Below are positions 1-64,000 of a stretch of 64,000 bases of DNA, piece after piece (within the stretch, counting starts at the first letter, position 1; the number at the start of each line of letters is the position of its first letter). The translations under genes and the position numbers were made by a program. Location: the NCBI GenBank assembly GCA_964435595.1, contig CAYSZV010000002.1, positions 39,956 through 103,955 on the forward strand, written 5' to 3'. This stretch comes from an uncultured Candidatus Izemoplasmatales bacterium. GTDB taxonomy: Bacteria > Bacillota_I > Bacilli_A > Izemoplasmatales > Izemoplasmataceae. The notes under the pieces are model-generated. The model ran no database searches. It worked only from the letters and a program-made list of their open reading frames with translations, and had not been told where the DNA came from.

Positions 1-414
1 AAGAAAAAGGATACCCAAAAGAAAAAGCGAAAAATCAAACCAAATTATGATACTTATTTTACAGAAGATGGGATTGAAATTTTAGTAGGAAAAAACAATA
101 TTCAAAATGAATATATTACACATAAACTAGCGAAACACAATGAAGTGTGGATGCACGTCAAAGAAGCACCTGGAAGTCATGTTGTTGTAAGACAACAATT
201 TCCGTTATCTGAAGACACAATCAGGACTGCAGCCCAACTTGCTTCTTATTATTCTTCACTCAAACACTCAAGTAGTGTTCCTGTTGATTATGTAGAAGTA
301 CGTTATATTAAAAAAGTACCTGGTAGGATTGGTAGTTTTGTTACATATAAAAACAACAAGACAATCTATATTGATCCGGATGAAGATTTCATTATTAATT
401 TACAAAAAAAATAG
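1..414 (+). CDS. rqcH: RqcH/FbpA-type ribosome quality control protein, C-terminal part (NFACT-R/DUF814); 5' end outside window
   Basis: Frame 1 is open from base 1. The translation ...GIEILVGKNNIQNEYITHKLAKHNEVWMHVKEAPGSHVVV...VDYVEVRYIKK is the typical DUF814 module of FbpA/RqcH proteins. Confidence 0.75.
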   Translation, partial: KKKDTQKKKRKIKPNYDTYFTEDGIEILVGKNNIQNEYITHKLAKHNEVWMHVKEAPGSHVVVRQQFPLSEDTIRTAAQLASYYSSLKHSSSVPVDYVEVRYIKKVPGRIGSFVTYKNNKTIYIDPDEDFIINLQKK

Positions 415-434
415 TTTTAGGAGGGTGATGAGTT

Positions 435-1109
435 ATGAAAATAATGCTAATTAGTATGTTTTTTACAATATTTCTCCTTTCAGGTTGCACGACTTACACT
501 GATCCTTTCCAGGAAGCTGTATTGTACTCCTTTCAATTGGATTACTACAATACTGGAACAACCTGTGAAAATAATACTGAAGTAGCATACATCAATAATT
601 ATGATATGAGTAAAAATTACCAAACTCATACAGAATACGAAGAGTCATTTTTCAATGATAACTCGGTTATTTTTATATCAGATATCAAAGGATCATCTAA
701 CAGTTCTATCACAATAGAGTCCTTATTTAACTACGAAGAAACAACCCACCTGTTTTATTCTGATTACAGTGCTCTACCCTCAGGGCAATGCTACAATTTC
801 GAGATTGAGGTAGAAGGTAAATTATTGAATCCAGAGATTGAAATACACGAATCAAGTCCCGAACATTTCATAAGTACCGTTTCTAACAATCAAATTACAT
901 TTTTCTTCTTAGAAGAAACAAACTACCTTATCTACCAAGAGTCAAATCAATACTCTATCTCAACATTTGATTTTACTTATTCAGAAAACAAAATGATTAT
1001 AGAAAATTTCAAGACTCATCTCGATAAAAGTAATAGAATTGAAATAGAATTTTCCAACTTAGAAATCTCATTCGAACTGAATGATGAAACATTTGAATTA
1101 TCAGAATAG
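435..1109 (+). CDS. lipoprotein of unknown function
   Basis: GGAGGG RBS lies upstream. The signal peptide ends in lipobox LLSGC. The mature part is acidic and Tyr/Asn/Glu-rich with no recognisable catalytic motif. Confidence 0.7.
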   Translation: MKIMLISMFFTIFLLSGCTTYTDPFQEAVLYSFQLDYYNTGTTCENNTEVAYINNYDMSKNYQTHTEYEESFFNDNSVIFISDIKGSSNSSITIESLFNYEETTHLFYSDYSALPSGQCYNFEIEVEGKLLNPEIEIHESSPEHFISTVSNNQITFFFLEETNYLIYQESNQYSISTFDFTYSENKMIIENFKTHLDKSNRIEIEFSNLEISFELNDETFELSE

Positions 1110-1114
1110 AAAAA

Positions 1115-1139
1115 AGGACATTTCTTATCGGAATGTCCT
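1115..1139. terminator. bidirectional intrinsic terminator between convergent lipoprotein gene and thrS
   Basis: Hairpin AGGACATT-N8-AATGTCCT, flanked by an A-run on the left and a T-run on the right. Confidence 0.6.
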
Positions 1140-1145
1140 TTTAAT

Positions 1146-3068
1146 TTATTTGGATTTGTTAAACACTTCTTCTTTTACCATTGCAATAAACTCATCTACA
1201 GAAACGGTAGTTTGTTCCTTTTGACCATATCGTCTAAAAGTTACCAATTCTGAATCTACTTCATTGTCACCAACAACCAGTTGATATGGGATTTTTAAAG
1301 TTTGTGCTTCACGGATTTTGTATCCTAGTTTTTCTTCTCTTAAATCCAGTTCACTTCGAAGGTCATGATCAATAAACAAATCATTTAACTTCTTCGCATA
1401 TGCCCCATGAACTTCTAAACTTACTGGGATTAATTTAATTTGTACTGGAGCAAGCCAAGTTGGGAATGCACCCTTGTATTGTTCTAGTAAAATACTCATC
1501 AAACGTTCCCATGTAGAAATCAATCCTCTATGGATAACTACTGGACGATGTTTTTCTCCATCACTTCCAATATAATTCAAATCAAAACGTTCCGGTAATA
1601 AGAAATCTAATTGTACTGTACTCATTGTAATAACATGTCCCATTGCAGTACGAACTTGAATGTCAATTTTCGGTCCATAAAATGCAGCTTCACCCATCAT
1701 TTCAACGTGCTCAATATTTTCTTCTGCTAGAACTTCACGCATGATGTTCTCGGCCATATCCCAAAGTTCATCATTCTTATGAAACTTCCCTTTTTTGTCA
1801 TCTCTTAATGCTAATTCAACATAATCAATTTCTAATCCTAAGTCAGCGATTGCTTGAATGATTAAGTAATATGCATCTTTCACTTCTTGTTTGATTTGGT
1901 CTTCTCTTACAAATAAATGTGCGTCTGTTAGAGTCATTGCACGTACACGTTCAAGACCACTTAAACTACCACTTGCTTCATATCTATGTTGTGTAACAAT
2001 TTCCGCATATCTGATTGGTAAATCACGATAACTTCTTAAATCAGATTTATAGACTAACATATGATGAGGACAAGACATAGGACGAAGAACAAACACTTCT
2101 CCATCACGTTCCATGATTGGGAACATATTATCTCTATAGTTTTCCCAATGCCCAGATATTTCGTATAGTTTTTTTGTTCCTAAAGCTGGAGTTGAGACAT
2201 GTTGATATCCTGCTTTTTTCTCTAATTTATAAACATAATCTTCCAATTGTTTTCTTACTGTATATCCATTTGGAAGCCACATTGCAAGACCTTGACCAGC
2301 ATCATTATTCAATTCAAAAATACGTAGTTCTTTTCCTAATTTTCTATGGTCTCGTTCTTTTCTTTCTTCTAGTACGATAAGATGATCTTTCAATTCTTGT
2401 TCAGTATACCAAGCAGTACCATAAATACGTTGAAGTTGGTCTCTATTTGAGTCCCCTCTCCAGTATGCTCCAGCAAGACTTAACAATTTAAAGAAACGAA
2501 CATTTTTCGTGCTACCAATATGTCCCCCACGACATAAATCAGTAAATTCTCCTTGTGTATAAATACTTATGATTTCATCTTCTGGCAAATCACTAATTAA
2601 TTCGACTTTGTATTTATCATCTTGAAAGAATTCTAATGCTTCATTACGCGGCATCTCTTGACGTATAATTTGCACTTGTTCTTGAGAAATGCGTTTCATC
2701 ATTTTCTCAATTTTTTCTAAATCCTCTTCTTTTAATTGTTCCCCAGCATCAATATCATAATAGAATCCTTCACGAATTGCAGGACCTACTCCAAATTTTG
2801 CATCTGGATACAATCTTTTCACAGCTTGTGCCATCAAGTGAGCTGCACTGTGGTTTAACACTTCAAATGCTTCCTTGTCTTTTTTTGTAACAATTCTAAC
2901 ATCAGCATCTTCATTGATTGGTCTATTTAAATCATATAATTCATCATTTACAAAACCAGCAACACTAACTTTACGTAAGGAAGAAGAAATACTTCCTGCG
3001 ATTTGTTCAATTGACACACCTTTTTCAAATTCTTTTACACTACCATCTGGAAATTTAATATTAATCAT
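1146..3068 (-). CDS. thrS: threonine--tRNA ligase
   Basis: 640 aa with an N-terminal TGS domain, a SAD editing region (HSAAHL), a class II core and an anticodon-binding C-terminus. A T-box leader lies upstream. Confidence 0.97.
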   Translation of the reverse strand: MINIKFPDGSVKEFEKGVSIEQIAGSISSSLRKVSVAGFVNDELYDLNRPINEDADVRIVTKKDKEAFEVLNHSAAHLMAQAVKRLYPDAKFGVGPAIREGFYYDIDAGEQLKEEDLEKIEKMMKRISQEQVQIIRQEMPRNEALEFFQDDKYKVELISDLPEDEIISIYTQGEFTDLCRGGHIGSTKNVRFFKLLSLAGAYWRGDSNRDQLQRIYGTAWYTEQELKDHLIVLEERKERDHRKLGKELRIFELNNDAGQGLAMWLPNGYTVRKQLEDYVYKLEKKAGYQHVSTPALGTKKLYEISGHWENYRDNMFPIMERDGEVFVLRPMSCPHHMLVYKSDLRSYRDLPIRYAEIVTQHRYEASGSLSGLERVRAMTLTDAHLFVREDQIKQEVKDAYYLIIQAIADLGLEIDYVELALRDDKKGKFHKNDELWDMAENIMREVLAEENIEHVEMMGEAAFYGPKIDIQVRTAMGHVITMSTVQLDFLLPERFDLNYIGSDGEKHRPVVIHRGLISTWERLMSILLEQYKGAFPTWLAPVQIKLIPVSLEVHGAYAKKLNDLFIDHDLRSELDLREEKLGYKIREAQTLKIPYQLVVGDNEVDSELVTFRRYGQKEQTTVSVDEFIAMVKEEVFNKSK

Positions 3069-3074
3069 GTTTTT

Positions 3075-3300
3075 CCCTACTTTCTGTTATAAAAATAAAA
3101 ATCGCCCTATATAAGGACGATTGTAATTACCGTGGTACCACCTAAATTCTAGATTTCTCTAGCGCTTGATAGCTATAACGGAGCCACCGAATCTCGATTA
3201 AGAGTTTACTCCAAGGTAGTAATTAAATCATTGTATTTAGTAGTTTCCACCATCCTACTTCTCTTTGAAATACGGTATGAAATAATATTGTCCTCTTCGT
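3075..3300 (-). promoter_or_regulatory. T-box leader (tRNA-sensing attenuator) of thrS
   Basis: The minus strand reads AATTTAGGTGGTACCACGG (T-box core, + coords 3130-3142). It is followed by terminator hairpin TCGTCCT-N5-AGGGCGA plus a U-run (+ 3091-3120). An AGAGA/GGTGGA stem I motif is present, and an ACU ACC stretch could supply the Thr specifier. Confidence 0.85.
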
Positions 3301-3313
3301 TGTATTTACATAT

Positions 3314-3341
3314 ATTATAATACGTAACGAAATTATGTCAA
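3314..3341 (-). promoter_or_regulatory. sigma-A type promoter of the thrS leader
   Basis: Minus strand TTGACA (3336-3341), a 16-nt spacer, then TATAAT (3314-3319). Confidence 0.65.
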
Positions 3342-3346
3342 CTCAA

Positions 3347-4237
3347 TTATAATTCAATTTCGTTATCTTTTGTTAATTCTGCGATTCTAATTCCAATTCT
3401 AGTTGCATTCAAGTTATCTGTTTCTCTTGAAAATTTAGCGAAGTGATCTTGAACTAATTTTTTTCTTGTGTAGTTACTTGAGAAGAATGTTGGTTTATGA
3501 TCAAGAAGTCTATATTGTAAGATTGGTCCTAAGATTTCGTCTCTTACCCAAACGCTTGTTCCTTCTCCACCAATATCATCCAACATCAATACTTGAACTT
3601 GTTTCAATTTAGATACAACTTCTTCTAAAGAGTTATTTGAAACTCTTGATTTAAACTCGCGTACCAAATCAGGATAATACGCAATAATTACATCGATATT
3701 ATTTTTCATTAGTTCTGTAGCGAGTGCACTCAAACAATATGTTTTACCAGTATTGTTTCTTCCGTGTAAATACATTCCACTTACCGTCTCACCATTTCTG
3801 ATTTTTGTGATAAATGTTTTCATTTTATTCAATATTACTTGCTTATTTTCTCCACGCTCAAAATCAAAGTCATCAAGCGATGCTTGAAGCACTCTTGAAG
3901 GTAGATGCATGGCATCAATATGACCCATTTGTTCTTCTTTTCTCTTTGAAATTCGGAGAAATTTACATTCCTTATATGATGTCATAATTTTACCATCACG
4001 ATATGATAAAGCTGGCTCAAGACCCCTATTTACTAGTTTACATTCATTTAAGCCTTTACAACTCATACAAAATTGTTTTTCCTTGTTGAAGTTCATTAAA
4101 TCAAGTAAGTGTTTTTCAATCGTATCACTATCAAGATCATTTTCAATAAAGAAATTGTTTAAAAATGGATTATCTAATAAATCTTCGATTAAAGAATCTT
4201 TACTAACTGGTGTATACTTGAATTTTACTTTTTCCAT
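3347..4237 (-). CDS. dnaI: primosomal helicase loader DnaI
   Basis: 296 aa with an N-terminal Cys-rich zinc module (CMSCKGLNEC...ECKF) and an AAA+ Walker A (GRNNTGKTY). It sits directly downstream of the dnaB-type gene, as in Bacillus. Confidence 0.88.
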   Translation of the reverse strand: MEKVKFKYTPVSKDSLIEDLLDNPFLNNFFIENDLDSDTIEKHLLDLMNFNKEKQFCMSCKGLNECKLVNRGLEPALSYRDGKIMTSYKECKFLRISKRKEEQMGHIDAMHLPSRVLQASLDDFDFERGENKQVILNKMKTFITKIRNGETVSGMYLHGRNNTGKTYCLSALATELMKNNIDVIIAYYPDLVREFKSRVSNNSLEEVVSKLKQVQVLMLDDIGGEGTSVWVRDEILGPILQYRLLDHKPTFFSSNYTRKKLVQDHFAKFSRETDNLNATRIGIRIAELTKDNEIEL

Positions 4238-4238
4238 A

Positions 4239-5417
4239 TTACAACTCCTTCATTACGTCTTCTAGCCAATCCGGCTCATATTTCTTGGCTTCTTTTTTCT
4301 TTAAGTCTCTTTGATCTGATTTTGTTTGATAGTTTGTCGTAAAGTTAAATGCATCTTCAAATGTCTTCACTTTATCACGTTTCATTGACACATATATACT
4401 TTCAATAAAATTATAATGTGGCAGCAAATGATTTGTAGATTGATTCATCGAATATAATAATAAATAATTTAATATTTCCTTCGGATATTCAAATTCAGAA
4501 ATTACTTGTTCAATCGTCTTCATTTCACTTTTTGAAGGTTTATGGCCTGTAGCATATCCAATACAATCAATCGGAGAATTTGTTAGGCAAATTTGTTTAA
4601 TATTTTCAAATGTTACATCGATTTCTTCATACTCATTGGTTTCTTTTTTTGAATGAATAACAGAGTTCCAATATTTTGCACTTTTACTCATCTTGTCTAA
4701 ATTTATATTTCTTTCATTATCAACAGAATCCATAAACACTTTTTGCATCGTGATTTCATCTAAATCATAGACGTAAGAAAGCATAACAATTTTTTCCTCT
4801 ACTTTAGATGAAATTTTTCTTCGATCGATATAATTCTTCGAAATTCCTTCAAAGAAAATATCGAAATCAAATGGATGACTTATATTTATTTGTGATTTTG
4901 ATCTTGAAACATAATCTCCATTTGTAGGAGCTGGATTTTTCAATCCTTTAAACACTTCATCAAAATGAGCAGTAACATTTTCGTATCCTTCTTTATCTGA
5001 AATTGTGATACGAAATAGATTTGTTATATCATCAAATTCAGCTTTTCCAATCTTTTCATAAAGTAGAGCACCTAACGCACCATCTTTCAAAAATTCTTCT
5101 GCTGAGACTGGTGCTTTTAATTCATATAAGAATAAATCATCTTTTTGATAAACACATAAAAGACCTATCGCTTCTAACACTTTACGAACTTGGATAAATT
5201 CAATCGGTGATAATTCTAATAAATCATATAATTTTGTATGAAGATACTCAGGACTTTTTAAACGAGAACGATCAATCATAGACCACAGTGTGTTATACAA
5301 CAAATATGGCTTACATCCAATAAGCGGCGCATAAAGAAGCGTAACAACGTTACGCTCATCTGTGTCTATATTTTGATATGTCATCAGTTTAAATTTGTCG
5401 AGTCTCATCAATATCAC
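4239..5417 (-). CDS. dnaB: replication initiation/membrane attachment protein DnaB (DnaD-domain family, not the helicase)
   Basis: 392 aa immediately upstream of dnaI. The size and DnaD-like repeat architecture are typical of Firmicute DnaB. The start may be a few codons downstream (MRLDKF). Confidence 0.7.
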   Translation of the reverse strand: MILMRLDKFKLMTYQNIDTDERNVVTLLYAPLIGCKPYLLYNTLWSMIDRSRLKSPEYLHTKLYDLLELSPIEFIQVRKVLEAIGLLCVYQKDDLFLYELKAPVSAEEFLKDGALGALLYEKIGKAEFDDITNLFRITISDKEGYENVTAHFDEVFKGLKNPAPTNGDYVSRSKSQINISHPFDFDIFFEGISKNYIDRRKISSKVEEKIVMLSYVYDLDEITMQKVFMDSVDNERNINLDKMSKSAKYWNSVIHSKKETNEYEEIDVTFENIKQICLTNSPIDCIGYATGHKPSKSEMKTIEQVISEFEYPKEILNYLLLYSMNQSTNHLLPHYNFIESIYVSMKRDKVKTFEDAFNFTTNYQTKSDQRDLKKKEAKKYEPDWLEDVMKEL

Positions 5418-5426
5418 ACCTTATTA

Positions 5427-5792
5427 TTATGGGTGTAGTCCTACACCTTTAAATGGTAAATTCTCATTCAAAAATTTATACATTTTTAAAATTTTCATCT
5501 TTGGTACATTTCGACCTATCAATTGATAAGTTTGCACTTTCAAATCGACTGCTGTTTCAAGTGGGTTTACTTGAATGATTGAGCAAATCATATGATGTTT
5601 TGATGTTTGAAGAAACATTTCTCCATGGATAACATCAACATTTACAACAACAATCCCTTCATCGTTACAGTATTCTTCGATTTTCTCTTTTACTTTTTTG
5701 AAAGTCGTTTTATAGTAACGACTTCGAAGATCTACATCTGAATGTAATTCTCTAGTTTCTGCGTTGTTACTTAGGAAAGTTTTTAGTCCCAT
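5427..5792 (-). CDS. conserved hypothetical cytosolic protein
   Basis: 121-aa ORF tightly packed between coaE and dnaB, with its start codon immediately adjacent to the coaE stop codon. I recognise no motif securely. Confidence 0.5.
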   Translation of the reverse strand: MGLKTFLSNNAETRELHSDVDLRSRYYKTTFKKVKEKIEEYCNDEGIVVVNVDVIHGEMFLQTSKHHMICSIIQVNPLETAVDLKVQTYQLIGRNVPKMKILKMYKFLNENLPFKGVGLHP

Positions 5793-6369
5793 TATTCCAC
5801 CTCTATTTCTGCTAATATTTTAGTGAATTGTTTTTTGGTATCTAGAATTGAAGAAGAGTTATCAATAACATATGTTGCTTTCTTGACTTTTTCTTCTAAC
5901 GGTAATTGTGCCTTGATTTTCATCATTGCATATTCTTTTGTGATTTGTTCACGGTCCATCAATCGTTGCACTTGCAATTCTTGATCAACATAAACAACAA
6001 TCACTTCATCAACTAAACTATCAAATCCTGATTCGTAAAGTAACGGTACATCAATAATCACTAATTCTTTGTTCATCTGTCTGTTTTTTTCAATCTCACT
6101 TTAGGATGAACAATACTATTTAACTTTTCAAGTTTCTTTGAATTCGTAAAAATAATACGTCCTAATTTTTTTCTATTGATTTCCTTATCAGTATGTAAAA
6201 TATCTTCTGTGAAATAGTCAACAACTTCAAGATATCCAACGGATCCCTTATTCAAGACTTCTTTTGCAATAACATCGGTATCGATAAGCGGGATATTTGC
6301 ATTACGAAACATTTCAGCTACTGTACTTTTCCCAGTGGCAATTCCACCAGTAAGACCAATAATTTTCAT
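5792..6369 (-). pseudogene. coaE: dephospho-CoA kinase, interrupted by a 1-nt frameshift in an A7 run
   Basis: The N-terminal ORF (MKIIGLTGGIATGKST...IVHPKVRLKK) and C-terminal ORF (ELVIIDVPLLYESGF...) are the two halves of CoaE. The frames meet at T7 on the + strand (6084-6090). One extra A would give ...VRLKKNRQMNKELVIIDVPLL. The ATG at 6369 has a GGAGGG RBS. Confidence 0.85.
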
Positions 6370-6432
6370 AAACAAGTCCCTCCTTTCGTCTGCTTAAAAA
6401 TTATATCATATTTTTAAAAAAGAAAGAAGAAC

Positions 6433-7272
6433 TCATGTGTTCTTTTTTCTTTTTTTCTTTTGGCAACTCGGACAATAATAGGTTCCTCTTCCACCTACTT
6501 TTTCCTTTTGGATCAATGTATTACAAAATTTACACGTTTCGTTTTCACGATCATGAACAAATAAATCATTTTGGAATCGTCCTGTCACACCTAGACTAGA
6601 TGTGTAACTTCTGATTGTTGTTCCACCAAGATCAATCGCTTTTTGCAATACCGTAACACTCGCATCTATAATCATTTGACATTGTTTTTTTGTAATTTCA
6701 TTTGATGGAGTTGTTGGATGAAGTTTTGTATAGAACAAGACTTCATTGACATAAATATTCCCTAGACCTGCAATGATTGTTTGGTCCAACAAAGCAGACT
6801 TAATCGAAATGGTCTTTGTTCTTAATTTCTTGTATAAGTATTCTTTTGTCATTTCCTTAAAAAATGGCTCAGGTCCCAACTTTTGAATCGGGTGGAAGTC
6901 TTCAAATTGATCTTTGAGAACTAAATCAAATGTTCCGAACTTCCTAGTATCATGATATCTCATTGTAGTATCATCGTTAAAATAGAAAATAACATGTTCA
7001 TGCTTGTCTCTATCTTCCTCTAGTTTTTTAATGAAATATTTCCCTTCCATACGAAGGTGTGAGATTAAAATATAGTCTCCTATTTCAAACAAGAGGTACT
7101 TTCCATATCGATCGATATGTTCAATATGATTCCCAATTAGTGACGTAGTAAACTTGTCGATATCTGTATGAATCATTTTTTCATAGAAGACATCAATGTC
7201 TCTAATTTCTTTTCCCTGAACAAGTTTTAGTAAGGTCTTACGTACCGTTTCAACTTCTGGTAATTCAGGCAT
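6433..7272 (-). CDS. mutM: formamidopyrimidine-DNA glycosylase
   Basis: Starts MPELPEVE, giving the catalytic N-terminal Pro after Met removal. A C-terminal CxxC...CxxC zinc finger (CKFC...CPSC) is present. The upstream in-frame MDEI extension is rejected. Confidence 0.95.
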   Translation of the reverse strand: MPELPEVETVRKTLLKLVQGKEIRDIDVFYEKMIHTDIDKFTTSLIGNHIEHIDRYGKYLLFEIGDYILISHLRMEGKYFIKKLEEDRDKHEHVIFYFNDDTTMRYHDTRKFGTFDLVLKDQFEDFHPIQKLGPEPFFKEMTKEYLYKKLRTKTISIKSALLDQTIIAGLGNIYVNEVLFYTKLHPTTPSNEITKKQCQMIIDASVTVLQKAIDLGGTTIRSYTSSLGVTGRFQNDLFVHDRENETCKFCNTLIQKEKVGGRGTYYCPSCQKKKRKKNT

Positions 7273-7775
7273 TATTTCATCCAACTATTATAATGAACTC
7301 TTGAAGAGTCATAACGTTCAATGATTTCGGCTTTGTTCTTTGGAACACCCAATGCAATGATGCAAAATGGAGTTACATCTTCAGGGGTATGTAATAACTG
7401 GGATACAAATTTCACACGTTCGTCAATCGGATGAACACCAATCCATACACCACCCAGACCTTGTTCAACTGCTTCTAATAAGATATTTTGTGTGGCAGCG
7501 CTCATATCTTGCGTTCTCATTTTAGGTGACTTTATTGTCTCAAGCATAACAGGAATAATCGCGATTGGCGATGTTCCTAACGGCCAAGATCCTCTACTCA
7601 TTTTAGAAAGCTCATCCAATATTACACGATCATTTACAACGATAAAATTCCAAGGTTGTTGATTATTGGCACTAGGAGCTTGCATTCCCGCTTTCAATAA
7701 TGATTCGATTTTTGATTCTGGAATTTCAATATCTTTAAATTCTCTAACACTCTTACGACTCATTACTAGACTCAT
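7272..7775 (-). CDS. nitroreductase family protein
   Basis: 167 aa with RKSVREF...APSANNQQPW, a typical FMN nitroreductase N-terminal signature. It overlaps the mutM start by one base (TAATG). Confidence 0.8.
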   Translation of the reverse strand: MSLVMSRKSVREFKDIEIPESKIESLLKAGMQAPSANNQQPWNFIVVNDRVILDELSKMSRGSWPLGTSPIAIIPVMLETIKSPKMRTQDMSAATQNILLEAVEQGLGGVWIGVHPIDERVKFVSQLLHTPEDVTPFCIIALGVPKNKAEIIERYDSSRVHYNSWMK

Positions 7776-8644
7776 TGTTCACCCTCCGGATTCACGTGGA
7801 CAATCACGTGACAAATTTTTTCATCATTTGCCAAACGTTCACTTACATTTTTAGCGATATCATGCCCTTCTTTAACAGAGATATTCGCATCCACTGAGAT
7901 ATCAACCAAAGCTTGATAATATGGACCATATGCAATCATATCTAAATGATCCACTTTGATAACACCTTTGGTCTCATCAATCATTGAACGATACACATCT
8001 TGTACTTCTTTTTTCACAGCTCTACCTTGTAAAGAACCAATTGCTTCCCATATAATCACAAGTCCTATTCTAACAATAAACAATGCAATTAAAATCGAAG
8101 CGACTTTGTCTCCCTTTAAGAGCCATATAATATTCAAACGTTCTCCTAATAAAACACCAAATATCCCAATAAATACTACTCCACTTGAAAAAACATCAGT
8201 CAAAGATTCTTTTCCCGAAGCACTTACTATTTCACTGTCTAACTCTTTTCCTTTTCGAATCAAGTATCGACTTAATATTAGTTTTAAGACCACTACGATC
8301 ACTACAATTACCAAACTTACGACACCAGGAATAGTCGGTTCATCGTTAAAATGAATGATAACGCTTCGCCCAAGTCCAAAGGCAATACCAATTATGGTTA
8401 ATCCTAAGATAAAACTCAAAACGTATTCAAATTTTCCGTGACCCAAAGGATGATCTTCATCAGCAGGCTTCAAAGAATGTCTGATTCCTAGAATGACAAA
8501 GACATCACTCAATAAATCACTTGTACTATGAACACCATCGGCAATCAATGCCACACTAGAAAATAAGAATCCACTAATGATTTTCAATATAACCAAGAAT
8601 ATGTTTCCAAAGAAACTTTTTCTCATTACTTGTTCTAAATTCAT
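7772..8644 (-). CDS. cation diffusion facilitator (CDF) family metal efflux transporter
   Basis: 290 aa with 6 TM segments, HSxxD/HxxxD-type motifs (DGVHSTSDLLSD) and a C-terminal cytoplasmic domain. Confidence 0.85.
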   Translation of the reverse strand: MNLEQVMRKSFFGNIFLVILKIISGFLFSSVALIADGVHSTSDLLSDVFVILGIRHSLKPADEDHPLGHGKFEYVLSFILGLTIIGIAFGLGRSVIIHFNDEPTIPGVVSLVIVVIVVVLKLILSRYLIRKGKELDSEIVSASGKESLTDVFSSGVVFIGIFGVLLGERLNIIWLLKGDKVASILIALFIVRIGLVIIWEAIGSLQGRAVKKEVQDVYRSMIDETKGVIKVDHLDMIAYGPYYQALVDISVDANISVKEGHDIAKNVSERLANDEKICHVIVHVNPEGEQ

Positions 8645-8652
8645 AAATTCAC

Positions 8653-11271
8653 CTACTTTGTTTCGTATAAGTTTAGCCCACTACTACCTTCAACTTTTAG
8701 TGGCACACGTAATGAAACACATTGTTCCATCACATTTTGTACAATTTGATTCATCAAATCAATTTCATCTGGATCAACATCAAACACCAATTCATCATGG
8801 ATCTGTAGTAACATTTTGCTTTTTACTTTTAATCGCTTCATTTCTTTATCCAAATCAACCATAGCAATCTTTATAATGTCGGCTGCTGTACCTTGAATTG
8901 GGGCATTCATTGCATTTCTCTTTCCTGATTCTCGTTGCATATAAACAGGACTATTCAACTCTGGCAAATATCTTCTTCGATTGAACATAGTAGTCGCATA
9001 TCCATTTGCTGTTGCATCTTCAACCACCTTATCCATAAACCCTTTGATTCCTGGGAATGTTTTATAATATGCTTTGATAAAACGGTCTGCCTCTTTTGCT
9101 CCAATATTGATTCCTTCAGAAAGCCCCCAAGCAGATTGCCCATATATAATACCAAAGTTTACAGCCTTTGCCTGTCTTCTTTCTAAGGATGAAATTTCCT
9201 CTTTACCAAAAATCAACTGTGCTGTCTTTGTATGAACATCTTCATTATTTTTAAAAGCTTCTATTAACACTTTTTCGTCAGCCAAATCAGCCAACACTCG
9301 TAATTCTATCTGAGAATAATCAAACGCTAACAAGGTATGTCCTTTATGAGGAATAAAGACTTTTCTAATCTCTCTTCCCTCTTCGTAACGAATCGGGATG
9401 TTTTGTAAGTTGGGCTCTACACTTGATAATCTTCCTGTAGAAGTGAATGCCTGACGGTAAATTGTATGAATCTTACCATCCTCTAAAATGGCATTATCCA
9501 ATCCTACAATGTATGTACTATGTAGTTTTGTTAAAGTACGGTACTGCATAATATAATCGATAATCGGATGGTGATTTTTTAATTTTTCTAAAACACTCAC
9601 ACTAGTTGAATATCCTGTTTTTGTTTTCTTACCAAATGGTAATTGTAGTTTGTCAAACAAGACTTCACCCAATTGTTTTGGACTTCCAATATTAAATTCA
9701 TATCCAGCAAGTTCAATGATTTTATCACTCAAAATAGCAACTTTGTCACTAATCTCTTTTCCTAAATCTGATAACCTCTCACGATCTACATCAATTCCTT
9801 CTACTTCCATTTGAGCTAAAACAGAAGCAAGCGGCAATTCGATATCAAACAACAATTGTTCTTGATTGTGATCTTTGATCTCTTGGATTAAATCTTTTTT
9901 TAGTTGTGATATAGCATAAGCTTTTTGCGCACCATATTGTGCATAGATAGGCTCTAATGGAATACTATATTTTGCACCTTTTCCATACACCTCTTCTTCA
10001 TAAGCAATTTGATCGTAATTAAAATTAGAAACAATTACTTTAAAGTCTTCTTTCGTATTACTAGGATTTAATAAATACGCAGCCAACAATAAATCAAAGG
10101 TCACTCCTTCTAATGTGAATCCTTCTTTATGTAGTAAGACTTTCATTTTTTTTACGTCATGAACATATTTCTCCATTGATGGATCTGATAAGTACATTTG
10201 AAAATTCAAAGATTGATGAATCAAATCATATGGCACAAAGAAACATCCCTTATCATTTGCTATCCCAAACCCAAGAATTTGAGCAGAATGATAATTCGTC
10301 CCAAACGATTCAATTACAAGGTGTGATTTGTTTCTGAGTATATCATCTAATTCAAACACATCTTGAATAATTTTGAAATCGAATTTATCTTCTTTTTTCC
10401 CAGTCTTACGAGTATATCTTTTGATTAACGAGTGTAGTTCTAATTCTTTAAAGAACTCCATCATCTTATCTTCATCTACACCTTTATATTCTACTTCATC
10501 CAAAGCAAAGTGCATATCAACATCCACTTTAATCGTTGCAATTTGTTTACACAATAAAGCGGACTCATAATGTTCTCTGATACGTTCTCCTAGTTTCCCT
10601 TTGATTTCATCCTTATGTTTTAAAATACCATCCAATGTCTCGTATTGATTTAATAATTTAACTGCTGTCTTTTCACCAACACCAGGAATTCCAGGTAAGT
10701 TATCCGAAGCATCCCCCATTAATCCTTTTAAATCTGTGATTTGATTTGGAGAGATACCCATCACTTCTTTTAAATATTCCGGCGTGTATGAGATATAATT
10801 CTGCATTCCTTTTTTACTACTTCTTAATGATACTTTATCATTTATAAGCTGTAACATATCTTTATCATTAGAAATGATCTCTATTTGATCAAATTGGCTA
10901 TAATATTTTTTTGTATATGAACCAATAATATCGTCCGCTTCAATTAGTTCAATCTCTCTTTGTTTGACACCCAAGACATCAAGAGAATCTTTTATCAATT
11001 CAATCTGACTTCTAAATTCTTCTGGCATCGGTTTTCTTCCACCCTTATAGTCTGGGAAGGAATCATGTCTAAATGTTTTCCCTGATTTATCAAATGCAAC
11101 CAATATATGTGAAAAATCCTCATTTAATAGAGAATTGATCATTCCAACAAATCCAAAAACAGCATTTGTATATTGCCCTTTTGAATTTTGCATCAAGTTT
11201 CCTGAGTAAGCTGTTCCATAGTATGCTCTAAACATAATATTAGAGCCATCTACTAAGATTAATTTCTTCAT
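8653..11271 (-). CDS. polA: DNA polymerase I
   Basis: A 5' nuclease domain (LILVDG...), a 3'-5' exo-like region and pol motifs A, B and C (DYSQIELR, RRQAKAVNFGIIYG, QIHDELVF). The ATG at 11271 has an AGAGGTG RBS. Confidence 0.97.
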   Translation of the reverse strand: MKKLILVDGSNIMFRAYYGTAYSGNLMQNSKGQYTNAVFGFVGMINSLLNEDFSHILVAFDKSGKTFRHDSFPDYKGGRKPMPEEFRSQIELIKDSLDVLGVKQREIELIEADDIIGSYTKKYYSQFDQIEIISNDKDMLQLINDKVSLRSSKKGMQNYISYTPEYLKEVMGISPNQITDLKGLMGDASDNLPGIPGVGEKTAVKLLNQYETLDGILKHKDEIKGKLGERIREHYESALLCKQIATIKVDVDMHFALDEVEYKGVDEDKMMEFFKELELHSLIKRYTRKTGKKEDKFDFKIIQDVFELDDILRNKSHLVIESFGTNYHSAQILGFGIANDKGCFFVPYDLIHQSLNFQMYLSDPSMEKYVHDVKKMKVLLHKEGFTLEGVTFDLLLAAYLLNPSNTKEDFKVIVSNFNYDQIAYEEEVYGKGAKYSIPLEPIYAQYGAQKAYAISQLKKDLIQEIKDHNQEQLLFDIELPLASVLAQMEVEGIDVDRERLSDLGKEISDKVAILSDKIIELAGYEFNIGSPKQLGEVLFDKLQLPFGKKTKTGYSTSVSVLEKLKNHHPIIDYIMQYRTLTKLHSTYIVGLDNAILEDGKIHTIYRQAFTSTGRLSSVEPNLQNIPIRYEEGREIRKVFIPHKGHTLLAFDYSQIELRVLADLADEKVLIEAFKNNEDVHTKTAQLIFGKEEISSLERRQAKAVNFGIIYGQSAWGLSEGINIGAKEADRFIKAYYKTFPGIKGFMDKVVEDATANGYATTMFNRRRYLPELNSPVYMQRESGKRNAMNAPIQGTAADIIKIAMVDLDKEMKRLKVKSKMLLQIHDELVFDVDPDEIDLMNQIVQNVMEQCVSLRVPLKVEGSSGLNLYETK

Positions 11272-11324
11272 GTAATACACCTCTATTCCTTCTTTCTAAT
11301 TGTAACACAGAATGCCCTAAATAT

Positions 11325-11352
11325 AAAAAAAAAATACCCAGATTGCTGAGTA
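11325..11352 (-). terminator. intrinsic terminator after acpP
   Basis: Minus strand hairpin TACTCAG-N4-CTGGGTA (one mismatch) followed by T10. Confidence 0.6.
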
Positions 11353-11353
11353 C

Positions 11354-11584
11354 TTATTTTCCTGCGTTTTCTAGATAATTAACAATATCTGATACCAGTT
11401 TGATTGCTGTCGCATCACTATCAGCGATTTCCACATCAAACGCTTCTTCAACTGCCATGATTAATTCAATAGCATCTAGGCTATCCGCACCTAAATCGTC
11501 TGTTAAATCTGATTCTAGTTTGATTGTATCAGTTTCGATCCCTAATTCTTCCGCAATTATGTCTCTTACTTTTTCAAAAATCAT
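11354..11584 (-). CDS. acpP: acyl carrier protein
   Basis: 76 aa with the phosphopantetheine attachment motif LGADSLD. It stands alone, with no fab genes adjacent. Confidence 0.92.
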
Positions 11585-11689
11585 TGTTTCACTCCTTAGG
11601 TTTACTTTTCTATAATATTATATTGTTTAAGCTGACAAAAGTCAATATTAAAAGATTTAAGTAAAGAAACAAAAAAGTAAGCAATTTGC

Positions 11690-12427
11690 TTACTTTTTAT
11701 TCTTATGATAAATCTCAATCAATCCTTTGATTAATAAATCAGGTTCAAAAATATAATCCTCAGGCAACATTTCTCTCATAAAGATTGATGCACCACCAGT
11801 AATGATGACTGGGATATCTAAATTGTTTTCTGTTTTAATTTGTTCCACAATTCCTTTAATCATATAACTATGACCTAATAAAAGTCCACAATTCAAAGAA
11901 TCTATCGAATTCGTTCCAATTGCTTTTTTTGGATTAACAAATTCAAACTGTGATAATTGAGATGCTTTTCCAATCAATGCATTTTTTTGAGTGACAAGAC
12001 CTGCACTAATCGAAACACCTTTAATTACTTTGTTAATACTTAAGGTAACGGTTGAAGCAGTTCCCATATCAACTACGATCACACTGTCACCATATTGTTT
12101 ATATGCTCCTGCTGCATCACATACAATATCTGTTCCCAATTCTTTTGGATTATCAATTTTAATTTGTACTCCCGTTTTTACACCAGGACCAACAAACATA
12201 ACTGGAATCTTTAAATCTTCTGAAATCAATCTGAATACTTTATTCAACTCAGGGACAACACTTGAAATAACAATATGCGTCACATCATCAAACAATCCGT
12301 TGAATAACCGCATATATTCATTCGTTGATTTTTCTCGATTTGTATTAAATCTTGTAATTGTTTCGATACTTTGATTGTATCGCGCAATTACAATGTTACT
12401 ATTTCCTATGTCTACTAATACAACCAT
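11690..12427 (-). CDS. coaX: type III pantothenate kinase
   Basis: 245 aa with an N-terminal VDIGNSN phosphate-1 motif and an ASKHA fold pattern (DMGTA, GGA). Confidence 0.9.
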   Translation of the reverse strand: MVVLVDIGNSNIVIARYNQSIETITRFNTNREKSTNEYMRLFNGLFDDVTHIVISSVVPELNKVFRLISEDLKIPVMFVGPGVKTGVQIKIDNPKELGTDIVCDAAGAYKQYGDSVIVVDMGTASTVTLSINKVIKGVSISAGLVTQKNALIGKASQLSQFEFVNPKKAIGTNSIDSLNCGLLLGHSYMIKGIVEQIKTENNLDIPVIITGGASIFMREMLPEDYIFEPDLLIKGLIEIYHKNKK

Positions 12428-12437
12428 AGTATTCTCC

Positions 12438-13022
12438 TTATTCTATTTCTGTTGCTTCTTTATAATCTAATAAACGTCTTGCAATTGGGGCTGCAATAAA
12501 CCCCGCTGCCAAAGCTTCAAACACACCATTTACAGTAAATAATCCAATAAATAAAGGGATTATTTCAGTTGGCCAACCTTCTGCTACTAAAGTAGGTAGT
12601 CCAAATAAAACAAGTGCAAGTGTTACAAGCAAAGTATGTACAATTGTTGATAAAATCATATGTACTGACACAGCTAAATATCTATTTTTAATGAGTTTTT
12701 TTGATAACTCATAGATTTCAACAAATGCTAGTCCAAACAATACCCTAGGCAATACTGATACCAAAGGATTTTGGAATGCAATGTTGATTCCAGATGGTGC
12801 AATGAATGAATACCATAAACTAGAAAGCCCAAATGTTAGTGCCAAAGCATATGCTACCTTTCTACCACCAAAAGTTCCACCAATCAATACAGGAATATGT
12901 ACTGTTGTTAAAGCAATCACACCAATTGTTATGTATCCTACTTGTGGAATCATAGCAAAAGCAACTACAAGCGCTACAAATACTGAAATCATTGCGATTT
13001 CATAGGTTCTTTTATTTTTCAT
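12438..13022 (-). CDS. ECF transporter S component, probably pantothenate-specific (PanT-like)
   Basis: 194 aa with 6 TM segments, typical ECF-S size and topology. The substrate is inferred only from the position directly upstream of coaX. Confidence 0.6.
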   Translation of the reverse strand: MKNKRTYEIAMISVFVALVVAFAMIPQVGYITIGVIALTTVHIPVLIGGTFGGRKVAYALALTFGLSSLWYSFIAPSGINIAFQNPLVSVLPRVLFGLAFVEIYELSKKLIKNRYLAVSVHMILSTIVHTLLVTLALVLFGLPTLVAEGWPTEIIPLFIGLFTVNGVFEALAAGFIAAPIARRLLDYKEATEIE

Positions 13023-13095
13023 TTATTTCTCCTTTTTAGGCCTCTGAGGGTCCCATAATTCAAAAAATTTATATATGTCTAATAGATTTCTCTAG

Positions 13096-14166
13096 TTAAA
13101 CGTTTGATTTGATTTCTTTTACTGTATCCCAGTTTAACGTCTCAAGGATTTTGACTAAGATTTTTTTCACTTCAGCATGATCATCTTTATGTATCATTGA
13201 AGTACTTGAATGAATATATCGAGCAGGCATACCAATTGTAGCTGCTAATACACCATCACCATGAAGTTGGATTCTAGCTGCATCTGTTCCACCCATTGAC
13301 TTGTAATACTGATATTTTATATCATTTTCTTCAGCTAAACCAAGTATATACTTTTTCATTCCTTGATGCATGATAGCACTAGGATCAACAAAACGAACCA
13401 TAAATCCTTTTCCTAAGCTCCCTGAAACATCATCACCACCAAATGTATCTTGACAAGGACTACAATCTACAGCAAGAAATATATCAGGATTAATTAGCCC
13501 AGCTGCAGTTTGTGCACCACGAAGTCCTACTTCTTCTTGAACCGTTGCACCTACATATAATTCTACATCAAGTTTTCCTTTTTTGATATCTCTGGCAATT
13601 TCTAATGCCATACCGCATCCAAATCGATTGTCCCATGCCTTAGAGATGAATTTTTTTCCATCTTTTGTCACTGTAAAATCATTTCTAGCAATCACTTGTT
13701 GTCCAATTTTTACACCTAATTTTTCAGCATGTTCTTTGTCATCTGCACCAATGTCAATTTTTAAATCTTTATATTCTATTTTTTTGGGAGCATCGTTTGA
13801 TCCTCTTGTTAAATGAGGAGGTTTCGAAGCACTTACTCCAGGAATCTTTTCTAAATCATCTGTTAAGATATCAAAATGTTGAGCTAAAAACACATCCCCA
13901 TTCATTCCACCTAAATTGGTAATACTAATCAATCCACTTTTCTCAATACCAGTAACGATTCCACCAACTTCATCCATATGACCAGCGATCATTACTTTTG
14001 GACCTGTACTACCTTTATTAATAACACCAAAAATACTTCCAAGCTTATCTTCAATAATTTCATCTACATAAGGTGTTAAATTTTCTCTCATATAGTTTCT
14101 TATTGGTTTTTCGAAACTCGGTGCACCAGGTAAATCTACCAAATCTCTATACAGTTTTTCCATCAC
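13096..14166 (-). CDS. M42 family aminopeptidase (glutamyl aminopeptidase/FrvX-like)
   Basis: 356 aa with metal ligand contexts HMDEVG, DNRxGC and QEEVGLRGA, typical of M42 peptidases. Confidence 0.88.
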   Translation of the reverse strand: MMEKLYRDLVDLPGAPSFEKPIRNYMRENLTPYVDEIIEDKLGSIFGVINKGSTGPKVMIAGHMDEVGGIVTGIEKSGLISITNLGGMNGDVFLAQHFDILTDDLEKIPGVSASKPPHLTRGSNDAPKKIEYKDLKIDIGADDKEHAEKLGVKIGQQVIARNDFTVTKDGKKFISKAWDNRFGCGMALEIARDIKKGKLDVELYVGATVQEEVGLRGAQTAAGLINPDIFLAVDCSPCQDTFGGDDVSGSLGKGFMVRFVDPSAIMHQGMKKYILGLAEENDIKYQYYKSMGGTDAARIQLHGDGVLAATIGMPARYIHSSTSMIHKDDHAEVKKILVKILETLNWDTVKEIKSNV

Positions 14167-14810
14167 TTTTTCTCCTTGTAAATCGCAGTTAATTTGAAGA
14201 TTTTGTTTCCTCTCTTAGAATATTTTTCTTCAAACTCTGTCATTATATTACAATTAACATCAGAATTATGCAAGTCTCTTGTTATAGTTGTTAACTCCAT
14301 ATCATAAAACATGATTTCTTCTAATGAATAATCAAACATAAATTTATTATCAGTTTTCATATGAACTTCACCATTTACAGTTAGCAAATCTTCATAAATT
14401 TTCAAAAATCGTCTGTTGGTTAATCTTCGTTTCGCATGACGTTCTTTTGGCCATGGATCGGGGAAATTCAAATATACTCTTTCTACAGTGTGATCTTTTA
14501 ATATAATTGGGATAGCACCCGCATCAACACGAATCAACTTCAAGTTTGGAAGTGGCTCATCAATCGCTTTTTCTAATGCACGAACGATAACACTATCAAA
14601 TTTCTCAATACCAATAAAATTAACATCAGGATTTTCTTTTGCTAATGTGTGAATAAAACGCCCTTTTCCAATTCCAATCTCGATATGAATTGGTTGATCC
14701 TTTTCAAACATATCCTCATAAAATAACTTTTCATTATCTTGTTTGTCGATCACAAGATGAGGATGCTTTTCAATTAAATCTCTTGCTCCTTCAATATATT
14801 TCAGTCTCAT
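14163..14810 (-). CDS. trmB: tRNA (guanine46-N7)-methyltransferase
   Basis: 215 aa with an EIGIGKG SAM motif and NFPDPWPK, the diagnostic TrmB motif. Confidence 0.93.
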   Translation of the reverse strand: MRLKYIEGARDLIEKHPHLVIDKQDNEKLFYEDMFEKDQPIHIEIGIGKGRFIHTLAKENPDVNFIGIEKFDSVIVRALEKAIDEPLPNLKLIRVDAGAIPIILKDHTVERVYLNFPDPWPKERHAKRRLTNRRFLKIYEDLLTVNGEVHMKTDNKFMFDYSLEEIMFYDMELTTITRDLHNSDVNCNIMTEFEEKYSKRGNKIFKLTAIYKEKK

Positions 14811-14894
14811 ACAATCACCCTTTTCTTTTTTTATGAATTGCGTATTTCCGAAAATAAAAAGCAGTCTTAATTTATCGCATGAATATTACTGTAT

Positions 14895-15035
14895 TCAAGC
14901 GTAACAATTAAGTCTACCCATAGTTTTATTAGCTTTATTAAGTTGTGACAGGATTTTCTCAACAAAAAGAAGATTTTTACAAACACCTACATTATTATTC
15001 TTCCCAGTTTTCACTTTAAAATCCAGTACCTGCAT
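14895..15035 (-). CDS. candidate small protein (46 aa), unknown function
   Basis: ATG preceded by GAGGTG with a 6-nt spacing, and it has its own extended -10 promoter upstream. Translation: MQVLDFKVKTGKNNNVGVCKNLLFVEKILSQLNKANKTMGRLNCYA. It is below the ORF-track length cutoff. Confidence 0.35.
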   Translation of the reverse strand: MQVLDFKVKTGKNNNVGVCKNLLFVEKILSQLNKANKTMGRLNCYA

Positions 15036-15078
15036 AAATGTCACCTCATAAGAAAAGCCCTATTTGTTTCGTTGTTAT

Positions 15079-15107
15079 ATTATATCATAATACAACATTA
15101 TTCACAA
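15079..15107 (-). promoter_or_regulatory. promoter with extended -10 upstream of small ORF/trmB
   Basis: Minus strand TTGTGA (15102-15107), a 17-nt spacer, then TGaTATAAT (15079-15087). Confidence 0.5.
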
Positions 15108-15125
15108 TAGGACTTCTTTGATTTT

Positions 15126-16478
15126 TTACTTACTTAATTGATATATTGCTTCCATATAAATTGCTGTAGCTGTTAATAAATCTTCAATATATATATGTTC
15201 ATCTACTTGATGTGCTACATCTTTTCTTCCAGGCATTGATAATCCAAATGCAACTGCTTTTTCCATAGCTCTTGCATATGTACCCCCACCAATTGTTAAT
15301 AATGGTGTTTCTACATCACCAGTATATTTGATATACGCTTGATGAAGTGTTTGTACCAACTCATCCTCTTTATCAACATAGTGAACCACAGAATCATTCA
15401 ATACTTTATGTTTAAAATGATACTTTTTTGCAGATGCTGCAATTGATAACAACGCACTATCTTTGTCCCATCCTTTTGGATAACGACAGTTTACACCAAT
15501 TTTAAACTCATCAATCTCATAATCAAACACACCAGCATTCACAGTCAAATCTTTCATTTCAGGATCACTATAATCAATATACAGTTTTTCTCCTAAATGA
15601 TCAAATGTTAAATAGTCACAAATATATTTAATAAAATCATTCTCGATATGCTCATTTAAAAACTCAGCCAAAATGAATGCTGCATTGATTCCTAAATGAG
15701 GTTGCATCGCATGAGCGCTTTTACCATATACTTTGTAAACACCATCAGATACTTCACCTTTTAGTCCATTATATTCAATATGATTTTTAAATTGTTGTTC
15801 AAGATCGACATTTAATGTGCATTCTGCATATTCAGGAACAATATTCAAACGCTCTCCTGATTTAAATGTTTTTAAAGCAGTATCATTTGTCTTCCCTTTG
15901 ATTTCAAAGCTTAAGATACCCTTTTCTCCATATATCAACGGAAAACTCGCGTCAGGTGCAAATCCAATCGAAGGCATTTGTTCTGTTTGGAAATATTCTT
16001 TGATTCCTCTCCAACCAGTTTCTTCATCAGTACCTAGAATGATACGAACTCTTTTCTTAGGTTTAAATCCTGATTCTTTTAATAATTTCAATGCGAAATA
16101 TGATGCCATTGTCGGACCTTTATCATCTGATGATCCACGGGCAAATATTTTTCCATCTCGAACGGTTGGTTCAAAAGGATGATTTGTCCATTTGGCAACA
16201 TCACCTGTAGGAACAACATCTAAATGACATAAGACTCCTACAATCTCTTTTCCTCTACCATATTCAATATGGGCTGCATAATTATTAATGTTTTTGGTTA
16301 CAAATCCATCTTCTTTTGCTAAATCTAGCATATAATTTAGAGCATTGTTAATTTCAACTCCAAATGGTGTTTCTGAATTTTGATCAAAATTATCTAAGAC
16401 ACTTGGAAATTTCAATAATTCAATTGTCTTATTTATAATTACTTCTTTTTGTTCTTCTACTAACTTTTTAAAGTCCAT
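15126..16478 (-). CDS. pepV: dipeptidase PepV (M20 family)
   Basis: The LCHLDVVP and SSDDKGP motifs and ~450 aa size match PepV/Sapep-type M20 dipeptidases. The ATG at 16478 (MDFKKL) has a GGTGG RBS. Confidence 0.88.
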   Translation of the reverse strand: MDFKKLVEEQKEVIINKTIELLKFPSVLDNFDQNSETPFGVEINNALNYMLDLAKEDGFVTKNINNYAAHIEYGRGKEIVGVLCHLDVVPTGDVAKWTNHPFEPTVRDGKIFARGSSDDKGPTMASYFALKLLKESGFKPKKRVRIILGTDEETGWRGIKEYFQTEQMPSIGFAPDASFPLIYGEKGILSFEIKGKTNDTALKTFKSGERLNIVPEYAECTLNVDLEQQFKNHIEYNGLKGEVSDGVYKVYGKSAHAMQPHLGINAAFILAEFLNEHIENDFIKYICDYLTFDHLGEKLYIDYSDPEMKDLTVNAGVFDYEIDEFKIGVNCRYPKGWDKDSALLSIAASAKKYHFKHKVLNDSVVHYVDKEDELVQTLHQAYIKYTGDVETPLLTIGGGTYARAMEKAVAFGLSMPGRKDVAHQVDEHIYIEDLLTATAIYMEAIYQLSK

Positions 16479-16612
16479 AATACCACCTACCAAAGTAGAT
16501 AGTAGCATTATTCAAGTAAAAAATCAACAACAATGAAAGGTATTATAACATTCGCTATTTTGTGTCTCATATAGTATAATATTGCTCAAGAAGAATTTTT
16601 TTAACATAAGTC

Positions 16613-16641
16613 TTGACATATGAGCGTACACTCATATATTA
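16613..16641 (+). promoter_or_regulatory. promoter with embedded ArsR/SmtB-type operator palindrome
   Basis: TTGACA (16613-16618) is followed by a -10-like ATATTA/TATTAT about 17 nt downstream. The spacer is filled by the perfect palindrome ATATGAG-CGTACA-CTCATAT (16618-16637). Confidence 0.7.
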
Positions 16642-16669
16642 TGTAGGGGTACATATTGAGGTGACTGTA

Positions 16670-18820
16670 ATGATTAAAAAAGTAATTATGAAAAACTTAA
16701 TCTGTTCTGGTTGTGCTGGTAGAATCGAAAAAACACTAGCTTCGGAACTGTATTATGTAAATAGCGCAAGTTTCAACTTTCCCAATCAAGTGATGTTATT
16801 AGACGTAACTGATGAATACAATGAGGAAGTTGCGATTCCAGAAATAAAAACAATTGTCGACTCTATCGAAGACGGAGTCGAAACATATTCATACGATAAA
16901 AGACATTTGATGGAGACAAAAAAATCTGTCGACTCATATAAAACATTTTTTATTGGACTAAGCATTTATGCTTTGGTTTATATCATTGGACTTTTTACAA
17001 AAACAGATTTATCACACACTGCAGTTGTAAATGATCCCCTTTTCATATGGTATACACCACTATTTTTAATTGGGTATGGATTTATCGCATTTAAAATTTT
17101 CCATAAAACCCTCAAAGGGCTCAAACGAAAAGAGATTTTCAATGAAAACACATTAATGTTCATTGCAACATTGGCTGCTGTCTTTTTAAGAAACTATTTT
17201 GAAGCATCACTGGTAATTATCTTCTATACTGTAGGGGAATACCTACAACATAGAGCTGTGCATAGAAGCAAACAAGAAGTTTCATCTCTAATGGATTTAA
17301 AAATCGAATATGCTAACATACTGGTTGATGGAAACGTCATCATCACTGATCCATTAAGCATTAAAAAAGGTGATGTCATCATAGTTAAAAATGGTGAAAA
17401 AATTCCTGTTGATGGCGAAATCATCAATGGGACCACTTCTCTTAATACTAGTGCTTTAACAGGTGAATCTAAATTGTCTGTTGTTAAAATCGGAGATTAC
17501 GTATTAAGTGGTAATATTAATGTAGGTAACGTGATTGAAATGACAGCTAAAAAGGAATACACCGAATCAACATTAGCTAAAATCATAGATCTAATTGAGA
17601 ATAGTACAAATAATCGTTCAAGAACAGAAAACTTTATTACTTCATTTGCGAAGTACTATACGCCCGCAGTTACCATTGGCGCAATTTTACTTGTTCTCTT
17701 AAAAACAGTATTTGATCCAAACTTTGAGTTTATCTGGTCTTATTTCCAAGGTGCAGATTTCCAAAGTTATGTGTATGATGCGGCAACATTTTTAGTAATC
17801 AGTTGTCCCTGTGCACTAGTGCTTAGTATTCCACTTTCATATTTTGCAGGAATCGGTGCTGCAGCCAAACAAGGTATTTTATTCAAAGGTTCTTCATATA
17901 TTCATGGAATGACTCACGTAGACACCATCGGAATAGATAAGACTGGAACATTAACACATGGTAATTTCAAAGTAGATTCTTTTACTAACAAAGAAACATT
18001 AAAAATAGCAGCAAGTATCGAACGATTTAGTAATCATCCTATTGCAAAAAGTATTGTTGATTTTTATAAGGGTGAGTATTACGATTATCGAGAAGTGGAA
18101 GAAATTCCAGGATACGGGCTAGTCGTTCAAACTGAACATGGTAAAATACTAGCTGGTAACAGAAAATTGATGAACAAACATAAAATACGTGTTACAGATA
18201 AAAAAATCATGGTTGGAAGCAATGTTTTCATTTCAAAAAATGGGAAATATATTGGCCACGTAATTGTAAAAGACACATTAAAAACATCTTCGATGAATAC
18301 AATAAGAAGATTAGCTAGAAAATATAATATCACAATGCTTACTGGAGACAATCAAGCAATGGCGAAAGAAGTTTCATACAGTCTTGGAAACATTGATTAT
18401 CGAAGTGATTTACTACCTGAACAGAAAATCGAAGCATTCAATGAAATCGAATCTAAAGGTTTAAAAATGTATGTTGGAGACGGAATCAATGATGCTCCAT
18501 TGCTGAAAAATGCTGATATTGGTGTTGCAATGGGTAATGGTAGTGAGCTTGCAATTGATGTTGCTGATGTAATCATCATGGGTGATGACATTAATTTACT
18601 TGAAAAAGCGTTCCGAGTTGCAAGTAAAACGAAACGTATTGTAATAGAAAATATCGTTTTAAGTTTGACTGTTAAGTTTCTTTTCTTAACATTTGCAGGA
18701 TTTGGTATGAGTAGTATGTTAACTGCCATATTCGCAGATGTTGGAATTACTTTAATCGCAGTTTTAAACACATTTAGATTAATTTATAATAAGGAGAAAA
18801 AACATGGAAGATCAAGTTAA
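16670..18820 (+). CDS. heavy-metal translocating P1B-type ATPase (Zn/Cd/Co-type)
   Basis: An N-terminal HMA-like CSGC, TM6 SCPCALVLS, DKTGTLT and GDGINDAP. CPCALV resembles CadA/ZntA rather than copper pumps. The start at ATG 16670 has a GAGGTG RBS; the track start (TTG 16613) is the -35 box. Confidence 0.9.
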   Translation: MIKKVIMKNLICSGCAGRIEKTLASELYYVNSASFNFPNQVMLLDVTDEYNEEVAIPEIKTIVDSIEDGVETYSYDKRHLMETKKSVDSYKTFFIGLSIYALVYIIGLFTKTDLSHTAVVNDPLFIWYTPLFLIGYGFIAFKIFHKTLKGLKRKEIFNENTLMFIATLAAVFLRNYFEASLVIIFYTVGEYLQHRAVHRSKQEVSSLMDLKIEYANILVDGNVIITDPLSIKKGDVIIVKNGEKIPVDGEIINGTTSLNTSALTGESKLSVVKIGDYVLSGNINVGNVIEMTAKKEYTESTLAKIIDLIENSTNNRSRTENFITSFAKYYTPAVTIGAILLVLLKTVFDPNFEFIWSYFQGADFQSYVYDAATFLVISCPCALVLSIPLSYFAGIGAAAKQGILFKGSSYIHGMTHVDTIGIDKTGTLTHGNFKVDSFTNKETLKIAASIERFSNHPIAKSIVDFYKGEYYDYREVEEIPGYGLVVQTEHGKILAGNRKLMNKHKIRVTDKKIMVGSNVFISKNGKYIGHVIVKDTLKTSSMNTIRRLARKYNITMLTGDNQAMAKEVSYSLGNIDYRSDLLPEQKIEAFNEIESKGLKMYVGDGINDAPLLKNADIGVAMGNGSELAIDVADVIIMGDDINLLEKAFRVASKTKRIVIENIVLSLTVKFLFLTFAGFGMSSMLTAIFADVGITLIAVLNTFRLIYNKEKKHGRSS

Positions 18821-19100
18821 AATAGATAATATTAAGGAAACAGTTAAATTGTTCAAAATCTTCAGCGACAACACAAGACTACGTATCATTGATTTACTTG
18901 TGTCAGGAGAATATTGTGTACAAGATATTTCAGATAATTTAGAAACTAGCCAATCAGCAATTTCTCATCAACTAAAATTATTAAGAGATCTGAATGTGGT
19001 AAAAACAAGAAAACATGGAAAACAAGTATTCTACTCATTACAAGATAGTCATATCAAAGATATTTATCTGACTGGATACAATCACGCTAACGAATGTTAA
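18804..19100 (+). CDS. ArsR/SmtB family metalloregulator with alpha5 (DxH-x10-H-x2-E) site
   Basis: 98 aa with a winged HTH. The C-terminal LQDSHIKDIYLTGYNHANE reproduces the SmtB/CzrA alpha5 Zn site spacing. It overlaps the ATPase stop by 17 nt. Confidence 0.85.
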   Translation: MEDQVKIDNIKETVKLFKIFSDNTRLRIIDLLVSGEYCVQDISDNLETSQSAISHQLKLLRDLNVVKTRKHGKQVFYSLQDSHIKDIYLTGYNHANEC

Positions 19101-19106
19101 AAAAAA

Positions 19107-19132
19107 AGCTGAAATTCAATTGAATTTCAGCT
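19107..19132. terminator. bidirectional intrinsic terminator
   Basis: Perfect hairpin AGCTGAAATTC-AATT-GAATTTCAGCT flanked by A8 and T8. It overlaps the last codons of rsgA. Confidence 0.8.
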
Positions 19133-20119
19133 TTTTTTTCGTTTGTTTTGTAACCTAGCTCTTGCCAGTTCTCGCTGTGCATTATGTTTGTTCAATCGTA
19201 ATGTATGTTGATAAGAATCAAACACTTCTTGATTGAGTTCTCCAGAGTCAAGTTCTTTTCTTACATTACATCCTGGTTCATTTGTGTGTGAACAATCTTG
19301 AAATTTACAGTATTGTGAAGCATTCATAATTTGCTCATAAGAAGATTCCAAATCATCCACTACATAGGAATATACCATTCGTATTCCAGGAGTATCAATT
19401 ACAAAGCCACCATTTGGAAGTGCAATCATCTCTCTATGTGACGTAGTGTGCCTACCTTGCGCATCGGATTCCCGAATTGTTTTTGTAGCAAACCACTCCT
19501 CATTTAGTAAATGATTTACAATTGTTGATTTCCCAACCCCACTACTTCCTAAAAAGACACCAGTTTTGTTGGTAACCAAATGATTGATTCGCTCGATACT
19601 ATCTCGATCCTCAACCGATACTACCACGATAGAACTTTTCAAATCAATACTTCTGACTTTATCAATATATGAATCAATATTCTCGACTAAATCTGCCTTC
19701 GTTAAAACAATAATTGTTTCTGCATCCGACGTATAAGCCAATGATAAGAATCGTCTCAATTTTCTTAGGTTGAAGTCTTGATTCAAACTCATACAAACAA
19801 AGACAATATCAATGTTCGTTGCAAGCAATTGTTCTTCGCCAGTTTTCGACACACCAACCCTACTAAGACTAGAATACCTACTACATACTTTTTCTATAAT
19901 CCCTGAATTATCATATTCACTTGGACGGAAGATAACATAATCACCCACAACAGGATAATCATTTTTTTGATAACTTAAATATTTAAATCTACCACTCACA
20001 TTACAATAATACTGTTTCTCATTAACAATACAAACATATTGTGTTTTGTGAACGGAAATTACTCTACCAAGCAAGAATGGTTCTTGGTATTTGCTATATT
20101 CGTCTTTAATTTTATTCAA
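19127..20119 (-). CDS. rsgA: ribosome small subunit-dependent GTPase A
   Basis: 330 aa with an OB fold, circularly permuted GTPase motifs (TKADL ... GSSGVGKST ... DTPG) and a C-terminal zinc knuckle CKFQDCSHTNEPGC. It has a TTG start with a GGAGAG RBS. Confidence 0.9.
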   Translation of the reverse strand: MNKIKDEYSKYQEPFLLGRVISVHKTQYVCIVNEKQYYCNVSGRFKYLSYQKNDYPVVGDYVIFRPSEYDNSGIIEKVCSRYSSLSRVGVSKTGEEQLLATNIDIVFVCMSLNQDFNLRKLRRFLSLAYTSDAETIIVLTKADLVENIDSYIDKVRSIDLKSSIVVVSVEDRDSIERINHLVTNKTGVFLGSSGVGKSTIVNHLLNEEWFATKTIRESDAQGRHTTSHREMIALPNGGFVIDTPGIRMVYSYVVDDLESSYEQIMNASQYCKFQDCSHTNEPGCNVRKELDSGELNQEVFDSYQHTLRLNKHNAQRELARARLQNKRKKS

Positions 20120-20152
20120 TCTTTCTCTCCTTTTTTATTGATATTTTTGAGA

Positions 20153-20244
20153 TATACAATTGAATACAAAGCAAATAAAAAGTCCTACACAAGTAGGACT
20201 GTAACGTAGCCTTAGACTGTGTATGTGATGTATTCAATTGTATA
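20153..20244. repeat. perfect 16-bp inverted repeat enclosing the terminator
   Basis: TATACAATTGAATACA (20153-20168) and TGTATTCAATTGTATA (20229-20244) are exact reverse complements 60 nt apart. Confidence 0.9.
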
Positions 20245-20288
20245 CGAGTTTAATGTTCTCATAAGACATCACTTCCTTTCTAATAAGC
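20173..20288 (-). ncRNA. candidate ~115-nt leader RNA or stand-alone sRNA upstream of rsgA
   Basis: It is bounded by a consensus promoter (20296-20324) and a strong terminator, AGTCCTAC-UUGU-GUAGGACU plus UUUUUAUUU (+ 20177-20200). The family is unknown. Confidence 0.4.
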
Positions 20289-20295
20289 TAGTTGT

Positions 20296-20324
20296 ATTAT
20301 ATAATATAGATTTCTAATTGTCAA
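20296..20324 (-). promoter_or_regulatory. perfect consensus sigma-A promoter
   Basis: Minus strand TTGACA (20319-20324), a 17-nt spacer, then TATAAT (20296-20301). Confidence 0.7.
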
Positions 20325-20343
20325 AAAATTATTTAACTATACA

Positions 20344-20787
20344 TTAATAGACTTTACCCTGTTCCACAGCTTCTTTTTCCTTCTTATCACCTATTCCAGC
20401 ACCTATTGCAAGACCTATTGGAATACCTATACCTACAAATGCTGGATTGATTGAAACAAAAGCTCCACCTAACGCTACACCAATAGCTATTCCCATCCCA
20501 GTATGCTCTGCTCTTATTTGACCTTCAGCAGTGAATCCATATTTTTTTCTTACCTCTTTTTGTAGTGATGTAAAAGATTTTCTATATTCTTTTGGTTTTA
20601 ACGTTTCATCATGAACTAACTTATACAATAATTCATATGATTGAACCATTGGTACTCTCATTTCACTAAATTTTTCATCATCGAGTATATTTGATAAGTT
20701 TATAAAAATCTGAATTTTGTATTTTTTTTGTTTCTTTTCATCACATTCCTGCTTCAATAATTCTAATTTTTCTGAAATCTCATTCAT
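20344..20787 (-). CDS. hypothetical protein with C-terminal glycine-zipper membrane segment
   Basis: 147 aa with a charged helical N-terminal half, followed by GMGIAIGVALGGAFVSINPAFVGIGIPIGLAIGAGIG. Confidence 0.6.
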   Translation of the reverse strand: MNEISEKLELLKQECDEKKQKKYKIQIFINLSNILDDEKFSEMRVPMVQSYELLYKLVHDETLKPKEYRKSFTSLQKEVRKKYGFTAEGQIRAEHTGMGIAIGVALGGAFVSINPAFVGIGIPIGLAIGAGIGDKKEKEAVEQGKVY

Positions 20788-20817
20788 AATATCACCTCAA
20801 ATATAATTATAACAAAA

Positions 20818-20838
20818 AAGTGTCCATATAGGACACTT
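20818..20838 (-). terminator. intrinsic terminator after tyrS
   Basis: Hairpin AAGTGTCC-N5-GGACACTT with a T-run on the minus strand. Confidence 0.7.
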
Positions 20839-20842
20839 CTTT

Positions 20843-22078
20843 TTAATGCTTAATCAATGCGTACTTTTTCTTTCCTCTTTTTAATACAGTAAATTCTCCA
20901 CCGACTGCATTTTCTCTTTTGACCATGAATTCTAAATCTTGAATTTTTTCACCATTCACGCTTACTGCATTACTAGTAATAAATTGTCTAGATTCACGCT
21001 TACTCGAAGCAAGATTTGCTTCTATCAATGCATCTACCAAATTGATTTCCTCTTTAATTGTAACACTTGGAACATCTTTGAAACCGTCTTTAATTTCTTC
21101 CACTGATAACTCTTTAATATTTCCACTGAATAATGCTTGAGAAATGCGAACAGCACTATCATATGCTTCTCTACCATGAACCAACACAGTTAACTCCTCA
21201 GCAATTTTTTTCTGCGCTAAACGTTGATGTGGAGCACTTTCAAATTCATCGATAATATTTTTAGTTTCTTCTACACTCATAAATGTAAATTTCTTCAAGA
21301 ATGAAACAGCATCTTTGTCAGGTGTATTTATCCAATATTGATAAAACTCATATACACTTGTTTTATCTTTATCGAGCCAAATAGCTCCACCCGCAGTTTT
21401 ACCAAATTTCGATCCATCAGCTTTTGTTAATAAAGGCCAAGTGAAACAGTAAGCTTTCGCTTCAGGTCCTTCTACTTTTCTAATTAATTCCAATCCTGCT
21501 GTTACATTTCCCCATTGGTCTTGACCACCAATTTGCAATTCACAATTTTCTCGTTGGTATAACTCTAAAAAATCTAATGATTGAATAATTTGATAACTGA
21601 ATTCTGTGAAACTAATTCCATTATCTAGTCTGGACTTTACACTGTCTTTCGCAATCATATGATTGATGTTAAAATGTTTTCCAATATCTCGTAAAAATCT
21701 AATCACATCATATTCTTTAATCCAATCATAATTATTCACAACTTTTGCAGTTGGTAAGACATTCAAGATTTGATTTGTAATTTTCTTACTATTTTCCAAT
21801 GTAGTTTCTAAAGTAAGTAAATTTCTCTCACTACTTCTTCCTGATGGATCACCAATTAATCCAGTCCCCCCACCAATCACTAAAATAGGATGATGTCCTC
21901 TATCCTGTAAACGTTTTGAAACTAGATATGATATTAAATGACCAACATGTAAACTATCAGCAGTCGGATCTGCTCCTACATAGAAAGTCATAGGTTTTTG
22001 TTCTAGTGCTTCTTCTAATGCAGGATCTGTCATATCATATAACAAATCTCTCCATTTCAGTTCTTGAATTAAATTCAT
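20843..22078 (-). CDS. tyrS: tyrosine--tRNA ligase
   Basis: 411 aa with a HIGH-type motif (SLHVGHL), KMSKS-type KFGKT and a C-terminal S4-like domain. Confidence 0.96.
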   Translation of the reverse strand: MNLIQELKWRDLLYDMTDPALEEALEQKPMTFYVGADPTADSLHVGHLISYLVSKRLQDRGHHPILVIGGGTGLIGDPSGRSSERNLLTLETTLENSKKITNQILNVLPTAKVVNNYDWIKEYDVIRFLRDIGKHFNINHMIAKDSVKSRLDNGISFTEFSYQIIQSLDFLELYQRENCELQIGGQDQWGNVTAGLELIRKVEGPEAKAYCFTWPLLTKADGSKFGKTAGGAIWLDKDKTSVYEFYQYWINTPDKDAVSFLKKFTFMSVEETKNIIDEFESAPHQRLAQKKIAEELTVLVHGREAYDSAVRISQALFSGNIKELSVEEIKDGFKDVPSVTIKEEINLVDALIEANLASSKRESRQFITSNAVSVNGEKIQDLEFMVKRENAVGGEFTVLKRGKKKYALIKH

Positions 22079-22084
22079 TTTTCT

Positions 22085-22330
22085 TTCCTCCTAAAAATTA
22101 AAAAAGTTCGTCCTAACAAAAGGACGAACTTTATATTCCGCGGTACCACCTTGATTCTAGATTTCTCTAGCACTCTATCGTTATAACGGAACGACCGTCC
22201 ATACTTTTCATATAGAAGCTCATAAGTGTATAAGTATTTCGTTATCTTAGTTTTCACCAACCACTAAGTCTCTATGAATAACATTCGATACTCTCTTTTA
22301 ATCACAGCTTATATTTTGTAACTACCTATT
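22085..22330 (-). promoter_or_regulatory. T-box leader of tyrS
   Basis: The minus strand reads AATCAAGGTGGTACCGCGG (core at + 22138-22150). It is followed by the terminator AGTTCGTCCT-N6-AGGACGAACT plus a T-run (+ 22105-22130). It shares TTCTAGATTTCTCTAGC and TATAACGGA blocks with the thrS leader. A UAC is present in the upstream stem region. Confidence 0.85.
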
Positions 22331-22367
22331 TTATAACAAATCTTCAAGCGTTAATCAATAGTTTTTT

Positions 22368-23369
22368 CTATAAAGTTGTTTTTCTCAACACGATTGAATG
22401 AGGTAATTTAACAACACGCTCTGAAACTTCTTCTTTATTCATCAATTTTGTTAATAGTCTCATACCAACAGCTCCTAAATCATAAATAGGAACATCAACA
22501 CATGATAATTGTGGTCTAGCTAATCTAGCATATTTCGTATTTTGGAATCCCACAACTCCGATTTCTTCTGGAACCTTAACATCATTATCACGAGCAACAT
22601 TCATAAATGAAATCGCAATACTATCTCGTACAGCTACAACACCATCAACGATGTTTTCTTTAAAATATTCATTGAAGTGCTCTGTATTAATAGAAATACG
22701 TCCACTTGTTCTCATAATTTTAGATGGAAGTCCAGCTTCATTAACAGCCTTTAGATATCCACTTTCTTTTAGATCATTAACCATATATTTACGTACAGTG
22801 GAAACCATGTAAATATGTTTTCTACCTTCATCAATTAATTTTTTAGTGATTTCATACCCTGCTTTTTCATAATCAATTGAAACTGATGGAATTTCATCAT
22901 CATCTGGGTAGAATGTATTTGCAAGTACAACAGGTATTTGATACGTATTTTTTACAGTTTTTAAGAAGTCATATTGTGCGTCTGTAATTTCATCATTAAG
23001 ATATAAAATACCATCTACTTGTGCAGCGATGATTTCTCTTAAAATATCTTCTTCACTTGCATCTTCACTTTCTAAAACATATAAAAGGATAGAGTATTTA
23101 TATACTCTTGCGATATCCGCAATCCCGTTCATCATTTCTGCAATACTTTGTCTTGTCATATCAGGTACTACTACAGCTACTGTAGTAGATTTTCTTGAAG
23201 CTAGTCCTTTTGCGAATGCATTTGGTTTATAACCTAGTTCTTCAATTACTTTCAAAACTCGTTCTCTTGTTTCCGGCTTCACTTTTTCCGGATTATTGAT
23301 TGCTCTTGAAACTGTCGCTAGACTAACTCTAGCTGCTCCAGCTACATCATAAATCGTTGCTTTGCTCAT
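22368..23369 (-). CDS. ccpA: LacI family regulator, CcpA-like
   Basis: The N-terminus ATIYDVAGAARVSLATVSRAINNPEKVKPETRERVLKVIEELGYKPNAFAKGLASRKSTTVAVVVPD closely parallels B. subtilis CcpA. The ATG at 23369 has a GAAGGTG RBS. Calling it CcpA rather than generic LacI is inference. Confidence 0.7.
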   Translation of the reverse strand: MSKATIYDVAGAARVSLATVSRAINNPEKVKPETRERVLKVIEELGYKPNAFAKGLASRKSTTVAVVVPDMTRQSIAEMMNGIADIARVYKYSILLYVLESEDASEEDILREIIAAQVDGILYLNDEITDAQYDFLKTVKNTYQIPVVLANTFYPDDDEIPSVSIDYEKAGYEITKKLIDEGRKHIYMVSTVRKYMVNDLKESGYLKAVNEAGLPSKIMRTSGRISINTEHFNEYFKENIVDGVVAVRDSIAISFMNVARDNDVKVPEEIGVVGFQNTKYARLARPQLSCVDVPIYDLGAVGMRLLTKLMNKEEVSERVVKLPHSIVLRKTTL

Positions 23370-23408
23370 AATTAGCACCTTCTTTCAACAATATGATTAT
23401 ATCATAGA

Positions 23409-23454
23409 TGAAAATGTTTTCAATTGTATTACGTAACAAAATGAAAAGTTTTCA
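23409..23454. promoter_or_regulatory. two cre-like/LacI-type operator palindromes upstream of the ccpA-like gene
   Basis: TGAAAATGTTTTCA (23409-23422) has one mismatch to the cre consensus TGWAANCGNTNWCA. TGAAAAGTTTTCA lies at 23442-23454. Confidence 0.45.
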
Positions 23455-23542
23455 TAAATTTGTGCAAATTGCCAAATAATTTACAAATTTAAAATAAGAA
23501 TTTATAAATTTTTATAATTATTAATGTAATGAAAAAAGAAAA

Positions 23543-23563
23543 AAGACACCAATTTGGTGTCTT
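23543..23563 (-). terminator. intrinsic terminator after rplS
   Basis: Hairpin AAGACACC-N5-GGTGTCTT with a T-run on the minus strand. Confidence 0.75.
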
Positions 23564-23567
23564 TTCA

Positions 23568-23915
23568 TTATCTACGTTCTTTGATACGTGATTGTTTCGC
23601 AGAAAGACCTCTAATATAGAATAGTCTAGCTCTACGAACTTTACCTCTTCTAACAACATCGATTTTTTCTACTTGTGGCGAATGAATTGGGAATGTTCTT
23701 TCTACACCAATTCCGTAAGAAATTTTTCTTACTGTGAATGTTTCACTAATTCCTCCACCTTGTCTTTTGATTACTAATCCTTCAAATACCTGGATTCTTT
23801 CTTTGTTTCCCTCTTTAATTTTAACAGAAACTTTTACAGAATCTCCAGCTCTAAATACTGGTACTTCAGGTTTTTGATAATCTTTCGTAATCTCATGTAG
23901 TAATTGCTGAGACAT
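23568..23915 (-). CDS. rplS: 50S ribosomal protein L19
   Basis: 115 aa starting [15 protein letters not shown], with an AAGGAG RBS. The longer track ORF start is rejected. Confidence 0.95.
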
Positions 23916-24030
23916 GATATCAACTCCTTTTATTAAACTATTGCTCATAAGGAATCTTCCAAAGCGGAGCAAAGCGTGTTTCTTGCTTAATCAGCGAAAT
24001 AATTATAGCATAGCGAATTACAGAAAGCAA
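23916..24030 (-). promoter_or_regulatory. dedicated rplS promoter plus ~80-nt leader (possible L19-leader type autoregulatory RNA)
   Basis: Minus strand TTGCTT (24025-24030), a 17-nt spacer, then TATAAT (24002-24007). The leader can pair as GCAAG...CTTTGC. Assignment as an L19 leader motif is unverified. Confidence 0.4.
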
Positions 24031-24035
24031 CTCTT

Positions 24036-26027
24036 TTATTCATCAAATGTGACGTGTTGATAACTATTATATTCGCGGCCATTAATTATAATATAAATAT
24101 GAAAATATCCTTGTAAATTTGTTTCATTTATATAAAAGGTTACAAAACGTTGATCCTCACGCAAAGTAACAGTACACATTGCTGTGAAATCGGTTGTTGA
24201 AGTAGGTACATAATAAATTACTTCTTCATCATTATTAGAAACGAATTTCAAATAAATCACATCATCAGAATCAAATTTACCTTCGAACTGTAAACGATCT
24301 TCCTGTTTGATAAGTGAAATTTCATATAATTCAGGTACTGTGTCAAACAAACTAAATCTAGTTTCAACGAGACCTGTATATACTTGTGTTTCAGCCAATT
24401 CTCCTACGACTAGTCCTGGTCCTGTTTTAAAGGTTTCTATTTCACTATATAATTGTATTCTTTTTGCTTGATAATAATTATCTGGAATTTCTAAATAATA
24501 TTTGATTTCCCCATCCAATACTTCATAGGTCATAGAACGATAGTAAACCGTAGAATCTCCATCATATAATGGACCTGGAATATTCAAAATTTCTCGTCCT
24601 GCAACTCCATGTCCTCCACTATGAACCAAATAATGATTTTCTCCATAGTAGTCTACATTTGAAATATAAGGGGAATAAAAATCTGGTCCTATTTCTTTTC
24701 CGAATTGATACACTTGTTCAATCGTCATATTTTCTTTATCAATATGATAGTGAACCAATCTAGAGTATGATTCAGACGCTGGAACATACGTTGCAGAGTC
24801 TTTTGACTTGTTGTTTCCATTATCAAACAGAATCACATCACCATCTGGTAAAAACATTGCACTATGTTGAGCATACTGCCATTCGAAATCTTCTCCAACT
24901 GGCGTTAGAAAATAACTTTCAACCATGTTGGCACTCCAATTATCAGGATCTCCAATTATGTAATTTATTTCATTTGAATCTCGGTCGATACTAACAACGA
25001 TATCTTGATGTCTACCTGAGACTAAAATCTCATTGGTGCTTGGATTATAATCAATACTATTACTATGGAACCAATCATATGCAGTCCACATTTCAGATGG
25101 TCCCTGCAATTCAGGCAATAGTATCTCTAAGTTGATTACATCAACAATTTCTCCACTACCACTATCAATTTCTACAATTTTATCCTCTACGGTCCCTTCG
25201 AAATCACTAGTTAATGCTAAAAAGTTTCCGTTTGGCAACACTTCAACATCATGATGATATCCACCAGGAATTCTATAATCTTTATATATTTTTCCTAAAA
25301 AATCTACTTCATATAGTCCAGTCACATAATATGGATCTAAAATCAATCGATCACTTCCTAATAATAAGTTACCATTTTCCAATACAATCGGTGCAAACGT
25401 TAAGTTTTTTGTTAATACAAATCGAATATCACCATTGTAATCAAGAGCCATAGGGTAACTGTTTTGAGCAGGAATAACAAGCATTAAGTCATTGCCAAAA
25501 TATTCATATGATGTATTGACTTCAGTAGGTCTAACAACTTCCTCAGGTAATGCCTTTGTTTGAATCACCTGGCTATGAAGCAAGATTCCTCTATCCCCAT
25601 CGACATATTCATAAAACTCTACAACGTTCGGATAATTTTCATAAAGTCCATAAATGGGAACGTAATGTGTTGAAGCAACTGGTGTCAAAAATGACAAATC
25701 TGCATTTTCTTCTTTCCCCTTTACCACAACTTCATATTGTGTAGCTACAGATGTTTCAAACATCATCAAAGCAGAAAGCGGAGCAACTTGATACGGATCC
25801 AACACTACAAACGGTGCCCCCACACTATAGTATCCTTTTTCATATTCATCGAAAAATGCATCTTGTAGTCGTTGTTGTATTTCAATGATATTTGGTTCAC
25901 CAATAACATCAGATGAAACTGGTCTAGTTAAGCCGAATATCATAAATCCGACGAGTAACAATAGTACAAATATTGAAGGCACAATTAAAATTAAGTTTTG
26001 TTTAAAAAACTTCCAAATTTTATTCAT
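24036..26027 (-). CDS. arylsulfotransferase (ASST)-like extracytoplasmic protein, N-terminal membrane anchor
   Basis: ~663 aa. The motifs GGYHHDVEVLPNGNFLAL, WFHSNSIDYNPSTNEILVSGRHQD and WQYAQHSAMFLPDGDVILFDNGNN resemble the ASST beta-propeller family. The ATG at 26027 has a GGAGGA RBS and overlaps the trmD stop by 8 nt. Confidence 0.65.
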   Translation of the reverse strand: MNKIWKFFKQNLILIVPSIFVLLLLVGFMIFGLTRPVSSDVIGEPNIIEIQQRLQDAFFDEYEKGYYSVGAPFVVLDPYQVAPLSALMMFETSVATQYEVVVKGKEENADLSFLTPVASTHYVPIYGLYENYPNVVEFYEYVDGDRGILLHSQVIQTKALPEEVVRPTEVNTSYEYFGNDLMLVIPAQNSYPMALDYNGDIRFVLTKNLTFAPIVLENGNLLLGSDRLILDPYYVTGLYEVDFLGKIYKDYRIPGGYHHDVEVLPNGNFLALTSDFEGTVEDKIVEIDSGSGEIVDVINLEILLPELQGPSEMWTAYDWFHSNSIDYNPSTNEILVSGRHQDIVVSIDRDSNEINYIIGDPDNWSANMVESYFLTPVGEDFEWQYAQHSAMFLPDGDVILFDNGNNKSKDSATYVPASESYSRLVHYHIDKENMTIEQVYQFGKEIGPDFYSPYISNVDYYGENHYLVHSGGHGVAGREILNIPGPLYDGDSTVYYRSMTYEVLDGEIKYYLEIPDNYYQAKRIQLYSEIETFKTGPGLVVGELAETQVYTGLVETRFSLFDTVPELYEISLIKQEDRLQFEGKFDSDDVIYLKFVSNNDEEVIYYVPTSTTDFTAMCTVTLREDQRFVTFYINETNLQGYFHIYIIINGREYNSYQHVTFDE

Positions 26028-26718
26028 CTTTGTTTCCTCCTTCAACATATTTTTTATATAAATCAGGTCGACGTTCTTTTGTTCTTTTTATCGATTCATT
26101 TAAACGCCACTCTTCAATCAATTTATGGTTTCCGTTCACTAAAACATCAGGGACAATTTTCCCTTCATATTCTCTTGGTCTTGTATAATGAGGATGTTCT
26201 AATAAATCATTGTTAAAAGAATCATTTTGATGAGATTCATCTTTACCAATCACATTTGGAATCACTCGAGTAATCGCATCCACAAGAACCATTGCTGCCA
26301 ATTCTCCGCCTGTTAATACAAAATCTCCAATAGAAATTTCTAAATCAAAATAGGATCTGATTCTTTCATCATATCCTTCATAATGTCCACACAAAATAAT
26401 AATGTGTGAAAGTGTACTAAATTGGTATGCTATATCTTGTTTAAATTGTTTCCCTTGCGGAGTCACAAGAATCTTCAAAGCTTGTTCATATCCCTCAATA
26501 CTGCGCAAGGCATCAACAACAGGTTGAACTTGAAGAACCATACCTGCTCCCCCACCAAACGGATAGTCATCAACTTTTTTATGTTTAGAATCAGAAAATT
26601 CGCGAAAATCAATCACATTGACTTCAACAAGATCATTTTTCATTGCTCTTGCCAAAATACTTTCACTTAAGAAGCCTTCAAACATTGTTGGAAAGAGGGT
26701 TAAAATCTCTATTTTCAT
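26020..26718 (-). CDS. trmD: tRNA (guanine37-N1)-methyltransferase
   Basis: MKIEILTLFPTMFEGFL..., DDYPFGGGAGMV and the C-terminal GNHKLIEEWR are TrmD signatures. There is an ATGA overlap with rimM. Confidence 0.96.
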   Translation of the reverse strand: MKIEILTLFPTMFEGFLSESILARAMKNDLVEVNVIDFREFSDSKHKKVDDYPFGGGAGMVLQVQPVVDALRSIEGYEQALKILVTPQGKQFKQDIAYQFSTLSHIIILCGHYEGYDERIRSYFDLEISIGDFVLTGGELAAMVLVDAITRVIPNVIGKDESHQNDSFNNDLLEHPHYTRPREYEGKIVPDVLVNGNHKLIEEWRLNESIKRTKERRPDLYKKYVEGGNKDE

Positions 26719-27218
26719 AAAAGCCCCTCCCACTCAGTGAGATAAATCTTTCTATTTTTCAAATCAACATCTTTTACAAATTGCTTTAAAAACGGAACCA
26801 AGATGTTTTTCTTTTCTTCTGTATTAATAACTAGATATTCCCCTTGAGGGTATTCTCTAATGTCTTTGACAAAACCAACCGGTGAATCAGTAATGATTTC
26901 ACATCCAATTAAGTCAGTATAGTAAAACTCATCTTCATTTGTAATAACATGGATTTGTTCTTGATCAATAAACAGTTCAGACCCTTTGAGTTTCTCGACA
27001 TCATTAATATGCGTTAACTCTTCAAAATCGATATATTCAAGACCTTTCACTGTTTTCGCATTTGTTATTGTAACTGGGATATATTCATTCTTAAAGAAGA
27101 TATATAAAGTGTTCCCTTTTTTATATCTTTCTTCTTTAAAGTCTGTGAACGATTTCACCTTAACTGTACCTCTAAGTCCATGCGTATTTGCAATCGCTCC
27201 TATTTTAATATATTCCAT
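26715..27218 (-). CDS. rimM: 16S rRNA processing protein RimM
   Basis: 167 aa with IGAIANTHGLRGTVKVKSFTDF and a PRC barrel C-terminus. The ATG at 27218 has an AAGGTGG RBS. Confidence 0.92.
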   Translation of the reverse strand: MEYIKIGAIANTHGLRGTVKVKSFTDFKEERYKKGNTLYIFFKNEYIPVTITNAKTVKGLEYIDFEELTHINDVEKLKGSELFIDQEQIHVITNEDEFYYTDLIGCEIITDSPVGFVKDIREYPQGEYLVINTEEKKNILVPFLKQFVKDVDLKNRKIYLTEWEGLL

Positions 27219-27228
27219 AATTTCCACC

Positions 27229-28452
27229 TTATTTACTAAACATTATTTTCTCACTTTGGAATAGTTTATTTAATACAAATATCAAAATTGCCAAATAAAC
27301 TACACTAGATGAAACCATCAATATAAAGTGCACTCCCACTACTTCAAATGATAGAATCGCAATTATCATATTAACACTACTATATATTGGAATCAAGTAG
27401 GAATATAATGCTTGGCTTGCTTCACCACTAAACATTGTTGTGATACCGACAAAAACACTTAAAAAGTAAAATGGTAATATCAGCATACTAGCCTCTTTTA
27501 TTGTTTTGGCATATGCACTCAAAACACTGATGAGTCCAATTACTACCATTACTGTTCCTAAGATGACTGCAAACAGCATTAGGAAGTCTGAAAGTGCATA
27601 AATCTCAAATGGATTAACATTTCCACCTTCACTTCCAATTGTTACTAGTTTTCCAAGACTTAACATAACCCCTATAAAACTTGATGTTGCACTCATTAAG
27701 GAAATCAAACTCAAACTAAATACTTTACCCATTGCAATTTCGCTTCTTTTTACAGGGGTAATTAGCAATGTAGCAATCGTACCACGTTCTTTTTCACCAG
27801 CAATACTATCTGGTCCTATACTCATAGCTCCACTGAATAAAAACATAACAATCAACATTGGCAATAACATAGCCAATCCTTGTCCCAATCCTTTATTCGG
27901 ATATTCATAAGAAGTAGGAAATCCTTCCGTATTTGCATTCATTGATAGAATCGCATATGGATCACCATAACGGTCTAACCCTTCCATATACAAAAAGGTA
28001 TTAATAAATTGATTCACCTTACTTAAACTAGCACTACTATAACGTTCTGAATTATTATAATACGTTTGGATATTCGGCAGCACATAGTTTGGCTCTTCAA
28101 ACTGATCCAATTTCGTCATAAAATCTTCTTCAAATGAAATGAGAACATCAACTTCTCCATCTTTAATCAATTGTGTGACTTCCTCAAAAGAAGAGTCGTT
28201 CAAATCATAAAATTCAGGATTTTCATCAAATTGCTGATTGACAACATTCCTAAATTCAGTTGGCATATTCTCTGTATAAATAACCATTTTATGAGAATCA
28301 ATATCAGTTTCCATTCCAGTCGCTGCATCCCCAATCAAGGAATACATAATGAAGATGGCAAGACCAGGAAGAATAATTGATGTAAAGATAAGTCTTTTGT
28401 CGCTCATAACTCGATAAAACTCTTTTTTAAATATCGTTAGGACGTTTTTCAT
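27229..28452 (-). CDS. ABC-2 type transporter permease (NatB-like)
   Basis: 407 aa: one N-terminal TM, a large extracytoplasmic loop and then 5 TM segments. It is translationally coupled to the ATPase. Confidence 0.8.
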   Translation of the reverse strand: MKNVLTIFKKEFYRVMSDKRLIFTSIILPGLAIFIMYSLIGDAATGMETDIDSHKMVIYTENMPTEFRNVVNQQFDENPEFYDLNDSSFEEVTQLIKDGEVDVLISFEEDFMTKLDQFEEPNYVLPNIQTYYNNSERYSSASLSKVNQFINTFLYMEGLDRYGDPYAILSMNANTEGFPTSYEYPNKGLGQGLAMLLPMLIVMFLFSGAMSIGPDSIAGEKERGTIATLLITPVKRSEIAMGKVFSLSLISLMSATSSFIGVMLSLGKLVTIGSEGGNVNPFEIYALSDFLMLFAVILGTVMVVIGLISVLSAYAKTIKEASMLILPFYFLSVFVGITTMFSGEASQALYSYLIPIYSSVNMIIAILSFEVVGVHFILMVSSSVVYLAILIFVLNKLFQSEKIMFSK

Positions 28453-29231
28453 TGTTTATCTCCCCCTAACTCTTCTTCTTCAATCAAATCAAAGAACAAG
28501 TCTTCTAAGCTGCTATTTGATAGTTTCATTACGTTATCCATTGTGTCTGAAACTTTCAACTTCCCATTTATAATAATTCCTACTCGATCACAAAGTTTCT
28601 CAACAACACTCAAAATATGTGTGGATAAGATAACCGTTTTTTGTTGGTCTTTTAGTTCAAGTAAGTAATCTGTAACACTACGTGCTGTTAAGACATCTAG
28701 TCCGTTGGTAGGTTCATCAAAAATAATAAAATCAGGATTATGCACTAAACTAATTGCAATACTCGTTTTTTGTTTCATCCCTGTCGATAAATCTCCAACT
28801 TTCACTTCCTCAAATGGATGAATTCCAAAACGTTCAAATAAAATATTTTTACGTTCTTCAATCAATTCATCTTCTAATCCATGTAAACGTCCAAAATACT
28901 TGAAAAGATAACCAGGAGTAAAATGATCTTCAAGTTTCAATTCAGAGGTTAAAAACCCTATTTTTTTTCTGACATCATAGCTTGCATCTTTTACACTACT
29001 TCCACCAACAAGCACATCACCACTATCTGGCTTAATAAGTGTTGAAATAATACGTAATGTCGTTGTTTTTCCCGCACCATTAGGTCCCAATAATCCGTAA
29101 ATTTCGCCTGGAAAAGCAGTAAATGATATCTCATCAACTGCTGTTTTTCTATTTTCTTTTGTTCGATTCAATTTCTGTTGTTTCCTAGATAAGCGAAACG
29201 TCTTAGAAATATTCATTACTTCTAAATTCAT
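28449..29231 (-). CDS. ABC transporter ATP-binding protein (NatA-like)
   Basis: Walker A GPNGAGKTT, signature LSTGMKQK and Walker B IIFDEPTNGLD. Confidence 0.92.
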   Translation of the reverse strand: MNLEVMNISKTFRLSRKQQKLNRTKENRKTAVDEISFTAFPGEIYGLLGPNGAGKTTTLRIISTLIKPDSGDVLVGGSSVKDASYDVRKKIGFLTSELKLEDHFTPGYLFKYFGRLHGLEDELIEERKNILFERFGIHPFEEVKVGDLSTGMKQKTSIAISLVHNPDFIIFDEPTNGLDVLTARSVTDYLLELKDQQKTVILSTHILSVVEKLCDRVGIIINGKLKVSDTMDNVMKLSNSSLEDLFFDLIEEEELGGDKQ

Positions 29232-29260
29232 TATATTTCTCCTTTTAAATATAGAAAATT

Positions 29261-29791
29261 TTAGTCTAAGACAATTCCCATTAATAATAGATCAATATAT
29301 TCTCCATCAACTAAGAATCCGTTTCTTCTTATACCTTCATTTCTAAATCCAACTTTTTCATATAACCTGATTGCATTAAAATTATCAATACGAACTTCTA
29401 ATTCTACTTTTGTTTTCCCATATAGTCTTGCTTTTTCTAAGACTAGGTCCATCATATAACTACCCAGCCCTAAATTTTGATACTCTGATAAAATTGAAAG
29501 TCCGATCGTTACTTTATGTTTCAGTCTTGATAAACCACTTCCATGAAAGCCTATCGTTCCAATCACGCTATTTTCATTAAACACAACTAGCATACAATCA
29601 TGTTCCGATTTTGCAATCGTATCCAAATACATCATTTCATCATCGAGTGTCATAGTCACTTCGTGCGGTTCCCTTGATAAATACTTTGTTTCCTTATTTA
29701 CCTCAACAAAAAAATCCAAGATTAAAGCGGCATCTTTCACTTCTGTTTCCCTAATTTTCACCACTTGATTGTTTCTTAATGTATATTCCAT
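29261..29791 (-). CDS. GNAT family N-acetyltransferase
   Basis: 176 aa with an acetyl-CoA motif QNLGLGSYMM and RLYEKVGF. Confidence 0.85.
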   Translation of the reverse strand: MEYTLRNNQVVKIRETEVKDAALILDFFVEVNKETKYLSREPHEVTMTLDDEMMYLDTIAKSEHDCMLVVFNENSVIGTIGFHGSGLSRLKHKVTIGLSILSEYQNLGLGSYMMDLVLEKARLYGKTKVELEVRIDNFNAIRLYEKVGFRNEGIRRNGFLVDGEYIDLLLMGIVLD

Positions 29792-29851
29792 GTCATCACC
29801 TCTTTACTATTATACTATAATAACTACGTTATTAAAAACAGACATAATAAA

Positions 29852-29876
29852 AAAACTGACATTTTTGTCAGTTTTT
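29852..29876 (-). terminator. intrinsic terminator after flavodoxin-like gene
   Basis: Hairpin AACTGAC-N6-GTCAGTT with flanking A and T runs. Confidence 0.65.
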
Positions 29877-30355
29877 TATTCTTCTACTTTGATTTGATCT
29901 AAATTTTTCTTAATAATAGTAGCAAATTCTCTTGCTCTTTCTACTTCTTTTTCCAACAAAGGACCTTCTGTATCTTTTACAAAAAACTCTTCTGAATAAG
30001 AAATAGCTTTTAGTTTTTTACGTCTTGCAATCTTCTCTAATGTATCATTTGCATACCCAAAACGCTTTGCCATAAATTTTAAAAATTTTGGCACGGAATC
30101 ATTCATTTCTACTCTCGTATCAAAGAAGGCGACCCTAGGTCCATCCCGACTTATTTTTTTTACCAAAGACTTGATTTCTTTCGTAGGCGAAAAAGCCCTA
30201 GTTGGACTTCCAATTGTAACCAAATCATAAGAGTTAATCACTTCTTCATTAAAAGCTTGGACTTTGATAGTTTCACATTCCAACTCTTGCGCGATTGTCT
30301 CCGCAATCAATTTGGTATTTCCAAAATAACTATCATAAACAACTATCTTCTTCAT
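29876..30355 (-). CDS. flavodoxin family protein
   Basis: Starts MKKIVVYDSYFGNTKLIAE (flavodoxin FMN loop). The ATG at 30355 has a GGAGGA RBS. Confidence 0.8.
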   Translation of the reverse strand: MKKIVVYDSYFGNTKLIAETIAQELECETIKVQAFNEEVINSYDLVTIGSPTRAFSPTKEIKSLVKKISRDGPRVAFFDTRVEMNDSVPKFLKFMAKRFGYANDTLEKIARRKKLKAISYSEEFFVKDTEGPLLEKEVERAREFATIIKKNLDQIKVEE

Positions 30356-30549
30356 ATGTTTCCTCCTTCTTGTACTTGGAGTATTCATATCAGCACAATA
30401 TTATTTTATCACAAATTCATTTAGAAACATAATTTTGTTTCAAATCAAAACTATATGAGGAGTATTCATACTGTGATAAATCATTAAAAGTACTATTGTA
30501 AGTTTTGATAATTATTCGTATAATATTAGGTAAAGGGGGGATATTTTTT

Positions 30550-33537
30550 ATGAGAAAATATCTATTATTTGGACTTACAATACTATTAACGATCACCATT
30601 ACTGGGTGTAAAAAGCCTGTCATTGACGACCAGCCGGATCCAAAACCTACACCACTATACACAATAGAGGATTTTTACGATGATTTAGAACGTTATTCTG
30701 AACGACTCGATGAAATCGTCTCAGAAGGAAACATAGAAACAAAAATATCAAATCCAACAGTTTCTCGGTTAAGTGATGGAATCTGGGATGAGTACCTTAC
30801 AACCATAACAAGAGATGATATACTAGAAAGTCACTACAATAGTAATATTGATATCGTGCATGATTCATATTATGAAAACTTACTTACTACACAATCTTTT
30901 GTCGATACAATCAAAGGAATTATGAATGGGGAAGACATAGAACTGAACCAAGACTATTTCCCTTCAACAATAGATGATGCAACCTTTAAATTCTTTATGA
31001 TCGATGATAACTATATTTTGATTGATGCATTATTCGATACGAACCATAGATATTTAAAAATGGGGATGAATGATGATTTATTAGATTATCAAGAATTCCT
31101 GTATTATTTCGATCTCGGAGATGGTTCTCACAATGACGAAACTACTATGAACTTTAGCTATTTTAAATTTTTAGAAGACAAAGAAGCAATCCACACGCGT
31201 TATTCAAGAGACTCTTCTATGTTGAGTGTTATCAATATAGAAAAGAACGACACTTTCACAATATCAAAAGGATTGGGAATTATTGAAGGACCATATTACG
31301 AAGAAGCTGGATATGTTTTAAATAGATTTGATAGCGAAACAAATAGTACGACATTCCTTCAGGTTATGAATGATGAAATCATTGGTGAAACATATGATAT
31401 TTTCGATGAACATGGAAGTGTTTATAGATATGATGATTATGATAATTCAGATGGAATCATACGTGTTCAAATTAACTTTGCAACTGCAACTGGTTGGGAT
31501 TACGTTGTTGCAAGTAATGCAAGCAATGAAGAAATTGATGCAGAAACAGGAATATTCACCAATGATGGAACTAAAATTTATGATGAGTGGTTCAATTATA
31601 CTTACACACCTACTTATGGGTTCTTAGGTCTTTGGGTAGAACTCGAGAGCAAAGAACAATTAACCAATGAAATATTTTCTTTGAATCAGTACGGAATGAA
31701 TTTGAATCATCCAAAGGCATCAATTGAATATTTCAATCAAATAGATTTAGACAATTTTGATCAAATTAAAGACACATTTCAAATAGATAATTTAGATTTC
31801 TTTTCAGATGAAATACGTGATGAACTGTATTTATATGTAGACCAAGATATTAGAAACGCTTTGGAAGGTAAAATATCTACTCCTACAGATCCAATTGTTA
31901 CAACAGGAGATATTTTAGAATTCAATACTGCCTTCGCACAATTTAATGCCAATATGGAAGAACTCGGATATTACATAACACATGGAATTACCAATACTTC
32001 TTACCTTAATGAAGAGGAACAAGTTGTTGCATCAGCTACGATGAATGAATATTTATATTACAATGTAAATGAATTGTTCTTCAGATATGCAAGCGATACA
32101 TCAGGAGCAACGGATAATACATACGGATACTATATTGATGGTTCAACAGGACCTCTACTTGAATTCGAAAGAGATAACCCTGTTTTTGTAGAATTTGATA
32201 TTCTTGAAGATACTGCAAATACAGACAACTTCAATCAAGCTGTAAATCAATTTTTAGGCGTTGGAGAAACAAATAACGCTAAATCAATTAAAGCTATTGA
32301 TGAATACACATTTGAAGTCACAGTAGATTCACAAATCTTAGGTGATGGGACATACAATGTTGTTGCAATATTTGAGCAATTGGGTATCACCGGGCTTGAA
32401 GGACAAGACATTTTATTAACATACACATTTAACGAGTCGTTTGACTCATATGATATATCATATACTATAGATGGATTGACATTAAATGAAGGAGAACAAT
32501 CATACGATATCGTTATCACAAGTTTATCTAGTACCTGGATTGCAATTAATGGTATGGCATACCACCCACTTGAAAATCCATCATACAAATTTTATTTACC
32601 ATCTACCCCAATGATTGACATATTAGTTATGGAACCAAGCACAAGAAGAGTTGCTTTAACTAGAGGCACACAATACTTAACAATCCAAGTTCCAATTGGC
32701 GAATATGAAGTAGCGATATACGAAGATTACTCAGATACACAAATTACTATATATGATAAAGATATGAATGAAATTCCTTATGATCAACGTTTTGAATCAA
32801 CTTATGAGGGAATCTATTATGTCAAAATCGTATCTTCAACAGATCAATCTGCTAATATCTATTTACGTACAAATCCTACCCCTCAGTTTATTGAATTTGA
32901 TTTCGATTCTGCAGATGGTGAATTAATCAATTCTGTTAGCTTAGAAGGAAACACATGGTATACAATTAATGTCCCTTCAGCAGCACACGATCGACTATTG
33001 ATGATGAACCCTTACTATATTGGTGAAGTGGATGACCCTACAATGCATTTAATGTATATGATTGAAGAATTATACATTGATGGATTCTGTGATGTAAATC
33101 CAAATCCTGAATACCAAGAAACATGTTACTTCTACCTACCTGCAAACTATGATATTGAATTAGAACTAAACGGATATTACGTAGGTGATTTTGGTATAGA
33201 CTACTCATACATTGAAGTACCACAAGGAACATTTAATAACAATCATACTTGGGAAGATATCTATACGCCTATTAACGTGTGGCTAACTGAAGATAGTCCA
33301 GAAGCTAGAGTTGATTTCACAATAACCGAAGCAGGAGAATATTCTCTTGAAACTCTATATAGAGACTTTGGATATTCCTATCAAGATGCTGTCTTATATC
33401 AAAGTGATGGTACTCAAGTTACTTATGATTGGGAATTCACAGAAACACTTGCTCTAGGTGACTACTACATTTTATTCCAAGTAGATTATAACGAATCAAT
33501 ATTAATTTACATAGAAGCAGTAATTATTAAAGAATAA
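30550..33537 (+). CDS. large (995 aa) acidic surface lipoprotein, unknown function
   Basis: AAAGGGGGG RBS; signal peptide MRKYLLFGLTILLTITITGC. The protein is very Asp/Glu/Tyr/Asn/Ile-rich. The C-terminal third looks like three beta-sandwich-like modules. No catalytic motif is recognised. Confidence 0.8.
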   Translation: MRKYLLFGLTILLTITITGCKKPVIDDQPDPKPTPLYTIEDFYDDLERYSERLDEIVSEGNIETKISNPTVSRLSDGIWDEYLTTITRDDILESHYNSNIDIVHDSYYENLLTTQSFVDTIKGIMNGEDIELNQDYFPSTIDDATFKFFMIDDNYILIDALFDTNHRYLKMGMNDDLLDYQEFLYYFDLGDGSHNDETTMNFSYFKFLEDKEAIHTRYSRDSSMLSVINIEKNDTFTISKGLGIIEGPYYEEAGYVLNRFDSETNSTTFLQVMNDEIIGETYDIFDEHGSVYRYDDYDNSDGIIRVQINFATATGWDYVVASNASNEEIDAETGIFTNDGTKIYDEWFNYTYTPTYGFLGLWVELESKEQLTNEIFSLNQYGMNLNHPKASIEYFNQIDLDNFDQIKDTFQIDNLDFFSDEIRDELYLYVDQDIRNALEGKISTPTDPIVTTGDILEFNTAFAQFNANMEELGYYITHGITNTSYLNEEEQVVASATMNEYLYYNVNELFFRYASDTSGATDNTYGYYIDGSTGPLLEFERDNPVFVEFDILEDTANTDNFNQAVNQFLGVGETNNAKSIKAIDEYTFEVTVDSQILGDGTYNVVAIFEQLGITGLEGQDILLTYTFNESFDSYDISYTIDGLTLNEGEQSYDIVITSLSSTWIAINGMAYHPLENPSYKFYLPSTPMIDILVMEPSTRRVALTRGTQYLTIQVPIGEYEVAIYEDYSDTQITIYDKDMNEIPYDQRFESTYEGIYYVKIVSSTDQSANIYLRTNPTPQFIEFDFDSADGELINSVSLEGNTWYTINVPSAAHDRLLMMNPYYIGEVDDPTMHLMYMIEELYIDGFCDVNPNPEYQETCYFYLPANYDIELELNGYYVGDFGIDYSYIEVPQGTFNNNHTWEDIYTPINVWLTEDSPEARVDFTITEAGEYSLETLYRDFGYSYQDAVLYQSDGTQVTYDWEFTETLALGDYYILFQVDYNESILIYIEAVIIKE

Positions 33538-33542
33538 TGAAA

Positions 33543-33570
33543 AGGAATACTCAGATTATTGAGTATTCCT
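33543..33570. terminator. bidirectional intrinsic terminator
   Basis: Hairpin AGGAATACTCA-N6-TGAGTATTCCT flanked by A and T runs. Confidence 0.75.
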
Positions 33571-34164
33571 TTTTGCTTGTTGGTGCTTTTTAAATTCTTT
33601 TACTGGTTTTATAACAATATAGGGAACAAACAAAACAATATACACAGCTAAATTTGGAAGTTCAGCTACAATAATTAAATGCACAAAAATTAAAATATAA
33701 ACGATGTATGCAAATTGCTGGATTTTTTTCCAGGTCTGAATTGTGAATTTCTTTCTTACAAACATAAACGAAGTAATAAAGAGTGGAATCATAATGACAT
33801 ACGGTATCACTCCAAGCCATTCAAATCTGATGTCACCTCTTAGAAATTCAATTAAATATTTTAGACCATGCGAACTCATAATAATAAAACCAATAATCGA
33901 ATATTCTCTTCTTACCCCCATTAGTTTTTTACGTAATGTTGATCCTTTTTTCAATGCTCCTGCAACCATTACGATATATAAGAAACTAAATCCTAGATAC
34001 CCTTGAACAAATGGTTCAGTTATTGGTAAATTGTATCTTGTAATGAATGCTGCGATAGATAAGATGGTAAATAATGCATATAATTTAGTATTATGTTTTC
34101 TGATAAATTTCCCTTGGAAAACTGCTGCTACTGTAAATACAATTACAAATATAATAGCAATCAT
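33556..34164 (-). CDS. integral membrane protein (ferric-reductase-like TM domain?)
   Basis: 202 aa with ~6 TM segments. It is the last gene of the MMPL-TetR operon. The family assignment is weak. Confidence 0.55.
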   Translation of the reverse strand: MIAIIFVIVFTVAAVFQGKFIRKHNTKLYALFTILSIAAFITRYNLPITEPFVQGYLGFSFLYIVMVAGALKKGSTLRKKLMGVRREYSIIGFIIMSSHGLKYLIEFLRGDIRFEWLGVIPYVIMIPLFITSFMFVRKKFTIQTWKKIQQFAYIVYILIFVHLIIVAELPNLAVYIVLFVPYIVIKPVKEFKKHQQAKRNTQ

Positions 34165-34166
34165 TA

Positions 34167-34790
34167 TTATTTGTCCTTCCTTACTCCATTTTCAATATAA
34201 TCTAGTCTTCTAAAGAACAGTTTAAAGACTTCTTCTTTACTCATTTCTTCATTTTCTGCTTTGATTAACGTATTAATCATAATTAGTACGATCATCTCAA
34301 ACAAATCAAGTACTTCTTGTTTGTTAAGACCATATTTATTTTGTGCAATATACTGATCTAGTGGTACATTATTCGCTTCTAGTTCCTTGAATACTTCCAT
34401 AATAATATAATCTTGGATTGATCCCTTTTTCACCGTTTGAACATAGTGTATATAGTTGCGGAACAAAGAATATTTATGTTCATCATTGTACTTATCAAAG
34501 TCATATACAAACAATTTTCTAATAAACTCAAAATAGTCTCCTTTTGCTTCTATCATTAAATCTTTAGCATATTTAAATCGTTCAGCTTTTACAGTAGTAA
34601 AGAGATAATTAAACAAGCTTTCTAAATCATCAAAATATGTATAAAATGACCCTCTAGAAATCCCTGCTTTTTTGACTATCTTGTTAACACTTACTTGTTC
34701 AAAAGGTTTTGAAGTAAACTCAGACATTGCGGTATCAAGAAACTTTTTTTGTTTTTCTTTGCTAATGTTAAAAAACATTTTTTTAGGCAT
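34167..34790 (-). CDS. TetR/AcrR family transcriptional regulator
   Basis: The N-terminal HTH VSVNKIVKKAGISRGSFYTYF is a TetR signature. The ATG at 34790 has a GAAAGGA RBS and overlaps the MMPL stop by 8 nt. Confidence 0.88.
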   Translation of the reverse strand: MPKKMFFNISKEKQKKFLDTAMSEFTSKPFEQVSVNKIVKKAGISRGSFYTYFDDLESLFNYLFTTVKAERFKYAKDLMIEAKGDYFEFIRKLFVYDFDKYNDEHKYSLFRNYIHYVQTVKKGSIQDYIIMEVFKELEANNVPLDQYIAQNKYGLNKQEVLDLFEMIVLIMINTLIKAENEEMSKEEVFKLFFRRLDYIENGVRKDK

Positions 34791-36960
34791 CTGATTTATC
34801 CTTTCTAAGTCCAAATATGAATGGTAATAACGTTAGTGTTAAAACGACACTAACTACCATACTAACCCACATCAACACTGATACATTAAAGTGTATTGTT
34901 AATGGAGAGAACATTAAACTACTTAAACCTAATGATATTCCCATCGCATTGGCAATGATTGGACGTGATGAATTTTTAAACGCTTTATCAATTGCTAATT
35001 TATTATCGTTTGTTTCTTTTAAATAAAACTTATATACACTACTAAAGTGCACTGCATAATCAATTCCAACTCCGATTGTGATACTAAAGATTATAACTGT
35101 AGTAATATTCAGTGGAATTTGACTCAGTCCTAAGAAGCCATATAAACTTACGACCGTCAATATAATTGGGATTAAACTATAGACAGCAACCCTCAAACTT
35201 CTTAAGGTAATAACGAGCATAATCAATACAACACCTAGAGCTAATAGAATACTATTGAACTGCATGGCAGAAATAGAATCATTTAAATCTTTCATTAAAT
35301 ATTGTACACCTGTTACACTACTATTCATATTTAGTCCATCGACAGTGTTTTCTATCACTTCAAGTGTTTCATTGCTTAGGTCTTTTGGAAAGACAAGCAA
35401 ACGAACAACATTTTCATCAGTAGCGATTAAATTATGAACCGTATTATTTGGATCACTTATTAACTGCGAATAAATATTATTTAATACCATGTCATTTGAT
35501 ATTGGGACAGTTGTATCAGGATCTCCATCATTGGCAATTGTATTATTAAATACAATACCCATTAATTCATATGGATTGATTACTTTGTTTACTTCATCTA
35601 GATCGTACAACGCTTCTACCAATGTGTTCAATTCATCAATCGCAGCAACAGACACAACATCATTTGTTGTTTCAACACTGACATAAACAGGTATGCTTCC
35701 ACCATTGATTTCATTTACTTTTTCTGCATTTTGATTTACGATTGTACTTTCTTTATATACCATCAGCATATTAAATTCATTATTAATACGTCCGAAGAAT
35801 ATACTAGACATAATGATGATTACCAATACAATAATTAAACTCGGTATTCCTGATAATTTTCTAATTCCGTTAGCAATATCAAATTTACTTGTTCGTATTT
35901 TCTTTCTAGATACATCAATATTATTTGATAGAATTAATGGTAGAACATACCACGTAGCTACTCCTGCTAATAAAATTCCCACAGATGAATACAGACTTAA
36001 ATCTCTAATACTATCTGTACTGATAGACAATAATGATAAAAATCCAGCCATTGAAGTTAAAGTTGTTACAATCATCGGAATTCCAACCAAACGCAAGGTA
36101 CTTATTAATGCATCATGATTACTTAAACCTTCCTGTTTTGAATCTTGATAATGAGACATAAAATGGAGCCCATCAGCACTACCAATAACAATAATAAATA
36201 TTGGTACAACGGCCGTTAAGATAGAAACTTCATTCCCTAGCCATCCAATTAGTCCAAAGGTCCACAAGGATCCAATTGCCGCAGGTAAAACGCTAAAAAC
36301 TGTAGGTTTAAATGCTCCCATTTGCCATCTAAATACTGAGAATATTATTAACATTGTAATTGGAGGTAATATCAATAATATTTTTATTATATAATCAGTA
36401 ATCTTCAATTGATTATATGAATCTCCAGATATGTATGAATCATAGCTAGTAGATTCCAATACAGATTCAATATCTTCGATACTATCTTTTGTAAAGTCTT
36501 CACTTATAAATAATGTATAGACAAAGTAATTCACATTTTCTTCAATTTTCAAAGGTGAAAAATCACCAAAACTTTGATAATAAGTAATAATCATTTCAGA
36601 TGACAATGCATCGTAATCTGTAGGTGTTCCGTTAATCAATAATTGTTCTGGAGTTGCACCTTGAACAAATGAAATATCAGCAATACCTTCCAATTCTCTC
36701 TGTATAGAGCTCATATCACTTAATACATCATCAGTAATGCTATCAGCCTCAAGGATAACAATTAGTTGGTTTAGTTCCCCAAATATTTCCTCAGTTTCAT
36801 CCAATCGATCTTTATAGATTGATTCATCTGGTGAGAAACTAGCAAAATCTGTGTTTAACTGAATTCTCACAATTCCCAATATGGCAACAATATTAATCAT
36901 TAAAAATAGGACAAGCAATAGTTTCTTATTCTTGAATATAAAATCCGTGTATTTTCTCAT
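34783..36960 (-). CDS. MMPL/RND-superfamily efflux transporter
   Basis: ~725 aa with a 12-TM duplicated 1+5 TM architecture and two extracytoplasmic loops. The ATG at 36960 has an AAGGAG RBS. Confidence 0.85.
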   Translation of the reverse strand: MRKYTDFIFKNKKLLLVLFLMINIVAILGIVRIQLNTDFASFSPDESIYKDRLDETEEIFGELNQLIVILEADSITDDVLSDMSSIQRELEGIADISFVQGATPEQLLINGTPTDYDALSSEMIITYYQSFGDFSPLKIEENVNYFVYTLFISEDFTKDSIEDIESVLESTSYDSYISGDSYNQLKITDYIIKILLILPPITMLIIFSVFRWQMGAFKPTVFSVLPAAIGSLWTFGLIGWLGNEVSILTAVVPIFIIVIGSADGLHFMSHYQDSKQEGLSNHDALISTLRLVGIPMIVTTLTSMAGFLSLLSISTDSIRDLSLYSSVGILLAGVATWYVLPLILSNNIDVSRKKIRTSKFDIANGIRKLSGIPSLIIVLVIIIMSSIFFGRINNEFNMLMVYKESTIVNQNAEKVNEINGGSIPVYVSVETTNDVVSVAAIDELNTLVEALYDLDEVNKVINPYELMGIVFNNTIANDGDPDTTVPISNDMVLNNIYSQLISDPNNTVHNLIATDENVVRLLVFPKDLSNETLEVIENTVDGLNMNSSVTGVQYLMKDLNDSISAMQFNSILLALGVVLIMLVITLRSLRVAVYSLIPIILTVVSLYGFLGLSQIPLNITTVIIFSITIGVGIDYAVHFSSVYKFYLKETNDNKLAIDKAFKNSSRPIIANAMGISLGLSSLMFSPLTIHFNVSVLMWVSMVVSVVLTLTLLPFIFGLRKDKSDA

Positions 36961-36990
36961 TTGAGTCTCCTTCTTTCGCACACTAAATTC

Positions 36991-37020
36991 ATTATAATTG
37001 ACACCCTGTCAACTTGTCAA
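36991..37020 (-). promoter_or_regulatory. promoter with TetR-type operator palindrome in the spacer
   Basis: Minus strand TTGACA (37015-37020), an 18-nt spacer, then TATAAT (36991-36996). The palindrome TTGACAnnnTGTCAA (36998-37012) lies between the boxes. Confidence 0.65.
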
Positions 37021-37054
37021 TAGAAATCGACATTTCCCTTTATTCAAACAAAAA

Positions 37055-37078
37055 AAGGTTGCTATATATAGCAACCTT
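37055..37078 (-). terminator. intrinsic terminator
   Basis: Hairpin AAGGTTGCTATA/TATAGCAACCTT followed by T7 on the minus strand. Confidence 0.75.
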
Positions 37079-37113
37079 TAAAATCCATTATTTATTATGT
37101 ATCTATTACTTCT

Positions 37114-37752
37114 TTACTCAATCAACGAAACGGTATAGGTATATTCTTCTAAATCAAGTTCACCCATTGAAATCATAGCTTCTATCGCTGCAGCATCAAA
37201 ATAACCTAAAATCCTATCCAGTGTGTCTTTCGTAATCTCATCTTCATTTAGATATAAAGAATCTAACACCAAATCAATTTCTAATTCTGTCATTTTAAAT
37301 TCTACATCGAATACAGCAAATAAAGCTGTTTCAAACTCAGGAAACTCACCTCTAGCAAAATTCACAGTGACAACAATTTGATTATCATCATTTAATTCAA
37401 CAAAAATATACTCAACATTCCCATATGGTGTTTCTACAACAACATCGCATGCCACCTCTGTGCAATCATCACCCAATGGATTATAATCTTCATTCACATT
37501 AGTTCGAATCGAATCAAGCAACATGTAATTAAGAAATTCTTCTGTTAATGTATATTCATCCTCAGTAGAGAATGGATTAACAATTTCAATCAACTTTAAC
37601 TGTGCAATAGCTAATAAATCTCCCTCTGTTTCATATACATCTTGCGGTAAATCACTTTCTGTAACATCTACACTAAACCTAGTAATCAACATATTTAATC
37701 CAACAAATGCAAGCAACAATACAATTACGACAAAAATTAATAATTTTTTCAT
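37114..37752 (-). CDS. membrane-anchored acidic protein, unknown function
   Basis: 212 aa with one N-terminal TM followed by an acidic extracytoplasmic domain. No motif recognised. Confidence 0.65.
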   Translation of the reverse strand: MKKLLIFVVIVLLLAFVGLNMLITRFSVDVTESDLPQDVYETEGDLLAIAQLKLIEIVNPFSTEDEYTLTEEFLNYMLLDSIRTNVNEDYNPLGDDCTEVACDVVVETPYGNVEYIFVELNDDNQIVVTVNFARGEFPEFETALFAVFDVEFKMTELEIDLVLDSLYLNEDEITKDTLDRILGYFDAAAIEAMISMGELDLEEYTYTVSLIE

Positions 37753-37883
37753 ATACTATTTTCCCTCCTAAAATACATCTACTTTTATTTTACTATACAT
37801 ATTGATCAAACAAAACATTATTATGATAAACAACCACATTTCGAAAATTATGTTCAAAATAAAAAATATATTCACTATAGTTA

Positions 37884-37935
37884 TTGACATATGCCCAAAA
37901 AGGTGTATGATGTAGTTGAGGGCATATGCCCAAAA
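37884..37935 (+). promoter_or_regulatory. promoter with two direct copies of CATATGCCCAAAA
   Basis: TTGACA (37884-37889), a 16-nt spacer, then TATGAT (37906-37911). Copy 1 (37888-37900) overlaps the -35 box. Copy 2 (37923-37935) sits in the 5' UTR within the perfect palindrome GGGCATATGCCC (37920-37931). Confidence 0.6.
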
Positions 37936-37953
37936 TAGAAAGGAGGCGTTACA

Positions 37954-38199
37954 ATGCCTAGATTAGATAAAACAGGACCTTCAGGACAAGGACCACTTAC
38001 TGGTCGTGGATTTGGTGAGTGCAATCAAGAAGGTGCAAAATCATTTTCCTACGGACGCGGAAGAGGTCGTGGTATGGGACGTGGTATGAGTCGTAATAAT
38101 GGTAGATTTGGCGTTTCTAACAACACATCAAACTTAGAAAATGAAAAACGTTATCTTGAAAATCGACTACAAGAAATCAATCAAGAATTAGACAAATAA
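37954..38199 (+). CDS. DUF5320 family protein
   Basis: The N-terminus MPRLDKTGPSGQGPLTGRGFGEC is the DUF5320 signature. It has an RG-rich middle (GRGRGRGMGRGMSRNNGRFG) and a C-terminal coiled coil. Confidence 0.8.
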   Translation: MPRLDKTGPSGQGPLTGRGFGECNQEGAKSFSYGRGRGRGMGRGMSRNNGRFGVSNNTSNLENEKRYLENRLQEINQELDK

Positions 38200-38214
38200 G
38201 AAAAGGATGATATC

Positions 38215-38565
38215 ATGCCTAGACCAAGAATAATGAGACATGTATACGGAATGCCAAAGCACCAGACATTTGGTCCATTAGAGCACCATTCCTTAGACAT
38301 AATCCTAATGAGTATTGAAGAGTATGAAACAATAAGATTGATTGATGATTCTGACCTTAATCAAGCAGAATGTGCTGAGGAAATGGGGATTGGTAGAACC
38401 ACTGCCCAACGAATCTATAATAACGCTAGAAAAAAAATAGCACATTGTCTTGTGCATGGTAAAACACTTCAGATCGAGGGTGGAGATTTTATAATCAAAG
38501 GTCACGGACGTGGCCAAGGTATGGGACGTCACGGCCAAGGTATGGGACGCAATAGATCGAGATGA
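38215..38565 (+). CDS. DUF134 (UPF0251) putative DNA-binding protein with RG-rich tail
   Basis: MPRPR...FGP...MSIEEYETIRLIDDSDLNQAECAEEMGIGRTTAQRIYNNARKKIA is a sigma70-region-4-like HTH typical of DUF134. The tail GHGRGQGMGRHGQGMGRNRSR is encoded by a 21-nt tandem repeat. Confidence 0.8.
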   Translation: MPRPRIMRHVYGMPKHQTFGPLEHHSLDIILMSIEEYETIRLIDDSDLNQAECAEEMGIGRTTAQRIYNNARKKIAHCLVHGKTLQIEGGDFIIKGHGRGQGMGRHGQGMGRNRSR

Positions 38566-38570
38566 AAAAA

Positions 38571-38596
38571 AGGATTGGAAATCACCAATCCTTTTT
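38571..38596 (+). terminator. intrinsic terminator
   Basis: Hairpin AGGATTGG-N6-CCAATCCT followed by TTTTT. Confidence 0.8.
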
Positions 38597-38732
38597 CTAT
38601 AATAATTTAATTGCTTCAAAATATTTTATTCTATATTAAGTTTCATTTAAGGTTGAAATATTATTATATAAGTGTAACAAAAAATTTTTTTCATAATCCC
38701 CCCCCTTTCAAACCTCATAAGCGCGAAAAGAA

Positions 38733-38761
38733 AACACTCCAAACTACCGATTTGGAGTGTT
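38733..38761 (-). terminator. intrinsic terminator after cyclase-family gene
   Basis: Hairpin AACACTCCAAA-N7-TTTGGAGTGTT with T-rich tails on both strands. Confidence 0.7.
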
Positions 38762-38777
38762 TTTGCTATTAGGAAAA

Positions 38778-39395
38778 TTATTTTACTTCTGCAAATGCTC
38801 TTATAAATGATCCTTCTGTCTTAATTTTTAACGGAATCATATACAATTTAAATTTCGTTTCACGTAATAACGTATGAGTATTTTTAAGATTCTCAACTAT
38901 TAAAATATCATTTGATAACAGTGTTTTATGTATCAAATATGGAAAAGAATCAGGACTAAAAAAATCTAAAGCAAGTATTTTAATTTGTTTTTCTACTATG
39001 AAATCACAAAATTCCTTTGTCACTTGAGGATGATTATGGTAGTATTCTTCACTACCATTCAATTGTTCACTCCCAGTGTAAATAACAACAATGTCATCTT
39101 TCGATAAGCAATTTTTATCTTCTTCTCTTAGCGTAATACACTTTTCGTTTTCAAAATTAAGCACAACACCATTCCCGATAAATTTGTCAATCGGATATGC
39201 ATCAATGTCTTTTTCTATCGTAGTCATATGACTCGGCGCATCGATATGTGTTCCGATATGCATCGTACTAGTTAATCTTGAATCATTGTATTGATCTATG
39301 TCAAGAAACTTAGTACGTTCAATTTTTAGTGGTTTATCAAATGAAGAAGACTTTGTTTCGTTACTTAATGTATAACTTAAATCTATGTATTTCAT
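38778..39395 (-). CDS. cyclase family protein (arylformamidase/kynurenine formamidase-like)
   Basis: The HIGTHIDAPSH motif of the putative cyclase family is present. Starts MKYIDLSY. Confidence 0.8.
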   Translation of the reverse strand: MKYIDLSYTLSNETKSSSFDKPLKIERTKFLDIDQYNDSRLTSTMHIGTHIDAPSHMTTIEKDIDAYPIDKFIGNGVVLNFENEKCITLREEDKNCLSKDDIVVIYTGSEQLNGSEEYYHNHPQVTKEFCDFIVEKQIKILALDFFSPDSFPYLIHKTLLSNDILIVENLKNTHTLLRETKFKLYMIPLKIKTEGSFIRAFAEVK

Positions 39396-39479
39396 AGTAT
39401 CACCATCCATATTAAATTATACCACAAAGATAAAGCACTATCTACATGAGATAGTGCTATTATTTTGATTCATTATATA

Positions 39480-41207
39480 TCAATCTGTTTTTAAAAATTC
39501 GAAATAGTTAACGTTCCATCCACTGTTTGTTGCTTGAAAACTAAATGTATATGTACCTGGATCTAAATAAAATATCGTACTATATCCATCTTGCCAATTT
39601 TGCCATCCACCTGTAGCACTAAACGTACAATCACCAATAATCGTACTGTCTTGAATGACATAAAATGAACCCCCATTACTTAAACTTGCAACTCTAGCTT
39701 TGATTTGATAGTTACCAGCTTCTGTAATTTCAATTTCATAATTCATATAATCACCAGTATCAATGTATCCAACATTCAATCCTCCACCAGTGTCAGTTGT
39801 AACTTCTGTTTGGATGCCATAAGCAAATGTGTATGCTTCCGCCTCAATACGATCATTTTGTGTCGGAGCAGAATAACTACCTACAGTAATTGTTTGTGCA
39901 GGCCCTTTGTTTCCCGCAAAATCGACTGGTATTACCTTGACAATTTGATCCGTTGCTCCTGCATCAATCACTATAGCATTATGCGTACTATTATCTAACA
40001 ACACATTGTCTATGTATACTTCATAATACTCAATCATCACATCATCAACTGCCACATCCCAGCCAACAAATGATTGAGTTGGACTTGAAGATATTATTCT
40101 TAAATCAGTAACGGCTTCAGGAACTTCATTATCCATTCCTGCATAATCTTTTTGGTAAACTCTAACATAATCAATTTCAAATTTCATATGATCTAATGAT
40201 TCGTCTATACCTGCATATCCACCCCAATTGCCTCCGAATGCAAGGTTCAAGATTAAATGAAAATCTTCATCAAATGGCCATGCTTCCCACGGTAATACAT
40301 TGCTTGAATTGTCAGGATCATAATTTACTGTATAGTAATTGATTCCATTGACATAGAACCGTATTACATTTGGTTCCCATTCCATTTCGTAAACATGAAA
40401 TTCTGTTTCCATATTATTTAAGCTAATTGTTTCTCCAACTTGTGTACCAATCGAATGATTGTAAGCACCTGTATGAATTGTAGCATGAAGCAAGTTAGGA
40501 TCTACTCCTACAAATTCCATGATATCTATTTCACCAGAGTCTGGCCATCCACCATAAGACCAATCTGTTGGCAACATCCAAATCGCTGGCCAGGTTCCCT
40601 TACCACCGGCGACTTTAGCTCTTACTTGAACTTTTCCATATGTCCAATCACCTTTGTCTCTTGATACCAAACGAGCTGAAGTATAATCATTTCCTCCAAA
40701 ACTCTCTTTCATTGCTTCTATTGTGAGATATCCATTCGCTACATAAGCGTTATCGACATCAGCATTTGTATAATATTGTAATTCATTGTTACCCCATCCA
40801 TGTCCTCCAACATCATAGTTCCACAATGTTGAATTAGGAAGTCCTTCATAGTCAAATTCATCACACCATACAGGTTGCCATTCTCCTATGTTGTCTAAGT
40901 ATGAACATTCATCTGCTACGATATCTCTACCTGCATAATAATCATATCCTTGCGATTGATAAACTGGACCAACTAAATCGTCATTTACAATTGGGACATA
41001 ATTCGGATCCTCAATACATTCATTATCTACTACCATTTCATCTATATCACAGTCATCTTCAGTTACTTGATATACACATTCCCCATCTTCAAGATTATAT
41101 CCAGGTATACAATTTGTAACAGGATTAGTACGCACACCCTCTTCGTCGCAAGCTACCAATGTAAGTGATACAAGCAACAATAATAAAATACCTACTATTT
41201 TTTTCAT
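39480..41207 (-). CDS. GH16 beta-glucanase (laminarinase/licheninase-type) lipoprotein with FN3-like and CBM6-like C-terminal modules
   Basis: Lipobox LTLVAC and the GH16 catalytic motif GEIDIMEF (ExDxxE). The C-terminal RIEAEAY...GGWQNWQ...NVNYFEF is CBM6-like. The ATG at 41207 has an AAAGGAG RBS. Confidence 0.88.
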   Translation of the reverse strand: MKKIVGILLLLLVSLTLVACDEEGVRTNPVTNCIPGYNLEDGECVYQVTEDDCDIDEMVVDNECIEDPNYVPIVNDDLVGPVYQSQGYDYYAGRDIVADECSYLDNIGEWQPVWCDEFDYEGLPNSTLWNYDVGGHGWGNNELQYYTNADVDNAYVANGYLTIEAMKESFGGNDYTSARLVSRDKGDWTYGKVQVRAKVAGGKGTWPAIWMLPTDWSYGGWPDSGEIDIMEFVGVDPNLLHATIHTGAYNHSIGTQVGETISLNNMETEFHVYEMEWEPNVIRFYVNGINYYTVNYDPDNSSNVLPWEAWPFDEDFHLILNLAFGGNWGGYAGIDESLDHMKFEIDYVRVYQKDYAGMDNEVPEAVTDLRIISSSPTQSFVGWDVAVDDVMIEYYEVYIDNVLLDNSTHNAIVIDAGATDQIVKVIPVDFAGNKGPAQTITVGSYSAPTQNDRIEAEAYTFAYGIQTEVTTDTGGGLNVGYIDTGDYMNYEIEITEAGNYQIKARVASLSNGGSFYVIQDSTIIGDCTFSATGGWQNWQDGYSTIFYLDPGTYTFSFQATNSGWNVNYFEFLKTD

Positions 41208-41407
41208 ATATTGTCTCTCCTTTAGAACTATTATTCTCAAATAATTATACCATACTATATCGTTTTCGTTATGGAAATTGTATGAATAGATAAAAAGAAA
41301 AGCACTATCAATAATGATAATACTCTTTTTAATGTTTCTATATGATTCCTCAAAAGGCACCATTTAAGATACCCTTTGTTTCATCGAAACACATTTAGTT
41401 TATTTAG

Positions 41408-41935
41408 TTAGGCTTGACTATATTTCTTTGAATATAATCGTAGTTTTTCTTGTATTTTTTCATTGGAAAAATATTTTATAATATCTTCCTCGCTCAATGT
41501 ATATCCATCAATTATTAACTGAATACATGATTTAGCAATAATGATTTCTCTTTGATCTTTATCTTGAAGCATTGCTTCAAAATCAATTGTACCATTTTCA
41601 TTAATTCCAGCCATCATAGATTTGTAGATACCGTTATTTACTCCTAATACAGCCTTGATTTTTAGAATTGATTTGATTGCACCAATTACTTCTTCTACGT
41701 TTACTTTTTTATTCATTCTTTTTCTGAATTCTCCCGCATTTAAGATTTGGTCTACAGATACTTCTAATACATCACTTAATAGTAATAAGATTGATGTATC
41801 TGGAAGAGTCGTTCCTGTTTCCCATTTAGATACTGCTTGGAAACTAATACTTAGTTTTTCTGCTAAGTCTTTTTGTGTTAAATGCATTCCGATTCGTTTC
41901 GATTTTATGTATTTTCCTATTTCGATGGTGTTCAT
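41408..41935 (-). CDS. XRE family transcriptional regulator with C-terminal helical domain
   Basis: The N-terminal HTH is LTQKDLAEKLSISFQAVSKWETG. Confidence 0.85.
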   Translation of the reverse strand: MNTIEIGKYIKSKRIGMHLTQKDLAEKLSISFQAVSKWETGTTLPDTSILLLLSDVLEVSVDQILNAGEFRKRMNKKVNVEEVIGAIKSILKIKAVLGVNNGIYKSMMAGINENGTIDFEAMLQDKDQREIIIAKSCIQLIIDGYTLSEEDIIKYFSNEKIQEKLRLYSKKYSQA

Positions 41936-42077
41936 ATAGCACCTCCTACATTAATAGTATAATACGCGTTCAGTAATTCAACAATAACTAGATATTTGAA
42001 TAAATTCTATTTTCGGTTGATAATTGCATTATAGCAGTCTTTAAAGAGTGTAAAGTAATTAAAAATCAATATAAAAA

Positions 42078-42105
42078 AGCTAGAAATTTTTTATAATTTC
42101 TAGCT
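42078..42105 (-). terminator. intrinsic terminator after hydrolase-membrane fusion gene
   Basis: Hairpin AGCTAGAAATT-N6-AATTTCTAGCT with A and T runs on both sides. Confidence 0.75.
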
Positions 42106-42120
42106 TTTTATTTGATTTGA

Positions 42121-44178
42121 TTATCCTGCTAATTGATAAATGATTGTGTTAGATAATGTAATGATTGTGAAGAAGATTGCTGTGAAGAATACTGAAGTCC
42201 AAATGTTTCCAGTTTTCAATGATAATCTTCTCATAATGATACCTGCGAATGATAATGTTGGCACCAATCCTACTGTTAAGATAATGCTTAATGAGAATGT
42301 AGGATAAATTGCAACACCTTGATTATATAAATGCCAATAGTTAACAACCAATAATAGAACGATTGGTCCAGCTAATAAGAATGCTGAGAATAAGTCACCA
42401 AGCCAAGCTCTTTTGATTGATCTTGTATTTACAAATACACTTACAGCAGCTGCAAAGTAGAATATACTGAATGCAGGGATGTATCTAATTCCTTCTTTCA
42501 GTTGATTCCAGTTAAAGATTTGAATTGCATATGTATAGAAACGGAAGTCTGTTAAGAATACCCAACCAACAATAGCAACAACGAATAACACACCAATAAC
42601 CATAACGATTGCAGTTAATAAACTTGCACCTAATTGTACAGGAGTAGTATTCAGTCCGTAAGGATTTTTCACTTCTTCACCTTGGTTGAAGTAAATTGAA
42701 GTAGCGACAGTAATCATTAAGATTAATCCAGCACTAGCTAAAGCCCAATACACAATTGTATTTACCGAAGGAGCTCCCCAATCAACACCAGTTTCAAAGA
42801 TATCTGTATTTGTTAATAACCATCTATAATAGATTTGTGATAATAGTAAGAATCCAGCACTAAAAGAAACTTTAATAGCAAATGCTTGATCTACTTTTCC
42901 TAATACTTTTAATATCCATGCAACAGCAGCAACTACAACAGCTAGGACGATTACTACAATTGTAAATGTAGCTAGTTTTTCTAGTTCTTCTGCACTTCGA
43001 TCCATGAATACCTTAATATAATATGCACTTAATAAAGTTGCACCAACAATAACAACTGATTTAACAATATTCTTTTCTTTCGCTCTTGTAGCAAATGATT
43101 CATTAGAATTCGCTTCACCGATTGCTTTGTTAAATACAGGCAATGTAGTAATTAAACTAAATAATGGGAAAATCATAGTAATTAATGCCAATAAAGCAAT
43201 CAATGTAAATGCTTCTTTTAGCCACCATGTTTGTCCAGTTGTACCTGTTGTAACACCATAGTCTTCTAAGTCATCCATATCAGCTTTCATAAGTTGGAAT
43301 GTGAATGCTTTTTCGAAGAATTTTACTGTATCTTCACCAGTTTCTAAAGACCATGTGTTTTGAGGATGTGTTTCATCAGGTGTAAAAATAACACGTTGTC
43401 CACCAGCTACAGAAAAATAAGTGTCTGGGAATGCTTCTGTACCTGCCGGTAATCCTAAGAATGCAATTCCTACAGGATCTGTAACGAAGTCTTTATAACG
43501 TACACTACCTTCAGATCCAGGTGTTACATTATCAAAGAAGAATTGATCATAATGAGCTGCTACCATACCAGCAGATCTAGGTCCAATGTAAGAGATAGGA
43601 TCTGGGAATGGAATATAACGAAAATCTGATCCAACTGATAACATAGTTGCAATTTTTCTAATTCCAGATGTTGCAAAATCCATTTCATCAAGAATTACTG
43701 CAGATGTAGCTGAAAATCCACCCATAGAATGTCCAGAAACACCTATCATACCATTTCCATCGGCGTCCTTAAGAACATAATCTTGGTCATACATGTATTG
43801 CACAGCATCGTATACTGCTTGAACATAAAAACTAAACTGTGCTGGAGTATCCCATTGAGAGTCTCCATGGTCATACATGTCAAATGCTAATACAACGTAT
43901 CCACGTTTCGATAATTCAATTGCTGCAATCTCTTGCATTTCTTTGTTGTTCAAATAACCATGTGTTGTAATTACTGTTGGTGCAGGGTTATCCGCGTCAA
44001 CTCCCCTAGGAGTATACAAGAGTCCAGCTAGTTCTCCATTGTCTGTTTCAAAGCTAATTGCATCAACTTTAACACTGAAGAACGAGTTTTGAACTAGACT
44101 AGCTGATAAACTGGCAACTAGTATTACTGCCAAACATACGATTAATAGGTTTAGCGGCTTTGATAATTTTTTCAACAT
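42121..44178 (-). CDS. alpha/beta-hydrolase (serine esterase/lipase-like) fused to a ~10-TM membrane domain
   Basis: Signal-anchor, the nucleophile elbow GVSGHSMGG, and then about 10 predicted TM helices over the last ~350 aa. The ATG at 44178 has a GAGAGGA RBS. Confidence 0.75.
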   Translation of the reverse strand: MLKKLSKPLNLLIVCLAVILVASLSASLVQNSFFSVKVDAISFETDNGELAGLLYTPRGVDADNPAPTVITTHGYLNNKEMQEIAAIELSKRGYVVLAFDMYDHGDSQWDTPAQFSFYVQAVYDAVQYMYDQDYVLKDADGNGMIGVSGHSMGGFSATSAVILDEMDFATSGIRKIATMLSVGSDFRYIPFPDPISYIGPRSAGMVAAHYDQFFFDNVTPGSEGSVRYKDFVTDPVGIAFLGLPAGTEAFPDTYFSVAGGQRVIFTPDETHPQNTWSLETGEDTVKFFEKAFTFQLMKADMDDLEDYGVTTGTTGQTWWLKEAFTLIALLALITMIFPLFSLITTLPVFNKAIGEANSNESFATRAKEKNIVKSVVIVGATLLSAYYIKVFMDRSAEELEKLATFTIVVIVLAVVVAAVAWILKVLGKVDQAFAIKVSFSAGFLLLSQIYYRWLLTNTDIFETGVDWGAPSVNTIVYWALASAGLILMITVATSIYFNQGEEVKNPYGLNTTPVQLGASLLTAIVMVIGVLFVVAIVGWVFLTDFRFYTYAIQIFNWNQLKEGIRYIPAFSIFYFAAAVSVFVNTRSIKRAWLGDLFSAFLLAGPIVLLLVVNYWHLYNQGVAIYPTFSLSIILTVGLVPTLSFAGIIMRRLSLKTGNIWTSVFFTAIFFTIITLSNTIIYQLAG

Positions 44179-44215
44179 AATATTATCCTCTCTATTTCTT
44201 ATTTTATATATAAAA

Positions 44216-44253
44216 GAAGCGAAAACGAACACAAAAAAGGTCATTTCGGCTTC
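44216..44253 (-). promoter_or_regulatory. terminator-like hairpin in the 5' leader of the hydrolase gene
   Basis: Minus strand GAAGC(C)GAAA-N18-UUUCGCUUC followed by UUUUAUAUAU, about 35 nt before the RBS. The stem is imperfect (one bulge). Confidence 0.35.
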
Positions 44254-44387
44254 TCTAATATCTATGCCATATTAACTTGTATATATATGTGAAAACGCAT
44301 TCATAAAAATATTATCTCACATAATAGTAAAAAGTGCAAATACAATTTGTAATCAAACTAAAGTAATAAAGTGGCATAGATAAAAAA

Positions 44388-44408
44388 AAGACAAATCTAG
44401 TTTGTCTT
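44388..44408 (-). terminator. intrinsic terminator overlapping glpP stop
   Basis: Hairpin AAGACAAA-N5-TTTGTCTT followed by T8 on the minus strand. Confidence 0.7.
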
Positions 44409-44963
44409 TTTTGATTGCCACAATTCTTGTTTACTTACAGTCACTCCGATTGCTCCTGCATCCAAACAACTTTGTACTTGTTCTTCAGTCGTTAAAAGCC
44501 CTCCACTAAACACATTACATTGCAATTCTTCTTTAATATATTCAATAATACTTGTGCTTACAGCAGGTAATATTTCTAAACAATCAGGCTGTGACTTACT
44601 AATAACTTCTAAACTTCTTTTTAATGACAAAGAATCTTTCAAAAAAATTCGTTGCATTCCAATTACATGTCTCTTTTTACAAATCAATATCACTCTTGGT
44701 TTGATAGATATAATTCCATCTACATGATAGTTTTGAATCAAATGAATTGCCCCATATTCGTCTGCATGCAATCCCCTAATCATATCTATATGAACCAATA
44801 CTTTTCGGTCATTACTTTTTAACAACTCAATAACATCACCTAATTGAGCAAGTTGAAAATCAACTAAAATACAATATTTTATATCCGTTTTTAAAAATGC
44901 CTTAATCATACTAAAATCTGATAAAGCAGGAAGTCTTTGTTGTCCTTCAAACATCATATTCAC
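44397..44963 (-). CDS. glpP: glycerol-3-phosphate responsive antiterminator GlpP family protein
   Basis: 188 aa. The pattern IPA...VFLL...I..L...K.VFVHIDMI.GL..D..G..FL....DGIISTK...I..AK...L..IQRIFLIDS is recognisable: VLVHIDMIRGLHADEYGAIHLI...DGIISIKPRVI...IGMQRIFLKDS. Confidence 0.82.
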   Translation of the reverse strand: MNMMFEGQQRLPALSDFSMIKAFLKTDIKYCILVDFQLAQLGDVIELLKSNDRKVLVHIDMIRGLHADEYGAIHLIQNYHVDGIISIKPRVILICKKRHVIGMQRIFLKDSLSLKRSLEVISKSQPDCLEILPAVSTSIIEYIKEELQCNVFSGGLLTTEEQVQSCLDAGAIGVTVSKQELWQSKKTN

Positions 44964-45148
44964 AACCTCTTTTCTTTATAACTATGCTAAATACATTATA
45001 CTTCTATACCTTCATTTTTACAATATAACATAGAAAAATACTGTTTCATTAGAGATATTTTTATGTGATGTATAGAATAAAGCGTCGCTTTTAACTATTC
45101 ATAACATTAGTGATATAATAAAGAATACCATTATTTAGGAGGATTCAT

Positions 45149-46069
45149 ATGAAAAAGTGGAATATTGAGCAAGTAGAAAACCTATCAGGAAAAAATGTTA
45201 TTGTAACTGGTGCAAATACTGGTCTTGGCTACGAAACAGCCTTAGCAATTGCTTCGAAAGGAGCGAATGTAATTATGGCATGTCGTTCACAAGAACGAGC
45301 TGAAAAAGCAAAACAAAGCATAATTGAGAAACACCCAAAGGCAACAATAGATATCATTTTGCTTGATTTAGGGAATTTATCTAAAATTGAATCATTTGTT
45401 AAGGAGTACAAATCAAAATACAAAACATTAGATGTTTTAATCAACAATGCTGGAGTCATGACAACTCCGTATATGAAAACTGATGATGGATTTGAATTTC
45501 AGAATGGTGTCAATCATTTGGGTCATTTCGCACTCACTGCACAATTGTTCGATCTATTAAAGAAAACTAAGAATTCAAGACTTGTAGTTGTCAGTAGTAT
45601 TGCTCATAAGAATGCAGTGATTGATTTAGAAGACTACATGTTCGAACAAGAAGAAAACTATACACCGATGAAATCATACCGACAAAGTAAATTATCAAAC
45701 CTATTGTTTATGAAAGAGCTAAACAGACGAATAAAAGATAAAAATTATTCTGTCAAAGTGCTCGCTGCACATCCAGGTGTATCTAGGACTGAATTAACAA
45801 GATATGTCTTAAGTGGCTTCTTAGCAATTCTTTTATACCCACTTGTCTTTCTATTTACACAATCAGCAAAAAGAGGCGCACTTCCTCAATTAAGAGCAGC
45901 CCTAGATAAGAATGCACAAACAGGAGAATACTATGGTCCAAACGGATACAAGGAAATGCGTGGGAATCCAATTTTAGTTAAACCTGAGCCAAATGCAAAT
46001 AATAAAAAAGATGCCAAAGCATTATGGGAGCTTTCTGAAAAACTAACTAATATAAAATTTACAATTTAG
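45149..46069 (+). CDS. short-chain dehydrogenase/reductase (retinol dehydrogenase-like)
   Basis: The motifs TGANTGLGYET (TGxxxGxG), NNAG and YxxSK (YRQSK). Confidence 0.88.
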   Translation: MKKWNIEQVENLSGKNVIVTGANTGLGYETALAIASKGANVIMACRSQERAEKAKQSIIEKHPKATIDIILLDLGNLSKIESFVKEYKSKYKTLDVLINNAGVMTTPYMKTDDGFEFQNGVNHLGHFALTAQLFDLLKKTKNSRLVVVSSIAHKNAVIDLEDYMFEQEENYTPMKSYRQSKLSNLLFMKELNRRIKDKNYSVKVLAAHPGVSRTELTRYVLSGFLAILLYPLVFLFTQSAKRGALPQLRAALDKNAQTGEYYGPNGYKEMRGNPILVKPEPNANNKKDAKALWELSEKLTNIKFTI

Positions 46070-46073
46070 TACA

Positions 46074-46099
46074 AAGTTAAGAGAATTTTCTCTTAACTT
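46074..46099 (+). terminator. intrinsic terminator
   Basis: Hairpin AAGTTAAGAGA-N4-TCTCTTAACTT followed by a T-run. Confidence 0.75.
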
Positions 46100-46204
46100 T
46101 TTCTTTACTATAAGAAGTAGTATAATAAGATAAAGGCAATTCTTATCTACAAACATAAATATACGATTATCATAAATAAAATCAAAATGAGAGAAGGAAT
46201 TTTT

Positions 46205-46534
46205 ATGAGTAAAGCACTTACTATATTATTTATCCTAATCATTTCATTTACCCTTACAGGCTGTAAACCAATTAGGGAACGTCTATTAGAAGCTCCGGAT
46301 GAAATGGAAATACCCGAGGGTTCATCGAATGCGGTTTGCTTAAAGGATGATATCGAGTATACATTTGTATTTCAATTAGATGGAGTTTACTTGTATTACA
46401 TCGATGGTGTAGAGCAAAATGACGAACAACTAAACAATATTCAAGAACAAGCATTTCTTCACGGTGAAAGTATGATAAACTATCTAAACGATGAATTCGG
46501 TAACACAGGATGTACAATCACAGACTACGAGTGA
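46205..46534 (+). CDS. small lipoprotein, unknown function
   Basis: AAGGA RBS and signal peptide MSKALTILFILIISFTLTGC. Confidence 0.65.
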   Translation: MSKALTILFILIISFTLTGCKPIRERLLEAPDEMEIPEGSSNAVCLKDDIEYTFVFQLDGVYLYYIDGVEQNDEQLNNIQEQAFLHGESMINYLNDEFGNTGCTITDYE

Positions 46535-46602
46535 ACTCTCACCCACTTACGACATTCTCAATATCCTTGATGAGGAAGTTTTCTTGAAGATATTAGATAA
46601 AA

Positions 46603-46630
46603 AGCATTGAATCCAATTGGATTCGATGCT
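46603..46630. terminator. bidirectional intrinsic terminator closing the sulfoquinovose locus
   Basis: Hairpin AGCATTGAATCCAA/TTGGATTCGATGCT (one mismatch), flanked by an A-run and a T-run. Confidence 0.75.
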
Positions 46631-46642
46631 TTTTTACAAGTA

Positions 46643-47407
46643 TTATTCAAACTTAGTTAGTGCTTGAAAATAATAGCTACTAATCGAATGACTCTGACCA
46701 TAATCAATCATTCTTCCTTGTTTATCAAACACATAATTTGTTGATTGCAAACTCGCTGCATTCACACTTTCATTTAAAAGTATAGCATTCTCTTTTGTAA
46801 GATTAACGATTTTTGTCGTTCTCTTTGAGATATGGGCTTTGAATCCATAATGCTCTCCAATATAGTTGTTTAGCGGTTCTGTTCCAATGAATTTTTTATC
46901 TAAGTCTTTGAATATATGCAATGGTAAATAGTTTTCCAAGATAATTATTGGACGATTACTTCCAAAATAAATACGGTTAATATACAGATAATCCTTTTTT
47001 TCGTTTGGTTCAAATCCCATGCTAATTGCTTCTTCATCTTCTAGCACTACCACTTTCTTTTCTAAGCACTTGATTGATGGTTCAAGACCCAATTCGATAA
47101 TCGCATCGTAAATAGAAGTGTTTCGTTCGAAGAAATAATTTGTAAGTTCAATATAAGAAACAAGATAATTATGGTTCTCTTTTTTGATATAGTTTTCATT
47201 CGCTAATAGGTTATATGCAGTACTTACTAGTTTCTCTGAAATCTTTAAATGTTTACTCAAAGATTTTACTGTTGGCAATATAGAGTTGTAATAGAATGTT
47301 TGATTTAAAATCAGAGCTTTGATGTTTTCTTTGATTTGGATAGAATAATTAACACGACTTCTTCTATCAATAGTAATCGTATTTTGATTAATCAATTGCA
47401 TGTACAA
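46643..47407 (-). CDS. GntR/HutC-like regulator paralogue with degenerate winged-HTH
   Basis: 254 aa. The HTH region LPTVKSLSKHLKISEKLVSTAYNLLANENYIKKENHNYLVS lacks the usual GxGTFV wing. The C-terminal half is UTRA-like. Confidence 0.6.
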   Translation of the reverse strand: MYMQLINQNTITIDRRSRVNYSIQIKENIKALILNQTFYYNSILPTVKSLSKHLKISEKLVSTAYNLLANENYIKKENHNYLVSYIELTNYFFERNTSIYDAIIELGLEPSIKCLEKKVVVLEDEEAISMGFEPNEKKDYLYINRIYFGSNRPIIILENYLPLHIFKDLDKKFIGTEPLNNYIGEHYGFKAHISKRTTKIVNLTKENAILLNESVNAASLQSTNYVFDKQGRMIDYGQSHSISSYYFQALTKFE

Positions 47408-48116
47408 TCACCTCGAATTCTGTAAATTCACCTGGGTAATAATTAATCAAATATCCAATCACTTCATCCATCTCATTTGTTATCTGAATCTTTAGCAAAT
47501 AGACAGCATCATTCGGATTAATATTTAACAGCAAAGCATTTGCTGAGCTTGCATTATAGGCACTAAATGTTGTATGTATATGTTTTACTTTTATATTATA
47601 TTGTTCTATCAAATCATAAATATTTTTAAATTCTTCAATATTTTCTTCAAACTTTGGAAAGAATTTTTCTGGTAGATATGCTTGTTGTAACAGTCTAGGA
47701 TTATTGTCTTTACAAAATACTGATCCTACTAAAAGATACTTTTCTTCATCATCTAAATTCAACACGCGCATAACACTGTATTCTTTATTCGATTTCCCAA
47801 GTAAGAATGTATTTTTAGTTACCAAATCGTCTTTTTCGAGTTCAAAATGATTGTGAAAATTCGTTCTAAAGGTTGTCCTATTTGTCACATATGTTCCCTT
47901 ACCCTTAATGCGCTTAATAAGGCCATTATTGATAAGTGTTTCATATCCTTTTTTTACTGCTGTTTGACTAATAGAGAACATCTCACAAATTTCTTTTTCT
48001 GTTGGAAGTTTATCATTATACATTAAGATTCCAGACTCAATAGCTTTTGTTATTGAGTCTGCGATTTGCTTGTATATTGATTTTGTTATTAATTTATTTA
48101 TGACAATATAATCCAT
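47388..48116 (-). CDS. GntR family transcriptional regulator, HutC subfamily (UTRA effector domain)
   Basis: LPTEKEICEMFSISQTAVKKGYETLINNGLIKRIKGKGTYV is a canonical GntR wHTH. Confidence 0.85.
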   Translation of the reverse strand: MDYIVINKLITKSIYKQIADSITKAIESGILMYNDKLPTEKEICEMFSISQTAVKKGYETLINNGLIKRIKGKGTYVTNRTTFRTNFHNHFELEKDDLVTKNTFLLGKSNKEYSVMRVLNLDDEEKYLLVGSVFCKDNNPRLLQQAYLPEKFFPKFEENIEEFKNIYDLIEQYNIKVKHIHTTFSAYNASSANALLLNINPNDAVYLLKIQITNEMDEVIGYLINYYPGEFTEFEVIVHAID

Positions 48117-48134
48117 ACTATCACCTCTATAAAA

Positions 48135-49025
48135 CTAGTCTTTTGCTACACCCAATTCCTCAAGTAGTGTACCAACTAATCTTGGTCTTTCTGCTACTAG
48201 TGCACCAACACCAGTTAATGCTTTGATTTTATCTTCAACAGAGCCTTTACCCCCGGTTACAATTGCACCAGCATGCCCCATTTTTTGACCTTTAGGTGCA
48301 GTTCGTCCACCCAAGAAGGCTACCAATGGTTTCGTGAAGATTCCTTGTTCAATCGCATCAGCAACTTCTTCTTCCATTGTACCACCTAACTCACCAATTA
48401 TAACAACAGCTTTTGTTTCTTTATCATTTTCATATAATGGTAAGAACTCAGCAAATCGTGTTCCTGGTACTGGATCTCCCCCAATACCAATCAATGTTGA
48501 TACGCCATATCCTGCCTCTACAACCATTGATGTTACTTCATTTGTCAACGATCCACTTCTAGTCATAATACCAATACTACCTTTTTTATATACTCGTTCA
48601 ATCCAATACGGTAAACTACCCATCATTGCTAGTTCCGGACTAATCACACCCGATGTATTTCCACCAACAACTGTTGCGCCATGTTCTTTAGCTGCTTGAC
48701 GAATTCGAATCATATCATGCAATGGAATTCCATCAGCAATCGTTACTATTTTTTTTATGCCTGCATCTAGCGCTTCCATTACTGCATCGAATGTTAATCT
48801 TGGTGGTACAAACAACATTGATGCTTCAATATTATGAAGTGAAACTGCCTTTTTCACGCTATTATAAACAGGCTTTCCTGCGACAACTTGACCTTCTTTT
48901 CCAGGAGTCACTCCACACACTACATCTGTACCCAATTCTATCATATGCTGTGTCCAAAAGCTTCCTTCTTTTCCAGTAATTCCTTGTACACACACTGTTG
49001 TAGTTCGATTTATAAATATGCTCAT
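48135..49025 (-). CDS. succinyl-CoA synthetase alpha-like subunit of an ADP-forming acyl-CoA ligase (candidate sulfoacetate-CoA ligase subunit)
   Basis: A CoA-binding N-terminus (VQGITGKEG) and the phosphohistidine loop MGHAGAIV. The substrate is inferred from context only. Confidence 0.8.
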   Translation of the reverse strand: MSIFINRTTTVCVQGITGKEGSFWTQHMIELGTDVVCGVTPGKEGQVVAGKPVYNSVKKAVSLHNIEASMLFVPPRLTFDAVMEALDAGIKKIVTIADGIPLHDMIRIRQAAKEHGATVVGGNTSGVISPELAMMGSLPYWIERVYKKGSIGIMTRSGSLTNEVTSMVVEAGYGVSTLIGIGGDPVPGTRFAEFLPLYENDKETKAVVIIGELGGTMEEEVADAIEQGIFTKPLVAFLGGRTAPKGQKMGHAGAIVTGGKGSVEDKIKALTGVGALVAERPRLVGTLLEELGVAKD

Positions 49026-49027
49026 AT

Positions 49028-50146
49028 CTAGACTCCTTTTGCAATTGAAACAGCTTTTCTAACTGCTTCTTCTGTATCAAAGATAGGTTCAAGCCCAGCA
49101 GCTTTCAATGTTTCAACAGCTTCTGCTTCATTTGTCCCACGAATACAAGTAATAATTGGTCGATTAGGTTTCAATTTTGTAATGGCATCAACAATTCCTT
49201 TTGCCATGACATCTGCTCTCGCAATTGTTCCAAATGTAACAATTAAAATTACTTTCGAAGGTACTTTTAAACATATTTCCATTGATTCCAGTGCTTTTTT
49301 GTAGTTTGGTCCACCAAATTCAAGATAATTCGCAATCGTTCCACCTTCATAATGAATTAAATCATATACTGTCGTTGTCAACCCTGCTCCCGCACACATA
49401 AGTCCAATATCTCCATCAAATTGGATAAATGGAATTCCTTCTTGTGCTGCATCATATTCTGCTTCCGTTTTATAATCCGCAAGTTGTTTTTCGTATCTTG
49501 TTTGACGGAACATTGAATTATCATCAATCATTAATTTCCCATCACCTGCTACAACAGAATTATCAGCTGTAACAAATAACGGGTTGATTTCAACCAATTC
49601 AGCATCATATTTATTAAAGATATGGTATAACTTCAAAAATACAGTTCTTAATTGTTTCGCTATTGGCACATCTAGACCCAATCCAAACGCTACTCTTGAA
49701 GCTTGGTAAGGTAATAATCCGTATCGTAAATCGAAAGGTTCTTTTACAATTTTTTCCGGATGATTGACTGCTAAATCTTCAATATCTACTCCACCTTCAA
49801 CGCTTACCATTAACAGACCAGTTGCATGAACTGGATCAACTGTAATTGCACAGTAAATTTCTTGCTTAATATCAACAGCTTCTTCAATCAACAAACTCCT
49901 AATATTCAATTCATGCTCAAATAGTCTTTTGCTTTCTTTCAGCGCTTCTTGTTCCGTTTTTGTAAACACAACTAATCCAGCTTTGCCACGTCCACCACTT
50001 AATACTTGTGATTTGACAACGCAAGGTGTGCCAACAATCTCTAAGGCAGCTTTTGTTTCTTCATACGATGTGATTAATTCACTATTAGGAATAACAATTC
50101 CAGTTTCTTTAAATACTTCTTTTGCTTGATATTCAAATAATTTCAT
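49028..50146 (-). CDS. succinyl-CoA synthetase beta-like ATP-grasp subunit (candidate sulfoacetate-CoA ligase subunit)
   Basis: MKLFEYQAKEVF...VVKSQVLSGGRGKAG is the SucC ATP-grasp signature. At 372 aa it is slightly shorter than canonical SucC. Confidence 0.8.
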   Translation of the reverse strand: MKLFEYQAKEVFKETGIVIPNSELITSYEETKAALEIVGTPCVVKSQVLSGGRGKAGLVVFTKTEQEALKESKRLFEHELNIRSLLIEEAVDIKQEIYCAITVDPVHATGLLMVSVEGGVDIEDLAVNHPEKIVKEPFDLRYGLLPYQASRVAFGLGLDVPIAKQLRTVFLKLYHIFNKYDAELVEINPLFVTADNSVVAGDGKLMIDDNSMFRQTRYEKQLADYKTEAEYDAAQEGIPFIQFDGDIGLMCAGAGLTTTVYDLIHYEGGTIANYLEFGGPNYKKALESMEICLKVPSKVILIVTFGTIARADVMAKGIVDAITKLKPNRPIITCIRGTNEAEAVETLKAAGLEPIFDTEEAVRKAVSIAKGV

Positions 50147-50156
50147 AATACTTCAC

Positions 50157-51557
50157 CTACTTGAATTTCTTGAAATAATCACCAAAAATATCTTCATCCG
50201 TTGGACGCCAATTTGGTAATAATCCACTAACCCAAGTGATATTTAAGAAATGTTTAAAACTAATATTCTCAGTTGTAATATTACCTCCCCAACTACCACA
50301 TCCAAGAGATACAGTTGATGGCATTCCATTAAAGAACGCTCCACCATTCGCTGCTGCTTGAGGTTGGTTCACTACAATACGACTTGACTTCATATTCAAT
50401 CCTAAATGATCAATATACTCTTCTTTGAATGTATGAATACCACAAGAATGTCCAGTACCGTTATTATCAGTTAAGCGAACCAATATCTCGTAGCCTTCTT
50501 TGAATGTATTGTATTTGAAAATCGTCATAACTGGAGAAAGTTTTTCTTTACTAAAGAAGTCTGCTTCAATATTAGAAGCTCCTTCAACTAAGAGTACCTT
50601 AGTATTTTTTGGTACAGATATACCAGCATCACGAGCAATTACTTCTGCACTTCTTGCTACAATACCTGGATTGATTCCACGGTATCCTTTTTTATTCACT
50701 TTCCACATATGTTCTTCTAATAACTGTCTTTCTTGATTACTTACCATATAGCAACCAAGTAATTCAAATTCTTTTATCATATCACCATATACTGATTCTT
50801 GAATAATAACTGAATTTTCACTTGAACAAGACGTTGCATAATCAAATGATTTCGAAGCAAAAATTTTCTTTGCAGCATCGCTTGGAACGGCATCTTCAGC
50901 TACAATTTGGACTGAGTTACCCGGTCCAACTCCATATGCTGGTGTCCCACTTGAATAAGCTGCCCTTACCATTGCACTACCACCAGTAGCTAACACAACA
51001 TCAACTTGTTGCATTAGCTCATTGGTAGCAGAAATAGAAGGTTGTTCAATTATTAGTATTAAATCAGTTGGTGCTCCAACTTTTTCTAATCCTTTTCTCA
51101 TAAAGTCAACTGCCATTTTCGAACAATTCTTGGCTTTCGGATGAGGTGCAAAAATAACTGCATTTCTTCCCTTGACTATTGTTATCGCATTACTCGATGG
51201 TGTAGCTGTTGGATTTGTTACAGGAGTAAGTGCTCCGACAACGCCAACAGGCTTTGCAAATTTCTTAATGTTCTTCGTTTCATCAAACTCGACCAAGCCA
51301 ACGCTTTTCGCACCTTTGATATCCGCCAACACACCCAATACTTTATTCTTATGTTTTTTAATTTTATCTTCAACATTTCCCATTTCAGTTTCAGCAACAG
51401 CTGCTTCTGCTAATTGTTTAATGTTTTCATCATTGTAAACTTCCCAACCAATCGCGATACACACTTCATCAATTTGTTCTTGCGTATAATCTGCAATTTT
51501 TGCTTGGGCAATGCGTGCTCTCTCCACAAGAGAAGCAATCATATCTTTACTTTCCAT
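50157..51557 (-). CDS. CoA-acylating aldehyde dehydrogenase (EutE/PduP/Clostridium SucD family; candidate sulfoacetaldehyde dehydrogenase)
   Basis: 466 aa with TNPTATP, GGSAMV and the catalytic Cys context ATSCSSENS. There is no C-terminal ADH domain. Confidence 0.8.
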   Translation of the reverse strand: MESKDMIASLVERARIAQAKIADYTQEQIDEVCIAIGWEVYNDENIKQLAEAAVAETEMGNVEDKIKKHKNKVLGVLADIKGAKSVGLVEFDETKNIKKFAKPVGVVGALTPVTNPTATPSSNAITIVKGRNAVIFAPHPKAKNCSKMAVDFMRKGLEKVGAPTDLILIIEQPSISATNELMQQVDVVLATGGSAMVRAAYSSGTPAYGVGPGNSVQIVAEDAVPSDAAKKIFASKSFDYATSCSSENSVIIQESVYGDMIKEFELLGCYMVSNQERQLLEEHMWKVNKKGYRGINPGIVARSAEVIARDAGISVPKNTKVLLVEGASNIEADFFSKEKLSPVMTIFKYNTFKEGYEILVRLTDNNGTGHSCGIHTFKEEYIDHLGLNMKSSRIVVNQPQAAANGGAFFNGMPSTVSLGCGSWGGNITTENISFKHFLNITWVSGLLPNWRPTDEDIFGDYFKKFK

Positions 51558-51569
51558 CTTTTTCTCCTT

Positions 51570-52811
51570 TTATCCTAATAATCCTAACCCTGCAACGACT
51601 CCTAAAAATAGAGCGATAAAGGCTAGGGAACTAAATGCTACGATAAACAAATTCTTAAACAACGCTTTTTTATCTACTGTTTTAGGTGAACTAGCTAATG
51701 CCAATGCACCCATAGTAGAAAATGGTGACATCGTTACGATATGTGATGCAACTGCTATTGAAATTGTCAAGACAGTTGGTGATACAACATTTCCTAATTC
51801 TGTTGACAGTCCAACTGTTGTTGGGATAAGTGTCGGCATTACAACACCGACAGCACTAGAAAATATTGACATTACACCTGCTAAGATTGACATAATAGGA
51901 ACTGCAGTATATTCATTCATTAAACTTGCTAAGAAGTTAGAAATCAGTTCTACTCCTCCAACTTCATTTACAACACTAATCAAAACAGCTGTCCCACAAA
52001 TAAGCAGCAATGTAGACCATGGTATATTGAGAATTGCTTCATTTTGATCTGCTGCTCCAATCAATAGTAGTAATACTGAAAATACGATTGCAGCAAATCC
52101 AACATTTATGCCTCCAACAATTACCCAAATGACCAATAAGAATATCGATACTAAGGTAATGATTTGATACTTATCAAATCTACCTGCTGACTCAATTTCA
52201 ACACGATCTCCTCTTAGTTTTAATCCACCTAATACCAAAAATACAATTGCACTGAACGTCGTCATAGAAATAACATTCATTATATAAATAGAGTATCCCA
52301 AATCTCCAACACCATTTGTCATCGCTAAATCTAAAGCAACAATTCCATTAGGTGCCAAAGGTGATAAACCTCCTGCAATACTCCCAGTTATAATCAATGT
52401 CGACATCATCAGCACTGAAATTCTTGTTTTATAAGCTATGACCAATCCAATTGGTAATAACAAGGCACTTGTAGAAATGTTTCCAGGGCCAACTGATGCA
52501 ATAATCAACGCTAAAAAATAGAAGATAATTGGAATGAGTACTTTTCTACCTTTGCTCTGATATATGATAAATTTCGATATTTTTTCCAAGGTTCCATTTA
52601 ATTTTGCAATACTAAACAACAATGTAATTCCTACTGTTGTAAAGAATAACTTAATCGGCCAATAAGAGATAATCGTATTGATCGGAATACCTCCTAGGTA
52701 ATATCCAATGATCAACGAGAACACCAAAGCGATAAGTCCTACATTAATGTTTTTCCAAAACCCTAATATAATTGCAACTACAAGTGAAAGTAATGAGAGT
52801 ATGGCTACCAT
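51570..52811 (-). CDS. ion-transporter superfamily anion permease (CitMHS/ArsB-NhaD-like); candidate sulfoacetate exporter
   Basis: 413 aa with ~11-12 TM segments and an internal two-fold repeat. The family call is approximate and the role is inferred from context. Confidence 0.6.
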   Translation of the reverse strand: MVAILSLLSLVVAIILGFWKNINVGLIALVFSLIIGYYLGGIPINTIISYWPIKLFFTTVGITLLFSIAKLNGTLEKISKFIIYQSKGRKVLIPIIFYFLALIIASVGPGNISTSALLLPIGLVIAYKTRISVLMMSTLIITGSIAGGLSPLAPNGIVALDLAMTNGVGDLGYSIYIMNVISMTTFSAIVFLVLGGLKLRGDRVEIESAGRFDKYQIITLVSIFLLVIWVIVGGINVGFAAIVFSVLLLLIGAADQNEAILNIPWSTLLLICGTAVLISVVNEVGGVELISNFLASLMNEYTAVPIMSILAGVMSIFSSAVGVVMPTLIPTTVGLSTELGNVVSPTVLTISIAVASHIVTMSPFSTMGALALASSPKTVDKKALFKNLFIVAFSSLAFIALFLGVVAGLGLLG

Positions 52812-52829
52812 AATTGCACCTCTCTATTA

Positions 52830-53309
52830 CTACTTATTAAAACTATTTTTTTCGATTTCGCGAACGATAGTTCTAGCTTTTACTAAATTGGCAGCACGCC
52901 AATCTTCTAAGTTTTGTGTGAATTCAGTTTCTAAAAATAGTTTTGCCATTTCAACTCCAACGATAGGTGCGATAATCCATCCACCCATACAAAGTACATT
53001 TGCATCGTTTATTGCACGACATTTTTCAGCAGAAAATGTTGTTTCGCATGCAGCTGCATGTACACCTTCATGCTTATTGGCAACGATACTCATACCCATA
53101 CCAGTTCCACAAATCAAAATACCTCTTTCATAGGTACCTGCTTGAAATGCTTTTGCACCTTTTTCAGCGACTTCAAAGAAAGGCAATGCTTTATCTGGAT
53201 CAAGAGTTCCAATATCATCGAAATCATAATTGTTTTCTTTTAAATATGTTTTAATTGCTTCTTTTAAATTGAATCCTGATTTATCAGATCCTAAAAATAA
53301 TTTTCCCAT
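52830..53309 (-). CDS. RpiB/LacA/LacB family sugar-phosphate isomerase (candidate sulfo-erythrose/erythrulose isomerase)
   Basis: 159 aa with GSDKSGF...ILICGTGMGMSIVANK, typical of RpiB. Confidence 0.82.
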   Translation of the reverse strand: MGKLFLGSDKSGFNLKEAIKTYLKENNYDFDDIGTLDPDKALPFFEVAEKGAKAFQAGTYERGILICGTGMGMSIVANKHEGVHAAACETTFSAEKCRAINDANVLCMGGWIIAPIVGVEMAKLFLETEFTQNLEDWRAANLVKARTIVREIEKNSFNK

Positions 53310-53324
53310 TGTTTTACCTCTTTC

Positions 53325-54265
53325 TTACTTTCTATCTAGTACACGCAAACATGCTTCAACTATGTCTGATGCCATTAAATTATATCGTTTTTGCAAATAA
53401 TCTTGTTGACCTACTTCACCAAATTGGTCTTTGACACCAACGCGCTCCATTGGAACGGGATAATTTTCTACTAAAACCTCTGCTACAGCACTTCCAAGAC
53501 CATTTATAATATTATGGTTTTCAGCTGTGACAATCGCACCAGTTTTCTTTGCTTCATTAATGACAGTTTGCACATCCAACGGTTTGACAGTATGAATATT
53601 AACCAAACTTGCGCTAATCCCTTTATCAGCTAATAGTTTCACTGCTTCCATTGCTTCAACAACCATGATTCCAGTTGCAAAGATTGTAACATCTGTTCCA
53701 TCATTGATTGGTGTTGCTTTTCCCAATTCAAATTCTTGGTCTAAATCAAACACATCAGCATTATATTTACGTGCTAAACGTATATATAATGGTCCCTTGT
53801 GTTCCATAATTTTTGGAAACATATTGTGAAGTTGCACTCCATCCACAGGTTCGAAAATAGTCATAGTAGGAATGTTTCTCATAATACCTACATCTTCAAA
53901 AGACATATGTGTTCCACCATTTAATTGTGCCAAATCCCAGGATCTGATCCTACCATTTTAACGTTTAATCTTGAATATGCTACACTCAACATCACTTGAT
54001 CAAATACACGTCTTGTTGCAAATGGTGTAAAAGAATGTGTAAATGGGATTTTACCCATATTAGATAATCCAGCTGCTACACCAATCATATTTGCTTCTGC
54101 AACACCAACATTGATTGTTCTTTCAGGAAACTCAGCTGTGAATTTCTTTGTTCCAAGTGCAGTTGATAAATCTGCTTCAACAATTACTAAGTTATCATTT
54201 TTTCTTGCATTTTCGATTAATAGATTTGTATATATATCTCTCATGTTATCTGTTTTTAAATTCAT
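53325..54265 (-). pseudogene. transketolase C-terminal (Pyr + C domain) subunit, interrupted by a 1-nt frameshift
   Basis: The ORFs 53921-54265 (...VGVAEANMIGVAAGL...VGSDPGI) and 53325-53933 (AQLNGGTHMSFEDVGIMRNIP...) are contiguous halves. The frames switch at GGGATTTGG (+ 53931-53939). One extra T would give DPGILAQLNGGTH. Confidence 0.85.
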
Positions 54266-55077
54266 TTTTGTAACCTCGCAATCGCTTCTTTGACTTGTTC
54301 TTTTGTCACTGGCATATTATGAGAACTTAATTTACCCTCACAGAAATATGCACCTTTTCCTTTAATTGTATTTAAAATAATCATCGATGGTTTCCCTTTT
54401 TCTTCTTTTGCCGCATCGATTGCTTCAGAAATTGCAATAACATCATGTCCATCAACTACTTGCACATGCCAATTGAAAGCTTCCCATTTTTTATCAAGCG
54501 GAGAAACACCATTAATATCTTTTGTAAATCCATCGATTTGCAACTTATTAAAATCAGTAAATGCAATGATTGTGTCTAATTTAGAAGTTCCTGCAAACAT
54601 TGCTGCTTCCCAAATTTGACCTTCTTGGCTTTCACCATCTCCAATAATCGCATATACATAGTTTTCTTTGTGATCCATTTTTAATGCTGTTGCCATACCA
54701 ACTGCTGCACTAAATCCTTGTCCTAAAGACCCAGTTGTCATATCAATCCCAGTTGTTTGATTCATATCAGTATGTGATGGTAATTTTGTTCCAGGAAGAT
54801 TTAACGTATTTAATAATTCCTTATCAAAATATCCTTTTAATGCTAATACTGCATATACTGCAGGTCCACCATGACCTTTTGACAATACAAATCGATCTCT
54901 ACTTGGTAGGGATGGATTTTGTGGATCAATATTCATTTGATCGAAATACAATACTGCCAATGCATCACAAATTGATAGACTGCCCCCAACATGTCCAATT
55001 CCTAATGTTCCAATACATTCTAATGTGTTAATGCGAATCTCTTTCGCTTTTTGTTCTAAATGTGCTCTTTTGTCCAT
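54262..55077 (-). CDS. transketolase N-terminal (ThDP-binding PP domain) subunit
   Basis: 271 aa with GHVGGSLS, SKGHGGPA and GDGESQEGQIWEA (the ThDP GDG motif). It is a split-type transketolase. Confidence 0.9.
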   Translation of the reverse strand: MDKRAHLEQKAKEIRINTLECIGTLGIGHVGGSLSICDALAVLYFDQMNIDPQNPSLPSRDRFVLSKGHGGPAVYAVLALKGYFDKELLNTLNLPGTKLPSHTDMNQTTGIDMTTGSLGQGFSAAVGMATALKMDHKENYVYAIIGDGESQEGQIWEAAMFAGTSKLDTIIAFTDFNKLQIDGFTKDINGVSPLDKKWEAFNWHVQVVDGHDVIAISEAIDAAKEEKGKPSMIILNTIKGKGAYFCEGKLSSHNMPVTKEQVKEAIARLQK

Positions 55078-55085
55078 GTTTCCTC

Positions 55086-56426
55086 CTAATATTTACATAT
55101 CTCAATATTTAAGATATTTCCTAGTATTTCTAATTCTTCACTAATGTCTTTGTATACAACTACAAAGTGAGGTTCCCACCCATCTGTGACCATTTCACTA
55201 ATAAGTTGATTGGTATCTCTTGGAACTTGAACAACAACTGAAGTTCCAGAAAACTGCTTCGGTTTATCTAATATTTCACCATTCAAGATAAAAAATCTAA
55301 ACTCACCATTCGGCTTACGCCCAATTCGAAAAATTGTTGCTTGTTTTGCAGGTCTTAATCCAAATTCCATTGTTGGTCCAATCTTACGATTTGGATGTAC
55401 TCCTGTTGCTGCGCCTGTATCTCTTCTAGCTAAAGAACATGCCCCAGCACCACAATGCCAAAATGTAATTGTATTTTCTGTTTCATCTAAGGAAACAGGA
55501 TCTCCCAAATATGTTGGTAACCCGCTAAATTTATTCCCAACATACATTGATAATGCTCCATATGCATCCGCTTCACAAGCTGCTGCAATACCGTCATCAT
55601 TTAACATTCCTAATACACCACAAACTGGTGTCCCATAATCTGTGAAGAAGTCTGGCCAACAACGTGAAGCAATTGCTTTTATATTGTTTTGATCAATATA
55701 GGTTTTGTAGACATTGTATAATTTATAAAAATCTACTCGATTCTTTTTCTTAGTATCTCTAATTCTAACCATACGTGAATCAGCACTTTCTTGTGTTTCT
55801 TTGATTTCCTCTTCGCTTAGTTTTTTTGCCATATTCGTCAATTCTCTAGATTCAACACTTAAGACATTTACCCCAAATGTTTTTGCCATATCTAAGTCGA
55901 GTGCTCGACCAAAGCCGAACCCTTCTGGAGTATGTCCAATCATCAGTAAATTGATATTAGACATATCATATTTCAATTTAGCAGCCTTGATAATCTTGCT
56001 TAACTTTTGTTCAATTATTTCTTCTGTCGGAGAACCAAACATGTACAATAGGTTGTTGTCACACATTTGTTTAAAGGCATTCCCTGCAGAAAATGCTCCT
56101 GTTAATGAATTTAGTCTCAAACGACCTCCGTCAATGACAGGTTCTCTTAAAGTCCATAGTAGAAATTGAGCATTTAATCTTTTAAAAATTTCAGTAGCAA
56201 AAGCCGCATTAGCAAAAGTAATATTTTGAACGATTACCAAATCCGGATTCTTCCCTTCTAAAAACTCTCTTAAAAGATTAATCGATAGAATCATTTCATC
56301 TGGTACAATAACGTCTGGCTCAATTGATCTAATTAATTTTATTGATGCATCGAATTCTCTTTGTGCAGATTCCAAATGGAATGTAGGAACTCCAATTGGG
56401 CAATAAATAACTTCAAACTTTTTCAT
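55086..56426 (-). CDS. L-fucose/L-arabinose isomerase-like family protein, function unknown
   Basis: 446 aa with an N-terminal Rossmann-like swivel (VIYCPIGVPTFHL...) and a C-terminal CEADAYGA / WHCGAG region like FucI/AraA-family proteins. The assignment is by eye. Confidence 0.6.
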   Translation of the reverse strand: MKKFEVIYCPIGVPTFHLESAQREFDASIKLIRSIEPDVIVPDEMILSINLLREFLEGKNPDLVIVQNITFANAAFATEIFKRLNAQFLLWTLREPVIDGGRLRLNSLTGAFSAGNAFKQMCDNNLLYMFGSPTEEIIEQKLSKIIKAAKLKYDMSNINLLMIGHTPEGFGFGRALDLDMAKTFGVNVLSVESRELTNMAKKLSEEEIKETQESADSRMVRIRDTKKKNRVDFYKLYNVYKTYIDQNNIKAIASRCWPDFFTDYGTPVCGVLGMLNDDGIAAACEADAYGALSMYVGNKFSGLPTYLGDPVSLDETENTITFWHCGAGACSLARRDTGAATGVHPNRKIGPTMEFGLRPAKQATIFRIGRKPNGEFRFFILNGEILDKPKQFSGTSVVVQVPRDTNQLISEMVTDGWEPHFVVVYKDISEELEILGNILNIEICKY

Positions 56427-56493
56427 ATAATCACCTTTTTATTTTTCTTGTTTTATCCGCTTCTCTATGGTCTCTTTAGATAAACACTATTGC

Positions 56494-56538
56494 ATAAAAA
56501 TCCGACCAATAGGACCCTTGTAGGGCACCTATTGGTCG
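56494..56538 (-). terminator. intra-operon stem-loop/attenuating terminator after the binding-protein gene
   Basis: Minus strand CGACCAATAGG-N14-CCTATTGGTCG (11-bp perfect stem with an inner CCCT/AGGG pairing) followed by GAUUUUUAU. Confidence 0.65.
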
Positions 56539-56550
56539 AATAATTTATTT

Positions 56551-57765
56551 CTACTCAGTAGGCGCTGCCGCTTTTAAATCTGTTTCTAATTGTGTAAGTA
56601 ATTCTAATGCTGTCATAGTATTCGCTGGGTCTGCACAATCAGCCGCGAAATCATTGATAATTGGATACATACCTGGAATCATAACTTGTGCTAGCCAGTC
56701 TTGTACATACATTTCATCTGTGTTTGCAATTTCATCTAAGAATACTGCGTATTCATCTGCGAAATCACCATATTCAACTGTTGCACCTAATCTAGGAGTT
56801 AAGTAAGGAACCCCACCAGTAAATGCGTCATGTTGTGCTCCTTCAGACATCCAAGCGATAAAATCAGTTGCTTCTGTTTCAGCTCCTGAACCACTAAATG
56901 CTGCTAATGATTTTCCACCTAAGATTGTCGCACGATTTGCTCCTTCAGGCATTGGTACTACTGCCCAATCAAACGCTGTAATATCTTGGTATCCACTTAC
57001 ATTCCAGTTTCCTGAAATATGGAATCCATATTCACCAGTTTTGAATAAGTTTGCTGCATTTGATCCTGCATATGGTTCAGCTGCAAATAATCCACTGTCA
57101 TAGAATCCCATAACCATTTCAACCACGTCAACTGCTGCTTGAGAAGTTAAGTTAGAACTAGTGTAAGGTGTATCCCAAATTTGCACTCCACCTTGATACA
57201 ATAAAGGCATCATTCTGTGTGCTTTTGGATCGATTAAACCTGGAGAAGCTACTCCAGTTACACCTTGTAATTTAGTCATTTCTGTTTCGAATTCATCCCA
57301 AGTCCATACATCTTCACCAGGTGCTGGATAATCAACTGAATTTGCATCTAGTAATGTTGTATTAACAAACATACCATTTGCAGTAATGTCCATTGGTAAA
57401 GAGATTACTTCACCATCATTGTTGTAGAATAAATTTGTAAATCCTGAAGTTGTGTAAACATCATCAAGAGGCTCAATATTGTCTTTGAAGTTATTCAAAT
57501 GACCTTCTGTTACACGAGCCAAAGCTGGAGCTTCTCCACCACTAATCATCGTAGCAAGTCTAGTTTCATAGTCATCATATGGAATTGTAACCAATTCAAT
57601 AACTACACCAGTTTCTTCTTCATAATCATCTAATAATGTTTGCATAACATCACCCTCTGTACCATCACTCCACCATAACATTTGTAGAGTTTCAGTTCCG
57701 CCACCACAGGCAGATAAAGCGAATACGCTTAGAACTAAAAGTAAACCTAAAGCTAATTTTTTCAT
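56551..57765 (-). CDS. ABC transporter substrate-binding lipoprotein (CUT1 sugar family); candidate SQ or SQ-glycerol binding protein
   Basis: Lipobox FALSAC, ~400 aa, acidic and Trp/Tyr-rich like family-1 sugar SBPs. The ATG at 57765 has a GGAGGA RBS. Confidence 0.82.
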   Translation of the reverse strand: MKKLALGLLLVLSVFALSACGGGTETLQMLWWSDGTEGDVMQTLLDDYEEETGVVIELVTIPYDDYETRLATMISGGEAPALARVTEGHLNNFKDNIEPLDDVYTTSGFTNLFYNNDGEVISLPMDITANGMFVNTTLLDANSVDYPAPGEDVWTWDEFETEMTKLQGVTGVASPGLIDPKAHRMMPLLYQGGVQIWDTPYTSSNLTSQAAVDVVEMVMGFYDSGLFAAEPYAGSNAANLFKTGEYGFHISGNWNVSGYQDITAFDWAVVPMPEGANRATILGGKSLAAFSGSGAETEATDFIAWMSEGAQHDAFTGGVPYLTPRLGATVEYGDFADEYAVFLDEIANTDEMYVQDWLAQVMIPGMYPIINDFAADCADPANTMTALELLTQLETDLKAAAPTE

Positions 57766-57823
57766 AAATTCCTCCATTTTATTTTTTTGTTTATGTTAAA
57801 TCCTGTTTCTTAAACAGTAATTT

Positions 57824-58639
57824 TTAACCCTTCATTCCAGTTTGAACCGTTCCTTGTACAAATTGTTTTTGGAAAATCAAGAAAATGATTAACATTGGAA
57901 CCATCGAGATAGCTGACATTGCTAAAATTGAGCTATAATCTGAGCCATACTCTCCCGAGAAGTTCGCAATTGCAAGTTGTAAAGTATACTTGTCTGGTGA
58001 ACTGATCGCAATCAGTGGCCAAACATAATCATTCCATCTCCACATAAATGAGAAGATTGCCAACGTAGCGATAGCTGGCTTTGCATTTGGTAAAATGATA
58101 AATATGAATATTCTTAGTTCAGATGCTCCATCAATACGAGCTGACTCAATGATTTCATCTGGTATGGTAACAAGATATTGTCTCATTAAGAAGATACCTG
58201 TTGGTGTTGCTGCAGCAGGAATAATCAATGCTGCCAACGTATCATACATTCCGAATGTTTTTAAAACACTGAATATCGGAACCATAATTACTTCAAGTGG
58301 TAACATAATTGTTGATAGAATAATCATCATAATAATGGTCGCACCCTTAAATTTGAATTTTGCCAGGGCGTATCCACTCATTGTATTGATTACGACTGCA
58401 AGGAAAGTTGATGTTGTCGCAACAACTAAAGAGTTGATGATATATCGGAAAAAGTCACCTCTGCTTAAAGCATATACGTAATTCTCGATTGTAAATTTTC
58501 TTGGAAAGAATGTTGGAACTGCGGTAAATAAGTCGTTTGATGTTTTAAATGACGATAAAATGATATAAAGTACAGGTGTTAAGAAAACCAGTACAATTGA
58601 TAAAGCAAGAATGTATTGAAATGTTAGTTTTCCTTTCAT
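57824..58639 (-). CDS. carbohydrate ABC transporter permease (MalG-like)
   Basis: 271 aa with 6 TM segments and an EAA loop (ESARIDGASELRIF). Confidence 0.88.
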   Translation of the reverse strand: MKGKLTFQYILALSIVLVFLTPVLYIILSSFKTSNDLFTAVPTFFPRKFTIENYVYALSRGDFFRYIINSLVVATTSTFLAVVINTMSGYALAKFKFKGATIIMMIILSTIMLPLEVIMVPIFSVLKTFGMYDTLAALIIPAAATPTGIFLMRQYLVTIPDEIIESARIDGASELRIFIFIILPNAKPAIATLAIFSFMWRWNDYVWPLIAISSPDKYTLQLAIANFSGEYGSDYSSILAMSAISMVPMLIIFLIFQKQFVQGTVQTGMKG

Positions 58640-59532
58640 TCGTGGCTTCCTCCTTTGGATAGATAGAAGTTTAATCCTGTAATAATCGTCACAAACAATA
58701 ACATAATAACACTCATTGCACTTGCATATCCTACCTGATAGCTTCTAAATGCCATTTCATAAATATATTGAACAGTAAATTCAGTTGCATCGAATGGTCC
58801 ACCACCAGTTAAAGTAACAACAAGTGGATAGGTTTTAAACACTTCCATGGTGACAAGAATAAATACCATCACCCTTGCTGCTTTCAAAGACGGCCAAGTA
58901 ACATACAAGAAACGTTGCACTCTATTTGCTCCATCCATTCTTGCCGCTTCATATAATGAAACCGGAACACTGAATAAGGCTGCAACAAATATAATCATAT
59001 AATATCCTGCTCGTGACCAAACAATCGCAAACACTACTGCCACCCATGCAAATAATGGATTAGTAAGTGTATCAATTGGATCAAAGCCAAACACTCCTAT
59101 CAGTTGATTAAACATTGATCGATCGGTTGCCAATATCCAGTTCCACATAATCCCTACTACTACAGCCGATATCATAACTGGCCAATAATATGATGCACGG
59201 AATAATCCAACTAATTTTAGAGGTTGAACCAATAATACTCCCAGTGCCAAAGAAACGACAAATACAATTGGGACAGTTACTATAACTAATGAAAAAGTAT
59301 TAATTATTGCAGCGATAAAATCCTCATCTTGGAACAATCTTATATAATTTTCTAACCCAACAAAATCAGGTGTACCGAATGTGAATAAGGTCATATTGGT
59401 AAATGAATAATAAACACCAATCAATGCAGGATAAATAATGAAAATTGAGAATATAAGTAAATTGGGTGTTAAAAAGAGATATGGTATAATCTTTTGTTTC
59501 GCCTTATATACTTTAAACGATTCTTTGCGCAT
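58636..59532 (-). CDS. carbohydrate ABC transporter permease (MalF-like)
   Basis: 298 aa with 6 TM segments and an EAA loop (EAARMDGANRVQRF). Confidence 0.88.
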   Translation of the reverse strand: MRKESFKVYKAKQKIIPYLFLTPNLLIFSIFIIYPALIGVYYSFTNMTLFTFGTPDFVGLENYIRLFQDEDFIAAIINTFSLVIVTVPIVFVVSLALGVLLVQPLKLVGLFRASYYWPVMISAVVVGIMWNWILATDRSMFNQLIGVFGFDPIDTLTNPLFAWVAVVFAIVWSRAGYYMIIFVAALFSVPVSLYEAARMDGANRVQRFLYVTWPSLKAARVMVFILVTMEVFKTYPLVVTLTGGGPFDATEFTVQYIYEMAFRSYQVGYASAMSVIMLLFVTIITGLNFYLSKGGSHE

Positions 59533-61541
59533 TACTCTATTCCTCCATTTCCATATTTATGAGTAATTGTTTGAAACAATTCTCTAAATGGTGAATCTGA
59601 TTTATAGAAAACTGGGGGATATCCAATCATTGCATCTACAGTTATATTCCCACCTTTATATTGTTCTCCAGTCCACAAATGAATCCAATCATCTTGTGGT
59701 AAAAAAACTTCTTTTTGAATTTGATGTTCTGATACAACCGGAACTACAATTATGTCTTTTCCAAACATGTATGAATACTGTATGTCATATAGAACTATTT
59801 CATCTTCATAATGCATGAACAATGGACGTTGTAATGGATATCCTTTGGTTGCTGCTTCGTTATATAATGATGAAATATATGGCTTTAGTTCTTGTCTAAT
59901 TTTAGTCATTCTCGATAGTAGTTGTAATGTCTTACTATCATTATAGAACTGGAAATTTTCAGATGGTCTATTTCCTTCATGGGTTCTCATAATCGAAGAA
60001 AACACACTCATTTCAAGCCAACGTTCAAATAATTCTTTGGATCTGATATTTCCATATAGACTTGTATACCCACCAATATCACTATGGGTAAATGGATTCC
60101 CAATGATTCCAACAGACAATGCTGACGGGATAACAGAAGCAATTCCATCATGCAATTCCCAATTAACACTTTGGTCTCCTGCCCATAATGCAGTAGCGTA
60201 TTTCTGAGATCCAAAATTACCACTTCTCATAAAGTAGAATACTTGCCCAAGCTTACCAGCTTCAACCACTGCTTCATAATTGCATTTTGCCCAAAGTACA
60301 GGCCATTCATTATGCATTATGAGAGCATCTTTTTTATTATATAAAACACAATCAGTTGGTAGGTATTCACCAAAATCTGCCATCCAACCTTTCACGCCCA
60401 AATCAATAATATTTGTTTGAATGATGCTTTTATACCATTCAAATGCCTTTGGATTTGTTAAATCAACAGCTCCACAAAAGAATTCTCCAAAATCTATAAG
60501 ATACACATCTCCTTCTTTATTGAAGACCAAATAATCATTTTCTTTTGCTTCAATAAAGAGTGATTGTTCTTCCAATAAAAACGGACATATATATGTTAGG
60601 AAAGCTACTCCTTTTTTATTCAACTGTTTGATTTGCTCAACCAATCCAGGATATACATCCTCGTTCAATGTCCAATTCCAAAATAGTCTTTTTCCAAATG
60701 TAGTATGTTTATATCCTGCCCAATCTTGACACCAGAGTCCAGATACTTTTACATCAAACTGTTCTGCTAACGCCAAATATTCAAGCACCTTATTCATTCC
60801 ACCTTGAAGACCTAACACAATTCCATCAAGTAAATATTCTGGAAGAACTGGTGTTCTACCAACAAAATCAGTAATATCTTCTACAAGATCCAAATACGTT
60901 TCTTTTGAAGATATGATAATTTCTCTTGGTGTTTCCCAAAAATGCAATTCGTGAAACTCAGGATGTTCAAAATTAAACTCTGAATAGGCATAAGAATCAG
61001 CATGAAGCCAGTACTTTCTAGTAGAAACATATGTTGCCTCAGGGTAATATGTATTGTAATAATCTCCACCTGAACCATCGGCTTTATCGGCATAAAAAGT
61101 AGTTAAGGACGTTTTATCTCTTCCAACACCTGGCTCTGAGGTAAACAAGGGAAAATTTCTACCTCTTAGGTTAAAGTATGAGGCTTGTTCTCCACACCCA
61201 TAGACTTTTTCCTCAGCAGTTGCATATATTCTCATCCAAAATCTATTGATGTAATTATTTGTTGATAGACTGATGTGTAATCTGTCATCTTTTTCAACTA
61301 GTTTTATTTTTAATTTCATATCGCAATGACTAAAGATAATAACATTTCCTTCAATTTGATAAGAATCAAGGCCGATTCTTTCCTCAATAAAGTCTGATAT
61401 GTCAAAGTTACCACGATAATGTTTGATTGTCTCAATTCCACTTCCTACAAAAAATGCAGGATTTTTCTTTCGGTGACTAATAACCAATTTTTCGTTGTGG
61501 AATATATCTACTCCGTTGCTCTTCTCTTTGTAATTAATCAT
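59532..61541 (-). CDS. yihQ: GH31 sulfoquinovosidase (YihQ-like)
   Basis: 669 aa. The motifs are WCQDW...TFGKRLFWNW (+ 60672-60701; the Arg/Trp sulfonate pocket of YihQ-type enzymes), the nucleophile motif KGWMADFGE and the acid/base motif HSDIGGY. Confidence 0.85.
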   Translation of the reverse strand: MINYKEKSNGVDIFHNEKLVISHRKKNPAFFVGSGIETIKHYRGNFDISDFIEERIGLDSYQIEGNVIIFSHCDMKLKIKLVEKDDRLHISLSTNNYINRFWMRIYATAEEKVYGCGEQASYFNLRGRNFPLFTSEPGVGRDKTSLTTFYADKADGSGGDYYNTYYPEATYVSTRKYWLHADSYAYSEFNFEHPEFHELHFWETPREIIISSKETYLDLVEDITDFVGRTPVLPEYLLDGIVLGLQGGMNKVLEYLALAEQFDVKVSGLWCQDWAGYKHTTFGKRLFWNWTLNEDVYPGLVEQIKQLNKKGVAFLTYICPFLLEEQSLFIEAKENDYLVFNKEGDVYLIDFGEFFCGAVDLTNPKAFEWYKSIIQTNIIDLGVKGWMADFGEYLPTDCVLYNKKDALIMHNEWPVLWAKCNYEAVVEAGKLGQVFYFMRSGNFGSQKYATALWAGDQSVNWELHDGIASVIPSALSVGIIGNPFTHSDIGGYTSLYGNIRSKELFERWLEMSVFSSIMRTHEGNRPSENFQFYNDSKTLQLLSRMTKIRQELKPYISSLYNEAATKGYPLQRPLFMHYEDEIVLYDIQYSYMFGKDIIVVPVVSEHQIQKEVFLPQDDWIHLWTGEQYKGGNITVDAMIGYPPVFYKSDSPFRELFQTITHKYGNGGIE

Positions 61542-61552
61542 AATAGACCTCT

Positions 61553-62218
61553 TTAAAATGTAACTTTGTAGTTTTGTCCGGTTATTCCAGGATGGGCACC
61601 TTTATCAATCAATGTCTTATTATCAACATGTGCTAGTAGCCACTTATTTGTTTTAAACAACAATTCGTTTTCTAGTGTTCCTTTATTTTTTGCTGATACA
61701 AATGAAACATTTGTACCTTTCGGTAAAATTACTCCGCATTTAAATCCAGTCTCTATAACTCGACATGGAGAAAAATGCAATACTCCAGCATTAATTTCAA
61801 TTACAGAATTTTTTGGTATATAAAATGCTTCTAATTTACTTGAATCATAAGTGTTATTTTCAATATCACATGAATGACCAAGTAGTAAAACCATTGGAGT
61901 CGCAGCAATATTTACTTCTGATGATTTGTGATACTCTAATGCATTCATATATGAATTGTTTCCATTGACATATCCAAATTGAATTGGGATTTGTCCAAAT
62001 ACATCATCATATGGAGAAACATCCTGTAGTGATAAAAAGAAATCCTCATCATGAGCAATATAGACATTTCCACTTTTCGGAATGTCTAACTTATTTAAAT
62101 ATATAAATGCATCATGGAACAAGTCACTTTGTAAAATTTTACCATATGCTCCGAAGGCTTTATCTGTATAATTCTTTATCTTTATACAAGGATTTTTCTT
62201 TATTAAATTATCAATCAT
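61553..62218 (-). CDS. DUF4867 family cupin-like protein (candidate sulfoquinovose isomerase)
   Basis: 221 aa from ATG 62218 (GGTGGA RBS); the in-frame upstream start at 62278 is less likely. It is the first gene of the locus. The DUF4867 call and the isomerase role are from memory of sulfo-TAL/TK clusters. Confidence 0.6.
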   Translation of the reverse strand: MIDNLIKKNPCIKIKNYTDKAFGAYGKILQSDLFHDAFIYLNKLDIPKSGNVYIAHDEDFFLSLQDVSPYDDVFGQIPIQFGYVNGNNSYMNALEYHKSSEVNIAATPMVLLLGHSCDIENNTYDSSKLEAFYIPKNSVIEINAGVLHFSPCRVIETGFKCGVILPKGTNVSFVSAKNKGTLENELLFKTNKWLLAHVDNKTLIDKGAHPGITGQNYKVTF

Positions 62219-62347
62219 ATTTTCCACCAAAATATGTAACCGCTTTCCTTTAAATGTAAAAAAAATAGATTGCTGCATTTGCTTATAAGGCTCAATAATC
62301 TAAAAGATAATAAACAAAATAATCTATCTAGCATTATTTCTACATTA

Positions 62348-62384
62348 ATTTTATCACTAAAATTTTCTGTTTTCAAGAAAATTT
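62348..62384 (-). promoter_or_regulatory. candidate promoter of the SQ locus overlapped by a 9-bp inverted repeat
   Basis: Minus strand TTGAAA (62371-62376), a 17-nt spacer, then TAAAAT (62348-62353). The palindrome AAATTTTCT-N7-AGAAAATTT (62360-62384) covers the -35 box. The context is AT-rich, so chance cannot be excluded. Confidence 0.4.
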
Positions 62385-62646
62385 AATATTTTTTTATACA
62401 AATATGTATCTTTTTATTCAAAATATAATCAATTATTGTAAAACATGTGAAATGACCATCCATTTAAAACTTACTATAAAAGATATAGAAAAGAGAAAAA
62501 TACTACCACTATTTTCTTCAATAACCTCTCGAATATCTTTTCAATAACCAATTTGCATTTTATAATACTTAATTGAAATAAATTTCATAAGAAAAGACAA
62601 TGCAAAATCTACATTGTCTAATAACTTTTAGTGTTATATTAAGTTC

Positions 62647-62751
62647 CTATTTGAATACTTTAGTAATAGTCTTAATTATACTTTTTGTAACTTGATCAAC
62701 TTTGATTGAAATATCTCTAAATGCATCGATCGAAGTTTTGTAATAGTTCAT
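62647..62751 (-). CDS. candidate 34-aa amphipathic small peptide
   Basis: An ATG with GTGAGGA 8 nt upstream, encoding MNYYKTSIDAFRDISIKVDQVTKSIIKTITKVFK. A hairpin AGACAATG-N9-CATTGTCT plus a T-rich tail lies downstream (62594-62620). Confidence 0.3.
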   Translation of the reverse strand: MNYYKTSIDAFRDISIKVDQVTKSIIKTITKVFK

Positions 62752-63049
62752 CTCTAAAGTCCTCACTTTCTGAACAAAGTTTATTAAAATCGATTCTATT
62801 ATACTGCGATTAAAAGAAATGTAAATAGATATAGCAATGAACACGCTTTCTTAAATAAATCAATTTTTATTAATGAATTTATTTTGATCTAAAATGACAT
62901 TATCAAAGGCATTCAGATATATTGCAGTCACTTTTAAGTTTGATTATAAAAGTAATTTGTATTCAAACTGTAATAATGATAAAATGAGATAAGTGTAATT
63001 TCTTAATTAACGCATTTATACATTGATATTTTCATAAGGAGAAATATAT

Positions 63050-64000
63050 ATGAATGAAAAATTCTATAGTAATTTGATTCAAAATTTACCAAGTGGTTAT
63101 GGATTCCATAAAATAATTGTTGATGAGAACAATATTCCTGTTGATTATATTTTTCTTGATGTAAATCCAACTTTTGAGCTGTATACTGGTTTGAAAAGAG
63201 AGGATATTATTGGAAAATCTGTAATTGAAGTAATTCCTCAAATAATTGAAGAAACTTTTGATTGGATTCAATTTTATGGAGATATTGCTTTGAACGGTGG
63301 AACCAAAACGTTTACTCAGTTCTCTGAACCTTTAAATAAGACATATAAAATCAAAGTATTTTCACCTGAAGAAAATTATTTCATTACTTTCTTTAGTGAT
63401 TATTCTGAGGAACAAGAAACCATTCAGGTTTTTGACAAGGTAATAAAAAATGCTCCTGTACCAATAATGATACATGCAGAAGATGGAGAAGTTATGCAAA
63501 TTAGTGATACATGGACTACTCTTACAGGGTATACTCCAGATGATATTTCAACTATTGCTGACTGGGCTAATAAAGCTTATGGACTAAAACAAGAAGAAAT
63601 TGTTTCTTTTATTGAACAGTTATATAACTTGAAATCTAGTCAACATGATGGTGAATTTCTTGTGAAAACCAAGTCTGGCGAACAACAGCTTTGGGATTTT
63701 CATTCTACATATATCGGTAAATTACCTGATAGCAGAAAATTAGCTATGAGTGTTGCCTTAGACATTACAGAAAAAAACAAATTAGAAGAAACTCTGTCTT
63801 CTGAAAGAACACTATTTGAGTTGACTCTCTTATCTGTTGGTGATGGTGTTATTACAACTGATGCAAAAGGTCACATAACACTTTTAAACAATGTTGCAGA
63901 AGAACTAACTGGCTGGAAAAGTACAGATGCCATAGGAAAAAGAATCGAAGAAATTTTTCAAATTTACAATGAATTAACAGGAAAAAAATGCGAAAACATT
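63050..64000 (+). CDS. multi-PAS domain signalling protein, N-terminal 317 aa (3' end outside window)
   Basis: AAGGAG RBS and ATG 63050, with the frame open to the window end (not in the ORF track). There are three PAS-like repeats, the third beginning FELTLLSVGDGVITTDAKGHITLLNNVAEELTGW, which is typical of PAS-GGDEF type proteins. Confidence 0.8.
   Translation, partial: MNEKFYSNLIQNLPSGYGFHKIIVDENNIPVDYIFLDVNPTFELYTGLKREDIIGKSVIEVIPQIIEETFDWIQFYGDIALNGGTKTFTQFSEPLNKTYKIKVFSPEENYFITFFSDYSEEQETIQVFDKVIKNAPVPIMIHAEDGEVMQISDTWTTLTGYTPDDISTIADWANKAYGLKQEEIVSFIEQLYNLKSSQHDGEFLVKTKSGEQQLWDFHSTYIGKLPDSRKLAMSVALDITEKNKLEETLSSERTLFELTLLSVGDGVITTDAKGHITLLNNVAEELTGWKSTDAIGKRIEEIFQIYNELTGKKCENI

Follow-up and report, generated by a model that had tools for sequence, protein, structure and literature searches.

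Does the gene run at 46643-62278 (minus strand) of the window, the whole 64,000-nucleotide stretch analysed here, encode the catabolism of sulfoquinovose (SQ), a sulfo-sugar of plants, and does the route end in sulfoacetate with a gain of ATP? The original prediction answered yes to both, and our analysis supports it: the locus is very probably a transketolase-dependent (sulfo-TK) sulfoglycolysis operon with an oxidative, ATP-yielding sulfoacetate branch. Its genes map one-to-one on the published sulfo-TK pathway with the SqwD/SqwKL branch, as the pathway is set out in PMC9594981, PMC12890257 and PMC11659671 (also PMC11489063), which cite Liu 2021 and Chu 2023 for it. The system is already known: the locus preserves a published pathway well and is not a new discovery. 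The analysis itself established which families the proteins belong to, their signature residues, the order of the genes and how these are conserved, and enzyme activities were taken from orthologues in the literature; function in the source organism is predicted from homology and context.

The locus comprises 15 co-directional genes, which appear as 16 ORFs because sqwH is split by a single-T deletion; the 17 genes first counted were an error, the accompanying list itself having held 15. The order of transcription is sqvB, the sulfoquinovosidase gene, two CUT1 permease genes, a lipoprotein solute-binding protein (SBP) gene, sqvD, sqwG, sqwH, sqwI, a MatC/CitMHS permease gene, sqwD, sqwK, sqwL and two HutC-type GntR regulator genes. 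All lie on the minus strand with short or overlapping junctions, as described originally: neighbours overlap by up to 20 nt or stand up to 46 nt apart, and only the SBP gene and sqvD are separated by more, 124 nt. Pfam/NCBIfam family assignments were obtained for all 15 genes, and Pfam agreed with every family that had been named. Position 62384, formerly taken as the end, is no gene boundary; the true boundaries are a promoter region (62348-62412) and an unstranded, bidirectional intrinsic terminator (46598-46630; AAAAAGCATCGAATCCAATTGGATTCAATGCTTTTT) that ends the locus between convergent genes. At least 15 loci from related genomes and 5 contigs from metagenomes keep the order from sqvB through to sqwK, and also that of sqwL and the gntR pair wherever the contig extends so far. 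The closest relatives of the locus are Izemoplasmatales, Acholeplasmataceae and 'Tenericutes' MAGs, which fits the wall-less-type lineage proposed earlier.

The first gene, sqvB/sftX (61553-62278, minus strand, like each gene and element of the locus given below), encodes a DUF4867 cupin metalloprotein (PF16161, 1.7e-63). Its longest ORF begins at 62278, and its true start is probably 62218 (221 aa), because of a GGTGGA ribosome-binding site (62223-62228), the 221-aa version at NCBI and the position of a conserved cre-like box, which a start at 62278 would place within the coding sequence. The protein matches B. megaterium SqvB (PDB 9GYY) at ~9e-56, and its H97, E101 and H148 (221-aa numbering) align with 9GYY residues mapped to the metal ligands His99, Glu103 and His150. 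DUF4867 is not the SQ isomerase: it corresponds to SqvB/SftX, and the isomerase is the FucI-like protein.

The GH31 gene (59532-61541) encodes a YihQ/SftG-type protein that contains the FGKRLFWNW, WMADFGE and HSDIGG segments read earlier. It matches E. coli YihQ (5AED) at 1e-221, while no GH31 entry that is not YihQ-like does better than 1e-43, which places it in the YihQ clade, and it scores 895 bits on NF007746 (cut-off 553). Residues R285, W288 and Y492 correspond to the sulfonate-binding R301, W304 and Y508 of YihQ, and catalytic D389 and D456 are found together with a Q246/Q272 pair. With every sulfonate-binding and catalytic residue present, the enzyme is predicted to be a YihQ-type sulfoquinovosidase, squarely in the clade. 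No N-terminal signal sequence was seen by inspection, so the enzyme is read as cytoplasmic.

Uptake genes follow, namely a UgpA/MalF-like (58636-59532) and a UgpE/MalG-like (57824-58639) CUT1 permease gene, both with PF00528 and with UgpA-like and UgpE-like best NCBIfam matches, respectively, and the SBP gene (56551-57777; SBP_bac_8, SBP_bac_1), whose product carries the lipobox LSAC expected of a lipoprotein. Against the PDB the SBP gave weak matches only, to other CUT1 SBPs; from genomic context its ligand is presumed to be SQ or sulfoquinovosyl glycerol. As originally stated, the locus holds no ABC ATPase gene for these permeases; nor does the window, whose sole ABC ATPase gene (28449-29231) adjoins an ABC-2 permease gene. 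Directly 3' of the SBP gene is a strong hairpin with U5 (56495-56540; -29.8 kcal/mol, z = -5.8), and hairpins of comparable strength (z about -5) and different sequence occupy the same position in loci L003, L085, L086 and L092; this element is likely a partial terminator or an mRNA-stabilising structure that parts uptake from catabolic genes.

The FucI-like gene, previously left unexplained, is sqvD/sftI (55086-56426), for the isomerase that converts SQ to sulfofructose; it belongs to a distant FucI family (weak PF02952 match), and its assignment follows PMC9594981. Its best NCBIfam match is NF048012 'sulfoquinovose isomerase' (1.7e-124, full length, 416 bits against an equivalog cut-off of 700 bits), a score that marks SqvD, like SqwD, SqwK and SqwL below their own cut-offs, as a family member and not a proven equivalog.

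The split transketolase is encoded by sqwG (54262-55077), for the N-terminal, ThDP-binding subunit (PF00456, 6e-59; GDG...N ThDP motif), and sqwH (53325-54265), for the C-terminal subunit, frameshifted here into ORFs at 53921-54265 and 53325-53933. Among the 47 C subunits encoded in loci that had all been retrieved through a homologue of SqwK or of the sulfoquinovosidase, N116, H120 and M121 were found in all 47 and D108 in 45, versus H/D/H/Q at the same positions in the canonical split transketolase 6YAJ; a D/N/M signature is common to SQ-linked transketolases, as opposed to H/D/Q in canonical ones. When 1.84 billion representatives were searched without bias, the SQ-type signature dominated the top clusters, the canonical SHDHQ first appearing at rank 17. 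The next gene, sqwI (52830-53309), encodes an RpiB/LacAB-family isomerase (PF02502, 1.5e-41; RpiB at subfamily level in NCBIfam), for which PMC9594981 gives a role in converting sulfoerythrose to sulfoerythrulose, the published activity itself being only 'proposed'.

Between sqwI and sqwD, as always in loci of the Mycoplasmatota type, lies a MatC_N/CitMHS anion permease gene (51570-52811; PF07158, 2.7e-29; PF03600, 7.9e-23). Anion permease genes adjoining sqwDKL also recur in spirochaetes, one locus of which has a DASS/CitMHS permease gene directly after sqwKL. The exporter, too, had been called unexplained; this permease is a candidate, its malonate-carrier family suiting malonate-like sulfoacetate. 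The product of sqwD (50157-51557), a CoA-acylating sulfoacetaldehyde dehydrogenase, has SauS as its best NCBIfam match (NF047625, 5.5e-153, 510 bits; cut-off 600) and an acylating succinate-semialdehyde dehydrogenase (8CEI) as its nearest PDB entry. SucC-like SqwK (49028-50146; ATP-grasp_2, Ligase_CoA) scores 322 bits on the succinate-CoA ligase beta model, below the 370-bit cut-off, and the alpha subunit SqwL (48135-49025; CoA_binding, Ligase_CoA; phosphohistidine motif GHAGA within KMGHAGAIV) scores 325 bits, below 336. Compared to the locus of Bilophila wadsworthia ATCC 49260, SqwD is 58% identical to SauS (the product of the gene beside sauCD), SqwK 57% to SauC and SqwL 68% to SauD.

Upstream of the operon, a conserved 28-bp imperfect palindrome (AAGATACATATTTGTATAAAAAAATATT, 62385-62412) lies 8 nt ahead of the -35 box of the likely promoter (62348-62376; TTGAAA, a 17-nt spacer and TAAAAT with a TG-extended -10, by consensus scan), whose TTGAAA box is conserved with equal spacing in orthologous upstream regions. 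The palindrome occurs once in the window (chance expectation 0.01) and, with at most three mismatches in 2.56 Mb of fetched loci, only upstream of sqvB (L083, L084, L085, L092 and L093), with a length variant in L086; it is a candidate binding site for the two GntR/HutC regulators. Regulator 1 (47388-48116; winged HTH and UTRA, PF00392, PF07702) is 48-74% identical to counterparts in related loci. Regulator 2 (46643-47407, likely start 47401; UTRA 6.5e-19) has a degenerate HTH, its GntR domain reaching 25.8 bits where the cut-off is 27, and shares just 25% identity with regulator 1 in pairwise alignment; the tandem pair is kept in L003-L018. A cre-like box (GGAAAGCGGTTACA, 62235-62248; one mismatch to TGWAANCGNTNWCA) lies in the leader, directly before the sqvB ribosome-binding site. 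Window-wide, cre-like matches occur at only ~2x chance, so support for the box rests on conservation, L084-L087 and L092 each having an equivalent box in the corresponding position; a CcpA-like LacI regulator gene is located at 22368-23378.

From these data we infer which substrates are transported, that the permease is an exporter, which site the regulators bind and that the pathway is active in the source organism. The lipoprotein SBP and the two CUT1 permeases would take up SQ or sulfoquinovosyl glycerol, with an ATPase encoded elsewhere; the cytoplasmic sulfoquinovosidase would free SQ, and SqvD would isomerise it to sulfofructose, perhaps assisted by the cupin SqvB. SqwGH would transfer C1-C2 to glyceraldehyde-3-P, yielding xylulose-5-P and sulfoerythrose, SqwI would convert the latter to sulfoerythrulose, and a second SqwGH round would release a second xylulose-5-P and sulfoacetaldehyde. 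SqwD would turn sulfoacetaldehyde, NAD(P)+ and CoA into sulfoacetyl-CoA, from which SqwKL, with ADP and Pi, would form sulfoacetate, CoA and ATP, and the MatC/CitMHS permease would carry sulfoacetate out of the cell. The HutC-type regulators probably act at the palindrome beside the promoter, and the CcpA-type cre box may add catabolite control.

Whether the sampled copy could run this pathway depends on sqwH, where a 1-nt deletion (T4 to T3, ~53934-53937; a -1 frameshift) falls within the conserved motif GSDPGILAQLNGGTHM. The earlier sequence reading missed this frameshift. Two independent contigs, 99.8% identical to the window, have T4 and an intact sqwH of 313 aa; the complete route that was predicted is present in the species, but not in the window assembly. 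The deletion might be a genuine strain-level mutation in a decaying, non-functional copy of a correctly identified pathway, and if so the sampled strain cannot run it; it is the sole indel in 14.1 kb of alignment, and the assembly is therefore not generally indel-prone. However, miscounted homopolymers are a classic error of consensus calling or assembly, sqwH is intact in both sister contigs and the other 14 genes are without further stops or frameshifts, and we consider a real mutation possible but rather unlikely.

The sulfo-TK operon with its oxidative branch must also be weighed against other uses of the same families. SqwD and SqwKL could run reductively, as SauS/SauCD do in Bilophila, with the permease importing, such that the locus also or instead assimilates sulfoacetate: both reactions are reversible, and the B. 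wadsworthia enzymes, 57-68% identical to these proteins, were characterised in the direction from sulfoacetate to sulfoacetaldehyde (PMC10413351). This is highly improbable, as sqwDKL share an operon with a sulfoacetaldehyde-producing set (sulfoquinovosidase, SQ isomerase, transketolase and RpiB genes), neither locus nor window encodes TauF, IseG/IseH, Xsc or another desulfonating or sulfoacetaldehyde-consuming enzyme, and the literature gives the oxidative direction for the sulfo-TK context. The source annotations (alpha-glucosidase, transketolase, ribose-5-P isomerase B, succinyl-CoA synthetase) and the nearest PDB entry to SqwD would suit an ordinary alpha-glucoside/pentose-phosphate locus that has genes for succinate-semialdehyde dehydrogenase and succinyl-CoA synthetase as chance neighbours and no sulfonate tie. 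Such a reading appears already largely refuted, and is scarcely credible, given a GH31 enzyme with the sulfonate-binding R/W/Y and a YihQ match 180 orders of magnitude above any other GH31 class, best family matches to SftI and SauS, SucC/SucD scores under the cut-offs for true succinyl-CoA synthetase, and the non-canonical transketolase signature. It is likewise extremely doubtful that dehydrogenase and ligase form an HpfX/HpfYZ-type system that turns a C3 sulfonate into 3-sulfopropionate. Such a route depends on a transaldolase (or aldolase), on HpfD and on the glycyl-radical DHPS dehydratase HpfG/HpfH, all absent, whereas the transketolase and RpiB present instead give a C2 sulfonate.

The sulfo-TK locus can be placed among known systems by its parts. 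B. wadsworthia SauS/SauCD are of homologous families and share the chemistry of SqwD/SqwKL, but work in the opposite direction, from sulfoacetate through sulfoacetaldehyde and isethionate to sulfite, beside the TTT importer SauXYZ, TauF and IseGH and with a SauS that prefers NADP (PMC10413351). The sulfo-TAL/SFT clusters of Firmicutes (SftG, SftI/SqvD, SftX/SqvB, SftT/SqvA), such as those of B. megaterium and E. rectale, have the sulfoquinovosidase, FucI-like SQ isomerase and DUF4867 protein in common with the locus, and human-gut metagenome contigs (L095-L119) encode SqvD and sulfoquinovosidase ~58% and ~52% identical to its own; sulfo-TAL clusters, however, split the C-C bond with a transaldolase, which gives a C3 sulfonate (DHPS or sulfolactate), and the locus has no transaldolase. 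E. coli YihQ and the A. tumefaciens sulfoquinovosidase (5OHS, 1e-202) show full-length homology and identical catalytic and sulfonate-binding residues, but feed sulfo-EMP and sulfo-SMO, respectively, not sulfo-TK.

The canonical sulfo-TK cluster of Clostridium sp. MSTE9 (SqvD, SqwGH, SqwI, SqwF, SqwE; Liu et al. 2021, ACS Catal 11:14740), as outlined in secondary descriptions, has the same upper route, in which SQ is taken to sulfoacetaldehyde by two transketolase steps and an RpiB-like isomerase. Unlike MSTE9, the locus has neither the Fe-ADH SqwF (forming isethionate) nor the TauE-type exporter SqwE, with the MatC/CitMHS permease instead, and would oxidise sulfoacetaldehyde to sulfoacetate with a gain of ATP. 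The sulfoacetate-forming, ATP-yielding sulfo-TK variant with SqwD/SqwKL was, by the same kind of account, characterised through recombinant enzymes whose genes come from the metagenome-assembled genome of an Acholeplasma sp. (Chu et al. 2023, Appl Environ Microbiol 89:e0061723). As described in secondary sources, that cluster and the locus both hold sulfoquinovosidase, SqvB, SqvD, SqwGH and SqwI, without SqwF/SqwE, and differ in the frameshifted sqwH of the window. The abstract of the Acholeplasma study reportedly names GenBank QZKD01000037. [quoted passage not shown]

On the minus strand, between 46643 and 62278, we found 16 ORFs of at least 100 aa. Adjacent ORFs overlapped by up to 20 nt or lay up to 46 nt apart, with a single exception of 124 nt between the gene for the solute-binding protein (SBP) and the next gene. 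Pfam assigned these, in order, to DUF4867 (gene 1), GH31 (gene 2), BPD_transp_1 for two permeases (genes 3 and 4), SBP_bac_1/8 for a binding protein with a lipobox (gene 5), a weak Fucose_iso_C match (gene 6), Transketolase_N (gene 7), Transket_pyr in the first part and Transket_pyr plus Transketolase_C at the end of gene 8, LacAB_rpiB (gene 9), MatC_N/CitMHS (gene 10), Aldedh (gene 11), ATP-grasp_2 plus Ligase_CoA (gene 12), CoA_binding plus Ligase_CoA (gene 13) and GntR plus UTRA for two regulators (genes 14 and 15). The sixteenth ORF is present because the gene for the transketolase C subunit (sqwH) is split in two. The original prediction of a sulfoquinovose (SQ) locus was essentially right in what it observed, with the exception that it counted 17 genes instead of 15 and overlooked the frameshift in sqwH. 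It had also stated that there was no ATPase gene, and indeed no sugar-transporter-type ABC ATPase was encoded in the locus or elsewhere in the window. Downstream, the locus was closed by a bidirectional terminator (46598–46630) facing a convergent gene, while on its 5' side an AT-rich spacer of ~770 bp was followed by a divergent PAS-GGDEF-HD gene. A free-standing 33-aa ORF (MNYYKTSIDAFRDISIKVDQVTKSIIKTITKVFK; 62649–62750, minus strand) lay between the operon and this divergent gene, and had a near-consensus promoter (62798–62825; 11/12), a separate terminator (62595–62619) and a well-formed RBS.

The GH31 protein matched YihQ-like PDB entries, including those from E. coli (5AED) and A. tumefaciens (5OHS), with E-values of 1e-245 to 1e-202, compared to 1e-43 or worse for GH31 entries that are not YihQ-like. 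Similarly, it scored 895 bits against the YihQ equivalog NF007746 (cut-off 553) and 199 bits against the YicI xylosidase model (cut-off 606). In the alignment with 5AED, residues R285, W288 and Y492 corresponded to the sulfonate-binding residues R301, W304 and Y508 of E. coli YihQ, i.e., the Arg and Trp of the GKRxxWNW segment and the Tyr of HSDIGGY, all of which were retained. The catalytic nucleophile D389 (WMADFGE) and acid/base D456 (WAGDQS) were equivalent to E. coli D405 and D472, and Q246 and Q272 aligned to Q262 and Q288. It had been proposed that placement of this enzyme in an alpha-glucosidase or xylosidase clade would speak against SQ catabolism; PDB scores, NF007746 and the aligned residues all placed it with YihQ, and it was closer to the characterised sulfoquinovosidases than to either the alpha-glucosidase or the alpha-xylosidase clade.

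The FucI-like protein (SqvD), which had been regarded as not explained by the pathway, had as its sole NCBIfam match NF048012, 'sulfoquinovose isomerase SftI' (1.7e-124 over positions 3–443 of 443; 416 bits, under the 700-bit equivalog cut-off), and is a putative SQ isomerase. Its score against the FucI C-terminal domain PF02952 was 25.3 bits (below 29.3), and a PDB sequence search returned no solved relative. DUF4867 corresponds to SqvB, a putative accessory protein (PMC9594981). The protein encoded here scored 214 bits against PF16161, matched the B. megaterium SqvB structure 9GYY at 9e-56 and retained the residues aligned to the His/Glu/His metal site of that structure (allowing for our own offset between chain and paper numbering). 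The authors of the 9GYY paper did not find mutarotase activity and called the function of B. megaterium SqvB enigmatic.

The domains of SqwG (PF00456) and SqwH (PF02779 and PF02780) were those of the split N and C subunits of a transketolase (ThDP, pyrimidine-binding and C-terminal), and SqwH matched the C chain of the Carboxydothermus split transketolase 6YAJ at 1.4e-82. When aligned with 6YAJ and human transketolase, SqwH read GSDPGILAQLNGGTHM where the canonical enzymes read ATHAGLTVGEDGASHQ, giving the signature D108/N116/H120/M121 (at about 53900–53945 in the window) versus canonical H/D/H/Q. We defined this signature in the present analysis and, to our knowledge, it is not a published criterion. 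In transketolase structures, the canonical His at position 108 binds the phosphate of the substrate (human His416, E. coli His461), and the canonical Asp at position 116 recognises the acceptor's 2-hydroxyl group (human Asp424, E. coli Asp469); the two Arg residues that also bind phosphate, R9 and R166, were retained in SqwH. A change of Ser36 to Ala was considered as a further member of the signature and rejected because position 36 was variable (A/S/C/P) within the clade.

Among the 47 transketolase C subunits from loci fetched with the SqwK and sulfoquinovosidase probes, N116, H120 and M121 were present in all and D108 in 45. The homologues of SqwH found in a protein search all belonged to the close Mycoplasmatota clade (at least 66% identity), which left no canonical controls; these were supplied by a search of 1.84 billion representatives. 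In the 150 best-ranked 50%-identity clusters from that search (proteins P0147–P0296), the D/N/H/M class dominated the top 16 ranks and made up about 33 clusters, while the canonical S/A-H-D-H-Q class made up about 50 and was first found at rank 17. Since about 33 of these 150 clusters carried the signature, the D/N/M clade may extend beyond the SQ clusters known so far. The substitutions of Asp for His, Asn for Asp and Met for Gln could be determinants for accepting sulfonated rather than phosphorylated ketoses. The adjoining gene, sqwI, encoded a protein of the RpiB/LacAB fold (PF02502, 142 bits) and was found next to sqwH in the window and in all related loci; in the literature the activity of SqwI is 'proposed' (PMC9594981).

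The top NCBIfam match of the aldehyde dehydrogenase SqwD was NF047625 (SauS, 'acylating sulfoacetaldehyde dehydrogenase'; 510 bits, cut-off 600), and SqwD was 58% identical to the sauS product of B. wadsworthia ATCC 49260, a neighbour of sauC and sauD. SucC-like SqwK and SucD-like SqwL scored 322 and 325 bits, relative to succinyl-CoA synthetase equivalog cut-offs of 370 and 336, respectively, and shared 57% and 68% identity with SauC and SauD of that strain; the phosphohistidine motif GHAGA was present in SqwL. Both SauS and SauCD of B. wadsworthia have been characterised biochemically, with residual malonate activity reported for SauCD (PMC10413351). [quoted passage not shown] The genes for the sulfoquinovosidase, SqvD, SqwGH, SqwI, SqwD and SqwKL were all part of one operon.

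A MatC (malonate carrier)/CitMHS permease was encoded between sqwI and sqwD; the sulfonate analogue of malonate is sulfoacetate. A DASS (Na_sulph_symp/CitMHS) permease was encoded directly 3' of sqwKL in a spirochaete sulfo-TK/sulfoacetate locus (L023:12024–13487), which ties anion permeases of the IT superfamily to sulfoacetate-forming genes in two lineages. We infer a possible role as dedicated sulfoacetate exporters for the MatC/CitMHS type in Mycoplasmatota and for the DASS type in spirochaetes.

Overall, family scores, residues and gene context supported the predicted sulfo-TK route with a sulfoacetate branch. A generic locus for alpha-glucoside, pentose phosphate pathway or succinate metabolism was excluded by the signature residues and family scores of the enzymes, and a 3-sulfopropionate branch of the HpfXYZ type would need transaldolase and glycyl-radical enzymes that were missing. 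The dehydrogenase and ligase resemble those of Bilophila and might work in the reverse direction, as they do there. This is unlikely, since enzymes that consume sulfoacetaldehyde or remove its sulfonate group were absent from the locus and the window. The one serious rival is that the locus may be broken in the window's own genome, given that sqwH lacked one T of a T4 run (53921–53940, minus strand) inside the conserved active-site motif that holds the D/N/H/M signature. Over 14.1 kb, two JGI metagenome contigs shared 99.8% identity with the window and differed from it by a single indel, at about 53934 (TTT in the window, TTTT in both contigs), and their sqwH encoded an intact 313-aa protein. 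Either the assembly is wrong at this site or sqwH is a pseudogene specific to this strain.

Comparison of orthologous upstream regions revealed that they share an imperfect palindrome of 28 bp (AAGATAYATATTT, then four variable bases and AAAAAAATATC); in the window it occupies 62385–62412, and a likewise conserved -35 box (TTGAAA) follows 8 nt downstream. De novo searches for palindromes in the AT-rich sequence ahead of the operon yielded chance-like matches only, and the palindrome surfaced solely through this comparison. The window held a single copy of it (chance expectation 0.01), and across 2.56 Mb of fetched loci, matches with up to 3 mismatches occurred at this position only (including L084:4203, L085:9121, L092:2412 and L093:41 in homologous loci). 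The two HutC-type regulators were 25% identical to each other and conserved as a pair, with a degenerate HTH in the second. The palindrome is the obvious candidate for their operator. A cre-like box (62235–62248) directly 5' of the RBS was conserved in the operon leader, and the window also encoded a CcpA-like LacI regulator next to tyrS (22368–23378; best match TIGR01481, 306 bits, below cut-off) with a cre-like palindrome upstream of its gene (23409–23422). Together, these features suggest that catabolite control in this lineage is of the CcpA type. The two HutC regulators, encoded in tandem and highly diverged, could act on the palindrome, perhaps as a heterodimer, layered with CcpA/cre control. 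Within the leader, only the cre box and a T-run were conserved. A structured RNA or an attenuator was not supported, with fold z-scores of about 0 in 4 of 6 orthologues and no Rfam match at E ≤ 1. Directly 3' of the SBP gene, a hairpin (56495–56540; z of about -5 to -6) was followed by U5 in the window and was found at the same position, with different sequences, in four homologous loci (L003, L085, L086 and L092). Stable hairpins at this position are typical of differential expression within ABC operons.

A SqwK probe recovered 80 loci from species-representative genomes. In the Mycoplasmatota-type MAGs among these (L003–L015, L018 and L020), the order ABC genes-sqvD-sqwG-sqwH-sqwI-matC-sqwD-sqwK-sqwL-gntR-gntR was kept at 50–90% identity, and in metagenome contigs fetched with the sulfoquinovosidase probe (L085, L086, L088, L090 and L092) the upstream half had the same order, with sqvB first. 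Spirochaete loci of the SqwK set kept sqwG, sqwH, sqwI, sqwD, sqwK and sqwL, had a more distant FucI-like isomerase and lacked the MatC homologue and the GntR pair. The nearest relatives of the locus were MAGs labelled Izemoplasmatales, Izimaplasma, Mariniplasma, Acholeplasmataceae, Tenericutes or Mycoplasmatota, and the best SqwK match in a scan of genome contigs was 87%. In MAGs of Izemoplasmatales and Acholeplasmataceae, and also in spirochaetes, the cluster is both widespread and tightly conserved.

The window itself had 32% G+C, T-box leaders (3110–3309, minus, upstream of thrS at 1146–3068; 22117–22314, minus, upstream of tyrS at 20843–22078) and Firmicute-type housekeeping genes, and it uses the standard set of stop codons, as all ORFs were intact under table 11. 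Elsewhere, a 670-aa arylsulfotransferase of the ASST family was encoded between rplS and trmD (24036–26048), and a 1010-aa ORF (30505–33537, plus) had no Pfam match at a threshold of 1e-5. Just downstream of the locus, the region 38778–44963 contained genes for an HTH_3 regulator, a GH16 enzyme with CBM6/CBM35 (39480–41363), a 707-aa alpha/beta-hydrolase (42121–44244, with a cre-like site ahead of it at 44290–44303) and a GlpP-type glycerol-3-P antiterminator (44397–44963). Speculatively, these genes might allow lipids and glucans from algae or plants to be used, e.g., through a lipase that frees SQ-glycerol from SQDG.

The particular C2 or C3 sulfonate that degraders of SQ excrete decides which secondary degraders are fed, such as sulfite-respiring Bilophila. 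The details that go beyond the published pathway (the transketolase signature, the exporter candidate, the operator with its cre box and the post-SBP hairpin) are incremental and putative. Three proposals may not have been described before, namely that the transketolase substitutions set sulfonate use, that IT permeases export sulfoacetate and that the HutC pair acts on the palindrome with CcpA/cre; we consider this combined reading rather doubtful. The practical value of the locus is limited to the SQ-type transketolase sequence signature, the candidate sulfoacetate exporter and operator, and annotation transfer, which is useful because the source annotations still read 'alpha-glucosidase', 'succinyl-CoA synthetase' or 'hypothetical'. 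The sulfo-TK pathway was reported by Liu et al. in 2021, and the contig that Chu et al. used for its sulfoacetate variant in 2023 is reportedly GenBank QZKD01000037. In this pathway, SQ is converted to sulfofructose by SqvD and then, through SqwGH, SqwI and SqwGH again, to sulfoacetaldehyde, and a variant without SqwF and SqwE has been described (PMC9594981, PMC12890257, PMC11659671, PMC11489063). Neither SqwF (Fe-ADH, PF00465) nor SqwE (TauE, PF01925) was found in the locus or among the other scanned ORFs of the window, and the composition of the locus is exactly that of the published variant. The system is known already, including its host phylum. Its pathway holds nothing new, and the locus adds one more example, from a Mycoplasmatota-type lineage, of the published route that forms sulfoacetate.

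Follow-up and report, generated by a model that had tools for sequence, protein, structure and literature searches.

Four genes follow one another on the minus strand of the window (the whole 64,000-nucleotide stretch of DNA that was analysed, from an uncultured Izemoplasmatales bacterium), with intergenic gaps of 2, 10 and 12 nt and 18 nt to the flanking gene on either side. An earlier note on this DNA had described them as a contiguous block, and four tightly packed open reading frames are indeed present (Table 1). They encode, in the direction of transcription, a permease, an aldehyde dehydrogenase, and the beta and alpha subunits of a SucCD-like ligase. The block sits inside a complete sulfo-transketolase (sulfo-TK) operon for sulfoquinovose (SQ), in which YihQ, SqvB, SqvD, the split transketolase SqwGH and SqwI are all co-located. 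The genes run in the order SqvB, YihQ, ABC importer, SqvD, SqwGH, SqwI, the four-gene block and two GntR genes; most related loci likewise have the GntR regulator genes after SqwL. Among named relatives, the closest belong to Acholeplasmataceae and Izemoplasmatales.

Table 1. Genes of the sulfoquinovose operon, with positions in the window and the matches that support each assignment
Feature	Position	Strand	Domains, motifs and scores
Two tandem GntR/UTRA regulator genes, operon end	46643-48116	-	GntR + UTRA
SucD-like (SqwL-type) alpha subunit, 296 aa	48135-49025	-	CoA_binding + Ligase_CoA; phosphohistidine loop MGHAGAIV
SucC-like (SqwK-type) beta subunit, 372 aa	49028-50146	-	ATP-grasp_2 (176.7 bits) + Ligase_CoA
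SqwD-type CoA-acylating sulfoacetaldehyde dehydrogenase, 466 aa	50157-51557	-	Aldedh; catalytic Cys in ATSCSSENS
Permease, 413 aa, MatC_N/CitMHS, proposed sulfoacetate exporter	51570-52811	-	MatC_N 102.6 bits, CitMHS 81.5 bits
SqwI-type RpiB/LacAB-family isomerase	52830-53309	-	PF02502 142 bits
SqwG + SqwH, sulfoacetaldehyde-making transketolase	53325-55077	-	Transketolase_N, Transket_pyr, Transketolase_C
SqwG	54262-55077	-	
SqwH, two fragments in this assembly	53921-54265 and 53325-53933	-	One base missing from a T run
SqvD-type SQ isomerase	55086-56426	-	NF048012, 416 bits, under cut-off 700
ABC substrate-binding protein	56551-57777	-	SBP_bac_8
Two ABC permeases	57824-59532	-	BPD_transp_1
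YihQ-type sulfoquinovosidase	59532-61541	-	NF007746, 894.6 bits vs cut-off 553
SqvB/DUF4867	61553-62278	-	DUF4867

The sulfoquinovosidase was assigned with NF007746, which we take to be equivalent to PRK10426, the YihQ model. The frameshift in sqwH is probably an assembly error, because contigs of 99.8% identity hold an intact gene (313 aa), and the extra base is present in contigs re-assembled from the probable source sample. SqwI acts in the conversion of sulfoerythrose to sulfoerythrulose (PMC9594981).

The genome measures 1.78 Mb and is 91% complete, so that gene absences are provisional. Neither citrate synthase nor aconitase was found in it, which extends to the whole genome the earlier observation that the window holds no other TCA-cycle genes. 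Searches of the genome for Xsc and for a PFL-like glycyl-radical enzyme of the HpfG or IseG type were likewise negative. The genome encodes 2-oxoacid:ferredoxin oxidoreductases and three TauE/SafE genes, all of the latter unlinked to the operon. A phosphoketolase route for xylulose-5-phosphate was dropped as a candidate because no phosphoketolase was found.

The dehydrogenase and the ligase

The dehydrogenase carries its active-site Cys in the expected ATSCSSENS context at residue 241, and this motif is conserved across 45 orthologues. Aldedh is the sole domain in the 466 residues and the AdhE model aligns over its positions 12-449 of 872, in agreement with the proposed lack of an alcohol dehydrogenase domain. 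The likeness to EutE/PduP-type enzymes drawn in the earlier note proved imprecise, however, in that the protein is nearer SauS, Clostridium kluyveri SucD and the AdhE N-domain. Its top NCBIfam model is that for SauS (NF047625), with 510 bits where the cut-off is 600. This model looks narrow, since a SauS-like gene that adjoins Xsc in a comparison cluster (L066) likewise scores just 465 bits; that gene is 54% identical to the dehydrogenase. The best match among solved structures is an acylating succinate-semialdehyde dehydrogenase (8cei, E 3e-105). The gene is also linked to those for the sulfoacetaldehyde-making enzymes, sharing an operon with SqwGH and SqwI.

The ligase has the two-subunit architecture of SucCD, with an ATP-grasp beta subunit, a CoA-binding alpha subunit and a phosphohistidine loop. 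The ATP-grasp region seen earlier in the SucC-like subunit was matched by the Pfam ATP-grasp_2 model, and the MGHAGAIV loop was located at residue 249 of the SucD-like subunit and is conserved across 41 of its orthologues. Both subunits fall under the NCBIfam equivalog cut-offs for succinate-CoA ligase (beta, 322 vs 370 bits; alpha, 325 vs 336 bits). In the C-terminal domain of the beta subunit, the canonical SucC sequences MVNGAG and NIFGGI(V/T)RCD are replaced by MCAGAG and TFGTIARAD, at positions that presumably contact the acid substrate, and the replacement pattern is common to the SauC-type relatives (P0124-P0126). The genome has no other SucC homologue. Within a library of representatives at 50% identity, the nearest relative of this subunit outside its own clade is the SauC-type gene of L066 (59% identical), a cluster with a bona fide Xsc (770 bits vs a cut-off of 676), the SauS-like gene, SauD and TctABC. 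The SqwK pattern was considered as a sulfonate-specific marker and rejected, for similar though not identical patterns (LCTGAG or MCAGAG, with TFGLVARAD or VFGLIARTD) occur in relatives of 43-45% identity that lack a sulfonate context and adjoin 2-oxoacid:ferredoxin oxidoreductases.

Sulfoacetate formation by an enzyme set of this kind has been described in an Acholeplasma species, whose recombinant SqwD and SqwKL convert sulfoacetaldehyde to sulfoacetate with formation of ATP (Chu et al. 2023, AEM 89:e0061723, as reported in PMC12890257, PMC11659671 and PMC11489063), and the idea of a sulfoacetate-forming sulfo-TK pathway was foreshadowed in 2021-2022 (PMC9594981). As far as those reports describe the Acholeplasma variant, its enzyme set, predicted chemistry and flanking sulfo-TK genes are like those here, and no enzyme difference is detectable in a comparison made by description rather than by sequence identity. 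The Bilophila wadsworthia enzymes SauS and SauCD belong to the same two families and handle the same intermediates, but physiologically they run the other way, with sulfoacetate consumed; SauCD is active with sulfoacetate and not with succinate, and keeps 7% activity on malonate (PMC10413351). The HpfX and HpfYZ enzymes of Enterococcus gilvus, which form 3-sulfopropionate (PMC11489063), also pair an acylating aldehyde dehydrogenase with an ADP-forming SucCD-like ligase and gain ATP from a sulfo-aldehyde. They differ in acting on a C3 sulfonate, in depending on HpfG and in belonging to a sulfo-TAL context, whereas the context here is sulfo-TK and no PFL-like enzyme was found in the genome. Homology with the orthologous Acholeplasma and Bilophila enzymes, together with the operon context, makes it very probable that the dehydrogenase and ligase take sulfoacetaldehyde through sulfoacetyl-CoA to sulfoacetate and ATP. 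This route, already put forward in the earlier note, is supported by its match to the published SqwD and SqwKL variant, by the full operon context and by the Xsc-linked relatives; the reading of the enzymes was right, but it had already been published.

The permease and its linkage to SqwDKL

The 413-aa permease scores above the Pfam cut-offs for both MatC_N and CitMHS, with a full-length match to MatC_N; it has no NCBIfam match and no match to PF01925 (TauE/SafE), and the genome encodes no other CitMHS protein. The internal repeat reported earlier is clear in an AlphaFold model (pLDDT 80.7), which has 10+10 helices of matched lengths, but it is weak in the sequence itself, where a profile-profile comparison of the N- and C-terminal halves gave E 1.4e-3 and a probability of 17% over 92 columns. 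The modelled fold is of the DASS/VcINDY type (TMq up to 0.79), and Foldseek matched it with a probability of 1.00 to the di-anion carriers VcINDY, NaS1, NaDC3 and LaINDY. The two domains and the predicted two-repeat elevator-type fold place the protein among the MatC-type carriers. A sequence search against solved structures yielded no usable match (E 0.88). BLASTP of the permease against a SauI-like DASS protein was marginal (E 0.03), and its kinship with DASS proteins is supported at the level of Pfam clan and fold only. Atlas neighbours of the permease carry the labels UIT1 or SLC13, and we take the MatC_N family to be TCDB 2.A.101, formerly UIT1. MatC is a malonate uptake carrier, and malonate is the carboxylate analogue of sulfoacetate. 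The protein shares MatC_N and CitMHS with the malonate carriers and differs from them in its proposed substrate, a sulfonate, and in its proposed outward direction; no malonate genes were found near it. Transport direction is not readable from the sequence of such a carrier, and members of the ion-transporter superfamily run either way.

Gene linkage points to a role connected with the enzymes. Of the 51 species genomes that carry a permease homologue, 50 share the gene order SqwI-permease-SqwD-SqwK-SqwL. Across 158 genomes of the order, SqwK was found in 18, the permease in 19 and both in 17; of the three discordant genomes, one has the locus at a contig end and the other two have it on small contigs. 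The 50 syntenic loci do not amount to 50 independent events, since they come from related lineages and look like parts of a mobile island. Among 80 metagenome loci were 22 sulfo-TK clusters with a MatC-like permease and 13 with a DASS permease beside SqwDKL, and none of these 35 informative clusters (those with enough sequence) was without a carrier. The DASS clusters (e.g. L110, L114, L131 and L143), which belong to other lineages, resemble the present locus in combining SqwGH, SqwI and SqwDKL with an adjoining di-anion carrier, and their SqwK is 57-65% identical to that in the window. Their carrier, however, is a Na_sulph_symp/DASS protein of 480-495 aa encoded after SqwL, whereas the MatC_N protein here is encoded before SqwD. 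In the species-genome and metagenome loci compared, none of the MatC-like copies stood in a context of sulfoacetate consumption.

Export is the step for which the cell appears to need such a protein: with neither Xsc nor a glycyl-radical enzyme found in the genome, sulfoacetate looks like a dead-end product here and so must leave the cell. The carriers named for C2 sulfonates elsewhere are of other kinds. TauE/SafE, the family to which sulfoacetate export has been ascribed (PMC10413263), includes the SqwE isethionate exporter and the SafE sulfoacetate exporter; their proposed role, C2-sulfonate excretion, is the same, but the family is unrelated to the permease. In Bilophila, sulfoacetate is imported by SauXYZ, of the TTT type, and as proposed by SauI, of the DASS type (PMC10413351), as against the MatC-like carrier of the present locus. 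The earlier caution that the permease family is not an established sulfoacetate carrier still holds, in that no literature was found that names the MatC-like family in this role, Chu et al. 2023 being represented by the papers that cite it. Judged from gene linkage, sulfoacetate is the probable substrate and export the probable direction, and the exporter proposal gains support from the comparison of loci. We lean slightly towards a broader view, in which the MatC-family permease is a dedicated sulfoacetate exporter and sulfoacetate-forming sulfo-TK clusters recruited two carriers of the ion-transporter superfamily in place of TauE/SafE, a MatC-like one in Acholeplasmatales, Izemoplasmatales and Erysipelotrichales and a DASS one elsewhere.

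Pathway, alternatives and energy yield

The locus is best read as the oxidative, ATP-yielding end of the sulfo-TK pathway for SQ, with a linked permease that exports sulfoacetate, and we put the probability of this reading at roughly 0.8. The ABC system would import SQ or an SQ glycoside, YihQ would release SQ, and SqvB and SqvD would isomerise it. SqwGH and SqwI would then move two C2 units onto glyceraldehyde-3-phosphate, leaving sulfoacetaldehyde. The SqwD-type dehydrogenase, using its active-site Cys, would convert sulfoacetaldehyde, NAD+ and CoA to sulfoacetyl-CoA, and the SqwKL-type enzyme would cleave the thioester by way of its phosphohistidine and pass the phosphate to ADP, giving sulfoacetate and one ATP per SQ. 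Sulfoacetate would exit by way of the MatC-like anion carrier, of elevator type, whose gene stands between sqwI and sqwD.

An unlikely alternative, though the one with the most in its favour, leaves the enzymes as described and gives the permease another task: it would take up SQ in free form or some other small anion, or swap sulfoacetate for a substrate, with efflux through an unlinked TauE/SafE protein. MatC works in uptake, and either direction of transport occurs in the superfamily. The proposal of an import role for SauI, encoded beside SauS and SauCD (PMC10413351), fits this alternative, as do the three genomic copies of a family cited for sulfoacetate export (PMC10413263). Those copies are unlinked to the operon, however, which already encodes an ABC importer for the sugar, and the sulfoacetate-variant clusters are described in reviews as being without SqwE (PMC12890257). 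Furthermore, the MatC-like permease accompanies SqwDKL in all informative loci except where another di-anion carrier replaces it, and in none of the loci compared does it stand beside sulfoacetate consumption.

Two other accounts would change the chemistry. The block might be a C4-dicarboxylate unit unrelated to sulfonates, consisting of an acylating succinate-semialdehyde dehydrogenase, a genuine succinyl-CoA synthetase and a dicarboxylate carrier. The 8cei match, the succinate-CoA ligase models that rank best for both ligase subunits, and the 2-oxoacid:ferredoxin oxidoreductases, which could supply acyl-CoAs, are in keeping with this idea. It is nevertheless very improbable: both subunits fall short of the cut-offs of those models, residues kept in canonical SucC representatives are replaced in SqwK, the dehydrogenase has SauS as its top model, and the nearest relatives outside the clade adjoin Xsc. 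In about 50 species the block genes also lie mid-way in an SQ operon, and the missed equivalog cut-offs, together with negative searches for citrate synthase and aconitase in the 91%-complete genome, speak against a canonical TCA-cycle SucCD. Homologous enzyme pairs do make 3-sulfopropionate in E. gilvus (PMC11489063) and consume imported sulfoacetate in Bilophila (PMC10413351), and CoA ligases of the SucCD-like type are reversible. Either role is hardly to be expected at this locus, however, where the cluster has no reductase gene, the transketolase route encoded by the operon has sulfoacetaldehyde as its product, and the genome yielded neither Xsc nor an HpfG- or IseG-type enzyme.

SQ is a plant sulfosugar, and the particular C2 or C3 sulfonate released by its primary degraders determines which secondary degraders (Bilophila, for example) are able to make sulfide from the sulfur. 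The enzyme steps of the sulfoacetate-forming route are established, and the locus is another genome-level instance of it in mat- and sediment-type Mollicutes; what it contributes is a well-supported candidate for the gene behind sulfoacetate efflux, the step that had been missing. By textbook stoichiometry, four carbons per SQ would give about 4/3 ATP on the way to pyruvate and up to 4/3 more if acetate is formed, so that the single SqwKL ATP would make up much of the yield of a small fermenter, at the cost of one extra NADH for disposal. If the permease is indeed the exporter, it would provide the MatC family with a first assigned sulfonate substrate and a first assigned role in export. The permease gene would be useful as a metagenome marker of sulfoacetate-producing sulfoglycolysis, and the membrane potential might gain from di-anion efflux through the carrier.

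The four-gene block and its operon

The earlier note had described four contiguous genes, and all four open reading frames lie on the minus strand exactly where it placed them, with intergenic gaps of 12, 10 and 2 nt in a window of about 32% G+C. The motifs that it had read in the dehydrogenase (ATSCSSENS) and the SucD-like subunit (MGHAGAIV) are both present and are kept in 41-45 orthologues, and the ATP-grasp assignment and the lack of an alcohol dehydrogenase domain were likewise borne out. The internal repeat that it had seen in the permease is plain in an AlphaFold model (pLDDT 80.7), where each half has ten predicted helices and the lengths in the C half resemble those in the N half, though it is weak when the two halves are compared by profile (E 1.4e-3, probability 17%). 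The Foldseek neighbours of this model are VcINDY, human NaS1 (TMq 0.79), NaDC3, LaINDY and ArsB. The remark that other TCA-cycle genes are missing from the window can be extended genome-wide: no second SucC homologue, citrate synthase or aconitase was found in the 1.78-Mb, 46-contig, 91% complete genome (the window is C2:39956-103955).

[quoted passage not shown] The pair of GntR/UTRA regulators comes after SqwL in the window, as it does in most loci of the Mollicutes type; several loci of the Erysipelotrichaceae and DASS types have no such pair.

Genes of the SQ operon in listed order, with window coordinates of the block and regulators
Feature	Coordinates	Strand	Placement and properties
SqvB/DUF4867			first gene
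GH31 enzyme			after SqvB/DUF4867; passes PRK10426 (895 bits vs cut-off 553), which we take to be the YihQ model
Two ABC permeases and binding protein			after GH31 enzyme
FucI-like protein			after ABC genes; SQ isomerase model is the sole NCBIfam match
SqwG, SqwH (split transketolase)			after FucI-like protein
SqwI (RpiB-family isomerase)			between transketolase and four-gene block
MatC-like permease	51570-52811	minus	413 aa; MatC_N + CitMHS
Aldehyde dehydrogenase (SqwD-type)	50157-51557	minus	466 aa; no second domain
SucC-like ATP-grasp subunit (SqwK-type)	49028-50146	minus	372 aa
SucD-like subunit (SqwL-type)	48135-49025	minus	296 aa
Two tandem GntR/UTRA regulators	46643-48116		follow SqwL; overlap 20 nt

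In the window SqwH is split, because a T run at 53921-53940 is one base shorter than elsewhere (T3 here, T4 elsewhere). Over the rest of its 16.3 kb, the cluster matches a JGI contig with an intact SqwH (313 aa) at 99.8% identity, and the shortened T run is the only gap between them. In Logan re-assemblies of two runs from what is probably the source sample, an extra base appears at 53931. Given the intact SqwH of the JGI contig and the extra base in the re-assemblies, the frameshift is probably a consensus or assembly error rather than the mark of a pseudogene, at low re-assembly depths of 4.7 and 3.7.

Dehydrogenase, ligase and pathway direction

The proposal that sulfoacetaldehyde is converted to sulfoacetyl-CoA and then to sulfoacetate plus ATP is supported yet already known: the chemistry has been published, and it fits both the full sulfo-TK operon and the SauS/SauCD-type relatives of the enzymes. 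The sulfoacetate-forming idea was stated already in 2022, with a pointer to a 2021 pathway paper (PMC9594981), and both reviews and research papers credit a sulfo-TK variant of Acholeplasma sp. to Chu et al. 2023 (AEM 89:e0061723), represented here by those citations. The best NCBIfam model for the dehydrogenase is SauS, below its cut-off (510 vs 600), and among solved structures the best match is an acylating succinate-semialdehyde dehydrogenase; both agree with the family as described by its authors.

Both ligase subunits score just under the NCBI succinate-CoA ligase cut-offs. When 1.8 billion representatives were searched exhaustively, the nearest SucC-like relative outside the query's clade proved to be 59% identical; its contig runs Xsc, SauS-like, SauC, SauD, TctABC, the arrangement that PMC10413351 gives for sulfoacetate degradation. 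The Xsc is bona fide (770 bits vs cut-off 676), and the SauS-like gene beside it is 54% identical to the window's dehydrogenase. Another SucC-like relative, at 49% identity, has on one side a gene above the SauS cut-off (667 bits) and on the other a DASS permease. SqwK and the SauC-type relatives have MCAGAG (MVAGAG in one) and TFGTIARAD-type motifs in common, the counterparts of which in the SucC of E. coli and Thermus, and in most of the other representatives, are xxNGAG and NIFGGI(V/T)RCD; from succinyl-CoA synthetase structures, we take these positions to line the acid-binding pocket.

SucCD-like pairs at two further loci, L064 (P0128) and L065 (P0130), are 43-45% identical to SqwK and come immediately behind genes for subunits of 2-oxoacid:ferredoxin oxidoreductase. 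Their motifs are LCTGAG or MCAGAG with TFGLVARAD or VFGLIARTD, TctCBA follows one of the pairs, and they are an uncharacterised acid-CoA ligase subgroup without sulfonate context. Another pair (L062:10001-13473; 53% identical to SqwK, MCAGAG) occurs with a DASS permease and no adjoining aldehyde dehydrogenase, and has molybdoenzyme subunits of the xanthine-dehydrogenase type and a TRAP DctM gene as neighbours.

In Bilophila wadsworthia, the homologues SauS and SauCD catalyze the same steps in the reverse of the direction read here, and SauCD was found to be almost specific for sulfoacetate, its activity falling to 20% on 3-sulfopropanoate and to 7% on malonate (PMC10413351). Neither Xsc nor a PFL-like glycyl-radical enzyme was found in the 91% complete genome of the window, and its single Fe-ADH is unlinked to the block. 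Since the transketolase route yields sulfoacetaldehyde, the coherent reading is the oxidative one, in which this sulfoacetaldehyde would be oxidized and sulfoacetate excreted. PFOR-type enzymes and two acetate kinases are present and no phosphoketolase was found in the same genome, which fits a fermenter that depends on substrate-level phosphorylation.

The MatC-like permease as a candidate sulfoacetate carrier

The MatC-like permease is the sole element of the block outside the accessible literature, in which Chu et al. 2023 is represented through citing papers. A 2026 review reports variant clusters without the TauE-type SqwE (PMC12890257), the family to which sulfoacetate export is ascribed is TauE/SafE (PMC10413263), and for sulfoacetate import SauXYZ (TTT) and SauI (DASS) are known or proposed (PMC10413351).

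A permease homologue lies within this operon in 50 of the 51 species-representative genomes that have one (58-90% identity), the 50 being labelled as Acholeplasmataceae, Izemoplasmatales, Mariniplasma and Erysipelotrichaceae MAGs and the complete Tenericutes MO-XQ and Izemoplasma sp. B36; the sole exception is an Acidobacteriota paralogue pair (36% identical) beside PrpD/MmgE-type genes. In every contig of sufficient length the gene stands between SqwI and SqwD. These syntenic loci are phylogenetically related and are therefore not independent events. Across 158 genomes from the order, 18 have SqwK, 19 the permease and 17 both; the contig of the one SqwK-only genome stops 1.2 kb beyond SqwK, and the two permease-only matches are both on small contigs. 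SqwK or the permease is found in 13-14 of the 34 genera, and neither was found in G088 or G089, two genomes of the window's own genus, so that the SQ cluster is patchily distributed and behaves as an accessory island.

Metagenome contigs were also scanned with a SqwK/SauC alignment, and the loci were annotated with the window's proteins. The MatC-like permease was found in 22 sulfo-TK clusters, whereas 13 (L110, L111, L114, L122, L125, L131, L133, L134, L137-L139, L142, L143; SqwK 57-65% identical to the window's) lack it and have a Na_sulph_symp/DASS permease of 480-495 aa, placed immediately behind SqwL rather than ahead of SqwD, some in the order SqwDKL-DASS-SqwGHI. No carrier-less cluster was seen among those with enough sequence, and two were truncated. 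That two different di-anion carriers of one superfamily took the same place points to the pathway's di-anionic product as the cargo.

Synteny, co-occurrence, replacement by DASS and the fact that the permease is the genome's only CitMHS-family protein thus make it a candidate sulfoacetate carrier. There are counter-points to export: sequence does not reveal the direction of transport, related carriers such as SauI (DASS) are proposed importers (PMC10413351), and three unlinked TauE/SafE-family genes of the window's genome (G000 C44:121-843, C22:1017-1736 and C15:36476-37168) are other candidate exporters of sulfonate or sulfite. That the MatC-like permease exports sulfoacetate is a reasonable hypothesis of modest novelty, now better supported.

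Two Acidobacteriota MatC-like paralogues (L057:278-1522 and 9992-11230), 33-36% identical to the window's permease, adjoin MmgE/PrpD, D-serine-dehydratase-like and RraA-like aldolase genes; such neighbours suggest that the family has other short-chain acid substrates as well.
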